64,000 nt of DNA from assembly GCA_965202585.1 (NCBI GenBank), contig OZ241826.1, positions 103,788,001 through 103,852,000 on the forward strand. The letters run 5' to 3'. Each line of letters begins with the position of its first letter. The stretch's first letter is position 1. This DNA is from Thalia democratica. Lineage: Eukaryota. The translations under genes were made by a program, and so were the position numbers. This document shows positions 1-64,000 of the stretch, in pieces. The notes below the pieces were generated by a model, which did no database searches, had not been told where the DNA came from, and saw only the letters and a list, made by a program, of their open reading frames with translations.

Positions 1-1356
1 AATATTTTTAATGCATGTAGAAAGTTATTAAAAAGATAAAGCATGACGTAACTACAAATACAAAAATGAAGCTTACAATTTGAATATCCTACTTTTTATC
101 TAAAATTAATTTTTTAACGTATAAAGCTTTTAGTTTGCAATGAAATCTATAAAACTTTTAAAACTCTTAGTAATAATAAAGCATGTTGTTGTTTCTAATA
201 TAAACCTTAAAAAAATAAAGTTAAGCTAAAATAAAAGAAACTAAACAAGATTAAGGTTTTTAAATTCTATTTATAACGTGTTAAGATGTTATTAAGTATA
301 AAACTTATAACTTTAAAGATAGATAGAAATAGTGGAGCTTATAGTTTGTTGTAGTTTATATATAGAAAGAAAAGCTAAACTAATGAACTTGAACTCAAGT
401 TGTAACACTTAAAACTTAAAATAATAAGACATTTCATAATAGATAGTTATAATTCTATAAAAATCATTAAGTTATTTTATAACTTAACTTTTATATTCTA
501 TTTTGAAGGTATTAATAATAACAAAGCTTATTGTTGTCTATAGATTAAAATGAGTAAAATTAAAGCAAAAGTAAAATAGAAGGCTTTGGACTAAAACCAA
601 ACTTAAATCGTTAAATATTGAGTTTAACGTATTTTTAGTTTTAAAATAATGAACTAGACCTAAAAAATCATTAGAAAAAAAAGAGCTTATTGTAGGTTAC
701 AGTTTAAAATCTGAAAAAAAACAAATAAAAAGCGAGGTACTAAAATAATCTAAAGTTGTAACATTTCTACTTTAATGAAACGAACTATTTAGATATCTAT
801 AATTAAAAACTCTGAAATCATAAAATGTTAGTATATATATATATTTTTAACTAACTATATAAATGCAGTAATATTTTTTGTTTAAATTTGTTTTCGGTCA
901 CAGCTTATTAATCAATCTACTTTATAAAAACTTTAAGTTGCAACAGTTTTTAGCGGTTTAATACCTGGTGGGATCCAAACTAGTTTCGTTTAGGGACACA
1001 ATCAATTCTATACAGTTTGTTGAATTATAACTTACTAACTCAAACTTAAAATACTTCTTAAATGATTTTATTAATTTATTAATAGCTTTGTTGAAACGGC
1101 TCGTAATGTTTTTTAATCAAACTTGAAAAACAAAGTTGTTTACATTTATAGATATTTGGAGGAAGGAAATATTATTGAAAGAAATAGTTCAATGAAAAGT
1201 AAATATAAATGTAAAAATATGAAGCAAAATATTAAAAATATTCTTTGTTAACAATCTGTCTTGTTTTAAGAATATTAAATTATTTTGCTTAAATTATTTA
1301 AATTCGAAAACATTTGTTTCAAAGTCCAACTACTTTTTTCTCCTGTTTATTCTATA

Positions 1357-1425
1357 TCAGGGGTCGGCAGGCAGTTGGTGATCGCAGGCCAAATTTCAAG
1401 TTTCCAAAATCTTCGCGGGCCGCAG
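1357..1425 (+). mobile_element. Possible 5' terminus of a hAT-like MITE (CAGGGGTCGGCA...GCGGGCCGCA); matching right end not found
   Basis: GC-rich island starting CAGGGGTCGGCA and containing GCGGGCCGCA, a pattern typical of hAT-type MITE ends. No partner TIR seen. Confidence 0.3.
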
Positions 1426-2628
1426 TTTTAGTTTTAGTGACTTTTAAATAACCTTTTGGTTTTAGTTTTAGTCATTTTAAAGAACGTTTTACTTTTAAAC
1501 AATTTAAAATTTTAAGTGAACTTTAACTATAAGTGTAAACTTAGCTTGAATGGCTTTTTTTGAATTTTTTTTTACCAAACTTCAAAATTATTATTTTCAA
1601 ATTATTTAATGCTAACTCGTAATTTTTTTTATTCTAAAGAACGTTCCTTTGCTTTGCTTTTCACAATAACTTCCATCGAATTGGAGTTTGACTTTTGTAG
1701 TGGGACCTCTTTAAATATTTTGAAATTTTGTCTATTTTTTTAATTTTATAATTTTTTATGCAAAAATAATAAATTTTTTATAAATATGAATATATTAATA
1801 GTTACTTTTATAACATACCTTGTAATATTGTAAAACATTTTAAAAAATTTCCTGTCCACATTTTGTCCTCTTATTTTATAGAAATTAAAATAAAAAAATC
1901 TTTTGTTTAAAAGATGATCGTATTCTTTTGAGTAAACTAAAGTTGAAAGCTTTTTACTGGGTTTTTATGAATATTAAAAAAAAATCTGTTATAACTTGTT
2001 TTACAATAAAAATGTACTTCAGGAATTTTACAAATAATAAACCTTATAACAAGTTCAAATTATAGTTTATAAAACTAAATTCCGATTTTAGACAAGTGAG
2101 GTTTGCAACAACTGAGATATTCATTATTTTAAACTTACCTAAAACACATTAAAATCTATAAATATATTTTATATTATTTATTTTAATCATAAACTATGTA
2201 CTTATTTCTACATTTTTCTCAAGGTTTTAATAAAACAACTATTATTTTATAATTCTTTTATGTTTAATCTTTTCATTAACCTTAAAAGTATAAATTGAAA
2301 AATGAACAACTAAAAATTCATTTAGCTGTCGAAAATTTTTTTAGATTAAAATAGAAAATACATGTATTTAAATTTTTCATCACTATGACTCTGACTCAGT
2401 GCGTAAACAGTCGAAAATTATAGGTATTGCTATCTAAGTTGTCAACAATTAATAATATTTTAAATATAATTAACTCTATATTACTAACAAAAATATTCAG
2501 ATCATTTTTTAAATGCCATTTTCTTAATAATCCTGACAAAAGTAATTTTTAAGCAAAACAGTAGAATATATTTTATCTTTACTCATACTACAAATTAAGT
2601 TTCGTTTCATTTTAATTAAAGAATCATA

Positions 2629-2846
2629 CGAATTATAGATAAGTTTATTCAGATTTTTTTTATTTGTCTTTATCTTTTTTGAACTTTATAACAATAAAAA
2701 ATTTTATATTTTTCATCTTTTTATATAGTTTTTTTGACGAATTATAGATAAGTTTATTCAGATTTTTTTTATTTGTCTTTATCTTTTTTGAACTTTATAA
2801 CAATAAAAAATTTTATATTTTTCATCTTTTTATATAGTTTTTTGAC
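2629..2846. repeat. Head-to-tail duplication of a 109-bp AT-rich unit
   Basis: CGAATTATAGATAAGTTTATTCAG... starts at 2629 and again at 2738; the copies read identical by eye. Confidence 0.9.
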
Positions 2847-3984
2847 AGCCTTCAAAAAAATTAAGGTGGTTTCAAAAGTTGAACGTTAGTTTGCGATTTC
2901 ATGATTAATCAAGCGAAGCATTAATTGATGTTTTGCCAAGCCGCTAATGCTATTGTTATTATTTTTTTAATGGTTCAATTTATTAAGTATATTAATAGAT
3001 GTATATTTCTCGAATGTTAAGATATCTAAAAGGCGCAGAGATTGAAGTTAGTTTTAACTTATTTAAAAATTAAAAAAGTTAATTTTTATTTAAACTCAAA
3101 GTTTATTTAAATAGGTTTTTGGTTATTTTGATGAATGATTTTGTGAAACTATTATTTATAAAATTTATCAAGATTTTAATAAAGTTAAATTTAAACATGA
3201 TTGTTCAAGTTCTGATTGTGTATATTGTAAAACTAAACTTTCATTAATTGTTTTCTTTGACTATATGTATATTGTTAAAACATGGTCTTTAGAGAAATTA
3301 ATTAAGTTAAGAAACTTTTAATTTTTGTCAATTTAAAAAATTTATCTAATTTGATTGTTATTAAACTAGGTTACAAAAAACATGTTATTACAGATTTTTT
3401 ACAAGTTATTTCTTTGCCATATCCTATAATTGGCTGTTTTTACCTGATAAACAATCAATGGTATGAGCAGCACAAATATTAACATGTCATATTTACAAAT
3501 AGATGTTACAACTAAATAAAATATAGTTATAATTTTTATTTAAAAACCTGAAAAAACCTGGAAAATCTTAGAATTTGACAATTTAGACTAAAAAACATGG
3601 AAAAACCTTGAATTTGAGTTATTTAAAAAACCACCTAGGAAAACCTGGAACTTTTAATAATTTTAACATGTTCAGCAGTAAAATTTCAACTTGACACAAA
3701 AAATCTATAACACAGATTAAAAAAAAATTTCAACATAAAAGTTTACTTATTAAAATACTAATTTTAAGTACAGTATTTTTTTAATGTTGTTATATTATAT
3801 TACACAGTTCTTTTCTTAAACTTAGATTTAAACTAAAAACAGACCCAAAAATGTGAACTTTTAAAAAACCTGGAAAAAATTTTAAGAACTAGGAGAAAAT
3901 TTGCCAAAAACATTTGATAACCCTCTTACCAAAATTTTTTGGATACCCATTAGTATTCATTAAAAAGGAAACTTTCTTAATAAA

Positions 3985-4368
3985 CAGGGTTGTCACAACA
4001 CCTTAAATCCATAAAAAACCCTGATACACCTTGAATTTAATTAGTACTTAATAAAAATTAAAAAAATCCAGAACTTCATAACAAGATCACTAAAATCCTG
4101 GAAAACCCTGGAATATTATACAGTTTTCACATGTTTTCACAATTTTTAATTTTACATAAAACTTCTATCATATAAACAAAACAATTTTGATATCATCAAA
4201 ACTTTTTTTATCAAAAACACATTTAAATAAGCTTTACTGTATCAATTTTATATTTATAGAATTTAAAACAACTTTTTACCTTAAACATAATTTTAAACTA
4301 AAAATAAACCCAAAATGTATACTACTAAAAACATGGAGAAATTTTCTTAAAAACCAGTGGCAACCCGG
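3985..4368. mobile_element. Non-autonomous DNA transposon (MITE) with CAGGGTTGNCAC-type TIRs
   Basis: Left CAGGGTTGTCAC (3985), right GTGGCAACCCGG (ends 4368), internal CCTGGAA motifs; flanks AATAAA / AATACA (6-bp TSD, 1 mismatch). Confidence 0.6.
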
Positions 4369-6855
4369 AATACAGTTAAGTCTTTTTTTATTATATATGT
4401 CATTTCCTTTTAACATAGTATTATTATAAACATCTAAAAGTGTATGATTCTATTCGATAAAAGTATTAAATATGAACGACTTTAAATCACTCAGGGATGA
4501 CACTAAAATCAGTTTAAAATTAATAAAAATATTATAAGTCAAATTCATTTGTACTTTTTTGAAAACTTTGGGCTGACACGAGCTTTTTTAAAAGTTTGCT
4601 AGTTTGAGACTATGTTTAAAGCAGTATTTCTAAAAGTTTTTCTTTTAATATGTTCATTAATACTTTTTTGTAGATAAGTATGTAATAATGACGAATAAAA
4701 CTTTTCATGATGTTGATTATATACAATTTTTTACATTTTCTTATAAAACTAGTCAAGTATTCAATCTTGCAGGGTAGTTTTTGCTTACTAGGGCTTCTTT
4801 TACCTCGAATAGTGGCAACCCTGATGATTATGTTTGATAAGTCATAGTTATTAAAGGTTATAAGATGTTTTATACATTTAAATGTTAAGAAAAAATATCT
4901 AAAAACTGTGTAATACTTCATTAAGTTATTTTAGTAAAAAAATACTATTTAAACTTTTATTAGCCTAGTTCTTGAAGTTTTAATTTTGTTGGTACTACCT
5001 TGCATAACCTTAAACTATAATTTTTTACTGTTTTTTGGACTAAATTTATAATAAAAATGATAAATAAATTTACAAGTTACCTAGATAAATTAACATAAAA
5101 TGTGGTAAACGGTAGAGGTAAAATAATAAACAAAGTTGTAGTAAAAATAACCTTTTTAATATGCAGACATAGAATATCTTTATTTGAACTATTTTTCATT
5201 GTAATCAAATAATGTCTACTTTGTTAAGCTGCTGAACATCTAACTTTAACTTTGTCTATGAAAGTTGCTTTTTATTTATAGGCTTATATTTTTGCTAAAA
5301 TATCATTTTGATTTAAACAGCTCCATAATTGATATGCAAGTAATTAAAATCTACATACTTTATTAAAAGCTAATGTATTTTCCTACCTCGGGTTTTTCCT
5401 AGTATTTACATTACTCATTTACCTATGTACTTTTAAGTAACATTAAAAACTGTATTTTTCATTTTAAATAAAAAAATATATAAAAGGATAAATAAAATAG
5501 TCTTAAAATAAAAATGTTACTACTTTTTGCAGTCGAATGGCTGCACTTTTCAAAACTAATAAGATCACTTCAATATTTTTTTAAAAGTTGACTTCAAAAT
5601 GGATACAGTTATTGAGTTAACTTTTAGGTCCCTGATAAATTGGCAATAAACAAGTATATATTTTTGATGTATAGAAGATTAATTTAATTTAAAAATTAAC
5701 AAAAGTTAAATATTATATTTCAATGGGCCTACTATTATGAGAAGAAAATTTTTGAACCAATCAACAGCCAAAAAATTAAGAATGTTATGCTAAAGTAATT
5801 TTTTATTAATAAAAAATTATGTAAGTTATTACCAACACAAAGGTAATTGTTAATTCTTTTTAATGATTTTTTGTAAAACTTGATACAAACATTTTATAAC
5901 TGATTTTAACCGCTACATTATGTGTTATAGCAAAAAAGTAAAAGATTTATAAATATATTGAGTAAACAGATTGATTTTTTTTTATTTTAGGTCAAATGAA
6001 GCTAGGTGAGATTCTTTTTGATTCAATGTGTTTAAATTCAGTTCAATACACCACTTTATCATCACTGAAAATTTGGTTAGTTTTTAAACTAAGGTTTTTT
6101 AATTTTTTTAAAAAAGTTTTTAACTTATTTGTGCATATCTTAAGTCATAGATGTTTTAAAACTTTGTTGTCACATTCTCAGGATAACTATGGACAGTAAG
6201 AAATAGTTGAAAGCATAGGATAAAAAAGGCAAATTAAATTTTTTTTATTAGAAACTTAAGACAATCTCAGATTTTTAAAATCCTCATTTGATTTTAAGAT
6301 ATAGTTGTTTTAACTACAATAGTTTTATTTAATTTGTTTAACAAAATGTTTTGATTAAAAAAATTATTTTTAATGGCTAAAGAAAATTCAATGCAAAAAT
6401 AATTTATTTTAATTGAAATTTAAAGAATTTTCAAAAAAAAGTCAGGATGACTAAAGACAGTTTAAAGTCACACAGGCCAGTTTTAGTTACTTATTATAGT
6501 TTTTGTGATTAATATAAGTGACAACCCTGATAGAAACCAACAAGTTGGTTAAATTAAAAAAAAAATTAACAAGTAAATTTTCAAGTCTTAAAAGATTTTA
6601 ACCTTAACTTTAGGTATATTATTAAATTTATTAACTTTTAATCCATAATGCTATAAAGTACATATTTTATTTTATGTTTGAGTATGAACTTGTAAAGCTA
6701 CTTTTTTTTGATTGCAAAACGGGTTAATATTTAACTTAAGGTTTATGAAAGTATTCCAATAACAAATTGGTTATTGATGATCTCTCTTTGCTAGTTTGAG
6801 TATAACCACGAGAAAATCAAGACTGCTATAAAGTTTCCTCACTTATGATAATGCA

Positions 6856-8837
6856 CAGGACTGCCACACACTCAGGGTAACTCAGGATATTTTAAAAACC
6901 TATAAAGTCTTAGGATGAATCAGGGTAAGTTAGGATATTTTGACACATAATTTTTTATTAATAATTTAAACACTGTATGATCAGGACATTTTTTCTTTTT
7001 TATAAACACCTCAAGGTATTTTTAAGATTTTTTAATAATTTACGGCCTATTTTTTTAGACAAAGAACAAGATGTGGTTAATCCAGTTTCAATATTATTCA
7101 TCATATATTAACAGTTTTGTTTGAGATTATGTATTTTATTTATTTATAAATACTCATTTAAAAATACAGAGTCTTGTGGTTTGTTCTTCCCACACTTGTC
7201 CTACAAGTGCCTTCTCTTGCAAATGTGACACCTTTCCAACTTTGTATATAGTTTAAAATATTTTGAATTATGTAGGACATCTAAATTTACTATTTTTCAT
7301 TTTACCATATATAGTACTCAATTAAATGCATATTTATTAACTTCAGTGTAATTTAAATCAAACAACTTACTAAAAACTTAAAATAAGAATATAATAATCT
7401 CAAATATATGATTAATGCTACATTCTTATGTTTAAGTGTAAGAAGAATAAATCGCAAGGCTAAATATTTTTAAATGAGCATTTTAAAATTAATAAAAGTC
7501 AAGTACTTAAACAAAAAAAAAACTGATACTGGATTAAGTAAATCTTATTCTTAATCTAGAAAAAATATTTCCAAAAACTATTAATAAAATTTTCAACTAT
7601 GTTGAGATGTTTATAAAAAAGAAAAATGTCCTAAATCATCCTGAGTTAAAAAAACAAGTCAAAATATCAAATTACTCTGAGTAATCCTGTGATTTTGTAA
7701 ACTTTGAAAAGATCTTGAGTGTGTGGCAAACCTGTGCAGAGTGGTTGTCACTGTTGCACGAGGTGACACTTTTGCATAAGGGGACACTTTTGCACGCAAG
7801 GTCATTTCCACACAAGTGGACAATTTTGCACTGCTACTTTTTTACACGAGCATCATTTTTACACGGGGGTAACTTTTGCACAGGTAGAAAAAAAAATTAA
7901 ATCATGTTTAAGTATTTATTTTTTACTTTCATTAATACCCCTAACCCTTGGTGGGTAAATTATTTATTTGAATTATTTGATTTTATAATTCATTTTCAAT
8001 TATTATTTTCCAGATATATTTTTGATTAATAGATTTTATTAGGTGCATATTTTTTGTTATCACTATTACCTCTAGCCCATACACTCCGGTTGGTAAACTT
8101 TTAAGATGTATTTTTATAGTTTATTTATTTTACATTTTATATTTTTGGATTTTTTTTAGATTAATAGTTTTTATTAAGTACATATTTTATTTTCATCATT
8201 GTTATTTTTTCATATCACTGTTACCCTTACCCTCGGTCAGTATTTCTTTTTTCCTTTTTTGTTTTTCAATTAGTTTACTATTTATTTTTTTTGTATTTTT
8301 TTTTGCTTTTTCTGTTTACTATCACTGTTACCTTACCCTTGGTCGGTAACAATTTATTTTTAGTTTTTATTTTATGTATTTTTTATGCCAAAGTGACCCT
8401 TTGTGCAAAAATGTGCTCAGTGCAAAAATGACGCCGTGCAAAACTGTCTTCTTGTGCTAAAGTGACGCTTGTGTAAAAGTGTGCCCTCGTTCAAAAGTGA
8501 CCTGTTCCCATATAAAGTTAGTTAACATGGTTACATAAATTTATCCACACATTTTGTTTTAAATTTCATTTAAACTAAAATTTTAAAGTTAAGTTTTCAA
8601 AAACGGTATTTTTCTTAAATTTAGTGAACATCTAATGCAAAAGTATACACATTCAAACTTCTTTTGAACCATTAAGAACCAAAAGAAATATTGGTTATCA
8701 GTATTTTATTGCAGAGACACGAAAAAAAAAAGAATTTGAAAAAAAAAACTTAAAATGATAGTGGGCAGTTTAAGGTCACTCAGAACAACTTTTCGTCACC
8801 CAGGACATTTTTTTATACTCAAAGAGTGGCAACCCTG
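6856..8837. mobile_element. Composite CAGG-TIR element with perfect 6-bp TSD, carrying nested material
   Basis: Left CAGGACTGCCACACACTC (6856), right GAGTGGCAACCCTG (ends 8837), both flanked by AATGCA. An extra right-TIR-like GAGTGTGTGGCAAACCTG lies at 7717-7734. Confidence 0.65.
7740..8509. mobile_element. Foldback/MITE-like element with inverted subterminal arrays of CACTTTTGCAC-like repeats
   Basis: About 7 degenerate (C/A)TTTTGCAC units at 7745-7885 and their reverse complements (GTGCAAAA(A/G)TG) at 8390-8505, around an AT-rich interior. Confidence 0.65.
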
Positions 8838-11075
8838 AATGCATAATTTAGTGCACTATAAAAATGTTCTTAAACAAACAAATGATATTTAGAAATTTGC
8901 AAATATTAATTGCATTTAATTATAGTTTGTCACTCATCTACTCTTTACAACAGATAATAGTTTTTCACTTGCAAATGTTTTTGTAAAAGAAAGTACTTGT
9001 AAAATAAAAGGGGTACATTTGTTCATGCAAAAGACAGTATAAGTAATATCATTTTTCTACAACGATTTAATTCTAATGCGATTTATGATTATGTTTTAAT
9101 AACTAGAATACAATATTTTATTTTAGGTTGAAAGAAGCCAGGTTTGAGTCTTATAAATCCTGATGTTGAGGTTCAGCATAACTTCAACGATTAACCATCA
9201 CTTAATATTTGGTAAGTATCAAAACTTAATTATTAAAATATTGCCTCGTGTATATCTTAGGTTTTTTTATACAGGGTTACCACACACTCAGGATAAAAAC
9301 TTCAAACCTTAGGATGACTCAGGCCAGTCTTGTTTTAATATGGATTTCAGAATATTATCACAATTTTTTTGTAAATCCATGCAAATGTTTAAACTTGTTC
9401 TTTATTTAAATTTGGTATTTTAATTTTTCTATTTTTAAATAGTTTTTAATTTAAATTTAAATTTTAATATATTTTTCTAATAGTTTTATTAAACAATTTA
9501 GAAGGTGAAGAAAGAAAGAGGAAGTTAAGATGACACAAAACCAACAAGTTGGAGTCTGGACTCTGATTCACCGGTCAGTATTTTAAAGTACTTAAAAAGC
9601 TTATATGATGATCATAATCAATTTAAACGTTTTTGTTGATGAAGTCAATCTAAAGTATCAAAACATGATTAATCATTTTATGCCTAATGAGTTACAATGT
9701 TTTTAATGCTGTTGCCTAAAATAAGTTTAAAATTGTGGTCACTTTGATTACAGTTTTAAACTTTAGCCAAATGCATATAAAGTTAGACTTTAAACTACCT
9801 GAACATACCTTTTAACTTATTGTATATTTTACTGTTTTATTACTTTAGCTTAGGACAAAGTTATTATAGAGCTTAATTTATTATTTATATTTTTGATTTG
9901 TGTGGCTCTCAACGTTTTAAAAACTAGCAACTATAGTATAAAGTGCACACTTTACAGTTTAAAAGTAAAGTATGGTCCAAGGGCATGCTCTCTTTCATCA
10001 TTGGAGTTGCATAGTTTTTGTCATTGTAACCTGCTACTTAGGTACGCATTTCTTAAGTACGCACTTCTTAGGTACGCACACAACATTGCCCGTTGGGTTC
10101 TAGCCGAATAAGCTGTTCAACATAGAAGTAAAAATTAAAATACAAAAGTACTAACAATTTTTTAATATTATTGATACAGTAAATTTAAACTAAAAACCGT
10201 AAAAAAGTAGTAATACTACAGATTGTCTATCAAATCAAAAAAATTAACAAAAGAAATAATAATGTATTTAAAAATTCAAGATATATGATGTTTTTTCAAA
10301 GTTTATTTATTTTTGATTTGAATAAATTTTGTTATAAAGTTTATTTTAATTAGTAATTTTATTTTAAAATGTTGAAATCTCATCGAATAAAAAAAAAGTT
10401 AGTTAAACTTATACAATATCATAGAAGTATATTTAAATTATGTAAAATGTGTAGTCTGATTGTTTAAGAGTCCTAATGATGGTTTAAAAAACTCTATGGT
10501 CAAGTATTTTGAAATCTAAATCCTGTGGCCCACACAAACAAAAAAATAAATTATAGTAATTAAAGCATTAAAAGATAGTTATGTACATTGACTGATGTTA
10601 TATGGTCTAATGATGGGTTTTGTAAACTCTCAAAGTTGAACAATACACTATGCAAACCTATTGGTTGACACATAAGTCATGAAAAGGCACTTAGTTAAAT
10701 AAAATTAAAAAAAAAAATATTGAAGTTTCACTAAATTCATGTCCTGGCCAAGTTTTTAAAATTGCATAGTCAGATTTTTGAGCTTAAGAATCAATATTTT
10801 AAAAATAAATATTTATGTGTTGACCTTGATTACTCAACTATATTTTCAAATGCTATATAGTTTAAAAATAAAGAGTTTGCTCCATATTTAGTAAATACAA
10901 TAAACTTTTCTAGTTAAAATGTACTTACTAGCTCATTTGCAATGCTTAACGATCATTAATTTATATTAAATAGTATTTTGTAATGAAAATATTAAGCGAC
11001 TTTGTAAATAGTTTCTCAGATCAAAAGTAAAACTTATGTAGACTTTTTTTCTGTGACATCATAATATAATTTTAA

Positions 11076-11769
11076 GGCCATACGGGGGTCTAATATTTTA
11101 AAAAAAAAATTAACTTAAGTTTTATATAAAAGCTTTAAGTATAAACTCAAGTTAGTTTTAAAAGAATTCAAAAATACTATTTAACTTTTGAGATATTTTA
11201 TATTTTGTAAAAAGTTTCCGATACAAACGTATGGACCATAAATTTTTTGAAATTTTCTTGGAATTTTAAAATTTACTAAAAATCTATCTTCTTATTCATT
11301 TTTTTAGCAGTCTTCCTCAAATTTTCATGAAATGTTCCTTATGTTGTAAGATAAAAATGTTACTTATGAAATTTAAAAAAATTAAAAAGATAAAAGTTTT
11401 AATTTAAATTTAAAAAATTTAAAAAATAAGTCCATTTTTTTTTCAAAAAATAGTATTTTTACTAAAAAATTTTTAAAGACAAAAGTAATTTTTTTTTGGT
11501 TATTGTATGAAGATATAAAGATTAGACTGTGAAAGTTTTAAGAAAACTAGAGAAATGTAGGAGGAGATAGATTTTAAATATAATAATCTTTTTCTGCATT
11601 TTTAGTTTTCCCTTCCCAAAAGGAACCCATAATGCGGTCTGACTTTTGCCGGTCATATCTCAGAAAATAATTTTAATTTTTTTAAACATTAAAAAACTAA
11701 TTAAAGTTTATCAAAAACTTTATATAACAAAATCAACTTGTAAAAAACATGGCTAACCCTATATATGGC
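11076..11769. mobile_element. TTAA-flanked non-autonomous element, Kolobok-like
   Basis: TTAA|GGCCATACGGG at the left and CCCTATATATGGC|TTAA at the right (imperfect TIR, TTAA on both sides). Family assignment rests only on TTAA flanks and purine-purine termini. Confidence 0.45.
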
Positions 11770-14700
11770 TTAATTTTTAATTTATTTCAGCTGACTTTAA
11801 GAGAAGCCCAGCCAAATGTGAAACTTTCCAACTGTAATCTTTCTGTAAAACAAATTAGCACTCATTATTTAACAATTTAGCAAATAGGCGAAACCAAATA
11901 TATAAATATGTTTTTGATGAATAATCTAAGCTTCAATTTTTGTTTTCTTTTTTTTTTTTTCATTGGGTGCTCAGGAAACAGGAAACCTTTCATAACACGC
12001 CCCTGGTATGGTCTATATTTCAGACAAATTTTTATAAATGTAAAAGAAACTTACACTGACTTACTAGATAATTAGGACATACTTTAGGTATGTTAAGGTT
12101 AGCTTATAAAGTTTGAAGATCTTATTCTTCAGTTTTTCTTTTTTATTGATAATAATAATACTGTATTTAAAAGTTTAAAACTTCCATAATACTATACTAT
12201 TGTGCATTTTCATACCTATTTTTTTAGTTCTATAACTGAACTTATACTATTACTTTTTGTCTTTTTTAAAGTATTAATAGAAGGTTTGATGTACTCAAAA
12301 AGTTTTTATAAACCTTCAGATAACTTATGTATAATGTATATGCAAATCAAATATAAATTTTACAAATAAAAGATGTGATCAGGCTGCTAAATCAGATTAG
12401 ATGCAGAATCAGTTTACCAAAAAGTTTTGCTTTATCATTAACAAGTAGTTTACTTATTTTTCTGTAACTGTATGTAATTTAACAATTTATATGGTACAGT
12501 TAAAATAAAAATACGACCTACTTTTTGAAATCCTGATGGACATATTAAATATATTTACCTAGAACTTTTTAACTATAAAATATTTTGCAACTCAAATACA
12601 GAGTTAGCAAGTTAAAATGGTGTTCTGGCTGGTAAATTAAAATCTACTCAACAAAAGAATATATGTAAATATTATGTAGTAATAAAATGTTTGTATTCTT
12701 TTGTATTACTTTTGATCAATACAATGTGTGTTTTTATAAGTCATATGATGAAATGACAAAATCAATCATCTATTAAATTTAAGAAAAGACAAGAAAATTG
12801 AGTTAAGTAAATGTTTTACTTTCATAGAATTCATAAAATTTATTAAGTTTAAGTCAAAAATTGGTTTTCAATTGGTTCTAATTCTCTAATTAGTTGGATG
12901 TAAAAACTTTTGTAACAGTAAAAATTAAAGAACTTGATAAAATAAATAGTTGTTATTTTAATATACTCTTATTCATTAAACCTCGACAGTAGTAGTTTAT
13001 TCAAACATAACTGATGAACTACAGTTCTGTAGTTCTTTTTAGGTCATTTTATTTATATACCATTATTATATTAATTGTTTTGTGTAAGAATTCCACATTA
13101 GTCAAGTTAAGTTGGTGGTAAAGTTGTAAGAATGCAGAAGATTAGTTGTTTTCTTATTATAAGATAGGTTTGATTTATAACTAATCTTTTAAACGGTATA
13201 TAAGGATTGTTTTGTTTTTATAAAAAATATAATGTTTTTTAAGGTTTTAAAAAGAAACAGAATTGCAAAAAAAATATAGGAACCCAGGAAATACCTGGAA
13301 TTTGATAATTTTAAAATAAAACTAGAAAATTTTAAACAAAAAATATTAAATAATCTTGAAAAACCTGATATTTAGGGAATTATTTTGTGTAAAGAAAAAA
13401 AAAATCGAAGGATATCCAAAAATTTGTTATATAGCAAAAAAAATTAAAAAAACCCATTCAAAGTAGAATAACAATATCTTTTCAATATTTATATAACATT
13501 TAAGACAGTTTTTCAAATATAAATTGATATAGTACTAAAAATGGACCAAAAATTGTTTTTACTAAACATAGAAAAAACATAGCAAACCTGAAAAAATTTT
13601 CAAAAATCCTTCGGCAACCCTGTACAAGTATTTATGTAAAACATTCTCTTGACTAAATATTGTTACATACAATAAAGTGGTAATAATTTTTTTATTAAAT
13701 CAATTCAAAAAAAAATTGCTAATAATAATAAGTAAATAAAATACTGAAATAAAACTTAAGTGACTATTGTTATGATAATTTTTTAGGCTTTTGGTGCATT
13801 TTTTTATTATATAAATGCTGATATTGGATTACTAAGTACCATTATTTTTTGTTGTTAAGTTTATTCCTTGTCATTTATATTTTTACACTTTTTATTGAAA
13901 TTTATATATAAAATTCAGAATATCTATAATAATATTTATTGATATAGTTATGGCCCTTATGCATCTTACGGTCCCTTAACCTTTTAAAAAGACTCTAAAA
14001 GTGGCAATATGACCATTTTATGGAAAACCCTGCTATTTAGCTTTTACTCTTTTATAATTGATTACTATGGTAATTACAAAGAAACTCATAATACCTATAT
14101 GTGTGTCTAACTTATCAAAAATACATTTACTTGAATAATTTCATTGTATACTAATAAAATGTAAAAAATACAAATTTATTAGTTATAATTTTTGTTTTAA
14201 TTATTTTACTTAGATTTTTTTAAATTAAAGTTTCTAAATTGTTTATAAGGTTCTTTTAATTAGAAGTATTTGACTACAAATTATGTATTATAAAAGTAGA
14301 TTTAAAAATGTTTTATGTTACCAACAGAATCAAAACCTTGCTTCATGAAGGTAACAAGGACGTATCAATCAGTGATCCAATTCAGACCAGCCACGATGTT
14401 TCGAGATCAATTACAATGTTTCCAGATGAATACTATATAATTTATTTTAAAGATTTTTATTAATATTTATTTAATTAAAATTTTCAAAGCCAACAACGAT
14501 GTTTCCAGAGGAATACTATTTTGCTTATTTTATCGCCATTAAACGAATCAAAACTATTTATTAAATGTTAGATTTTTCTAACAATGCATCAAATTATTGT
14601 TATTTTAACTGGTTAAGTTCTGTACAGACAATTAATTTATTTAAGTAGCTTGTTCGTAATCATAAATAACACAATATAATAAATGGTAGGGAGCAAAATT

Positions 14701-17700
14701 TCATGTGAAGAAGATTTTATGTAAGATTTAGCTTAGAAAACACATTTATTGCAATAAATGTGCCGCCAAGAGCAACCTAATCTACTCAATGTCTCAGAAA
14801 CTATATTTCTATCTTAATCTTGACTTGTTTAGAATCAAAATTGTATCAAAATAATATAGATCATAAATTTTATTGTTTTTCTTACAACTTACAGTTTGTA
14901 ATGAATACTGTAAAGACAGTGACCGATAACTGTCATTTTCTTAGTACAAAAGATAAATACTCACTTTTAAAAGTGTGTCCACTTGTCAAATTTTTAAACA
15001 TATGATAAATTTCCATATTAAAAGTTCGTCTATATATCGCCTTTTTTAGTTTAATAACAAATTTCCATTTTCAAAGATTTTCCATGTGTTGCCCTTATTA
15101 CATTATAAGATAAATTTCGAAATTGAAAATACAATCAAGTGTCAAGAGAGCGGCCAATTCTTTCATAAAAACAAGGTTACGGAAAAACCTGGAACTTGAC
15201 AATTTAGGTTAAAAAACCTGGAGCTTGTTTTAAAGGAAAAAACATTTTCTTACCTTAAACTTAATTTTAATTTAAAAGTTAATCCGAAAATGCTCATTTT
15301 TAAAAAACTGGAGAAAATTTATCTATAACATTGGCAACCCTTGAAAAAATTGCTCGTAATAGCTGAAGTACCTGAATTAACAGTAAAGTCAGCTTTAGAT
15401 ATCAAATCTTTCAAAAACTATACAGTTTAAAGTATGTTATCTATTTGCATTTACTAAACTCTAAGTGAAGTAACCTCGAACCATTATTTAGACCAGAAAC
15501 CTTTATAAACCATTAAACGCAAGGTTCCGACTAAAACTAAAAAATTATATTGGCTGTACGGAAATCTATAAAGTGTAGCAAAATTATAAGAATATTATAT
15601 AGTTATTTGCCTAATTAAAATAGAATAGTCAATTTAATGGGATGTAATAAGCTTGTTTAATAATTTAATATTTTGTTTTTCCTTGAAAAGGTCGCAATTT
15701 TTTGCCACCGAAACCGGTCGCTAATAAGATATATAATTTGCATAAATCTGTTTAAGGAGATTATGAAACAAACAATGAATTTTAAACATTATAAATATAT
15801 CTTTAAGGTACATGAAATATAATATATCATTTACCTTATATAAGCACAGTCCTAATAGAAAATTGTTGAAAGTTCGAGGGATTTTGAGCTTTAATTTTAG
15901 TTAAACAAGCATACTTTAGATAAATTGTTTTTAATATAATAATAGTAAGTTTTTATCCCTTATGTGGTGCAATAAAGTAATAGTTTTGTACTGAGATAGC
16001 ACAGATTTCGATTTAAGAAAAAATAATTATGTTATTAAGTGTTTTTTTACATTGCAGTGCTGCTGTTTTAGATTTCAAATTTCAAGCACCAAGCAAAAAA
16101 ATGTGATTTCTAGGGATTTTCACATATTTTTCAGTTTTTCTAGGAATTTATAGTGCAAATTTATACGGAATTATAGGGATTTACAGGGAAGTAGGACCCC
16201 TGTAAACGGGATAACACCTTTACCCGGAAAATTCATTTATTTTCAATGTTTGCCAAGATAGTTTTCAGTTTGTGCGGTATAATTTATAAAAATAGTGGTA
16301 ATCACTTGTTGTGTCTACTTTTTTAATTTAGCTTAACCTTGACGTGACATACTTTGTTTAATTTAGAGTTGTTGTTGTCTATTAAAATCGAAAACTAAAT
16401 TTATTAGCTTTTGTGTTCTTTAATATTGATTGCTTTTTTAGTATCCTTACTTCAAGAAGACTTTTTTTGTAGACATATGTATCTGTGCGTATAAATTCAA
16501 TAGTAACTAGACAAATAACCACTAAAGAATAGTTTATGATACCCAATAATCGATAAAGTAGTATTGCATAGTTATTCTCTTAATTAGTAGTTTGGTGTTA
16601 AATATTAAAAAATTAAACCGAAAACCCACGCTAGTTAGACCAAATCCCTTTAATTAAAGTTTATTTAAGGACAACAAAAAAAAAAAACGCGCTCAAAACA
16701 TTTGATTCTTGGATTTGGTGACAAAGAACTTTTTAGTTATCGAGTCCTTTACCACGGATACCTTTTTTACGTCTTGTCCAGGACAATTTATGCCAATTTT
16801 TTTAATTTCATATCTCATAAATTTCATTATTTATGTTAAATATATTAATCCCATTCTATCTTTAACACGTAGCGGAGATGACAAATATATTCTATTTAAC
16901 TTAAAGTCAACTATATAAAATTTGACTGTATCTAACATTTATTTTTTTTTATTAATAACGAAATAAACAATTACCAATTATTCACAAACCAAATAAACTA
17001 TGTCAAACCTCAGTTTTTTGCTACCAGTGTTCACTTAACTTAGCTTTTTCTTAATACTTGGTAACCGATTTGGAAAGATTGAAGAAAACTAAGAGACTTG
17101 ATGCAATCAGTTATTTTATTCAACGAGTAGACTTCTTTAATTTAAATCCAATCATCAAATCTATTTATTTTTAAGCTTATGCAAGTCAGTAACCAAATTT
17201 GCTTTTACTGTATCGCCATACAGTTTGCTTATGAAAATCGCTACACGGTTCCCAAGCATAATATTTTAAATTAAATTAAACCAAAGTTAATTCACGATTC
17301 AAAACTCTTCGTTCTGAATAATAGGAGATTTAACAAAATATTTATAAGCGAAAATGTTTTGAAAAGTTTACCAAAACAAAAATAGATAAACTTATTTCTG
17401 TCAATAATATTTTTAATGAAGATCAACATAATAAACTATTTAACAAAAAAGGGTTCGGTATTGTAAAATTAAAGTTTTTTTTATGTATGTTTTTGAAATT
17501 CATGCTTATTTCGTAATAAAACTACTTACTTAAACTATGTTATAAATAAATAGAGTTAGAATTTACAATAAGTGCGTTTTTTTGTAATAGTAAAACCTAA
17601 AAGCAAAGCTAGACTGCTATCAAAAAATCTATCTTCTTGATGACTTTAAAACTTTTCTAAACTTCCTTGGTCGTTTATAAACTTTACCCAATTTATTTTC

Positions 17701-20700
17701 CACTTCAACAGTCAAAAACTATTTTTTTTTGATAAATCAGACAAAACCCAATAATTTTAAAAGTAAAGATAATACTTAATTAAAAGTAAAAAACTAATAG
17801 TTTAATTTTATGGATGCTTATGTGAAATGATTTAGTTTTTGATAGTGTTTTCTACTCATACGTTAATAAAATTACAGAAGAGTCGTAATTACAAATTTTA
17901 TAGCAATTTCGGATTATATACACTTTTTTTATGTTTCAGAGATTTTATTTTCATTAATGTTAGTAAATACTAGTGATATAAAAAAACAAGTAACTTTTAC
18001 TTAAGAAAAACAATATACCACTGTTTCATATTTAATTAACTTCTATGGTCTTTTGGTTTTTTTTATAAATTTGTCAATAAAAAAAGAAAATGATGAAAAA
18101 AAGCACTGATATTGTAAAATATACTAATGGTTGAAACATTTATACATTTTTCTATAGGTAAACAAATAAAATAATTTGACGTATGTAGTAGATTACGGTA
18201 AAATTTAAAGAAAATTTTATAAATATCTATTTTAGAAACTACCTAGTTTTAAGTTCTTTTAAAAGTATTTAAATAAGAAAATCATCTAAATATATATTTT
18301 TAAATTTAAATTACTTATAGTTATTTATCAAACTTAGTGTACTAGTACTAAAAAATATTTACGACATAACTCAGACTTTACAAAACAATTTAATCTAGTT
18401 GTTACTTATTTTCTATTTTTATTTGCTTAACAACATATTCTTAAATATTATTTTATTTTGGGTTTGTCCCCTTTAAACTATAATAAATAAAAAATTATAA
18501 CAGTGTCTTCAAAACTAGTAATTGTTTTAAATCTTTTAATTTGATTTTACAACATTATAACAAATAAGAAACTAAAACAAGTTATAAGTTTTCGTTGTAA
18601 ATATAACTTTAGTTAAAAAAACTGTGACTAATTAAAGTTTTTTATCATGAATATATGAGGCCTTTTTAACTTTTTATTCTTATTATAAACAATGATAAAA
18701 CTAAATTAATTTAAAATACAGATTTGTTGTTTGGTTTCTAATGTAATTATAACCAGCTTTAATCTATTTACAAACAATTATCTGCTAAGCTTAAAAAACA
18801 GGCCCTGCTAAAGAGTAATTTTGACTGAGGAAAAAACGGTCAATTAAGCTTTTGTGTTAATAAGAGCTACCAGTTAAAATTTGAAACAAATTTAGTTTTC
18901 TTTGGCAGCCGAGAGGTGAAGACTGGAAAGGATAAACAAAGTGTGAGTATTATTTAAAAATTTTTAGTATATTTTTGTACCCAACACAATATAACGTGAT
19001 GAAATTAACCTGTGTTTAGTTTCTAATTCAATTAAATAAATAAAAATGTTAATACTTAATTGTTTTTAATTTTAATTATTGTATAATTTATTTTTACTTA
19101 GGAAAACAAATATATTTTTTCATAACTTCATATTTTACCTATAACAATTTAATAAATTTTGTTAATTTAAAACTAAGTATCAGCAACAGTACTAATGTTT
19201 TGTTTTATAGTTATTTAAAGTTAATCTTTTTAGTTATATTATTTTAGTTAATAGTAAAGGTAACATTTTTTCACTTACTTTTAACCAAAAATCAGTGTTA
19301 TTAAGGTTTATGAAAAGATATAATATGTCTTCTACTATAGTGCATGTTTTATCAGGCTGTATATGAAAATAATTCAAAACCAGTATAAAATTAGTAGTCT
19401 TTTTTTTAACTGGTTTTATGAATGCTGACATAATATCTATTACACAAACTATTTTTGTTGTTGATAAAACTATATCAGTTTTACAATTTTTGCAGTTTGT
19501 TTTTTTATATAGTTCATCAACCAAAAATTTAGTTATGATTATTAATACATGATTAAAGCCAGGTTGTTCAATATAATTATAGTTAATATAAAATTTGTTG
19601 TGGTTTTTTAGTTTTATTTAGTGTTTGATGAAGTAATTATGTATTTATTTGTTTAGTAATACTTTAACTATATCATTACATTGTTTTCAATAAATATTGA
19701 AAATAGTTATTGGTTATAAAAAGATTAAGTTAGGCTAACATGACTTTTTTTTTGGTTTTTATTTTACACTAGAAAAAAAACTTGGCATCTAAATACCAAA
19801 ATATAAGGGTTAACTGAAATATAATTCCAAATATTTTTACTGTTCTACACACAGGCTGTTTTATCATTTACTGTTAAAATAATAATATGGTAAATTTTTA
19901 TTTATGTTTTGATTTAAAAAGCTGTTGTAAACTTTGAACAGCTTTGTTATGATTTTTATAGTGTTCTTTATTAATTTTTAAAACCAAACCAAAGTGCTCA
20001 CTTCTTTTAATCATGGAATGAAAAGAATGTTTGTTATAAAACTTAGTTATATTGTTTTCTGAGCTAAATTATGGGTTAGTTGTCAAATCAATCTTGTGAT
20101 ATCAATTTCCATCTCATAACTTGATGGCCATTTTACTTGAATAACTATATTCTACCATTACACCTAGTTTACATAGAGGGTATATCAGTTTTTGAATTAA
20201 GTTTAAAGCTTAAATAAGTGTTTTAAAGAAGTCCATAAATTTTTCTGTTAGTGAAACAGTATTAAAATTTAATCATTTTTTAGGCTTCACATGTAAGAAA
20301 ATAAATAATCGTGCAAAGATAAACTCTAAATTATATTTTTTACATCGAACAGTTACAAATATAAACAGTAAATATTAAAAAAATCAATCTGGGTAACTGT
20401 AACTAATAATAACTAACTCATAAGTTTAACATGTAATAAAAATGAAGCTCTTTTTAAACTTCTAGCCAGTTTTTAGTGGTTTAATTGTTGTTTTTGTTGA
20501 AAATAAATTTTATTTATTTATTTTAATTTCACAAGTGTTCATGCTTGATTTTAAGTGTTTTCATCGGTTGTTGGCATTTACTTTTTCTTTTCCATTTTAC
20601 TCATGAACTGATTTACTCTAGTTTGGTGTGACTTTAGTAAAGTTTTGCTTTAAGGGATAAAAACTTAGATGTTTTTGTTATTTAATGAAACTGATTCTAG

Positions 20701-20833
20701 ATAGCCAATTAAAATAACCAATTTCCATGATATAACTTAACTAAGGAGTATTTGTATGTATAAAATATTGTTGTTTTTGTTGGAAAAGTTAAACTTAATA
20801 TGTTACAAAAGTATTTCCGTTTCTTAATTTAAC

Positions 20834-21590
20834 CAGGGTTGCCAAACAAACTGAAATCTACAATTAACAGGGTTGCCACTTTACCTGGAAAAACCTTAAA
20901 AAACCTTAAATTCGAAAATTTAGGCAAAAATAAGGTGGAAAAATCTAGAATTTGAGAAATTTTGAAAAAAACCTAGAAAAACCTGGAATTTTGATCAAAA
21001 AACCTGGAAAAATCTAGAAGTTTTTATAATTTAATATTTTCTGTACTAAAATTTTAATTTGACACAAAAAATCTATTATATAAATAAGACTTTTTTGTCA
21101 TGATCAAAAATTTTTTTATTAAAAAACACATTTAAAGTAACTATACAGCATCTTCTAAATGTTTTTGTACTATTTAACACAGTTTCTTTTATAGAAATAA
21201 ACTTAAGACTAAAATAGACCCAAAAAAGTATACTTTTAAAAACCTGGAAGAAATTTGGAAAACATGGAAAAAACTTTGAAAAAATGAGTGGGAACCCTGA
21301 ATTAAGACTAAAAACTTGGAATTTGAAATATTAAAAATGAAGCCTGGAATAATCAGAAATTCTAACAACTTTTTAATTGAAAATAGCTAAGTTTGGATAA
21401 GATATTAAAAACCTATCATATAAAAAATTTCCTTTAATGTCGTTTAGAATTTTATTTATTATAAAATTCATTTAAAGTAACATTGCAGTACTATTTTAAC
21501 TGTTTAATGCTTAAAATTTAGTATTAAACTTAAAATTTTTAAAACTAGTTGTTGTCTTAAATCCTGGAAGAATTTCAGAAAAACTGGAAA
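20834..21590. mobile_element. Nested pair of CAGGGTTGCCA MITEs (inner copy 20868-21299)
   Basis: Two CAGGGTTGCCA starts 34 bp apart. The inner copy ends GTGGGAACCCTG at 21299 and is flanked by AATTAA on both sides; family-like AAAACCTGGAA sequence resumes after it. Outer right end approximate. Confidence 0.65.
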
Positions 21591-23051
21591 ACATTGTAAA
21601 ATAGCACTACGACAAGATTTATTTATTGAATATAATGCTTAAATCAGTCAAGCATATTTAATAACCTTGTACTAATTAAAATAAATATTAAGTTGTTTAA
21701 TATTATAAAAAAGTTTCAGTTTCTTTCAAATTGCAACATTACAAGAAAGTGAAAGTGTTTATTATTTTTACTGCTTAAATAATTCTTTTAAATTGTTTGA
21801 TGTCTGCAACTTACAGTTAGTGTCTTGGTTGCCCATTTTTCACAACTTGTCTTCATTTGCATTTAACATTCCTAGGTTTTAAATTTTACTTTTGTTTTTG
21901 ACTTTATTTCTCTTTTTTAGACCAGTGTACAACTGTTGACATCTTTAATTTCTGTGCATGGTATCTGTAAAATAAAATAAGTTTTTCTCAACCAAATAGA
22001 TCAACAACTTTTTGAAAAAATTATGTTATAAAATCTTAGGCTACTTGTGCTAGACAAAAGGCTATAAAATGCAAATTTATTGACTGAAATACTACTTTTT
22101 AAGTACTGTAATTATTTAGGGTTTATATAAATTATAGTTATAATTTTTAGTCACTTTGCTTTTAATTCTCTATAATTCTGATAGAGAGTATCTTATGTAA
22201 ATTTAAAATATTAGATTTGTAGCTAAAACAATTGGCTTAGGAAAAAGTTTGACTTATGATGACATGATTTGAGTTACTGTATAAAAAAATTAAATAACAA
22301 AATAAACAGAATATTTAGTTTATATTTTATTATATTTATGCTGCCTGTTATATATATAAAAGTTTCTTGGTTGCTAGTTACCCAGACTACTCAGAATACT
22401 AACAAATAGTTCTTAATTTTATAAATAACTCATGCAAAGTTGAAATTTATTAAAATGTAAGTCTTAATTGGGTCAGTTATGACATTTTCCTAAAAATGAA
22501 GCTAGTTTTTAAGATCTAATCTAATTAGTTATTAATCTTAAAATGATGTTTTCAAGTACTTTTTGCATTATTCTGGTACTTTTTAGAAAATTTTAGATTT
22601 TGACACATTCTTTATTTTTTCATTTTGTTAATTTTTACTTCAACTCATTCTGACCTGACTTAAACGATTTGTTTCTTTAAAGAGTGGTAACCCTGAAAAT
22701 AATTAAAATGTGAAATTATTAACCTTCTCAAACAAATGTTTATTTATTTATCTGCCAAAAATTTTCCTAATTTTTAACTTTCTAGGCTTACTTACCAAAC
22801 CAGAAAACAGAATTAGATACAAAATAATGTGGCAATTTATTTGGTATTTTAACTGTTTACTTTATAATTCTGGTAAAGTAAATTGTTACTCACAGAAGTT
22901 TAATGAATAGAAATAAGATTAAATAAAACAGAAACTTGTATTAACATGCACAAAAGCAAAAACAATACAGTATAAAAAGTCGTGGTCCAAATAAAAACAT
23001 CAAATTTTTTTTACAGTTGTTTTTATTTTTTCTTATAATTCTCACTGAACT

Positions 23052-26000
23052 ATGGCTTCTCCCATCACGAAACCCTGGCATGAATACACAGACGATGATG
23101 ATTTGCGTCCTTACCAAAATGAGGTTGCCGACGATCAAGCAGCTAGTTCTGTAGAAAGAAGTGCCAGTGGTGTGGCACACCAGCCTGTCGGTGTTGACGA
23201 CTGTGCTGGCCCTCAAGTTGATGCTCAGGCAAAAGCTCCACAGCCACCAAAAAGTGTGTGGAAAGTTATAAAGAAAACACCTGCTGTCGAAGCTAATGAG
23301 CAAGTTGAAGGTGGTGAAGATTCCCAGCAACAAGAACCTGATCAAGCTGATCAAGTTGACGGCAACTCTGCTGATGATGGAGACTGGAACTTAGTTATGA
23401 ATAATAAACATCAAAGAAAGAAGGAAAAGAATCCACCTAAGAACAACAAAAAGGAAAACCGTCGCCGCAGGATAAGAAATCCAAATGGTAATGGTTCTAA
23501 CCGTAATGGAGCCAACAGTAATGTTGCCAACGGTAGCCCCAAGAACCAAGGTGGTAAAACCAAGAACACAGGTGGTGGTAGTTCAAAAGACCAAGGTGCT
23601 TCCAATGTCGGAAAGAAAGAGGTGCAGGCAAGTGTTGAAGGTGAAGCAGCAGCTGAGGATATGAAACCGGTACCAGCTAGTCTACCTAAGACTAACCCTT
23701 GGGACATGAGTAGAATTGCACGTGCTCCACCATCTTCAGGTGCTGCTTCAACGAGCCGAGTTGTCGATGCTAGAAGTAACACTAACCAGAATGGACGCAG
23801 GCAGAGGAGAAGGAGGAGAAGGAACAACAAACACAAAAAGAAGGATGAAAACAAGGGTGATGAGAAGAAGGTGATTGTGGCAGAGGAGAAAGAAGTTGTC
23901 CAGAAGAAGTTTGTGGATGCTCCCCTACCAACAAAGAGCCCTTGGGCCAAACCTGCCGTACAAACAAGTGAGTTTAGACAATCTTTAAAATGTTTTTTTA
24001 TGAGTCAATTTTAAATAGTTTAGTAAAAATGTATCAATTTTTATATTTTTTTTAATTTACTTAGTTTTATTTTAATTTGTAGCTACTTCTTCTTCAGCCT
24101 CAATGCAACAATCTCCTTTAACATCAGCAAATGCAGGAAGTTTCAGGCCAACTCAAACCAGTTAGTTATAATTTCATATTTTTGGTTATTTATGATTGAT
24201 TAACAGTAGTTGTTTCAGTTTTTGGTAAGTTTTACTAGCATTTAAAAAAAATATTCCCATAAACTAATGTTGAAATGAAAGTATGATGTGACTCAAGCCA
24301 ATGTTTTTGATAAAAGAGTGGCAATCCTGACAAGCAGTCATTTTATTGGTTAATGTGATGTACATGTGTTTGCCGTAAATATGTTTTAATATTTCAAACT
24401 TTTTAGATGCTGCCGTCACCATTCAAACTAGTTCAAAAGATGCTGAACCCAATAAAGGGGTTAGTCATATTTATAAATATGTTTGATTTTAAAATGTAGG
24501 TTTCGATAAATAATTAAATAAAAAAATTTTTTTTAGTTTAAAAGAAATTTTATCTAACTAGTTTTTATAACTAATGAAAAAAAAATTATATACCTTTATT
24601 CATATTTTTCTATAATACAGTTTAAAACAAGTGTTTTACTAAATATGTTAGGTGGTCTCCTTTTTTTCATAGAACTACTTGCTAAATGTTTATTAGTATT
24701 TTAATATTGTTGTAAAAGTGACTTAATATTCAGTTTGAATTGTCTTCAAAATGTCTTTTTATACAATCACTTGAGTGCAAAATAATTTTTGAGACCTCAT
24801 AAAGTGTGACAAGCCTTTTTATTTCGTGGCTAGCTTCAAACTTTGAATTACCTCAAACAATGTGCAGGGGTTCCAAACAGTGGGTAGGAAGAAGAAAAAC
24901 AACAAGAGACCACCTGTTTCTTCAACAGCCAAAGTTGCAGCAAGGCCTGCCAGAAGAGAGGTGAGGAACCAGAAAGCAGCAGCAGTCACTTCAGCAAGAA
25001 GAGGTGGCTCAGGAGAGAAGGTGGCCAAAACTCAAGGAGGACGAGAACCAGCCCAAGGAGCAGGAAGCAGCACCGGGAAGCAGCAAAAAGCAGCAGCAAC
25101 AAAAGCAAGTGGAGCTCAGGGTTCAGCTTGGACAACAAAAGCAGCAACTCCAGTTGCATCAGCTACAAAGGTAGACATTTCATTTTTAAAAGTAGAATGT
25201 TTTACAAAACTTAGTATATTTAATTAAGTTTTGTTTTGATATCTATAAGGCTTGCTAAATTAATAAAAATTGTTATTAGAATTGCATTCCAGATTAATAC
25301 CTAATTTTAGTTGTCTTTGTGCTAATTGCAGTTGTAGTTGTAGTAAATAGCTATTTTACCAATAAACTATAATTAGTTGAATACCATTAGCTTGGATTAA
25401 AAAGTAGAACTGATTTAAAGTAAATTCTTTAATAAAATAAAAATTTATTGTACAACGTTTTGCTACAAGCGCATTTCAACTAGGCAAGAGTACTTAAAAT
25501 TTTTTATAACTAGCTTGTAGAATATTATTGTGCACAACATCTGTAGTTGTTTTAAACTAACTGTATTGTTGTAGGTAGCTGACAATTCCTCAACTTCAGC
25601 AGCTCCAACTTCACAAGAGGCTCAACCTAAGAAAGTTAGTATAAAGTTTATAAATAAGTGCTTATTTGCAATAAATTCAGAAAAAGTTTTTTACACTTGT
25701 TTTGTTTAGTGTTTTTAAGAGCTTTAAAATCTTAACAAATTTACAATTTATTTAGTTGGTTTTACATCATTTGTTAACAGCTTTTTGTTGAAATGTATTA
25801 ATGACAAACAAAAAGGCTTTGAATATTTGCAAAGACAAAGAATATCTAAAATTAAAGAAAATATACTGATATCTCAGGCTACTATAAAAAATGATTATAC
25901 AGTGTATACTTAAATTGAAAAGTGTTTGAGCTTTAAAATCAATTTCATGTTAGACTTTTAATTAATGCTTATTAAATGTGTTTATAAAATGATTAAAAGT

Positions 26001-29000
26001 ATTAATTTATTATATCAACTGAAAACTTCTTATTTACAGAAGTTCCAGAAGATGAAGTGCAATAAAAACAGAGAAGTCGTACCTGTTGGCAGCTCGGCAG
26101 GGTCAAGCTCTCAAGGAGTGAAGGAGACACAACAACAACAACAAGGAGCTGGGATCCAACAACAAGGAGCTGGAGTTAAACAACAAGGAGCTGGAGTTAA
26201 ACAACAAGGAGCTGGAGTTAAACAACAAGGAGCTGGAGTTAAACCACAAGGAGCTGGAGTTAAACAGCAAGGAGCTGGGATCCAACCACAAGGAGCTGGA
26301 GTTAAAAAACAAGGAGCTGGAGTTAAACAACAAGGAGCTGGAGTTAAAAAACAAGGAGCTGGAGTTAAACCTCAAGGAGCTGGAGTTAAACAACAAGGAG
26401 CTGGAGTTAAACAACAAGGAGCTGGAGTTAAACCACAAGGAGCTGGAGTTAAACAGCAAGGAGCTGGGATCCAACCACAAGGAGCTGGAGTTAAAAAACA
26501 AGGAGCTGGAGTTAAACAACAAGGAGCTGGAGTTGAACCACAAGGAGCTGGAGTTAAACAACAAGGAGCTGGAGTTAAACTACAAGGAGGTGCAGGCAGA
26601 CCAGCAACACAAGGCAATGTAGGGCGCACCAGAAAAGGTAATAGTAGCAGAAACTGTTTATTGTGAATAAACTTTCTTTCCCGCTTTGTTGTTTGCTTTT
26701 TTATGTAACATGAAGTACTTGTTTTAATCTAGTATTTCTTAGAATAAGAAGCATATATAAATATAGTTTTAACAGGCATGTTTGTTTGTCAAATCAGGTC
26801 ATAGAAAAAATGTTTTAATTTTGAAAGACCCCCATAAAAATAACTAATTTATTTTATTTTACTAGACTTATTAAGGAGATAATATAAGTAGACTATTTAT
26901 CCATGCTAAATAAAAGTGCATTTAATTAAAAAACTTCATTTGCAAGTTTAAGTAAAATTAAAGTTTAACTAAAATCACAGTTTCCCTTTTCATGACTAAT
27001 CAAACTGAAACTATTCTTTTTGCCAGACCTAAAATTTTAGCTATTATGTCCATAGACGTCCAGTATTTTAAAATAACTTTAGCTCCTATCCATTATCTCC
27101 GGCATGTATATACTTAAATTAATCATATTTTGTTTCATAGACAAAATGACCCTATTTAATCACCAGATTCTAGTGCAGGTTTTTCCAAAACTATATTTTG
27201 TTTCTAATCAACCCTCGGAAAAGTTCAAAAATCATTCGACCTTGTTTATTGGATATTTATCTTTTAAGCTTACTACCCATTTCACTTTCAAAGCCTTAAT
27301 GCGCTTAACAGCTCAAAACTGCCCACAAAGACGATATTTCCCTATTTGGGTTGCCAGTCTCTAGTGGCTAAGTCCATATTACATGTCAAACTAGGTACTG
27401 TCGTAAAGTTGCACACAACTGCTCACCCTATCAAAGCAGTCAACTAAAGCATATGCGGAAGTCCAGAGAAAATGTTCCTGAACTTTTGTATGCCGTAAGA
27501 CAAGCTCAAGCTTACATAAGGTCATGTCATACCAACTCGATCAGACCACAGGTTTCACGGTTGTGGCTGACTGATGAGTCCTAATAAGGACGAAACTGGT
27601 CTCAGTTTTCAGAAGGCTTGTGGTCCGACGATCGAGTTGGTGTGATCTAGTTTTATGTTAATATGAGCTTTTCTCATGGCATACGAAATTTCATAAACTT
27701 TTTTCTGAATTTTCGCCCATGTATTAGTTGGCTGCTTCTGATAAGTGAGCATGCAACTTTACTGGCATCTTAGTTTCATATTCCAAGTGACACAAGAACT
27801 TGGTTACCCAAGGTATAAAATATCGTCTTTGTAGGCAATCTTGTACAATTGAGCGCCTTAACTAGCAAGGCTTCAAAAAATAAATTGGTAGTAAGCTTTA
27901 GAAAGATGATTGTCTAATAAACTAGAAATATGTTTTTTGCACTTTTTCCAAGGGCTGATTATTAAAAAAAAAGTTTTGGGAAACCCTGTGCTAGAATCTA
28001 GTGACTTCAATGAGCAAAATAATATAATATAAAATACTGTACTTACATAAACCACCAAAAACCACGCCGAAGATTATGGGTATGGCAAAAAATATTTTTG
28101 AATATTGATCATTTATGGACATAATAAATTTACGTCCTGCACAATTTATGGTTTCAGTTTAACTAGTCATGGAAAAGTTGACTGATTTTAGTGAAACTTT
28201 AATCGTAATAATTTATATAAATTATGGATAAATGCATGTGTGCAACTTCACTAGGTACTTAAATTCATGAATCAAGTATACACAAGAACCAAAGTGTGAA
28301 ATATCCAAAGTGTGAAGTATCGTCTTTGTATCCTATTTAAAGCATGTACATTATGTGCACAGTTAACAAAAACTGAGTTGCACCGTCATAGAGTTCAGTT
28401 ATAATTGAAAAATGTTTAAAAAATTAAAACTAGTGATTTGTTTATTACCATTTAGACCATAATAAATTTTCTGCCTAAAAAACAAATCCATCTTTTGTTG
28501 TTTAAGGCAAAAAGTAAACGAAAATAAATAAAGAATATTTTGTATTTCTTTCAGCAGGGAGACAACAAACAAAAACAATTCTTCCAATTCAACCGCTCTC
28601 CTACATGGAAAGAAGAAGTGAGTCCGCTTGAACTTGCTTTTTGTAAACGATGTACAAGTTAACTGAAACACTTGACGATGTAAAATAAAACTTTTGTTCA
28701 GGATTGTTTTTAACTTGAACAGGAATGGAAAAGCAAAAGGAGCAAGGAGAAAGAAGTGCTCGCAACAACAATAACAACAGAGGGGCAAGAAACGGAAGAA
28801 ATGGAAACAGGAACATGAACAACAACAACAACAGGAGAGGAGGGGGGCGACATAGGCCACGTATGTTGTTCATGATTAATTAAACTTATAATTATTATAA
28901 AGTTATTATAAGTGGGTTTGACTTGAGTTTAGACTGCTTGTCAAACAAACCAAGAGAACTTATCAAGATGTTAGGCATTTAAAATAGGTTAAGTAACAAG

Positions 29001-32000
29001 TAAAAAATAATAGCGTTTTAGTTATTAAACCCAGTCTTTGAACAAATTCGAAAACTTATCAAATACTTGATATAACTTCCCTTACAGGAAACAACCAAGG
29101 CCGGCCTCGTAGAGAAAAAGGTTTTGGGGAGAGGCTGGTGTACCTCAGGGAGGACTTCTACAGAAAGCCCGAAATGGCTGGGTGTCGCAGAACGTGGATT
29201 AACAAAGATCACAACTTAGAGAATCAAAATTTCTTTTTGAGAGCGAGCATCAGCCCGTGCCCCAGCACGACCGAGGGTTCAGTTGCAAGCGAGGGTGAGT
29301 GGAGAGATTTGCAAAAATATAGCAGTTTAACAAGTCATGCAAAATTCTACAAGCAATTTAAAATTATGACTTAGTTTAATAAAATACCGGGAATCCTATA
29401 AATAATTTTGATTATTTTTATATCAAATACGAGTTGAAAACTTTTTTTTGGCATTTATCATTATCATAATTATATTCTCGCATTTATTATCTTACACATG
29501 TAATGTATCAGTCTGTAGCGTTGATGTGCTCTATAACAACTTTTAGCTGTCAAATCTTAGTTAACTCATTTTTGTTTGTTTTTGTATAATCATTTATTGT
29601 AACCCTGAAATAGGCTCTAACAACAGTGCAAATAACCCACCTTGTGATGATCCAAAATAGAATTACAACATTAAGCTTAAATTTTATTATAATAAACTTA
29701 TAGGCTCTCTTGATAACCCCTTTTTGGACAATCCACCTTACCCCATTGATAATCCCGAAGAGGTCGTCACCACAGGTCCGTTCGCCGGCTTCACCAGAAA
29801 GAAAATCTACCTTGCTAACAGATTGTTAGTTTAATTTTTGTTTACAAACCTTGGAAAAGCCATATGTAAAAAAGTTATCACATAGTTTATTCAAAGTTTT
29901 AAAGTTTCGTTTTTATTAGTTGCTTTGAACAAACGTGATTAGCGAGAACACATGACAAATAAAAATTCTAATTTAATTAAGTATATTTTTTTACAGCGGC
30001 TTCTGGTTTAGCCACAGAAATTTGGAAGTTTTAGACAATCGACACTTGAAAAGCTTGGTAAGTTTTCAAAACGTCAACACATTAATCATTTACTAAAAAA
30101 CTGTTTCAAGCTTTGGATAAAAAATTATGACAAATAAGTTACACAATTGTTTTTATTAAATTTGCATAAAAGGGTATCTAATTTTATTATCTATAAGGTA
30201 TAATAATTTTACTTAATAGTTTCTTATCTACATACCATACTAAAAAATAGTTTTGTATAAGTAAATCTGTTTTATTTATTTCGAAACTATAACCATTTTG
30301 AGTGTTACTTGTTAAATTTTTCAATAGTCGCTACTTCAAAATAAATTAAATAACTGTAACATTACTAAACACAACTATAACAAAACTAAATACAAATATA
30401 ACATATTAAATACAGCTATTACATCATTGACTACAACTATGACATAACTATTAACAACTGTTAAACCGCCAATTACCTCTATGACATAACTAAATACACT
30501 TTTTAATTAACCAAATACAACTACGACAAAACAAATACAGCTCTTACGTCACTAACTACAACTATGCATAAATAAAAGCAACTGTCAAATAACTAAATAC
30601 AACTGTTACGTCACAGATGGATCCTGAAGGGTACGTTCAATTGAGCGAAATGATGCACTTCCACACCTTCACAACTCACAACATAACCCGTCGCGAAGTT
30701 GTAGAGGTAGTTTGAAATAGTTTGTACCTGGTTTAAAAGCTAATGACAACCATAAACTTTATAAAAAGGAATAAAAATAACTATGATGCTATGTTTTTAG
30801 ATTTAGTTTTTAATATAATTTTTATAAAAAGCTGATTTTTTAAGCTACCTTTTAATATTATCGTTTTAATGTTTTGTGTTAAAAAATATAGAAAAGTTTA
30901 CGTAACTTTACTATGATACTTTGTATAACTCCGTTATCTTCTATCAGCTTAGTTTAGTACTAGTTTCTAACAACTAAACGAATGTAGTTATTGCAATCGC
31001 GACTGCTACGTAACCGTGTTGATTTTGATTCTGTCAACGAAAGAGTGAGATGCATCTACAGGAACGGCATTAATTTCACACTAAACAACCATCAGTTGGA
31101 AGTTATATATAGGAAAAACATCACCACTGGTGAACAACTCATCACAGAGCCAATTTACGGTTTGATAGGGAAATAGCTTACAATATATAGTATTTAAAAT
31201 GCACTCTAAAACTTTTTGTAATTAATGTAATACTTAAAATTCAATTTAAAACGTTCTCGATTGTTTGATAATGTTTAGAAGTCAGTTATCCTGGTTGCAA
31301 GTTTTTTCTTTCAGTGGTTGACAGTAGATTGTAGGTTTATTGAGTTCAAGAAAAAGTAAACTAGATGAAGGTTTTTATTTATATATTTACAGGGAAAATC
31401 CAACCGTTCGTCGAAGGAGTTCAAGTGTACTGGGACGCTTATTATTGGCGTGGCGCAGTTTACTACTTGTCGGCCCATTTTCCCAACAATGGAAGATTAA
31501 GCCAATATGATGTCAGTTGGCTGTACGACGACCTACAGGATGATGCTGTTGAACAAGACCAGTTGAATGAAGAAGTTCTCGTTCAACGTGATATGGTTCA
31601 ACCAGAACAGACTGCTGGTTCTGATCAAGGTTTACTTGCCAGTTATGAGATATTAAAAGTTTTAAACAACAAAATATTTCAAGATATAACGTTAATTTTT
31701 ATTAGTGTTTTTGAATTTTAAACTTAAGTTACAAAAGTACAATATAATAATAAAGAAGTATCATAAGTTAATACTTGTTAATTTATCAAAAAACTTATAC
31801 CAACACATCAAAACATACTAAATTTTCAGTAGGCAATCTTCAAGAAAGTGGTGCACAGTCTCAAGCAACCAGCCAGCAAGATAAGGATACCCAACAAGAC
31901 CATGAGACCAAAGCTATGCAGGAGGTAAACGAGGATGAAGCTGAAAAAGCTAACCATGGTAAGAATATGTCAAGTACATAAAAGTAATTCATACCAACAA

Positions 32001-32614
32001 CTTTTAAATTGCTCATTTAATTTATCAATTAATAGTAATTAACGATTTTGAATTTTAAACTTAAGTTACAAAAGTTCAATATAATAATAAATAAGAGTCA
32101 TAAGTTAAAACTTTTTAATTAATTTTAAATCTTATACCAACACATCAAAGCATACTACGTTTTCAGTGGGCAATCTTCAAGAGAGTGGTGCACAGTCTCA
32201 AGCAACCAGCCAGCAAGATAAGGATCCCCAACAAGACCAGGAGACCAAAGCTATGCAGGTGGTAAACGAGGATGAAGCTGAAAATGCTACCCATGGTAAG
32301 AATATGTTAAGTGCATAGAAGTTATTCATATCTACAACTTTTAATTTGCTCATTTAATTACTAAACATAAGTGTGATCGTTTAGTCATGAAAACAACAAT
32401 TTCAGAGTGCAGCATGGGTGCAAGTGAAGAGCAGGAGGAGCAGCAGGATCAGGTGCAGAATGGTGCAAGTGAAGAGCAGGAGGAGCAGCAGGATCAGGTG
32501 CAGGATGGTGCAAGTGAAGAGCAGGAGGAGCAGCAGGATCAGATGCAGGATGGTGCAAGTGAAGAGCAGGAGGAGCAGCAGGATCAGGTGCAAGATGGTG
32601 CCAGTGAACAATAG
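23052..32614 (+). CDS. Gene A: divergent La-motif (LARP1-related) low-complexity protein, ~1186 aa, 17 coding exons: 23052-23967, 24083-24160, 24407-24459, 24868-25170, 25575-25634, 26040-26637, 28558-28617, 28723-28860, 29088-29294, 29704-29824, 29997-30057, 30617-30706, 30988-31159, 31393-31629, 31830-31958, 32167-32295, 32406-32614
   Basis: GC-richer exons with AG/GT boundaries splice to one open frame of 3561 nt (divisible by 3). It contains KIYLANRFGFWFSHRNLEVLDNRHLKSLMDPEGYVQLSEMMHF (La-motif pattern xxFSxxNLxxDxxLxxxMDxxGxV) and FVDAPLPTKSPW (compare LARP1 FVEAPPPKVNPW). Splice choices are manual; NAGNAG alternatives exist at 26040 and 28555/28558. Confidence 0.8.
26142..26586 (+). repeat. 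Coding 21-bp minisatellite, 21 copies of QGAG(V/I)(K/Q/E)x in gene A exon 6
   Basis: Unit CAAGGAGCTGGAGTTAAACAA; seen in ORF 25965-26666. Confidence 0.9.
26895..28233. repeat. Large imperfect inverted repeat (arms ~650 bp) inside gene A intron 6
   Basis: Nested exact reverse-complement blocks: 26895-26904/28224-28233, 26968-26977/28183-28192, 27043-27054/28114-28125, 27165-27173/27991-27999, 27266-27277/27887-27898, 27325-27339/27818-27832, 27403-27413/27752-27762, 27531-27542/27630-27641, 27544-27550/27619-27625. Confidence 0.9.
27565..27607 (+). ncRNA. Minimal type I hammerhead ribozyme; predicted cleavage after GTC at 27601
   Basis: Stem I GGCTGA(27565-70)/TCAGTT(27602-07); core CTGATGA (27571-77); stem II GTCC-TAATAA-GGAC; GAAA (27592-95); very short stem III AC-TG-GT followed by C. 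All invariant core nucleotides are present. Confidence 0.9.
31710..32370 (+). repeat. Tandem duplication (~337-bp unit) of a 129-nt exon with flanking intron
   Basis: TTGAATTTTAAACTTAAGTTACAAAAG at ~31711 and ~32048; exons VGNLQESGAQSQATSQQDKD(T/P)QQD(H/Q)ETKAMQ(E/V)VNEDEAE are near-identical. Confidence 0.9.
32416..32611 (+). repeat. Coding 45-bp repeat (GASEEQEEQQDQVQD, 4 copies plus a partial) ending gene A
   Basis: ORF 32387-32614 translation; unit GGTGCAAGTGAAGAGCAGGAGGAGCAGCAGGATCAGGTGCAGGAT. Confidence 0.9.
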
Positions 32615-33828
32615 GAGTCTACACTTCAAGGCAACCATGCTCCGGCTGCAGGAGACCAGCTCAAGAGTGACCAACTTTGCGCCGTGTCATTTTTACTATT
32701 CTACTCATTTTTTTCGTGTTGTTGTCAATTATTTTAAAGTTAGGCTATCTAGGGTTAGAACAGTTTTATAGGGTAAATTTCATTTTATTTTATTATGCCA
32801 AAGTTCAAGTATTTTTACTTACCTAGGTGAATGATAATTTTTTCCAGGGTAATTTTTCGCGCTGTTTGTCCATATGTTTATAGTTAATGTTTGCCTAGTC
32901 ATTTAGTTTTAGATAAATTTGGTAGACTAATAAACTCAACTGCGTTTAGTATTTTCGTTTTACATAATAGTTCAGGGGCTGAACATTTTAAGTAGAAATA
33001 ATAATAGTTAAACTAACAAACATTAAGAAAAATTAAAAAGGTTGAACAAATATTGTAAAAAAAGGTATTCTTGAAATTTGAAAATTGTGATTATTTAATG
33101 AAATTAATATTTTGCTGAATTATTTATTTTAACATTTGAAGAAAGTTTTATTGCTTAGTATTTACATCTTTACTCATAAAATATACATAAAACTTGTTTT
33201 TATAAATGAAATAGTCTTTAATAAATAAATAAATAAAATATTTTTGTTGCCAAAAAATTTTAATTTAAGTGTTTTTGATTAATAATTAGAATTTTGTTCT
33301 TAATAAAGAATCTATTGAGTGTCTTGAAATGATTTTAGAAAACGTCGTAAAATTTTAATAAATAACTAAAAAAAAAGAATAATAAAAGTTGTTGTATATT
33401 ATTATATATAAATTATTTATTATAGTAAAATTTAAGTTAACCATTTTTACGTGTACTAAAAAAGTATCATTATGTATAAGCTTCAAAAATGAATATTGAT
33501 ATATATATATAAACTTGTAGTTTTAGAAATTACTTAGTATATTGATAAATCATTACAATTTTACAAACTATTAAAAAATAGTTTTGTATCCTCTTACAAC
33601 TTTGTGAATGAAATTTTGTCCTGTATGTTAAAATTATTACAGACAAGCCAACAAGCTTACTATAGTTCTAGTAATTTGATAAAGACATTATGTACGGAGT
33701 ATAAATATTTTCTTGCAAATTCCCTGGATAGGTAACAATTTTAAAGAAAGTATTTTAATTGAACTTAGTACATTTCCAAAAAAGGCAGTGATTCATCCTT
33801 GAAAGTCTAATTAATACGGTGAGCAGTT

Positions 33829-34450
33829 TAGCTATTAAGCGCCACCTAGCAACTGTTTTGTATGAACAAAAATAGTTCCCTTTAAAATTAATACGCGCAT
33901 AATATTATGACACGTAGCTCGTCATGCATGAATGCACTCGTGACTCAACAGAAATAGAAAGCGCGCATAATTCAAGAAAGTTCTACCTAGCTATTTAGCG
34001 CCACTTAGTTACTGTTTTGTATGCACAAAAAATTGTTCCCTTTAAGATTCAACCGCGCAAAAATGATGAAACATAGCTCGTCAAGAATGAATGCACTCAT
34101 GATGCTATAGAAGTCGAAAGCGCGCATTATTCAAAAAATTTTTACCTAGCTATTAAGCGCCACGTAGTTACAAAAATAGTTCCCTTTAATATTCAACCGC
34201 GCACAAAATGATGAAACATAGCTCGTCATGAATGAATGCACTCATGACGCAATAGAAGTCGAAAGCGCGCAAAGTTCAAAAAAATTCTACCTAGCTATTA
34301 AGTGCCACATAATTACTGTTTTGTATGCACAAGAAATAGTTCCTTTTTAAAATTAATACGCGCACAATATTATGACACGTGGCTCGTCATGCATGATTGC
34401 ACTCTTGACGCAACAGAAGTCGAAAGCGCATTATTCAACAAAATTCTACC
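33829..34450. repeat. Four-copy tandem array of a ~159-bp CpG-rich unit
   Basis: TAGCTATT(A/T)AG(C/T)GCCAC at 33829, 33988, 34147, 34292; shared GCTCGTCA, ATGCACTC and GAAAGCGC blocks. Confidence 0.9.
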
Positions 34451-36728
34451 ATTGTTTCTCATTATTACTAGTTAGTTAATTTCTGTCTCAAAATACTTCT
34501 TTATAAATGATTATTTTCCAAATTAAAAACAATAGTAAGAATTGAAGCAATTTTCTACAAACAAAGCAATGTATTGTTTAAGTAATGTTTTATCTACCAT
34601 TCTTTCTCATTATTGTTTGTTTGTAATTTCCGTCCCAGACATATTTCCTGATAAACAAACGTTTTTCCAAATTAGCATAATAATAAAAGTAATATCGAAG
34701 TACTTATCAAAACAATGTTAAATATAAAATAGTTTTTTTAGTAAATTAGCCTCAATGAACAAACAAATTAAAAAAACACTTTTAGTAGTTTAAAAACATG
34801 CTTACTTTCTTAAAAGTGAAATATAACGGTTCATATTATGTCATATGTTTTATCTATTGGAACATAATTGTGTACCAAGAGTTATGCTAATTTTTTTTTC
34901 TAAACACATACATAAAATTATTTCAGAAAACACTTTTTAAATTTTTTAAACAGTTTCACTGTCATAGTAATCAACTTTAAGATGAGATCATTAAGATTTG
35001 TGTCTAAAATGTAAATTAAGTGCCTAAATCTTTTTAAAAGTATTTGTGTTTATATTTATAGACTAAGTTTTTACTGTAGTTATATCTTAACTTACACTAT
35101 AAAAAAACCTTTGTAGTCATTGTTTATAAGTTGTAAGACAACTTGAAGTTTTATTATTGGTAATTTTAATGTGTTATTATTCGCATTATAAAGTATCTAG
35201 ATTTAATGTTTTTATTGTATAATAAATTAGAAATAGTAAAGTTTATTTAAAAAAATTCACTAAAAACTGTTTTTATAAAACAATAGCTTGTAGTTCTATC
35301 TACAAAGAAATTTTAAATTAACATATAAACAAAAAGCTCGTTAACGCTTTACCAAAATTAAATTTACTTTAAAGTAAAATATAATTAAAAAGTTTTTAAA
35401 CGAGGTGAAACTAAATAATAATTTTTAGTGAAACTAACCTCCAAAGATTTTCTTAAAATTTGGCAATCAACTTCAAGATTTTAAAACTAAGTTTTTGTGT
35501 CATTAGAAAAAAAATTCAGAAAGCTTGTTAAATTTAATCGCCTTTAATTACTCATCTTTTAATTACAGTCTTCGTTAAAATTTACATTATTCAAATTACT
35601 AAAACTAAAGTTATTAGGATTGGTAAGCAACAACTGTTGAAACGCCAACATACTTAGCTAGAAATAAAAAATAAATTAAAAATAATATTGTTAGCTTATA
35701 ATGGTGAACACGTCCTCGCGAACAATGCCAAAATTAAAGTAAGTATATTGTATTAAACACTTGAATAAAAAAAGTTTAAACTCCAAAATAGCTGAAGTTC
35801 AAAGACCATACGCCTGTTTGTTGTTTGTTCTAGTTAGCATATAACAAGGCTTATTGAAGAGACGGTACGGCAATACTAAAACATAACGCTTCAATTTACA
35901 ATTTTAACTTCTTTTTAATCTTCTACTGAACATTAACGAAGGACACTGCCGGATCCGGTCATAACTTGCAAAGACCTGGATCTTATTAAAACTATGTTTT
36001 AAAAAAACACTTGCACCCGTCCATATTTGATCAAGAACTGCTTGACTTAGGTTTTAAATAATGGTACTTCCGAATGAACGTAAATCTAGTTCGAACTTCA
36101 GAATATGGCAAAATTTTTCATAAATAATAATAGTCATACTATATTTTGGTTAAACTTTATGCTAAACTTTGTCTTATCCAAAACCTTAATCTAAACTTAT
36201 TGCCAATCAGAACCAGATAGGACCATTTCAATCAAATCTAAGTAAGCCTAGGTAATTTTATTTTGAAAAATTTCGTAAATGCATTTAAAACCCAATAGTC
36301 TACTTGAAAAAAAAACTTCAAATGCTAAAGTTGTTATTAAATTTGTTTAAAAAATTTTTTACGATGAAGTTTTTTTAAAAACGAAATGTTTTTTGAAAAT
36401 GCTATCCAGATAGTTACTAACTTTAAATATTCTTTACTCGAGCAATCTCTATTTAAAACCAGCGTGAGTAAAAGTTTATTTGTTCTGCAGGTAAAACTTT
36501 TAGAAACTAATATATATAAACTAAAAAGCCGTTAGAATTACTTTAAACTTTTTGAACTATTATTAAGTGCATATAAAAAAAAAAAAAGTTCTTTCTTATA
36601 CAGAATTCGAAAGAAAAAAACTAAAACTACGTGTGAAATAATTATATAAGTCTACATTAATTACAATAAAAGTTTTTTTTTTCTAAATAAAAGAAATAAT
36701 AAGAAAGGCTATATTTAAGTAAATTAAT

Positions 36729-37654
36729 ATGTCTGAATTGGAAATAAAAAGTATCATTGAAAACTGCAAAGTTAGTAAAGCAACAAAGGAAAGTTTGCTA
36801 CAACTAGGAAGAAAAAATGATGCAAAATTTCAATCAATGGAAAAAGAAATCCATAACTTGAAAAGTCAGTATAAACTAAAATCAAGGAACTTGAAATCAG
36901 TATCCAGAATACACAAAAAACTCATGAGGAGGTTTACAAGAAACAAACTACAGAAAAGTCTCTTGATCACTAAATCAGTTCACTAAATGAAAGTTTTATG
37001 AAATTTAAAACAGAGTTCTGCAAAAAGTTTGATAATTTTGAAAAGAAACTTTCAATGTATGCAGAAGCATCAACAAACTCCTTTCAAAAACAACCAGACT
37101 TTATCAGTAACATTGACAGTAAGTTGTCACTAGTAAGGAATCAAATAAATGCTGAAACTGAAAGGAAATTGAAAGAAAAAAAAACTTTAAATGTCATAGT
37201 ATTTAATATTCCCAAAAACATTAGCAATACATCAGTTTATACGGTAGAAAATGCAAAAAATGACCTCAATAAAATACAAAGTTCTTTAGGTTCCAACGAG
37301 ATAGCTGAAACTGAATTAAATATATTATACTGTATTGGTAAATACAACTGCAATAAAACGAGACCAATAATTTTGAAACTACTCACACAATCTAGCAGAA
37401 AACGACTATTGAGTCTAAGAAACCTTAAAATACAGCATCTGGGTAAACAAATTAGTATCTACATTAATATTATTAATATTGATCGAACAAAATCAGAGAT
37501 GGAACGTTTTAGAAAATTGAGATTTGAACTAAAACAAAAACAAGCAGAAGCTGAAAGTAAAAGTTTGAACATAAGATACGTTATAAAACAAAACAAAATA
37601 GTCGAAAGTACTCAACTGCCCTTTCGGTTTAACGCCCAGGATCTCAGGGCCTAA
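36729..37654 (+). pseudogene. Disrupted ORF1 of a CR1/L2-type LINE
   Basis: Two consecutive ORFs (85 and 218 aa): coiled-coil-like start, then NVIVFNIP, RPIILKL and DRTKSEMERFRKLRFELKQ, directly upstream of a LINE endonuclease. Confidence 0.7.
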
Positions 37655-37774
37655 TAAGTCAAGCTTTAACACTGACATGCACCTTAAATCATCTAGTTTA
37701 ATCATTTATGGTTCTAATACTTAGGCCTCAGGCACTGTTTTTTCTAATAGTTTAACCTCTAGTAGAGGTTTATT

Positions 37775-40573
37775 CTTAAATGTTTCATATACAAATATAA
37801 GATCTATTTTAAACAAGATAAGCTTCATTAAATGTTATATGTGTACACAAAATTTAGATTTATTTTTTTTAACTGAAACATGGTTAAATTCAAATGTTAT
37901 TGATTCAAATTTTTGTCCTCTAGGGTATGATATAATCCGTAATGACAGAATAGGCAGGGGAGGAGGAGTTGCTGTTATATTAAAAAAAAAATTTAAAAAT
38001 AACTGAAGTAAAAACTAATTTTGTTTCATCTGATGGTTTTGAATTTTTATGTTTTGATTTGATTTTTAAAGGACTCAAATTGAGATTTTTATGTGTCTAC
38101 ATCCCTCCAAGTTCCTCTGAATCTCTAGCTGTTGTTTCAAACATGATTGACTTAATCAGAAACCTTATTCCAAAACAGTCTCCTTTTTACATTTTAGGTG
38201 ACTTTAATTTGCCAAATATAGACTGGAATATTCCAAGCACAACCTACAATGACTGTCACAAATGTTTTATTAAACTTTGTTCAGATAATCTCCTTACACA
38301 ACTTATTGACTCACCTACCCATAAGAACGGTAAAATCCTCGATTTACTGCTTTGTAATTATATGGTATTAGATAGAGTTAAATTTCATTTAGTTGATTCA
38401 CCTTTAACAAATATTAATGATCACAATGATATTTTGTTTGGGATAAGTGTTCACGAAAGTTAAAAACCATCTCATAAATCACTCTATCCAAATTTTTGTA
38501 GAGCAAATTTTGAGATTATTAATAAATTTTTATCAGAAATAAAATCGAAAGTTCTTTTTAAAAACTCAAAAAATCTACAAATGTTATATGATAAATTTAT
38601 CAAAACAATAAACTTTTCAACCAAACAATTTGTGCCTTTAATTAAACAAGACAGAAAAATGAAAACATATCCTTCTGATATAAAAAAGCTGTTAAGAGAA
38701 AAACTAAAACTCTACAAACAATGTAAGTTAGATAAGCAGATGATACAAAGATACAAAACTGTATCAAAAAATATGAAAAAGCAGTGAAAGTGTTCGACAT
38801 AGAACATGAAAAACGTTTTTGCCAAAACACAAACTCAAAAAAATTCTACAGCTATGTAAAATCAAAGCTCAAGTTAACACCTTCTTTACCTGTATTAATT
38901 AATGAAAATTACTTTCCAAAAATATCAAAACTTGATAAAGCCTCTTTTTTTTAACAAGTCCTTTCAAAAGGTATTTATTAAAGATTGTGATGAAAAAAAT
39001 TTTAAGCTTGTTAGTAAAAAGTGTTTGGAAATGAAAAACTTCATCATAAGCAATGATGAAATAATTAAGTCTGTTAATCATTTAAAAGATAAAATAATCA
39101 GAACGCCTGAAAACATTCCTTCATATTTTATTAAACGTACTATTTATTGCCTAATTCTTCCAATTTCACTAATTTTTAATTGTTCGCTAGCTACATCCTC
39201 TGTACCAAACTAGTGGAAAGTCTCATATGTCATACCAGCGCACAAAAAAGGTAGTAAGTACCCTTTAAACTACAGACCCGTATCTTTGACAAGCAGTTTT
39301 TGTAGAATTTTCGAACATATATTTTCTCTAAAATTACTTGATCATCTTTTTTTAAATAAGCTAATTTCACATAAACAGTTTGGTTTTCTACCTAATCGAT
39401 CATCTAGTTATCAACTGTTGAATTGCTTACACTCATGGTTGGTTTCATTTCTAAGCAATAAGTCAACTAAAGTTATTTACACAGACATTCAAAAGGCTTT
39501 TGACTCTGTATCCCATTTTAAACTAATAAAGACTTTAATCAATACAAAATTCATAAAAGTTTAGTTAGCTGGTTCAAAGAGTTTCTTGAAAACAGAACCC
39601 AAAAAGTAGTTATTGGTAACACTTTTTCAGAGTCTTTACCTGTTTTCACTGGAGTGCCTCAAGGAGGGGTTATTGTCCCACTTTTATTTATAATTTATAT
39701 CAATAATATAGCTTTAGAAGTAGATGTTGATAGCAACAAAAATCTCTTTGCAGACGATACAAAAATTTTTAGCCATTCTAACACAGTTCTACGAAAATCT
39801 TTGGATAAAATTTATCATTGGCTAAAAGAAAGAGAACTAGTTTTAAATCCTAGTAAATGTCAGGTTCTAAATATTCAAAAAAATACATCTAGTATCACTT
39901 CTGAATTTAGAATAAACAACATAAGGTTACCTTCAACTAAAATGTTTAAAGATCTGGGAATTTTTATTGCTGAAAACCTAAAATGTAATCACCATATCAA
40001 TTACGTTTATCAAATTGCATCATTTATTTCTTTCAAGTTTTAAAGAGTTTTAAATCAACATATATAAACATTCTAAAAAAAAATATCTCGTTTACATTCG
40101 TCCTAATTTAGAATACAAAACACCAATTTGGTCTCCATACTTAAAGAAAGATATTAACCATCTTGAATCCATTCAAAGAAAATATACAACAATAGTCTTC
40201 AACCGTTGCAACATTTCATACACATCTTATTTTAATAGACTCTCAAAACTTGGTATTAAGTCTTTAGAGTATAGAAGGATTGAGTTTGACTTAATTACTT
40301 TTTTCAAACTAGTTAATAGTGAAACTAAAATTAATTTACAGTCTATTTTTGAACCTCATAAATGTACTTATTTACTGAGAGGTAACAACAGAAAATTTAC
40401 ATGCAGACATAATTTCAATAATAATGTTTGGCATAATTCTTTTTTTTATCGTTCAGTTGAATTATGGAACAAACTTCCAAACGAATTAGTTTGTTGTAAA
40501 AAAGTTGATCATTTTCGGTTAAGGTTAAAAAAGTTTGGTTTAAATAAATATTTTGTCATCAAAATTCATAAGT
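37775..40573 (+). mobile_element. Decayed ORF2 (APE endonuclease + reverse transcriptase) of a CR1/L2-type LINE
   Basis: EN motifs TETW, RNDRIGRGGGVA, LGDFNLPNIDW; RT motifs YRPVSLTS, QFGF, DIQKAFDSV, GVPQGG, FADDTK; C-terminal KDLGI, LEYRRIEFDL, RSVELWNKLP. Multiple stops and frameshifts. Confidence 0.95.
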
Positions 40574-40849
40574 AATTTTTTTTTGTTATTTCTTCTTTAC
40601 CCACTGGTTGTACTTGTCTAATTTGGTTTAACCTATAGCTTTATTTAGTTAGCGGCGCTTTTCCTCTGTGTATAACAAAACCTGTTCCTTAATACATAGT
40701 TAATTGGCCTGTTAAAGTGCTTGGGGCCTTGGGTTTACAGTTTTGTTTATAGTCAGTGTTCTCAACATTTATCAGCTACTACGAAAGTCCAACAAACGCT
40801 GAGTTATCTGAGTATTAAAGATTTGAAAGTAAATATGAAGCAGGCTCTC

Positions 40850-41040
40850 CTAACAAAAGTGAAATACGTTGTTCAGATAAAAGCGGTTCTAGTTATAAGA
40901 ATAAAAGTGAAACAAGTAGTATGGATAAATGTTAAGCCAGTTACTCAAATGAAGGCTGAACCAGTTGTTCAAATAATGTGAAGCCAGTTGTTCGAATGAA
41001 AGTGAAACCAGTTTTGGAGTGAAACCATTTGTTCGGGTGA
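40850..41040. repeat. Degenerate ~24-bp minisatellite (GTGAAACCAGTTGTTCGAATGAAA-like), ~8 copies
   Basis: Recurrent GAA(A/G)CCAGTTGTTC spaced about 24 bp apart. Confidence 0.6.
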
Positions 41041-41829
41041 AGTTGGAGTAGGATATTGTTGTTCTCTTTTCGGAAGCACCGGAATTATGAATTTTGTGTT
41101 ATAATTTTTGTGTTTTTATGTTAATTTTAAACTCTAATTAGTTAAACTCAGTTTTTTTTCATTTTTAATGTACAATTTTGGTTTATTTTGTCTTTTTGTT
41201 GTATGTCTTTCTGTATAAGTGGCCTAGGTTTGATGCCTGGGTCCTTCGTATGACAATAAACTTACAATAATATATATAACTTTATCTATAATTAGCAATA
41301 TTTTACAACAATTAAAGTTTTTATTACGAATATCGGAAAAAAGAGGCTGATTATCCGTTTTCATAATTTTAGTATGTATTTTTTCAAGTCCGCTTTTATT
41401 AAAACTAATATTAATAAAAAAATAGTTATTGTTTTCGAAATTGACGATAGTAGAAAAACAAACACCAGTGATTAGGAATAATAATATCGACATTCGACAC
41501 TATTATTTTTATTGTAATTTCTATTGTTATTTTACTACTATTTTTATATTATTATTGACATTATAAGCTTCATATGTTTTTTCTGATAATAATTATTTTT
41601 TTTGTTTTATAACTTTTATTATTATTTAATTATCGTTTGCTAAAAAGTTTATAAGCTAAAAAAAGATAATATTTTACAAGTTTGTATATTAGGCAAGAAA
41701 TCATAGAGTGATCAAGAGAGTAATAAAAAACAAAATTAATTAGTAACAAATAAAGTTATATAGGTTTACTTACACTATAACTAACCTACAGTAAAACTGT
41801 ATATCAATATAATGACAATAACACGCCTT

Positions 41830-42320
41830 ATAAAGTCATACGAAAATAAAGCAACAGTATAACCTAAATTGTTTTTCTTACAAAACACAGGTTTCCGTAG
41901 TACTGTACAAATAGCTTCTAACTTAAATAAATCATAACGTTACTAAAAATTTTACTTATTTTCAATGGATTTGGATTATAACTGTTTGCAAATGTTGAGT
42001 CGTTTGATTAATTTTCTGCGTTGGACAAACGTTTAGATGCATTAAAAAGTTTGACCGGTATATCGCTTTTATTTTATGGAAAGCAAAAGTTCTCTACACT
42101 CTTTGGGACATGCTTTTATAAGCTTTTCCTTAGATGTCTTATGGTCATTCTAATATAGTTTCCTTTACAACAGTACCTAAGTTAGTAAATTATCACAAAT
42201 TTATTTAAGTTGGATCTTGGATTTTTACCACCTGGTGTTAATAGTGGTTTTGACGTGAAGACAATCTTTGGCTTAGCTGCATAATAAGAAGACTTGAATA
42301 TCTACTTGGGTAATTTATGA
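41830..42320 (-). mobile_element. Penelope-like retroelement remnant (RT-EN linker and GIY-YIG endonuclease)
   Basis: The minus strand reads YYAAKPKIVFTSKPLLTPGGKNPRSNLNKFVIIY*LRYCCKGNYIRMTIRHLRKSL*KHVPK, then after a frameshift DLFKLEAICTVLRKPVFCKK. This matches the Penelope pattern VVYxFxCxCxxxYIGxTxRxL...EAxxIxxxKPxLC. Confidence 0.8.
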
Positions 42321-45300
42321 CTACTTGGTTAGTATATAACTTTTTAAAACCTTATCTCTTTTTAGCTTTGTACTCTGAACTGATGGAGATATATTTATTT
42401 TTACTAAATTTGTGTGTCTTGTATATCTTATTATATAAGTATTAGTATATTTCGTTAAGCCATAATTATTAAACTTTTTTTCTATATATTTGCATTTACA
42501 ATGTTATAATATTTAAGTTATTTAAATCATTCTTAGATGTTTCAGTTATTCTTTGTAAGTATTGTATTTATCTTAGTACTATATATAGAAATTGTTTTGT
42601 TTCAAAAAAATAGGCAAATTTTTATAATTATAGTTACGTCATATTATTTACTTTATAATCTTTCGCATCAAAATTTTTGCTTAGCAGCTTATATTCAACT
42701 TGTTTGTTTAAGAAAGTACTTCATACAATAAAATAAGTATATAACAAAAATATCTTGATTTTTTTTTAAATATAATAGTTTTCATTTATAGTTCTGTATA
42801 TTTGTATTGGTAAACTCAATACCTCCAAACTTTAACAGTTGTTAATTTTTAGTTAATTTCAGTTTTTTAGTGAGGTTTAAAAGGTCTAGCTTTTGTAGAA
42901 AAAAATGTTCTTGTACCTTTTTATATAATTATTATTAAACTATAAAATGTAATAACTAAATGTTCATAGGTTTCTTTGCTAAATCATGATTTAGATGCAA
43001 CTAAATAACTAATAGTTTACAAGTTTTAGGTGATGTAAATGAAAAGACGTCTTATTTTGTCACAAGTTTTTGAACAATATTCTTTTTAAAATATGAATAG
43101 AGTTTAACAGTTACTAACTTTTATAATAAAAGATCAAAAACCTACATGTTAAGTTTAAAAGTGATTTAAGAAACTTTTGAAAAGTATTTACAAGAAAATA
43201 AGCCTAGTTATCTAAGCAATCAATTTAAAAAGTTTCTTTTATTATTTAAATTAATTTGTTTTAGTTATAATAATAGAAGTACTTGTATATAACTGTTTTG
43301 ATAAATATTTTGTCGGCAAAACCATCCTAGAAAATTGTTATCGATGGTTAATTAATAAGGATTAAATATTTTGTAGGGTTTGTTATTTAATGTAACAGAC
43401 AAAGTGAAAAGTGAAATATACCAGTTGTTTTAAAGTAACATTTGGTTTTAGTCTGCATTTAGAACACAACTAAAAAGTTGTAATTTACGATAAACGCGTA
43501 TGAGAAACTGTTTGAAAAATTTAAACTCGCATTAAAAACACAATATTTTTAGCTCAAAAGGTAGAGAATACCTTAGTCTACGTTTTTAACTTAAGTACTA
43601 TGTTTATGATTGGATGTAAGTATCTTGAACGTTGTAGATTGTTTTATCATGTTTAAGAATATATTACTGAATTTAAACTGTTACTCAAACGTTATTCAGA
43701 CACAACAAGATTTGTAAACTTTTACCAGGTAGAACCTGAACACAAGTACCAGATAAATTCATTATGTGATTATTAAAAGAAATGTGTTGGATTTCAATTA
43801 GTAGAAAAACAATATCCTGGTAACAGTAAGGTAACGTACTTTAAACACAAAAAAAAAGCTCACAACTTAAGACAAGTTTTTCCTTTTTTTACAAAATATT
43901 TTAAAATTTAAATTTATAAAAAAAAGATCTAAGACACCTTGAATGACTAAGTTTTTTTTTAATAGCTGTGCACTACATACACTAATCTTATTAATATATT
44001 TTGAATTCAAGCTCAATTTTATTAAACTGTTTTACCAGAAATAATCGATCTTACTAGCTCTTTGAGATTAAGACTCCGTATTAGTCAATGTGTATGTTTT
44101 ATACTTAAGGGCATAGGGGAAAGGGAAACTGATTTTTTCAACTTAATCTTACTTTGTTCAGTTTTAAGAAACCTACAAAGCGATTTTACAGATTTGTTGA
44201 TATTTAGAATATGTTTTGAGATATGGCCCGATAATGTGAGGAAAATAAATTCTTATGGGAGAAAAAACTAAAACAACGAGAAATCGTTAGAAATCAATAA
44301 AAATATATCTCTTTCGAACTTTTTTTAAACAAATACAAAAAAAGTTTACAAAATGTTCCCTGTAACAATAAAAACCTGTCCTACTAATTATAAAGCGAAA
44401 TACTAAAAATTGTATGACCAAACGCAAAAACAAACTGTTTTTTTTTGTAAGATTTAAATAAAATATCTATATTTTTATGTTTTTCAAATGTAAAAGTTTT
44501 TAACATTGCCAGAAAAATTTATATTTTTTGAGGTATTTTTTTTTATAAAACATGAAAAGTATAAATTTTAAGTGAATAACTTTTTCCCTTTTTTAGTTTG
44601 TGCTTCCACTTGGTAACCTATTTTACTTAGAGACTTTAACCAGATTTATCTCAAAAACAATTTTAAACATTTTGTACAAATCAACTTGTAGCCTAGGTAC
44701 AATTTAACAAAATAAAATTAAGTTTTGAAAAAGTGACCTACTTAACTTATCATATGTGTTGGTCAAATTGTTTAACTAAAATTAAGTTATACTCAAATGG
44801 AATATTTAGCTCGTTTGTTTTAAAAGCATTTAGTGTTTTATAAAACTAATCTTTTTTAAGCATGAAAAGCCCAAAAGTGCGTATTAATGACAAAGTGAAA
44901 AAGCAACTAAAGAAGATTATTAGTATTAATGACGATTATTGCACTAGTTTGTATAATATTGCTTTTCTAACAAAAAATGCTACAATATACTGCTTTTAAA
45001 ACTTGGTTTTGATTACTTTATGCATTTATCGCTAAAAGGCTTTTAAATTTGTATTGTTTATTACCTTTTGTTAAGAAGTATATTCAGTATAGATACCGCT
45101 ATACATTTAAATCATTATAAATTGACAAACTTAAAACTATTTTTATTTTTGCTGTAAGTTTTGTAGTTTTTAACACTTAGACCGTCATAAGCCAATATTA
45201 ACAATTTACGGGTATAATTTCTAAAGTTTAGCTGTCGCTGGAATTGCAATTTAGACAAAGTTGCAAAGGGCTTTCATTGAAATATAGTTACTTGCGAAAG

Positions 45301-45669
45301 TTCGATGTAGTCAAGTTGTATTTATTAAATCTAAGCACTTCATAAATGAAAACAACAAGTACTAATTATATATAATTTTTTTTATAGTTTAGGTAGGACA
45401 AATTCATGAGTAATGTTGGGTTCTGCATTTACTATTTGAAGCATACTTTTGTATTTTAATTCATAAATATGGTTTTTACGACATGTTGACGTAATATGCA
45501 ACTTAACAAAAAAATTGTAGGTTTCAAGCCGTTGTATCACAGTTTATAATGTTATAAATAAAAATAAATTTTTGTATTGCTATGTTTAGGGCTATAAAAA
45601 AGTTCTCAAAGTTTGATCTATAGACCTGGTGAACAAAAAACCTTTCGGTTATCGAGTCATACACTGCTA

Positions 45670-46000
45670 GTATTTTATAGTCTAGCTTATTAAGGTTAAG
45701 GTATATAAAAGAAATGGAAAATTAGTCGTGCAAAAGAAGCTTGACTATAGTTTAAATTATCAGAATAAAAAATGTCGTAATAAAATATTGGAATCTGAAG
45801 TATCAGGATTTAAAATGTCGTGATCAAGAATGTTGTATCCTTAATACCGTAATTTTAGGGACCTAAAATATCATGATTTGGAATCTCGTAACCTAAAATA
45901 TCGTGTTTTGAAAAATTGGAACTTGAAATGTCGTAATTATTTTTTTATTAAGAAAAGATTGTGAACGTTAGTCGTGCACTACGACCGCTTTGTACGGTGT
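45670..46000. repeat. Short array of AAAATGTCGT(A/G)AT-containing units with small inverted motifs and a terminal hairpin; possibly a Helentron-type non-autonomous element
   Basis: AAA(A)TGTCGT or AAAATATC(A/G)TG recurs about five times; TATAGTC/GACTATA inverted pair; GTCGT-GCACT-ACGAC hairpin near 45972. Confidence 0.3.
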
Positions 46001-46999
46001 TACTACAATTCAACTGTCATGACCTTATGATCAACAAAATGAGACTTGTCAATTAGTTACCATGTACATGTATGTGGATACTAAACTTCAGTTATAATTA
46101 CAAGTATTAAGTATACAATTTAAAATATATATAAAGTTGTTCCACTATTTAGTATGTGCTCCATCTAATGATGTACGTTTTCGGCTAAAATGTCATTACA
46201 AACAAAACGAATCTGCTGCAAAAAAAAATGCAAATTGCACAATTAAGAGATTATATAACTGTGATTATGGCTTTAAAAGTGGTTAATTCTTAATGTACAA
46301 TATATAATTAAAAGTACAGACTGTTTTTAGTTCTTTTCTAAAATCCAAACTTAAGCAACAAATAGCTGCAACCAATTTAAAAAAGTGCAAGTTAGTATCT
46401 TAAATAATTGATTTTGTTTCTCAAAAGCTAATGCATGTAACATTTTGTGTTGATTACATCATCTGACTAATACAAAGTTATATGCATGTTTTAATGACTA
46501 TTGAAAAGCAGTTAACTCATGTTATCCTACATAAAATTTTCTTAAAATAAAAAATAGTGCAAGTACAGTTATAAGTATATATAAACAAATCAAATATTGA
46601 ACTCTATACTATTCTAACTATACTAACCTTCTTCTATATTTAAAATATGTTATCTATATAAGAAATAATAAAGTAAACACATACTTCACTAATGTATACT
46701 TCACTTTAGCTTTACTTTTGTTTTTATTTGACTGCATATAAAACTGAGAAGAATTTTATGTTGTTTATGGTCGATGACAAATAGTAGTTACACAGGGATA
46801 CAAATTATTTATTGCTGTAAGTATGCTTCTGTAGTATTAAGATAAAAATATGTTGTAAAAAAAATGTAAGCGACTTAAAGTTGTTTAATTATTTAATTAA
46901 TATTTATTAATCGAAAAATTGAAAATATAACTTAAGTTAATTTAAAATAAAACTAAATTGTGTGCAGCACATCATACTGAGACCCAGGTTTTATAGAAC

Positions 47000-47290
47000 A
47001 CTGAATTTTATGAACAATGAATAAACGCTTGTTTGCTTTAGCTGAAAATATTATCGTAAAGTAAATTTTGACTCCTCGCATATTGCCAAAATTTTGACAA
47101 ATGTAAACAATTTAAAGTTATTTGACTATTTTAATTAAAGTTTATAAATGTAAAAGCTGTAAATACAAATTAAAAAGGTAGAAGTTAATTTAAAACTGAA
47201 TTTCATGAACAATGAATAAACGCTTGTTTGTTTTAGCTGAAAATATTATGGTAAAGTAAATTTAGGCTCCACGCTTATCGCCAAAATTGC
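47000..47290. repeat. Direct repeat, two ~95-bp copies 195 bp apart
   Basis: ACTGAATTT(T/C)ATGAACAATGAATAAACGCTTGTTTG(C/T)TTTAGCTGAAAATATTAT at 47000 and 47195. Confidence 0.85.
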
Positions 47291-50200
47291 TATTATACCA
47301 ACAGGTTAAATTAAAAGCTTATTTAAAAAAATAAGCTAAAAACGATAGGCTATGCGTTACAAATAAGTTTTTCTTTACAAAGTCACTATTTCAAAACTGA
47401 ACCTAAAATAAAGTTTTAATGCGTTGCGTAAAAAAATTAATTTTTATAAAAAATATATATAAATTAATTTTTCGACCCCATTATCAATGCTAACTTTTTG
47501 TTTTTCTATAATCAAAGTTTTTAAGAAAATATAGCATTTTTATTTTATTTTAAGATGGTTACACGAGTTTTCTCTAAGTTTGTTTTTTATAAGTTGGCTA
47601 TTCCCGTTAAGTTAATATTTAAAAAACTTTTTTTTATTTACTTGATGTGTTTTCATAGTTTAAATTTTTATTCTTATAAAAAATTCTTTTACTAGCAAAT
47701 TGTTAAAAAAGAAAACAATCTTTTTTTGTTTATAGATTATAATATGTAATGAAATTAACCAAAAAATAAAACATTAAATAAAACTTTAATCAATAAATAA
47801 AACAAAAGCCTACAGTAAATTCCTAAAGATTAACAATTTAAACTCTTTTGACTGAATATAAAAAAAAAATTGTAAAAGTTCTGTAAACTAATTGACACAT
47901 AAAAGTAGGAATAGTAAAAATTTATAAGCATCATATATAACACATATATAAATAAATTAAAAAAAATCGAAAACAAGAAACAGTAAAATTTTTATGAAAT
48001 ATGCTTTAAGAAAATATATTTGCTAAGTAGGCTTACTGTTAAGGTCTCGCAAAAACTTTTTGATACTGATAAATTGCTTTTAAAATAACTTTAACTTTAC
48101 TAAAAGCTTGTAAAAAATTTTTGTAATTCTTACCAAAGTATGCTTTCTTTTTTAAATAATTTGTTTTATATTTAAATAAATAAAGTTTAGATATATTTTT
48201 ATATTTAATTTAGTTTTAGAAATTAAAAAAAATTATATTTATGTATATAAAAAAAAATTACTAATTGCTTATAGATTTGTTACCATTAATTAAAATGTTT
48301 AACTGATAAATATATTACATAGCTTCAGTAAAAACAGCTTTTTCATAACTTTTTAAGGATACAAGGGAATTTATACCGTTTCATAACATATTGACTTCAT
48401 TTTTTTTAAATAAGGTATTTTGTAAACATTGTCGATTAAATTTTCTTGAGTTAGCATTTTTGGGTGAGTTACTCAATAGGAAAACTACTAAACTTGTTAG
48501 GTTATACACAAACTGTTTTTAATGATTTTTAATTCCATTTTTGTTGTTTTAAAAAAAATATTTTAGTTTAATTAAAATTTTAAATAAACACAAATTAAAT
48601 TTATATATTGACCACTAAAATATTTTTTTTTAGTTTAAGAAAAAATGCTTATGTTGCATGAATTTTAAAACAATACATCAAATAACAATTTAAAAACCGT
48701 AAAGTAAGTATACAATCATGTAGTTAATATTAATAAAAGAGTCATACAGATAATTAAATTTTAAGTAAAAAATAATGATCGTTCAATGGTTTTATGATTC
48801 AATTTTTATTTTGAACTTAGTCCTTTAAGCTTTTATTTTTTACTTTTGAATTGGTTAAATAAATTTTTTATGAATTACTATTTCAAACAGGTGTTTGAAT
48901 ACTTATATCCTTAAATAGATTTATAAGTTAAGTATTTACTAATGTTAATAGTTTTTATGGTTTTTAGCAATGAACTATTAGGTAAAGTGGTCTTATTTGT
49001 GGATAATTTTTTTTTTAAAAAACAGTATATTTAAATTTGTGTTTAATATAAAATATTCCTCTCTAGATAGTTTGATTTTATAAACATATTAAGTTTTTTA
49101 ATTTTAAATGAAAAACCTCTACAAACTTAACACAAATACTTTTGATTTTTTTGTATTAATATAAATTACAACATTTTGCTATAAGCCAAGAAAATTTAAC
49201 TTAATAATAAAGGTTAAAAAAATTTAATTAAAAAAAACTTTTTATAAACCGTTAAAAATCCTTTATTTTTGTATTGATAAAACAAACAAAGTATTTTTAT
49301 TATTCTTAATTTTGTATAATTTGGCAACTTATTGTAAACAGAGTAGTAATTTAAGAATCTTTTTGCTCTATAACTATCTGAAGTGTTTCTTTAACCGGGT
49401 AGATGCTCGTGTAATTTTTAAGGGTTTTTTGAAAACATAAAATGTTGTTCTTAGTGTAGTATTTTTTTAATACATGCTGATTTTTATTTAGATAAGTTAC
49501 TGATATAGGAAAGCTTTATAACTTTTAAGTTATAGTTTTCATTATAGATTAAGTAAAAGAAAATATAGTTTTAACATCTTTATTACAATAACACTGTCGT
49601 ATCAATTTTCTATTATAAAACATTAAACAAGGTCATTCAGAACAAACAAACAGATGTTAAATTAAATGAGTTGTTTTACAAAAATGCTTTAGATATTGTT
49701 TTTCCACTAATCAAGTGATCAGTAAAAATGTTATTACTTTGTTCTTTCAAATACTTTGTAGATATCATTAAGTTTATCATATTTAATTTCAGTTTTATTA
49801 TATTTGAAATAGTTTGTTTTCGAAGATTAATGTTTCCTTCATTTCTTATACCGTACAATATATCGAACAATATTTTTATTTGTTTGCTAATTTTTTAGTT
49901 TTTAAAAGTACAAATTTGTAGTTAGTACGAGAATTATGTAGCAATTCGATATTTGGACAAGCGAAGTAAAAATATTTGAATCTACATGTCGATATCCAAA
50001 ACTTTAATATCAAAGTATGTTCATAAATTTTTCATACTTTAAGAAACCCTGATATAGGTACATCGCAAAGAAAAATCTATTTTAAAATAAATTTGTAAAT
50101 TAATAAAAATGCTTTTGTTTACCTAGATAGATTACAAAATAAATGAATAAAATACAAAAAAAAAGTAATAGTCTTTTTTCTTAACAAATATCGGGCTGGA

Positions 50201-52729
50201 TCCGGTTTCGGATCTTTTAATTTAAGATCCAGACGGATCCTGGTGGTAAGTGTGATAAGTTTTGTGTCGCTTCAACAGAGAGAAAACTCAAATATTTAGC
50301 TATTATAATACCTAAGATAATATATAATCACATTATTTTCACAAAAATAATTTAAGAAAAACACAATTCTGTTGTTGAAATATTGTATTTCAACATTAGG
50401 AAAAAAACCTTGTAAAAAATCTACTTAATTTGAAGTTTCTATAAAAATGTCAGATTTAGAGTTACTTAAACAAATTTTGTACCTTGTATGATGTAAAAGA
50501 AGATTAAATTAAATGTAACAATAATTTTAAAAACAACAAGATTTTTAAAATTATACTAAGCTTTACATTTTAGTTTTATTTATAAAAATTTAAACTATAA
50601 GATGAACAATATACTATTTAGCAACTGTTTATATTTAATAGTTTAAAAGTAACTAAATATAATATAAAAAAGTAAATAATTTATTAAATAACAGTTACTC
50701 ATATTCAACCCATTAAGCTACACAAAAACCTGTTCTTGTTTTTTCATGTTGTTTTGAAAATATAAAAGTTTTTCGTCAGTTTTTGGAAGCATTCGATTTC
50801 GCTTTTATTAATACAAGTTACCAGCTTCTAAAGATAACTTTTCAGAGTAAACAGGAGATATTGGTGCTAAAATATACCTTCTTTCAAACCTGGCAAAGTG
50901 TTTGTACTGTTACTTTTATATTTTAACCAACACAAGACTTCAGCTACTTTATTTTTTTTCAGTAGATAACTTTTTGAGCAAAAAAAAAATCTTAGCTTCT
51001 GTTTCAATCTCTTTATTAACTGAATCGTGTTGCTCACTTTCGAAAGTGCTTCACTTGTTTCCGAATTAAATGTAGAAAAGAACGACAAAAACATTTAGGA
51101 GCGTCAATTTTAGTTAGTTGAGATTAAGATTTATTAGGCGGTATATTTTAATTCATATTTAATGAAAAGTTATGTATTTCTAATTTTTCTTAATGTCAAG
51201 TCATATTTTGCTTAATAAAAGTCATGTACTTTACTATTTACAGCATATAAAACTCAGAAGTCAAAATAAAAAAAAATATGTTTGAAGATTGTTTATTTTA
51301 GACATAACTAAAAATTAAATTATGAATTAGTTCTTTTGTCTTAAAATTTACTGTTTAAACTTTAATTATTCCGTTTTTTCTTCTTTACTTTAACGAAATA
51401 TCTCTTTAAAGTTTGAAATACAATTTTTTGTTTTACGATTAAACTTACATTCGTTTTCCTAATTTTATCTTAGAAGCTGAAATAAATTTGCTTTGCTTTT
51501 TGTACTACATATATTTATTGATGAACAATTTTTTAGCTTTGCAATTTTTGTAACTAAGTTTGTCTTGCTTTTTTCTATTTATTAAATTTCTTATTTTACT
51601 TTGAAAAACATTTGTACATATTAAAAATTAATATTTCCTTGTTGTATCTAAATTCGCTTTCTAATCTCTATATAGACCTTATTTTACATTGTTTATTTCT
51701 AGGTCTACTCTATTGGAAACATCAGTAATTTTCTCATCATTTTTTCTTCCACTCCATTTAAAGAAATAAAAATGTGAACGCTCACAACTAAGGTCAATGG
51801 GTTGGCGTCGAGAAATACGTTTTCGGTTATCTAGCTGCGCACCATTTGCTTGTAAATAAAATTTTAAGCTAGCTTCAAAAAAAAAAAAACAGAAAAATCT
51901 AAAAGTAAATATATATACATATTTTTTTTTAAGTTTAAAAACGGTGAGCACCTTTTTTCAACCTATTGCTGCCAATACTGAACATGGAGATAATAATTTA
52001 ACATAGAATTCATACCGTCTCCTCCCTAGTTTTAGTGATCATTTATATTACCATTTATGTTGTTGCTCTCTCTACAAAAACAACCAAAGAAAGTGCAATA
52101 AATATCTCAAAATTCAATAAGAGAGAAGTATTGGTAATGCCAGTATAGATAAAATATTTAGCATAGTCATATTACTGTAAGAGCATTATGTATTACTAAA
52201 TAGTATCTATAAAGTTCTAGTATATGTGGTTGTAGGTAGGTAAAATTTAATACTATTAAAAGTTTGTTTGACTGTTTTATACATTTGTGATAAGTTTAAT
52301 TTTAATCAACAAAATATAGCACTAGTAATTGATAAAACTTTTTTAAACTACATAAAAATAAAATTACTTCTAATACTGAACAGCTAAACTTGGAAAATAA
52401 AAATAATAAAAGTTAACAAATATTCTGAAGTAATAAAACAATAATAAAACTATTTTAAGTGGGTTAAATAAATTGTCTGTAAACATAAAGATAAATTTTA
52501 GAACACAAATTAAATAACCAGTATAACTAAAAAAAAAGAAGTTTATACACCGAAATTAAGGTTCTCTATCTTTTAAAAAAAAATACATTCTAAAGATCTC
52601 GTAAAACAAACAACAATAAAAAATTAGACTTCTTGTTTGGTCATACCGTCAAAAAGGATGAAACAACACTATTGAATTTTAAACAAAAGAAAAATAAATA
52701 AATGAATTATGATAATAATACCAACTTAT

Positions 52730-54050
52730 ATCTATCCAGCTCTACTCACACTCAGTTTAAGAGACCAAATGCAATCAGTCTAAAAAAAGTATAATAATCA
52801 ACTCGAAGATATAAGTTTAATTAATGGTACGTAAAGATTAAGCTTAATATTTTTCTGATTGTCTTTTAAGTAAATTATCTCTCAGTTCATTTTAAAATGC
52901 TCCAAGATAGCTTTGATCTTTTAAGTTTCTAGGCAATTCATCCCACAGTTTACAACCAAAGTAGGATAATGACTTAAGACCATAAAGACTTTTTACTCTG
53001 GGAAAATAATAGTTTGTTTCTGAAAATCTTGTTAGATGATTATTTATTTTATTAACATTTGTAAAGTAAGGCTTAAAACTAGTTAATTATATATCTATTT
53101 TGAATATGTTCATAAAATTCCATAATAATATTGGAACATATTATCAGTATCTAATATTTTCTTTTTTTTTATTTTGTTAACATTTTTCTATTTTTAAAGT
53201 GTATAGGTTTTATTGCTTTGTTTATAAGTCTGTTAATCTCATTAATTTTATCTTTATTGGCCTTGCCCCAGCAAAGCAAACCATACCTTACGTAGCTCAT
53301 TAAAAGTGAATTGAAGATATAATACAAAGCAATTTTGTTTAAATAGTTCTCGTTTTATACAGAACAACTATTGATTTTAAAATTAGTTTTTAAACTTTCT
53401 ACATGCCCAGTCCAATTTAGATTACAATATATTGTAATACCTGAATACTTGTAATTATTTACCTTTTTTATAAAAGATTCATATCTTAATATATAAAGTT
53501 AATTTTTTCTAATAAACTCTTTTAATTAAATGAATTAACATGCATTTTGTTTTATCAATATTCAGTTTAAGTATATTATTCTTTAATAATTTTATATATT
53601 TTCAAGTTCTGAATTAAGGTATGCAGTGTCTGTTTTGTAATTGTTCTTTTATTAAATGTGGTATATAATAGTGTATCGTCTGCGAAAATTAAATACTTTT
53701 AGACTGGTGTTGTTTTGTAGATCATTTATATATACGAAAAGCATTAGTCCTAACAAAGAACCCTGTGGAACTCCCACTTCTACACCCTCCCAGTCCTATT
53801 CATGCCCTCCAAAATTAACAAATCTTTTTTATTCAGTTAATTATGATTTATTAACTTATGCAATTTTTCATTTATCTAAATATATTCTAACTTGTCAAAG
53901 AAAATCGTTCTGTCAACACAGTCGAAAGCCTTGTTAAGATCTAATAAAACAGCACAAACTTCATTTTCCTTATCAAAGGAGGACAATGTACTTTCCACAA
54001 ACTCTGACAGAGCTAATGTAAGAGAATGTCCCTTCATAAATCATTAAGAA
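52730..54050 (-). mobile_element. 5'-truncated, decayed CR1/L2-type LINE (RT and C-terminus)
   Basis: The minus strand reads CAVLLDLNKAFDCVD, VGVPQGSLLGLMLFVYINDL, (frameshift) FADDT, and GLKSLSYFGCKLWDELP. Boundaries approximate. Confidence 0.9.
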
Positions 54051-54334
54051 AGATTAAATTAAAGGTATCAAACTTAATTCTTTGTCTTCTAAGCTCTTTG
54101 ATCTGAGCTTCTTGTATTGAACAATAAAGCAATGTTCTTGGTCTTCTGAACTCTTTAATATTTAATGACTTAAGGAAAAACTTTTTAATACTTTGCTTTA
54201 TTTCTCAAAAATCTACATTTGCTTCGTTATATCAGGACTTTTCTCCAATTTTTTTTAAACCAATGTAAATGAAAGTTATAAACGATCCATTAAGACATTT
54301 AGCTTTGAAACTTTATTTACGACCATTGATGAAC

Positions 54335-56975
54335 TTGATAGGTCATGATTACTCGTGGGAGTAGCAAGTTTAATCGGTTAACTTGGTTAGACATACCCAC
54401 TAAAGTGAGTAGCAAGTTTAATCAGTCAACTTAAACTTTGTGGGTCATTTTTACTCGACTGAGTATCAAATTTAATCAGTAAATTTGAACTGGTTGGTCA
54501 TTATTACTCGACTGAGTATCAAGTTTAATCAGTAAACTTGAACTTGGTGGGTCATGATTACTCGAGTGAGTAACAAGATCAATCATTTAACTTGAACATG
54601 TTTAGACATGATTATTCGAGTGAGTAGCAAGTTAAATCGGTTAACTTGAACTCGATTGGTCATGATAATTTGTGTGAGTAGCAAGTTTAATCGGTAAACA
54701 TGAACTGGAGGGTCATGATTATTCGAGTGAGTAGCAAGTTTAATTAGTAAACATTAACTTGGTGGGTCATAAATACTCAGGTGAGTAGCAAGTTTAACCG
54801 ATTAACTTGAACTTAGTGGGTCATGATTATTCGATTGTTTAACAGGTTTAATCAATTAAATTAAACTTGGTGGGTTTTGATAACTTAAGTGAGTAGCAAG
54901 TTTAATAGGTAACTTGAACTTGATGGGTCATATTAACTCCAATGAGTAACAAGTTTAATCGGTTAATTTGAATATGGTGGTTCTTGATTACTTGAGTGTA
55001 TACAAATTTTATAGGTTGTCTTGAACTTGGTAGGTCATACACACTTAAGTGGATAGCAAGTTTAATCAGTTAACTTGAACTTGGAGGATCATGATTACTT
55101 GAGTGAGTAGCAAATTTAATCGGTTAATTTAACTTGATGGGTCATAATTACTCGAGTGAATAGCAAGTTTAACCGAATAACTTGAACTTAGTGGGTCATG
55201 ATTATTCGAGTGTGTAGCAAGTTTAATCAATTAAATTAAACTTGGTGGGTTTTGATAACTTAAGTGAGTAACAAGTTTAATCGGTTAACTTGAATTTGGT
55301 GGTTCTTGATTACTTGAGTGTATTTAAATTTTATAGGTTGTCTTGAACTTGGTAGGTCATGATTATTAGAGTAAATATTAAGTTTTTCCCGTTAACTTGT
55401 ACTTGGTTGGTCATGATTATTTAAGTGAATAGCAAGTTTAATTGGTTAATTTGATCTTGATGGGTCTTGATTACTAGGGTAAAAAGTAAGTTTTACCCGT
55501 TTACTTAAATTTGGTGAGTCATTATTACTCGATTGATTAGTAAGTTTAATAGGTTAAATCTGTACTTCTGAATTTGGGTTCTGCGGAATCCTAGAGTACC
55601 ACAACGCCTCTCAGGGGTTCCGCGAAGCCTTTCGAAATTTAAAAAAGAAATTTGAAAAAAAAAAAATATAAATAATAAAACTTCAAAAAAAATGAAACAT
55701 ATAAAATGGAAAACAAATATAATTATAGCATACATTGATCTTCTTATAATGCAAGGAATGATTTTTATGAAATTGCGATTAATCATGCTTGTTTTTGATT
55801 ATTTATTATAGTATCATAAAATACCTATTGCCTCTCGCGCACTTTGAGTTTAACTCGACTTTATTACAATTAGTATGATTTCTAACAATGATAAAGTTTT
55901 GTTAAAAAATTCGTTTTTTCTAAAATTCTTTTGTTTTTTTTGCAGGATATAGTATATTAAACAATTAAAGTAAAATTAAATTAGAGGCTCCGCGGAATAA
56001 TTGAACTTTGGAAAAGGGTTCTGCCACTAGAAAAAGGTTCAAAAGCGCTGGTTTAAATTGAACTTGGTTGGTCATGATTACTCGAGTGAGTAGCAAGACT
56101 AATCGGTTAACTTAAAATTGGTGGGTCTTGATAACTTGAGTGACTAGCAAGTTTAATCGGTTAACTTGTACTTGATGGGTCATGATTACTCGAGTGAGTA
56201 GCATGCTTGATCGTTAATTTAACTTAGTGGGTCTTGATTACTTGAGTGAGTAACAAGACCAATCAGTTAACTTGAACTTGCTGGGTAATGATTACTTGAC
56301 TGAGTAGCAAGTTTAATCTTTTAAATTTATCTTGCTGCGTCATTATTACTCTATTGAGTAACAAGTTTAATCAGTTAACTTTAACTTGGTGGGTCATGAT
56401 TACTCGACTGAGTAACAAGTTTATTCGGTTAATTTGAATTTGGTCTTTCATGATTACTCATATAAGTAAGAAGTTTAAAGGGTTAAATTGAACTTGGTGG
56501 GTCATGATTACTCGAGTGAGTAACAAGTTTAATCGGTTAACTTGAACTTGGTTGGTCATGATTATTCAAGTAAGTAGCAAGTTTAATCAGTTAACTTGAA
56601 CTTGGTGGTTCATAATTACTAAAGTGAGTAGCAAGTTTTATCGGTTAACTAGAACTTTAAAGGTCATAATTACTCGAGTGAGTAGCAAGTTGTATCAGTT
56701 AACTTGAACTTTTTTGCTCATGATTTCTCGAGTGAATAGCAATTTTAATCGGTTGATTTAAACTTTTATGCTCATGATTTCTCGAGTGAGTAACAAGTTT
56801 AACCGGTTAAGATAAACTTGTTTGTTCTTGATTACTCGAGTTAGTCGCAAGTTTAATCGGTTAACATAAACTTGGTGGGTCATGATTAATCGAGTGAGTA
56901 GCAAGTTTAACCGGTTAACTTGAACTTGTTGGGTCATGATTACTCGATTGAGTAGCAAGTTTATTCGATTAACTT
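54335..56975. repeat. 54-bp satellite (GAACTTGGTGGGTCATGATTACTCGAGTGAGTAGCAAGTTTAATCGGTTAACTT), roughly 40 units in two blocks
   Basis: Continuous head-to-tail diverged units at 54335-55559 and 56051-56975. Unit count estimated from length/54. Confidence 0.95.
55560..56050. mobile_element. hAT-like MITE inserted in the 54-bp satellite
   Basis: Ends CTGTACTTCTGAA... and ...TTCAAAAGCGCTG; internal GGTTC(T/C)GCG motifs; 8-bp flanks GGTTAAAT / GTTTAAAT (7/8 match); satellite phase resumes after the insert. Confidence 0.75.
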
Positions 56976-57959
56976 TGACTTCATATGATACTTACATATT
57001 ATACAAAATATTGTTTTTTGACTAAGTACATGTATTAACTATGTGATTGCTTAAATAAGCATGTTATATATCGAAGCTTGCAGATGCAGAATACACAATT
57101 ATGTGTTAGATTAATTTAATTTTGAACTGAAAGCGCACATTTGTGACTAATTGCATATTATGTTATAGGTGAACCTAGCTGATCTTTTTTAAATCAGTAT
57201 CAGTAGTTTATTACCTATTTACTTAAACTATTTTTTAGTTAATTATCTACTAATAATAACTGCTAATAACTTTTTGCTAATAACTGTTATTATTTGACCA
57301 ATTATTAAAAAAAAAGCCTCATGTTAATTTTTAAAGAGTATTTTTTGTAACTTAAATTATATTAACTTTCAATTCTGAATTTGAATAATAATTCCTATTA
57401 TATTAACATCTAGTAACTTTATATATAAACAATCAATCAATTTGGGAATGATCACAATTTATTAAAATCAATTAATGTACGACAAAACACACAAAAATAA
57501 CTTCAGACAAAAGTGAAAATTCCTAGCTGCACTGCAGAAATGTTCTAAATAAAAATTATAATAAAAGCAGTACAGCAGCACAAAAAATCAAACAAAAAAA
57601 ATTATTTGCCAACAAAACATCAACTAAAATTTGGCTTGGGATCTTACCAAGTTTAAAATGTTCAAGCTTAAAACCGAAGAATTAAAAGAAAGAAGCTTTT
57701 GAAGCATAACGCAACAAATACTAATTTGTCTTGAAAGTTTTCGGAAAAAGTTAAAACACTAGTTATTCAAAGTTATAGTTGGCAGAAAAAATTAAATTGT
57801 TCGCAAAAAGTGCTTCGAGAAAGTTACCTAAATCAACTATTACGTGGAGTCTATATTTAAAAATTTACTATAAAGTTTTATATAAATTCATCAATTTTCT
57901 AAAAGTTTAAAAGCTAAAAGAGTGCTTTAGAATTTTTTTTTTACTAAAAGCCCAGCACT

Positions 57960-60900
57960 TTATGCTTGATTTTCTTGGGCATCATTGACAACTTCTTCGA
58001 CATCATTGGCAACTTCTTGGTCACCATTGGCAACTTCTTCGTCATCATTGGCAACTTCTTGGGCATCATTGGCAACTTCTTGGGCATCATTGGCAACTTC
58101 TTGGTCACCATTGGCAACTTCTTGGGCATCATTGGCAACTTCTTGGTCACCATTGGCAACTTCTTGGGCATCATTGGCAACTCGCTCCGCATTCGCATAC
58201 GCTTCCCTGATGTTCAGGTTTCTCGCTGCATCACTGACATTATCGTTGATACCACGGCGCAGTTGATTATGCCTGTGCCCTACAATTACAAACAAAGTTG
58301 TTTAACTTGTAGTTATAATCAGAAAATAAATACATAAGTATAATCAGTTCCTTTGTATTGTTAGATTAAGAAGTAAATTTTCAAGTGAGGATATGTAATA
58401 TTAAATAATAGTTGGTTGAGTGTGTGTTAACTTTTAATTACATGCTACTGTCATAAGCTTTAAGTCAGTCTTAGAAAAATTACCAATATATTATGATAAG
58501 ATATATATTAACTCTTTTAAATATGAATGTCAACATTTATTTTAACTTTACAACTAATTACAAAAACAAATGTATTTATATTATATACTACATCATTTGA
58601 CCAACTACAATTAACTAGAACTTCTTATAACTTAGTAATATAAAATAATTTTAGTAAACAAACAATCAGCATTCAACAACTGACCGTAAACTGTGTTGTT
58701 GACGAGTTGGTTACCAGTTTGAATGTTGTTCATGATGTATTCATGCTGGACGTTGTTTGTGGTAAGATTGATTCCCTCCACAATCAAACTTCCAACCCTA
58801 TCAATGTGCGGGTAGTATTTTACTCTGGACTTGTCGGACCTCAAAAACTGTATAAAAAATATGTTTGAAAGTTTTTAGACTTATAAAGTAGTGACAGTTA
58901 GTCTTACGTTAAACTAAACTAACTTTTTTTTTCTATAATAATTCGGATCACTCTATAAATAAAATTTTTTTTGAAAATGCAAGGCAAAATTCAATTAAAA
59001 GTTTACACGATCTTTTCGTTAGATTTACTAAATTTAGGTATTATTTTATAGATACTAGAAGTTATGTATAAAAACTATAATTCACTTTTTTTTTAAACTT
59101 TTACAATTGGAAGTTTCTAAAACAATCTCATTTTTTAAAACACTAAGAAGAAAAATTTTCAGAACATATTTAAAATGTATCATCAAAAATTCCATAGAAA
59201 GTACAAAAAAGCAGTGGTAACCATCAGAATTAATTGACTAGTATGAATGGAAGAAAATCACATTTAACAGTTAACTTGTTTCAAAGTAAGTAAAAAGCAC
59301 CATACCTGTTCTAGATCATCACGAGTAATGTGGTTGCTTACCATCGATGGGAATTGAAGGAGTTCGTCAAGCGCGACCCGCCCTTCATTATCCATCTGTT
59401 GGTAAGTTAAAACATTTATTTTTGCGACGTTAATAATTTCATAATAATATTTGAAAGACGTTTGATTTAATTTTATTAGTTTACCTTTAAGATTTTTTAG
59501 CACACACTTTGAAATAAACTATTTATTTCTAATAATTTTTTAAGAATAATCATTTTAATCATTCTAAAACTTAAATTTTTAACTTTTAATTGTTTTTATG
59601 GAAATTTTCATTTTTCAAGTTACATTAAGTAAATGAACTAATAAAAAACTTAAACTTTTAGATATTATGGGTTTCTAAATTCTTATACAAGTTATATTAC
59701 ATAACAAAACACTATTTTAAAAAACTGTTTACAAAATAAATATTACCTTGCTTCGTAGATTCGTGTCTTTTTTGTTATTGAGATTGTAGTTACTGAACCA
59801 GAAACCACTGCAAAATATAAAAATTTGTTATTAAAATTTATAAAACCTTAAATAAATACGTTTGTAGTTCTACTAACATTTCAATTAACCGGCTAAAACT
59901 AATAAAAACTAAAAGGTCTCAAATTTAAGTAAAATCATTTTGAAAAAATTGTCTTAGAATTTACAAAACTCCTAAATTAGTAGATAAAAAGCATTACTAT
60001 GGTTTAGCGATTTCCTACTATTTATTAACATTTAGTACTACTGTGTTCAAAGTTTTTATTTGAATATGAAGTTTGATAATAACAGTAAAAGTTTAATTAT
60101 TAACTTACGTCTTATTGGCTATGAACATTTCCATGTTTGTCCATCTAGCAAAGAAGCCGCTATGAACTACACCATCGGCGGGTTGCACCATACTCGGGTT
60201 TTCCCAAAATTTCTTCGTATCTTTTAATTAATAAATGATTAGAAAAAGACTGTTTACAAAAATTTTAAAAATTTCAACGTTTAATTAAAATACAACTACT
60301 TTTAAAGAGCTTTCGAGTTTACAATGTGTAAATAAATAAAAAAGTTGTTATGAGTTAGTTTTAAAAATGCGAACGTACCGAATTTAACGCTAGTACTTTG
60401 CTGTCCAGCTCCTGATGCTTCCCTTCTGGACTGTGTAGCTTGACCTCTTGCTTGCGGTAAAGCTATTAAAACGCTGGTTGTAATAGTTTTGCTCTGTGGG
60501 ATCCTTTGAGTACCGCTGTTTGGTGGTGGCATCATTTGAATACCGCTGTTTGGTGGTGGCACCATTTGAATACCTCTGTTTGGTGGTGCCATCTGAGGGC
60601 ATCTGCCTCGGGGCACCATTTGAATACCTCCGTTTGTAGGTGCCATCTGAGGGTATCTGCCATGGGGCACCATTTGAATACCTCCGTTTGGTTGTGCCAT
60701 TTGAGGGTATCTGACTTGGGGCACCATTTGATGACTTCTGTTTTGAGGTATGAATGGATGCTGAGTGTTGTAAGGCATAACTTGTGCCTGCTGGTTATAA
60801 TGTGCTGGAGGTAGATTAGGATAGTACTCTCTGTTATACAGATTGTAAAACATATGAGGCATTTGCCCGTACGGTTGCATCATCGGGTTAGTGTTTATTT

Positions 60901-63749
60901 GCGTGGCGGTATTTTGGTGCTGGACCCTTTGGTTTCTCAATACCTGCTGTTGTTGCTGGTTACCCCTAAAATTGTCAAAATTGCTGGGATGCTGCTGTCT
61001 ATTATCTTGACGTTGAGGATTTTGCTGCTGTCCAGCACCGTGGTTGTTTCCTCCTTTTTGAAATGGTAATTTTAAAGTTTTCACTTAAGTTTACAACTAA
61101 GTTTCTTTTAAAACTTATTAGTTTCTTTTTCAAAAAGTACTAACATTCAGATAACTTATTACATGTTTAGAAACAAAATTCTACTGAAATTATGTTTTTT
61201 TAAGTTTAAGAAATATAATGTTTTTGAGTATGAATATATTTTCGGATTATAAGCGCGTGTTGAGTAATAAACTGAACAAACCGTGTCCGTTGTTGTTATT
61301 TCTACCGCGTGCACTCCAAGGAGAACCATTTTGGTTGTTTTGACCTCCACCACGGTTTCGACCACCGTTGTTAGGAGAGTTGCCATTATTGTTGCGATGT
61401 CCTTGCTGCCTTTGATCTAAGTGATTAATCAAAACTAGTTGAAAATATAAAGTAAAAGCAATCCCAAGATACTTTTAATTAATAAATAATTATTTTTTCT
61501 ATATAATAAGTTTAGGTAGAATTCAAAACTAATAAAATTTTACAAAGACTGATTTTGTATTTTTAATCAACTATATACGGTTGTAAAAATGACTTAATAT
61601 TTTAGGTTTTTAAATTAGAACCAAATGAAAATATAAACTTATGAAGGAGACGTACGATTTTAACTAATTAACTTATGTCTTCTCTCCTCCCCATAGGAAA
61701 GAACATCAATTTGCAGAATTTGATGAACATTATTTTAATTTGATTATATTGTGTAAAGTTCTCTTTAAAACATGTGATTACAACAAACCTCTGTTGTTTC
61801 CTCTCCTCGAAGTTTGCTGAGAACCTCTGGAAGCTTGTGTGGATCTTGATCCGTTGGAGCGCTAAAAGTAAGATATGTATAAAACATTCTTGTAGTTTTT
61901 AGAAATATAAAAAGTGATCATAAATTTAAATATTGAAGCAGTTTTCAGTTTGAAAACTAATAAATCATAAAATTGATCAATAAAAAAATGCAAAAAAAAG
62001 GTTTACTTCACTAATCTAAAATATACAAAATACTGCTTTATTAAAGAATTTGTTATCATGAATGTCTTTATTACTTAATATTTTTTTTAAAACTAACAGA
62101 GTCGACTTCATGATTATTATCTGCTTCAATTGAGGGTGAAACGCCAGCAGAGGTACCTAAAATTTATAAAAATAAGTACTACTACACTTCCTTACTTTTA
62201 TATTGATTTTTTATTAGATATAGTTTATAGTGCATAATATTCTACACTATTTGTTAATTTTTTAACCAAAGAGAAATCGATGCTAAACTAGTTATAAAAA
62301 TTTAAAAATTCCAACTTGGTAAAGCGGATTGGTTTCTTTCTGGGATATTCTCGGGTTGCGCTCTTTGGGCTTGGTTCCTACCACCACCATTGCCTCTCTT
62401 ACCGCCATTACCGCCCCTTCCTCTGTAATTTCCTCTTCCTCTGTAATTTCCTCTTCCCCTGTAATTTCCTCTTCCCCTGTTTCTGTTTCCTCTGTTATTA
62501 CCAGCATTTTCATGTTGGGGGGCGTTGTTGCGATTGAGGGTAACATCTGAATTACTAGGAAGCCCAACGGAGTAACCTAAATATTATAAAAATATAAAAA
62601 AAACAACATTTTTAAAATTTTACATTACTTTTGTATTATAAATAATTTTTGCTATAATATGTTATTTGATAATGTTGTGTTGATTAATAAACTCAAACCT
62701 GGCTGAGCTGATTGGTTTCTTTGTGGGACATTCTCGGGTTGCACTCTTTGGTTTCCGCCACCTCTGCCAAATGCGCCTCTCTGACCACCTCTACCACCTC
62801 TTTGACCACCCCTTCCTCTATTTCCTCTGATGTTCCCAGCATTCTGCTGCTGCTGGGTCTGTGCCCTGGCCTGATCTTGAGAAATCTGCTCAAATGTAAC
62901 TGGATTCTCGGGTTTTGGCACTGGTCCCCAAGCAGATGTTGTCGGCGGCGGGGCTTCAATGAATCGACAAACCTCCTGATGCTCCTCCTGAGTCGCCTCA
63001 TTGTTGTCTACAGGATGAGGTTGAGCAACGGAAGCACCTTCTTCTGCGCCTCCTTCCGAACCGCTGCGTGCACCATTGTTCGCGTTCCCACCTCTCCCAG
63101 GGCGACGACGTTTGTTCTTCCCTCTGTTGTTACGTCCTTTTTGTGGAGATGCGCCTCCTTCACGCCCACCACTGCTCGCTTGCCTTTCATCACCACCCAT
63201 TTCGCTCCACAGTTTCTTCGGCCCTTCCTGGACCTGAGGAGCGTTGTTGAGAGTTCCAGCTGAACTAGCAGGGTGTCCTGCAGAGGTACCTGAAATTTAA
63301 AAGAATAAGTACAACTTATTACATTAACTATATTTATAAAAAAAAAGTACACCTTATTAAATTTACTATATCTATAAAAAAAAGTACAACTTAACATTAA
63401 TTATACCTCTAAAAAACATATGCTAAAATATTAAAGATGAGATCTATACCAAATTAGTATTTTAGAATGATTAAAAAATCAAACTTGGCTGTGCGAATTG
63501 GTTATCTTGTGGGACATTTTCGGGTCGGGATCCAAAGTTTTCACCATCTCTTCCCCTGTTTTCTCTTGAATTCCGAACATCCTCCTTAACTTGAGGAGCG
63601 TTGTTGTGACTGAGGGTACCACCTGAATTAGGAGGGAGTCCTCCCGCTTCAGCCAGAAGAGCACCCTCAGCTTCAACTGTCTTTGCAGGGTGCTCTGGCT
63701 TGTTTTCAACCACTTCTGTACGCTCAACCTCGTCTCCGATAGAATCCGC
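57960..63749 (-). CDS. Gene B (5'-incomplete): divergent La-motif (LARP1-related) RGG/prion-like protein, paralog of gene A; exons 63749-63485, 63289-62699, 62576-62316, 62156-62098, 61861-61789, 61416-61282, 61053-60379, 60220-60109, 59807-59747, 59395-59306, 58847-58685, 58279-57960
   Basis: Exons with AG/GT boundaries splice to one open frame of 2805 nt (divisible by 3). It contains MFIANKTGFWFSNYNLNNKKDTNLRSKMDNEGRVALDELLQF (compare LARP1 [22 protein letters not shown]) and FIEAPPPTTSAW. No ATG at the first visible exon. Confidence 0.8.
57972..58181 (-). repeat. Coding 21-bp repeat (VANDAQE, 10 copies) ending gene B
   Basis: ORF 57960-58295 translation. Confidence 0.9.
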
Positions 63750-64000
63750 CTGTTAATATGTATTAGTTGTATGCAACACTTTAAGTAGAATACATTTGTT
63801 TATTTCTAAATGTTAAAATGCAAACATTTTTTTTCAATGAGCTCATCAGTGCTAAAACTTAAATTTTTAAAAAGTTTTTTAGAGATTATGGAAAACAGTT
63901 GAAGTATTGGGGTATTTTTTTTTTGTACATAGTATTATTTTCAAAATGTATTGTTTTGTAGAAATATAAAGTTATAAAAATTATAAAAACTTTTATTTCT

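Follow-up and report, generated by a model that had tools for sequence, protein, structure and literature searches.

LARP1 is a central regulator of ribosomal-protein mRNA translation and of poly(A) protection, and La motif function in the absence of DM15 is studied mainly through its short forms in yeast and plants. These short forms ("solo La motif" proteins, LARP1-S) include Slf1p and Sro9p of S. cerevisiae, Slr1p of S. pombe and LARP1b/c of Arabidopsis, and have been reported in Dikarya and angiosperms only, with two independent origins (PMC7928011, PMC12645190). Pof8 of S. pombe, a LARP7-like protein, has a La motif that is recognisable only by structure (PMC7928011).

Genes A and B, found in the window (the whole 64-kb stretch of marine invertebrate DNA analysed here), have a sole LARP1-type La domain near the C-terminus and no DM15, the architecture by which LARP1-S is recognised. 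They are most probably two old, convergent paralogues of a lineage-restricted, fast-evolving short-form LARP1 family, undescribed as far as the literature and protein libraries were searched. As in LARP1-S, the La motif is the only conserved folded RNA-binding part (the fold being predicted), it follows a long, poorly conserved N-terminal region, no recognisable RRM is present in A or B, and the genes exist as duplicated paralogues. An A-P-x-P-x-V-N-P-W motif is also shared with several fungal LARP1-like sequences. Unlike the fungal and plant proteins, A and B are animal genes. Their La motif is far more diverged than the canonical motif of fungal LARP1-S (70-80 Pfam bits), with several pocket residues replaced and a two-residue insertion, and they add a family-specific post-La module and acidic repeat tails, to which A adds a further conserved segment.

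With full-length animal LARP1 and LARP1B (PF05383 plus PF21071), A and B have in common an N-terminal motif and an Arg/Gly-rich stretch upstream of the La motif, a La motif without a canonical RRM, and intron positions inside that motif. However, they lack DM15/LARP1_HEAT, any CR1/CR2 match and PAM2, their La exon is interrupted before M-D by one additional phase-0 intron, and their La motifs score 14-25 bits rather than ~75-80. Pof8 is a precedent for La-family proteins that have lost most of the La primary-sequence conservation. Nevertheless, it belongs to a different subfamily, defined by an xRRM2 that A and B lack, and it is a telomerase cofactor, a role of which A and B show no sign.

Gene models, paralogy and selection

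The models of A and B were reconstructed manually from the genomic sequence, and their splicing is predicted.

23052..32614, + strand: gene A coding sequence, 1146 aa from 15 exons; one frame open throughout, AG/GT at every splice site
23052-23967, 24083-24160, 24407-24459, 24868-25170, 26040-26637, + strand: gene A exons 1-5
28723-28860, 29088-29294, 29704-29824, 29997-30057, 30617-30706, + strand: gene A exons 6-10
30988-31159, 31393-31629, 31830-31958, 32167-32295, 32406-32614 (stop), + strand: gene A exons 11-15
57960..63749, - strand: gene B coding sequence, incomplete at the 5' end, 934 aa or more from 12 or more exons; one frame open throughout, AG/GT at every splice site
63749-63485, 63289-62699, 62576-62316, 62156-62098, - strand: gene B exons 1-4 of the model
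61861-61789, 61416-61282, 61053-60379, 60220-60109, - strand: gene B exons 5-8 of the model
59807-59747, 59395-59306, 58847-58685, 58279-57960 (stop), - strand: gene B exons 9-12 of the model
29704..31159, + strand: conserved core, gene A exons 8-11; La motif (~aa 801-878) plus post-La module
58685..60220, - strand: conserved core, gene B exons 8-11; La motif (~aa 720-795) plus post-La module

Both are intact multi-exon genes with GT-AG introns. The first-pass annotation had described convergent genes about 25 kb apart; their stops end at 32614 and 57960, a gap of 25.3 kb, and the four peptides that it quoted all lie where it put them. It erred on the start of gene B, since 63749 is an internal acceptor and the exon beginning there has no ATG. 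The first exon or exons of B therefore lie in 63750-64000 or past the window edge.

Comparison of the spliced proteins by blastp gave a single match, 143 aa long at 37.8% identity (E = 1.4e-24), between residues 771-913 of A and 691-829 of B, with nothing significant outside it, which bears out the earlier statement that the two are unalignable beyond ~150 aa. The intron phases and exon sizes said to be shared in the La region were reproduced exactly. Exons 8-11 measure 121, 61, 90 and 172 nt in A and 112, 61, 90 and 163 nt in B, and the introns bounding them have phases 1-2-0-0-1 in both genes. At the level of sequence, the paralogy of A and B is far above chance. Both proteins run from a basic, low-hydrophobicity N-terminal region bearing the LARP1 motif through a ~145-aa core and a module of ~30 aa to an acidic repeat tail. 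The module (GINFTLNN...EPIYG in A), directly after the La motif, is family-specific, and it showed no similarity when LARP1 regions CR1 and CR2 were looked for. Hydrophobic content is 0.35-0.37 in the core vs 0.10-0.17 elsewhere. The La motif is spread over three to four exons and ends ~270 aa from the C-terminus in A and ~140 aa from it in B.

Three sequencing runs that contain the stretch are genomic DNA and show no splice joints, and a fourth contains almost none of it. A and B might on that account be decaying or unexpressed pseudogenes whose open frames survive by chance. Open frames of 3441 nt over 15 exons in A and 2805 nt over 12 exons in B speak against this in a genome of 27% GC, where stops are frequent, as does the strong GC contrast between exons and introns (0.47 vs 0.27 in A, 0.48 vs 0.21 in B). 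Selection was tested on orthologous contigs from marine metagenomes, found for gene A only, in two exons, exon 1 and exon 12.

31393..31629, + strand: gene A exon 12, encoding 79 conserved and hydrophobic aa that have no counterpart in gene B

One contig (L001) retains the gene A start codon, three donors and three acceptors. Indels were multiples of 3 in 10 of 10 cases in exon 1 and part of exon 4, as against 0 of 11 in the flank and introns, and dN/dS was 0.49 for exon 1 and 0.23 and 0.43 for exon 12. Judged from these frame-preserving indels and ratios, gene A is under selection in the two tested exons. DNA-level conservation of exons 1 and 12 is nevertheless barely above that of the flanking introns, and in one orthologous contig of low coverage (L125) exon 12 is interrupted by an in-frame stop; both would suit a decaying gene. 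With conserved splice sites and with indels that preserve the frame strictly, and only in exons, we consider a pseudogene origin very improbable. The description of a fast-evolving small core within disorder agrees with the exon 1 ratio, the many in-frame indels and the hydrophobicity contrast.

The orthologues of exon 12 (P0122-P0124 and L122-L125) are 68-79% identical to it in amino acids. It gave no Pfam or PDB sequence match, and its AlphaFold models are of low confidence.

The La motif and its RNA pocket

A La profile was drawn from 69 metagenome La motifs, each validated at 68-84 bits against Pfam PF05383. In hmmsearch it scored 20.2 bits on the whole gene B protein and 25.3 bits on the segment, and 14.3 and 19.7 bits on gene A, while the best scores among shuffles (2000 per gene, 4000 in total) were 9.6 and 13.2 bits. 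The top two La matches among 3599 six-frame segments of the window were exon 10 of B (the best, E = 0.0094) and exon 10 of A. Alignment of the core to the La profile with hhalign extended over 74 columns, at 96.3% probability and E = 1.9e-9. In both kinds of comparison, profile and profile-profile, the match begins at helix 1, continues as far as the last V-R and keeps the F-W-F-S-x-x-N-L signature in register. The La motif proposed for A and B is thus significant in both the targeted profile test and the profile-profile test, and by these comparisons the core contains a real, very diverged La motif. Its scores would lie under the Pfam cut-off of 37.1 bits, and the motif is so diverged that single exons of A and B gave no Pfam La match.

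That lack of a single-exon match would also fit a core with another winged-helix or an unrelated fold, for instance a Tpt1/KptA-type N-terminal domain, whose likeness to La arose by chance or convergence. Exon 10 of A and of B did match Tpt1/KptA (PF01885, PTS_2-RNA) over 28 residues, weakly (E = 0.04 and 0.14) and without reaching the 26-bit cut-off. When exon 10 was searched by profile against the PDB, spurious EF-hand matches were all that came back, and in the canonical pocket roughly half of the residues are replaced. However, Pfam found no Tpt1/KptA match in any other exon of A or B, and no catalytic domain follows exon 10. The La matches, by comparison, span the entire motif and score above all shuffles, and neither the intron positions nor the N-terminal LARP1 motif depends on the La sequence. 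A core of non-La origin is accordingly given very little weight here, and a diverged La motif is preferred.

The 3'-end pocket of human LARP1 is formed by Q333, Y336, Y337, D346, F348, F367 and H368 (PMC11259064). In the hhalign register these positions read R, F, W, N, H, F, H in gene A and K, F, W, D, N, F, P in gene B. The aromatic platform and F367 are retained, Gln and F348 are lost in both and Asp is lost in A, so that the full conserved set is absent from either protein. Two residues are inserted after N-L. Since the pocket is only partly kept, canonical RNA 3'-end recognition is probably weakened or altered, in A more than in B.

Relationship to LARP1

The N-terminal motif of LARP1 was searched for with a profile of 59 animal LARP1 proteins.

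23910..23945, + strand: LARP1-type N-terminal motif FVDAPLPTKSPW, gene A aa 287-298; 18.2 bits with the motif profile
23670-23702, + strand: second motif copy VPASLPKTNPW, gene A aa 207-217; 12.7 bits
62928..62963, - strand: degenerate LARP1-type N-terminal motif FIEAPPPTTSAW, gene B model aa 198-209; 6.1 bits with the motif profile

The first-pass annotation had named such a motif, and it is real: 69 of 100 animal LARP1 proteins carry F-V-E-A-P-P-P-K-V-N-P-W ([FY][VI]xAPxPKxNPW), with RRDFVEAPPPKVNPWTKNA as the primate form. The sole significant match of the profile in 3599 window segments was gene A exon 1 (E = 4.7e-5); taken by itself, the gene B copy is weak.

Intron positions were compared across genomic contigs. 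In 21 of 50 LARP1-type contigs a phase-2 acceptor sits one base ahead of the Glu codon in EYYFS, with no true case in 49 LARP4-like, LARP6-like or other contigs, a small non-LARP1 sample. A formal AG match before EYYFS in one of the latter (L082) reads as uninterrupted coding sequence. Exon 9 of A and of B starts at the EYYFS-equivalent site in phase 2, as in the LARP1-type contigs. Moreover, exon 10 of both ends in a phase-0 donor 50 codons on, matching four animal LARP1 contigs (L035, L037, L084 and L091) with a phase-0 donor 48-50 codons after the EYYFS site.

Full-length LARP1 of metazoans and fungi is characterised by GR repeats ahead of the La motif (PMC7928011). Exons 2-3 of gene B have 16 RGG/GRG/RGN sites after the N-terminal motif, and gene A has two RGG sites and an Arg/Gly/Asn-rich stretch that ends ~95 aa upstream of the La motif. 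Arg/Gly richness is a compositional trait and, taken alone, weak evidence.

The La motif itself is less informative on ancestry, and a descent from LARP4, LARP6, LARP7 or genuine La has to be weighed. In the La-motif tree A and B pair as sisters (99/97), their common stem, 1.97 changes per site long, joins an unresolved polytomy, and the LARP4-like and "other" subfamily La profiles score A and B nearly as high as the LARP1-like one. Because the tree leaves the pair unplaced and the profiles do not discriminate, the case for LARP1 descent is built on N-terminal motif, intron positions and architecture. The motif is confined to LARP1-type proteins in the metagenome set (14 of 32 vs 0 of 10 non-LARP1 proteins), the phase-2 intron before EYYFS likewise to LARP1-type contigs, and no RRM, PAM2, SUZ-C or LSA was found in A or B. 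Another La family as source is therefore improbable. The N-terminal motif, the introns and the Arg/Gly stretches point to descent of A and B from LARP1, and the LARP1-derived origin first proposed gains support from the motif and the shared LARP1-type intron positions.

C-terminal ends and proposed role

The N-terminal motif and the order of parts would also fit a full-length LARP1 (or LARP4) orthologue of the ordinary kind, its DM15 or RRM exons lying farther downstream. The frames of A and B stop soon after the core, however, in exons reached via consistent phase-1 splices, and a DM15 profile of five validated LARP1 sequences found no DM15/LARP1_HEAT (PF21071) among the 3599 six-frame segments of the window (best E = 0.74, 7 bits). 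A full-length animal LARP1 profile (33 sequences) matched A and B at profile positions 23-415 only, over the N-terminal part and into the beginning of the La motif, with no match to CR1 (the ribosome-binding region) or CR2. In addition, the La motif is much more diverged than in any sampled LARP1, with a stem of about 2 changes per site. The description of both genes as DM15-less stands, and an ordinary orthologue, largely ruled out within 64 kb, is scarcely credible for A or B.

On the preferred reading, a short-form LARP1 family, a full-length animal LARP1 would have lost its C-terminal half and then been duplicated to give A and B. Their function is predicted entirely by analogy. Like the yeast short forms they may be cytoplasmic mRNA-binding proteins, in which the La motif and the disordered, Arg/Gly-rich regions perhaps share the contact with RNA. 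Given the long low-complexity regions, a role in a multivalent mRNP or condensate is plausible. A bolder version, which we think unlikely, would make A and B an independent animal DM15-less LARP1 and a third short-form origin, with a La motif that has given up canonical 3'-end recognition for a new binding mode and serves as the small, structured hub of fast-evolving, repeat-rich scaffold proteins in a lineage-specific RNA granule.

If the preferred reading holds, a duplicated animal short form whose 3'-end pocket is partly rewired would offer a natural experiment on which La-motif residues are dispensable and on the reuse of an RNA-binding core within disordered, fast-evolving proteins. The pair is also a practical warning for domain annotation. 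Such genes escape detection, as their single exons have no match and the spliced motif is probably under the Pfam cut-off.

Tandem repeats occur at the C-terminus of both genes and in exon 5 of A.

31830..32614, + strand: acidic Q/E/D-rich tail, gene A exons 13-15
57972..58182, - strand: acidic EVANDAQ repeat, gene B C-terminus; 10 copies of a 21-nt unit directly before the stop
26137..26589, + strand: heptad QGAGVKQ repeat, gene A exon 5; a 21-nt unit present 21.6 times, with 89% matches in Tandem Repeats Finder

Exons 13 and 14 of gene A are a duplicated 337-nt unit, intron included, and exon 15 contains 4.6 copies of a 45-nt unit followed by the stop.

Gene models and coding status

Splice sites were picked by hand from the sequence and the exon pieces were joined by script, giving two predicted models.

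23052-32614, + strand: gene A, 15 exons, ATG at 23052, stop ending at 32614, 1146 aa
63749-57960, - strand: gene B, 12 exons from the acceptor at 63750/63749 to a stop ending at 57960, 934 aa

The gene B model has no start codon, and its 5' end is therefore missing. Every intron of the two predicted genes has GT-AG boundaries, and GC content is 47-48% in exons versus 21-27% in introns; the window as a whole is AT-rich animal DNA with a GC content of 27%. The first-pass annotation had described the pair as convergent La-motif paralogues and quoted two similar peptides, which were located at 29721-29822 (+) and 60209-60111 (-). The sizes and intron phases that it listed for the four La-region exons were reproduced exactly by the rebuilt models. 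A blastp comparison of the spliced proteins returned a single match of 143 aa (37.8% identity, E 1.4e-24), which together with the models confirmed the observation overall.

The DNA around the two genes contained the following.

1-22000: upstream side of gene A, about 22 kb, GC 21-27%, with no open frame >101 aa and no recognisable gene
36700-40100, + strand: decayed non-LTR retrotransposon; stops interrupt its ORF1-like, endonuclease-like and reverse-transcriptase fragments
53200-54050, - strand: second reverse-transcriptase fragment, on the strand opposite to the first element
54330-56975: satellite in which a 54-nt unit is repeated about 49 times, with a higher-order period of 215, between genes A and B and immediately downstream of gene B

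Besides the retrotransposon and satellite sequences, the intergenic DNA between A and B held no further exons of interest. Rfam, applied to the entire window at gathering scores, matched no family.

Sequencing runs X1-X3 covered introns and exons of the locus evenly and contained no splice joints, and are thus genomic DNA; run X5 contained next to none of the locus. Sequence related to the window is present in marine metagenomes. An exhaustive phmmer search with gene A exon 1 against 1.8 billion representatives gave one match, a marine-metagenome ORF fragment, and no full-length spliced protein in that library. The fragment comes from L001, a Tara Oceans contig of 2.5 kb that aligns with window positions 22606-24951 at 85-89% DNA identity and in which gene A's start codon and six of its splice sites are conserved. 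Relative to L001, exon 1 and the stretch of exon 4 that it covers contain 10 indels, all multiples of three, as against 0 of 11 in the flank and introns, and the dN/dS of exon 1 is 0.49. For exon 12, relatives were found as ORF fragments on four other marine-metagenome contigs, with dN/dS values of 0.23 and 0.43. The frame-preserving indels, the conserved start and splice sites and the dN/dS range of 0.23-0.49 indicate that gene A is a coding gene under selection, with fast-evolving disordered parts. Gene B is a predicted gene on the basis of its long open frame, canonical splice sites and conserved core, the region common to both proteins.

An in-frame stop was seen at a conserved Trp of gene A exon 12 in one orthologous metagenome contig (L125:316-609, 1.9x coverage), where it may reflect either an error in sequencing or, in the population sampled, a null allele or a copy in decay. 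A PDB search with exon 12 found no match, and the ESM Atlas returned only bacterial hypothetical proteins, with recognition under the useful range. A Tudor-like barrel was considered for this exon and dropped, as two AlphaFold runs were in conflict: one (pLDDT 56.8) gave three strands and a helix, the other (pLDDT 49.4) was all helical, and the mutually contradictory models are unusable. For exon 11, a word-index search gave no candidate.

Identity of the core motif

Pfam searches with ten single exons of A and B gave noise-level matches and no La match, because single exons are too short. At that noise level, exon 10 had a weak 28-residue resemblance to the Tpt1/KptA winged helix. Matches of exon 10 to troponin C EF-hands in a PDB profile search were dismissed as spurious.

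La sequences were gathered with a degenerate DNA pattern for E-Y-Y-F-S-x-x-N-L-x-x-D-x-[FY]-L. The pattern retrieved 120 metagenome stretches, and these gave 118 open frames in which a La motif was clear; viral contigs scanned in the same way gave no match. Ten of the frames were checked against Pfam and scored 68-84 bits for PF05383, with LARP1_HEAT also found in three, SUZ-C in one, and RRM_1 and RRM_3 in one. A La profile was then built from 69 non-redundant metagenome motifs.

This profile scored 20.2 bits with the whole spliced gene B protein and 14.3 bits with that of gene A, rising to 25.3 and 19.7 bits for 96-aa segments; the best scores in shuffle controls (2000 per segment) were 9.6 and 13.2 bits. 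A scan of all the window's 3599 six-frame segments put the two exon 10s on top, that of gene B (E 0.0094) ahead of that of gene A (E 0.056). Alignment of the A/B pair to the La alignment by hhalign gave a probability of 96.3% (E 1.9e-9) over 74 columns, which extend from helix 1 through the last V-R and place G-F-W-F-S-x-x-N-L opposite E-Y-Y-F-S-x-x-N-L. These results bear out the proposal that both genes carry a La motif. On the profile comparisons we conclude that the core motif of A and B is homologous to La, yet highly diverged, so that it would fall below the 37.1-bit cut-off of Pfam. One phase-0 intron, before M-D, is extra in A and B.

Two short elements directly precede helix 1 in both paralogues, and no LARP1 counterpart of either was found.

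29706-29822, + strand: F-[LW]-[DE]-N-P element and V-V-x-x-G-x-F-A stretch in gene A
60111-60218, - strand: the same element and stretch in gene B

Relationship to LARP1

In a maximum-likelihood tree of La motifs, A and B formed a sister pair (99/97) whose stem, about 2 changes per site long, joined a polytomy, and La profiles of the different subfamilies gave similar scores for the pair. The motif sequence itself is insufficient to assign A and B to one La family. Besides it, three lines point to LARP1: an N-terminal motif, intron positions and an Arg/Gly-rich upstream stretch.

The N-terminal LARP1 motif, which the first-pass annotation had cited, does exist. From 120 animal LARP1 proteins retrieved using a validated LARP1 frame, 100 had enough N-terminus, and in 69 of these the La motif is preceded, at a distance of 220-300 residues, by [FY][VI]xAPxPKxNPW (primate version, RRDFVEAPPPKVNPWTKNA). 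The motif was present in 14 of 32 LARP1-type metagenome frames versus 0 of 10 others. Two matches to its profile lie in gene A, scoring 18.2 bits (aa 278-313) and 12.7 bits (aa 207-229), and across the whole window gene A exon 1 was the sole significant match (E 4.7e-5). The score for gene B, at FIEAPPPTTSAW, was low (6.1 bits).

The Glu codon of EYYFS was preceded by a single base and, before that, by a pyrimidine-rich tract with AG at its end in 21 of 50 LARP1-type contigs, both animal-like and fungal-like; this break in the frame is a phase-2 intron. Of the 49 contigs classed as LARP4-like, LARP6-like or other, AG occurred at this site in L082 alone, which was rejected as a carrier of the intron since the site reads through as continuous coding sequence. 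Exon 9 begins in the same manner in both A and B: a single base precedes the Gly codon that aligns with the EYYFS Glu. In four animal LARP1 contigs a phase-0 donor closes the EYYFS exon 48-50 codons further on; exons 9 and 10 of A and B together comprise 50 codons and end in phase 0. GR repeats upstream of the La motif are a metazoan LARP1 trait (PMC7928011). Upstream of its La motif, gene B has 16 RGG/GRG/RGN sites and gene A an R/G/N-rich stretch.

The full-length animal LARP1 profile reaches A and B only at the N-terminal part and the start of the La motif. The post-La module, a family-specific segment of about 30 aa, showed no similarity to the post-La region of animal LARP1 by hhalign, and a PAM2 regex did not match either protein. 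A DM15 profile from five validated sequences found nothing in the 64-kb window (best E 0.74), in agreement with the claim that the pair lacks DM15. Both proteins terminate shortly after the core, in acidic repeats.

Short-form LARP1s and a possible mode of action

DM15-less short-form or 'solo La motif' LARP1s include Slf1p, Sro9p, Slr1p and Arabidopsis LARP1b/c (PMC7928011, PMC12645190). Two independent origins, in Dikarya and angiosperms, are described in Deragon's survey (PMC7928011) and a 2025 review (PMC12645190); animal short forms are mentioned in neither. A text search of the literature on LARP1 and the La motif found no paper in which cnidarians are mentioned. A and B share the short-form architecture but are animal genes, and their La motif is far more diverged. 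The interpretation of A and B as animal representatives of short-form LARP1, in line with the LARP1-derived pair first proposed, is supported.

In human LARP1, Q333, Y336, Y337, D346, F348, F367 and H368 grip the 3' hydroxyl and the final two nucleotides, and affinity falls 20-50 fold when Q333 is lost (PMC11259064). In the hhalign register, these seven positions are R, F, W, N, H, F and H in gene A and K, F, W, D, N, F and P in gene B, and both have two additional residues after the N-L of the La motif. As aligned, the predicted pocket retains its aromatic floor and has partly lost the polar residues that read the 3' end.

By analogy with Slf1p and Sro9p, A and B may be cytoplasmic mRNA-associated proteins, in which the altered La motif and the disordered Arg/Gly-rich regions would both contribute to RNA contact. 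Gene A encodes 21.6 QGAGVKQ heptads, gene B has a Q/P/M/Y-rich stretch, and both have acidic tails. This extreme repeat content is compatible with the multivalent mRNP or condensate scaffold suggested earlier.

Exon duplications were also observed.

31709-32359, + strand: exons 13 and 14 of gene A, a 337-nt tandem duplication including the intron, 91% identical
63749-62316, - strand: exons 1-3 of gene B, with a common terminal peptide, P-E-N-[VI]-P-x-x-N-Q-x-A-x-P, followed by the donor GTTTGA or GTTGGA

The duplication in gene A looks recent, because the orthologous metagenome contigs L122-L125 apparently have one copy of the exon 13/14 unit. The shared ending peptide and donor of exons 1-3 suggest that gene B's N-terminal region grew by exon duplication.

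Follow-up and report, generated by a model that had tools for sequence, protein, structure and literature searches.

A hammerhead ribozyme at the hinge of a 1.3-kb inverted repeat in Thalia democratica

The locus and its parts

The window analysed here (a stretch of 64,000 nucleotides from contig OZ241826.1 of Thalia democratica) contains an imperfect inverted repeat of about 1.3 kb with a single hammerhead ribozyme at its centre, located between two putative exons. The parts of the locus are:

26040-26638, plus strand: putative exon encoding (QQGAGVK)n, a 21-nt minisatellite, AG/GT-bounded (read from the sequence)
26895-27435, no strand assigned: left outer arm, single-copy by genome search and depth; inverted copy of 27736-28233
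27436-27550, minus strand: inverted 5'-truncated copy of the family 3' module (H ~73-185), from matches to family copies
27548-27735, plus strand: full 185-nt module H (long stem I, hammerhead core, 3' part and canonical 3' terminus), from genomic copies
27565-27607, plus strand: type I hammerhead ribozyme with minimal stem III (Rfam RF00163, full-length)
27736-28233, no strand assigned: right outer arm, single-copy; its sole matches in a genome search are itself and the left arm
28241-28330, plus strand: third partial direct copy of right-arm positions 27752-27833, just past the arm end (local alignment)
28552-28620, plus strand: putative next exon with acceptor ...tttcag and donor gtgagt (likewise read from the sequence)

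At a permissive setting, the Rfam model Hammerhead_1 (RF00163) matches 27565-27607 on the plus strand over model positions 1-45, with 24.1 bits and an E value of 0.0011. The score falls short of the gathering score of 34 bits, and a scan of the whole window at the gathering threshold gives zero matches, because stem III has only 2 bp and a 2-nt loop, like that of minimal PLE-type variants. The core bases CUGAUGA, GAAA and GUC are all present and follow the type I order, stem I being open. Stems I and II comprise 6 and 4 bp, respectively, and cleavage is predicted between 27601 and 27602. Many family-copy reads part from the window sequence exactly at 27601. An earlier note on this DNA had described a complete type I hammerhead in the loop of the foldback, of the minimal Penelope/retrozyme type with a vestigial stem III, and both the full-length alignment and the 2-bp stem bear this out. 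Lacking is any minus-strand hammerhead remnant in 27400-27750. The stem III sequence ACUGGU is near-palindromic (most family copies have the palindrome ACCGGU) and 6 bp are possible only as a dimer. We consider the core to be intact, but of a minimal, dimer-dependent type. In a 111-nt context, the catalytic fold is predicted at -43.2 kcal/mol vs -49.6 kcal/mol for the minimum free energy fold, and is thus 6.4 kcal/mol less stable than its competitor. Because the core stands alone and is out-competed by the alternative fold, the ribozyme probably cleaves little. Given the single cleavage site, neither excision of a unit nor formation of a circle is possible from this locus.

A repeat search of the window finds nested inverted blocks that converge on the hammerhead. 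BLAST of the sequence against its own reverse complement covers 26957-28203 (67.6% identity, E 2e-82), and a gapped alignment of the arms, extending to about 26895 and 28233, has 477 Watson-Crick pairs in 635 columns (75%); both agree with the nested blocks noted previously at ~26895-28233. The unpaired spacer between the arms is 68 nt long, with the single ribozyme core inside it. The arms are symmetrical about 27584.5, which agrees with the axis of stem I (27586), and stem I does continue into the long arms, as originally described. The predicted RNA fold has a free energy of -492.9 kcal/mol, vs -269.7±8.7 kcal/mol for 30 dinucleotide shuffles (z = -25.6), and 422 of its 486 pairs join the left arm to the right. 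The proposed single imperfect rod capped by the ribozyme is therefore what folding predicts. The inverted repeat is not an assembly artefact, because the arms differ by 25% and independent contigs of two organisms tile the whole stretch (the sequences aligned to the window for tiling and depth were contigs only).

Within the foldback, only 27436-27735 is repeat-family sequence. The plus-strand module is 79-86% identical to many genomic copies, and its homology ends where more than ten other copies also end (HBH ~507-513). The minus-strand copy is without the ribozyme core; its reverse complement matches family copies to their common end (78% identity to a 41-copy panel), and its leftward end is the canonical 3' terminus of the family. 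The inner arms, of ~115 nt each, are thereby recognisable as two inverted copies of one retroelement. The suggestion that two retroelement copies had been joined tail to tail holds for these inner ~115 nt, but the copies are joined 5' to 5', with their 3' ends outward. Both reach the canonical 3' terminus and, as in Penelope-style insertions, there is 5' truncation and an abutting inverted copy. No open reading frame for RT or GIY-YIG is present at the locus.

The outer arms, of ~500 nt each, match only each other in the 802-Mb genome and have single-copy depth. The left arm retrieves only itself and the right arm (69%, E 5e-30), with 74.7% identity over 494 aligned columns, and the right arm has no match among the fetched family loci. 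An origin of the outer arms from another repeat or the second hammerhead family was considered and rejected, there being no match in ~60 fetched loci or elsewhere in the window. The third, partial copy (28241-28330) aligns to the right arm with a local score of 39, vs 22.5±2.5 for 200 shuffles, and the repeat search of the window shows it as well. By direct reading, no convincing target-site duplication was found at 26880-26894/28234-28248 or at the element/flank boundaries, and clear junction microhomology was not recognisable.

Upstream, an open frame spans 25965-26666 and includes the tandem repeat at 26137-26589; in our reading, the frame continues open across the putative exon junction. 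The foldback thus probably lies within an intron of ~1.9 kb, in which the hammerhead would be in sense. We describe the host gene as putative only, since neither a La domain (Pfam, seven open pieces) nor an EYYFS-like motif was found in it.

The retrozyme family in the genome

The repeat family consists of a hammerhead retrozyme of 327/328 nt. Its core occurs in at least 2,342 copies (1,173 + 1,169), vs 0 for a reversed control. Direct pairs at 327-328 nt occur (nine among the first 100 matches), as do H-B-H arrays. Retrozymes characteristically consist of at least two tandem units of ~170-450 nt, with a type I hammerhead in each, and the family conforms to this; the locus has a single hammerhead, no tandem unit and no B module. 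Family copies have variable 5' ends and a constant 3' end, and their stem I is intrinsically ~23 bp long. All 14 inverted neighbour pairs are arranged minus-then-plus, with no case of the reverse order. Junctions with a single ribozyme as the hinge occur in 33 copies and include several distinct junction sequences, and we infer from this recurrence that the hairpin is a habitual fold-back point. The earlier note had looked to copies that keep both arms as the mark of a mobile unit. In its full 1.3 kb the foldback is single, but smaller foldbacks of the family (225-545 nt) are found repeatedly at unlinked loci and have arm-vs-arm differences in common.

Inspection of ~20 further hinge-type copies gave no case of an inverted repeat extending beyond the element. 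We rejected the idea that family insertions generally have inverted flanks, as the repeats lie within the element in ~45 loci. In an apparent exception (L060), the flanking repeat is a MITE with more than 1,000 copies. Another copy (L045) lies between 74% inverted flanks, and its flanking repeat is out of register. As the repeat leaves the element in no other copy inspected, the locus is a one-off and does not demonstrate a recurrent mechanism.

PLE insertions include an inverted 5'-truncated copy upstream and carry hammerheads in their pLTRs (Craig et al. 2021, PMC8557442). The family resembles them in its variable 5' truncation, constant 3' end, inverted copy abutting the 5' end, and minimal hammerhead with a palindromic stem III. 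Unlike anything described for PLE, the inverted repeat at this locus runs ~500 nt past the 3' ends into single-copy DNA. The family also shares with metazoan non-LTR retrozymes (Cervera & de la Peña 2020, PMC7229834; Li et al. 2026, preprint 10.64898/2026.07.22.740005) a type I hammerhead, an AT-rich non-coding unit of ~327 nt, tandem dimers or multimers, and thousands of copies. The locus differs from these in having one ribozyme and no tandem unit, so that no monomer or circle is possible, and in its long non-retrozyme arms.

Decay of the arms

Identity between the arms is 75.4% for the inner and 74.7% for the outer parts, with a K2P distance of 0.30 (the inner value is from n=114 columns, with an error of about ±8%). 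The best arm match (88%) is at 27400-27449, and there is no break or spacer across either element/flank boundary. The arms differ by 74 transitions, 84 transversions and 33 indel events, without codon periodicity, and their mismatches comprise 36 G:U vs 38 A:C, with no G:U excess on either strand. Because inner and outer divergence are equal, G:U is about equal to A:C, indels are many and codon periodicity is lacking, the arms appear to have decayed neutrally after a single copying event. The arms are 75% identical to each other and each is 75-78% identical to the family panel, the self-identity of which is 90.6%. They are closer than two independent family copies of that age, which points to one template and one event.

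Both arms are present in the sister organism (organism B), with 5.5-12% difference vs 4-5% in the flank. The duplication thus seems to predate the split of the two sister organisms. Of 39 listed between-organism differences, 35 fall at positions that still match the opposite arm in one species but no longer in the other. A joint in one organism B contig that skips 26935-27477 was disregarded, being supported by 24 letters. A selected rod would be marked by compensatory or G:U-biased changes and by excising ribozymes, which were not found here; the between-organism differences break pairs. The equality of G:U and A:C, the many indels and evolution at least as fast as that of the flanks also speak against the idea of a viroid-like rod unit put forward earlier.

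Origin of the foldback

The account that we favour, with about an even chance of being correct, is that the locus is a genomic scar, now inert, left by a fold-back duplication with the ribozyme hairpin as its hinge. The retrozyme would have inserted into the apparent intron as a short 3' copy (module H). At or soon after insertion, a DNA strand may have folded on the ribozyme's own stem I/stem II hairpin and been copied along itself, by fold-back priming or a replicative template switch. The resulting inverted duplication would have taken in the ~115-nt element tail and ~500 nt of adjoining single-copy DNA, leaving the single ribozyme core unpaired as the hinge, with the short templated extra copy at 28241-28330 marking one outer junction. 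Both arms would then have decayed neutrally to ~75% identity, from before the split of the sister organisms. Fold-back inversions arise by hairpin-primed repair or replicative template switching. Fold-back inversions and palindromes are reportedly seeded by short inverted repeats (work of Tanaka et al. in 2002 is said to bear on this). The locus is like such inversions in its short unique spacer (68 nt), its axis on a pre-existing hairpin and the extra templated piece at a junction. It is unlike them in being interstitial, ancient and fixed, with only 0.6 kb per arm, and its mechanism is a presumed one.

An origin at the level of retrotransposition is unlikely, though it accounts for much of the anatomy. 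Here, a read-through RNA of H plus ~500 nt of flank would have been inserted as one 1.34-kb unit by snap-back and 3' transduction, either as a full copy with an inverted 5'-truncated copy, Penelope-style, or as a hairpin cDNA that primed itself. In favour are the minus/plus inverted pairs in which the family routinely inserts, and its 33 single-ribozyme hinge copies; the two arms share a common outer end, as expected for two cDNAs of one RNA, and the equal inner and outer divergence fits. PLE machinery has been reported with inverted 5'-truncated copies and with retrotransposition of host sequence in trans (PMC8557442). However, a source of the outer arms is expected at ~70-75% identity, and the genome search yields only the two arms; no other inspected family copy holds sequence beyond the canonical 3' end in its repeat, no target-site duplication is visible, and the third partial copy at 28241-28330 is at odds with a partial-tandem layout. 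Improbable, in our view, is a pre-existing single-copy inverted repeat (e.g., the last survivor of an old foldback or MITE-like family) hit centrally by a head-to-head retrozyme insertion. The genome is rich in 70-75% inverted repeats, and retrozyme insertions inside them occur, in the middle of the MITE at L060 and between the inverted flanks at L045, but the outer arms are single-copy, unlike a MITE, and the unbroken arm alignment would demand a palindrome without a spacer and an insertion precisely at its axis. Equal divergence of inner and outer arms would then be a coincidence. Hardly credible at all is an origin of the two arms from a lost protein-coding gene, each being a diverged copy that reads toward the ribozyme. 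Short frames do face the centre (86 aa at 27104-27364, plus strand; 61 aa at 27873-28058, minus strand), but Pfam gives no significant match, and when the genome was searched in six frames with the 86-aa sequence, no paralogue turned up, the sole match being the other arm (36-38% identity, 4-5 stops). Mismatches within this frame have no codon periodicity (22/23/20; p = 0.9) and the arms contain 33 indel events. The Pfam, paralogue and periodicity results led us to reject the coding reading.

A functional or mobile RNA, whether a ribozyme-capped retrozyme or viroid-like rod or an intronic gene for a long hairpin RNA that yields small RNAs or undergoes editing, is very improbable. The rod is predicted to be very stable (z = -25.6) and the ribozyme core is intact, the locus is kept in the sister organism and probably transcribed in sense within an intron, and the 225-545-nt foldback variants of the family propagate as units. 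On the other hand, there is one copy in 802 Mb, with one cleavage site and no tandem or opposite-polarity ribozyme. The arms lack an excess of G:U over A:C, have 33 indels and are only 75% paired. A comparison of the organisms shows the locus diverging no more slowly than its flank, through changes that disrupt pairing, and the catalytic fold is 6.4 kcal/mol below the competing fold in stability. Uniqueness of the outer arms in 802 Mb similarly goes against the previous proposal that the 1.3-kb foldback is itself the mobile unit. Barely plausible is a retained intronic RNA structure, either as a ribozyme-gated hairpin feeding small-RNA production or A-to-I editing, or as a bridge between the ends of the ~1.9-kb intron; for a hairpin-RNA (endo-siRNA) source, the repeat is long, yet with only 75% pairing and 33 indels. 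The locus shares with viroids, viroid-like satellites and HDV-like circular RNAs a predicted quasi-rod with a hammerhead, and competition between the rod and the catalytic fold. Unlike them, the locus is chromosomal and single-copy, with one ribozyme of one polarity and no sign of selection on pairing. The amniote intronic hammerheads HH9 and HH10 are ultraconserved and have full stems. The probable sense-strand intron position is similar, but the ribozyme described here lies in a decaying transposon copy and has a sub-threshold Rfam score. We see no sign in the sequence of a present function of the locus, which is probably inactive.

The ribozyme is real but ordinary, and the foldback is not a new mobile or viroid-like RNA. 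The apparent viroid-like rod would be a head-to-head scar of the usual Penelope type, left by an abundant retrozyme and enlarged on one occasion by inverted duplication of the single-copy DNA beside it. For transposon biology, the implication is that the long stem I hairpin is a recurrent fold-back point, as the 33 hinge copies suggest, some of which propagate as 225-545-nt units. In one case, the fold-back would have taken along ~500 nt of non-element DNA, through hairpin-induced palindrome formation or PLE-type 3' transduction. If the latter were true, the locus would provide the first trace of a Penelope-mobilised retrozyme combining 3' transduction with snap-back.

The foldback and its central hammerhead

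The foldback, an imperfect inverted repeat, aligns with its own reverse complement over 26957-28203 (67.6% identity, E 2e-82), and a gapped alignment of its two halves, the arms, reaches ~26895/28233 with 477 Watson-Crick pairs in 635 columns. Repeat finding, self-alignment and gapped alignment thus bear out the nested inverted blocks that an earlier note had described around a hammerhead. The locus is tiled by independent contigs from two organisms and the arms differ at a quarter of bases, so the foldback is not an assembly artefact. As RNA, the 1,339-nt foldback is predicted to fold at -492.9 kcal/mol; 422 of its 486 base pairs link one arm to the other (dinucleotide shuffles, -269.7±8.7 kcal/mol), in agreement with the proposed single rod capped by the ribozyme. 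Its parts are given here relative to module H, the 185-nt part of a 327/328-nt hammerhead retrozyme unit.

Parts of the foldback
26895-27435 and 27736-28233, no strand assigned: outer arms, matching only themselves and each other in the genome search
27436-27550, minus strand: left inner arm, reverse complement of module H positions ~73-185
27548-27735, plus strand: plus copy, full module H by homology to the family
27565-27607, plus strand: Hammerhead_1 (RF00163), full model aligned in a permissive Rfam scan, 24.1 bits, E 0.0011

The full-model match confirms the complete type I hammerhead that had been claimed for the loop. The Rfam scan of the whole window at the gathering score gave no match because this hammerhead, at 24.1 bits, falls below the RF00163 gathering score of 34. 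It comprises CUGAUGA, a 4-bp stem II, GAAA and a stem III of 2 bp closed by a 2-nt loop, followed by the cleavage triplet GUC, with the scissile bond predicted 3' of 27601, and a 6-bp stem I. No trace of a second hammerhead was found on the minus strand at the locus in the permissive scan. Stem III reads ACUGGU in this copy versus the palindrome ACCGGU in the family, and by its stem III the ribozyme is predicted to be of the minimal, dimer-dependent type. The core is intact, but there is no partner copy in cis for a stem III of this type, and in folds of the 111-nt context an alternative (-49.6 kcal/mol) wins over the catalytic structure (-43.2 kcal/mol). The locus has a single cleavage site and so cannot give rise to a free monomer or circle.

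The retrozyme family and its small foldbacks

The genome comprises 802 Mb (117 Mb in the contig holding the window), with 1,173 forward and 1,169 reverse occurrences of the hammerhead core pattern (reversed control, 0). In the list of the first 100 places, nine pairs of direct neighbours are spaced by 327-328 nt, and all 14 inverted neighbour pairs are minus-then-plus, none plus-then-minus. The unit anatomy was drawn from dissection of ~60 fetched loci.

Modules of the unit (~60 loci)
Module H, 185 nt: ~23-bp stem I, core, 3' part and a 3' terminus that is fixed
Module B, 143 nt: alternating with H modules, for example in H-B-H arrays

Across these loci the 5' start varies and the 3' end position is constant, and the 5' end is very often adjoined by an inverted, 5'-truncated copy. 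In kind, the unit fits the metazoan non-LTR retrozymes, tandem repeats of ~300 nt that bear type I hammerheads (PMC7229834), for which derivation from the pseudo-LTRs of Penelope-like elements has been argued (preprint 10.64898/2026.07.22.740005). A second repeat family (L035, L040, L041, L044, L045, L046 and L047, G000:C1) has only the ~35-nt hammerhead core in common with the H-B family; it too shows 327-nt direct spacing, with head-to-head palindromes of 350-900 nt.

A junction-specific pattern search identified 33 single-hammerhead hinge copies with several distinct junction sequences. In the ~20 hinge-type copies examined the inverted repeat is confined to module H; at locus L060 the flanks are inverted too, but as part of a MITE with >1,000 copies. 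Some small foldbacks are found again at unlinked loci, where the flanks differ and the arm-versus-arm differences are shared.

Recurring small foldbacks
L059:1890-2433 and L062:1815-2358: 544 nt, 99.3% between loci, 90% arm to arm
L055:1973-2202 and L060:1964-2185: 230 nt, 93% between loci, 83-85% arm to arm

Likeness between loci exceeds that between arms, so these 225-545-nt variants were copied as units, and they appear to have been retrotransposed as such. The idea that the foldback is itself a mobile unit therefore holds for the family's small foldbacks and fails for the 1.3-kb structure, whose outer arms are unique.

The MITE-like repeat at L060:2178-2420 (G000:C7:30731077-30731319) has >1,000 first-look candidates at 80-88% identity, each accompanied, at ~100-200 nt, by an inverted partner; in L060 a hinge-type retrozyme copy lies at the centre. 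A composite 350-552-nt repeat (L003:1478-2028, L005, L007, L010, L016, L030; 98-99% identity across unlinked loci on contigs C14, C6, C7 and C199) begins as a single-hammerhead foldback and runs on into non-family sequence. Its ribozyme is mutated in stem II and GAAA (...AAAGACTAAAC), and its amplification looks recent, with some copies within ~3-kb segmental repeats. Nine hinge-type junctions, all on the minus strand, lie over 1.8 Mb at G000:C5:77244177-79072079 at 60-540-kb intervals; the >2 kb common to L058 and L065 (91-93% identity) suggests a large repeat, dispersed or segmental, that bears the foldback.

Decay of the arms and genomic setting

Arm-to-arm identity is 75.4% in the inner, element-derived part and 74.7% in the outer, single-copy part (K2P 0.30). 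Identity of each inner arm to a 41-copy panel (self-identity 90.6%) is 75-78%, and that of one inner arm to the other is 75%; insertions made independently and as old as this would be less alike, and thus the inner arms derive from one template. The changes between arms comprise 74 transitions, 84 transversions and 33 indel events, and mismatches capable of G:U pairing number 36 on the plus strand versus 38 on the minus strand; from these comparisons the arms appear to be under no selection on pairing. Contigs of the sister organism (B) span both arms with 5.5-12% differences, versus 4-5% in the right flank. Thus, the foldback is older than the split and conserved no better than its surroundings. 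In 35 of 39 listed differences from the source organism (A) in aligned columns (a partial list, the partner base being assumed unchanged), one organism kept the arm match and the other lost it (23 and 12), a pattern that would be one of continuing decay.

A protein-coding origin of the arms was rejected: arm mismatches lack codon periodicity, no Pfam match was obtained for the arm open frames, and the sequences opposite them in the other arm share 36-38% identity and are interrupted by 4-5 stops. In the left arm, 26944-26983 holds 2.4 copies of a 17-nt unit that is single in the right arm (28183-28203), a small tandem duplication younger than arm formation. Depth at 27934-28001 in the right arm is raised ~7-fold in both organisms (511 and 901 versus ~70-180 in the adjoining arm), an indication of a short stretch there that is repeated or of low complexity (an A-run plus GTTTTGGGAAACCC).

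Putative exons around the foldback
AG at 26039 to GT at 26639, plus strand: putative exon with a (QQGAGVK)n open frame, inferred
28552-28620, plus strand: putative next exon with good acceptor and donor; further exon-like pieces follow

From these signals, the foldback would be intronic, in an intron of ~1.9 kb, and the hammerhead would be sense-oriented. A 21-nt minisatellite (26137-26589; 21.6 copies, 89% matches) lies inside the (QQGAGVK)n frame, which is likely to be an exon of low complexity. At 30352-30608 there are local direct repeats (68-76%, ~125-nt offset), with a 21-nt period at 30352-30450, and open pieces of that region yielded no La match in Pfam.

Origin of the foldback

Similarity to other genomic copies is confined to 27440-27730 (79-86%), and family homology ends at the canonical 3' terminus on both sides; thus, two copies are joined 5'-to-5' with tails outward. 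The suggestion of two retroelement copies joined tail to tail was right as to inverted family copies, which form the inner arms, but not as to their orientation. The copies fuse without a seam inside the ribozyme's own stem I, and the axis of arm symmetry (27584.5) is that of stem I (27586). The outer arms match each other in the genome search (69%, E 5e-30), match neither the ~60 family loci retrieved nor any other part of the window, and are single-copy by read depth (foldback centre, ~490,000 summed depth). A third, direct copy of 27752-27833, 90 nt long, follows at 28241-28330, immediately beyond the right arm (alignment score 39 versus 22.5±2.5 for shuffles).

One event would be required, in which the element tail and ~500 nt of adjoining DNA were copied inverted around the ribozyme hairpin. 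We prefer, with about even confidence, in-situ fold-back priming or template switching at that hairpin at the DNA level, which would need no lost source locus; the 90-nt templated piece at the outer junction would be typical of replicative switching. The main rival, 3' transduction by Penelope-style or self-primed cDNA from a read-through transcript, is in keeping with the family's habits, but the source copy it predicts is absent from the genome search, and we consider it unlikely. Insertion precisely on the axis of a single-copy palindrome already present needs a coincidence in position and also in age, and is quite improbable. Still more doubtful, to the point of being very improbable, is a functional or mobile rod, against which the evolutionary tests point.

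The earlier note thus stands as an observation, and only in part as an interpretation. The element is a retrozyme with Penelope-style insertion, and the running on of the inverted repeat at this locus into single-copy DNA is unusual and probably a one-off.
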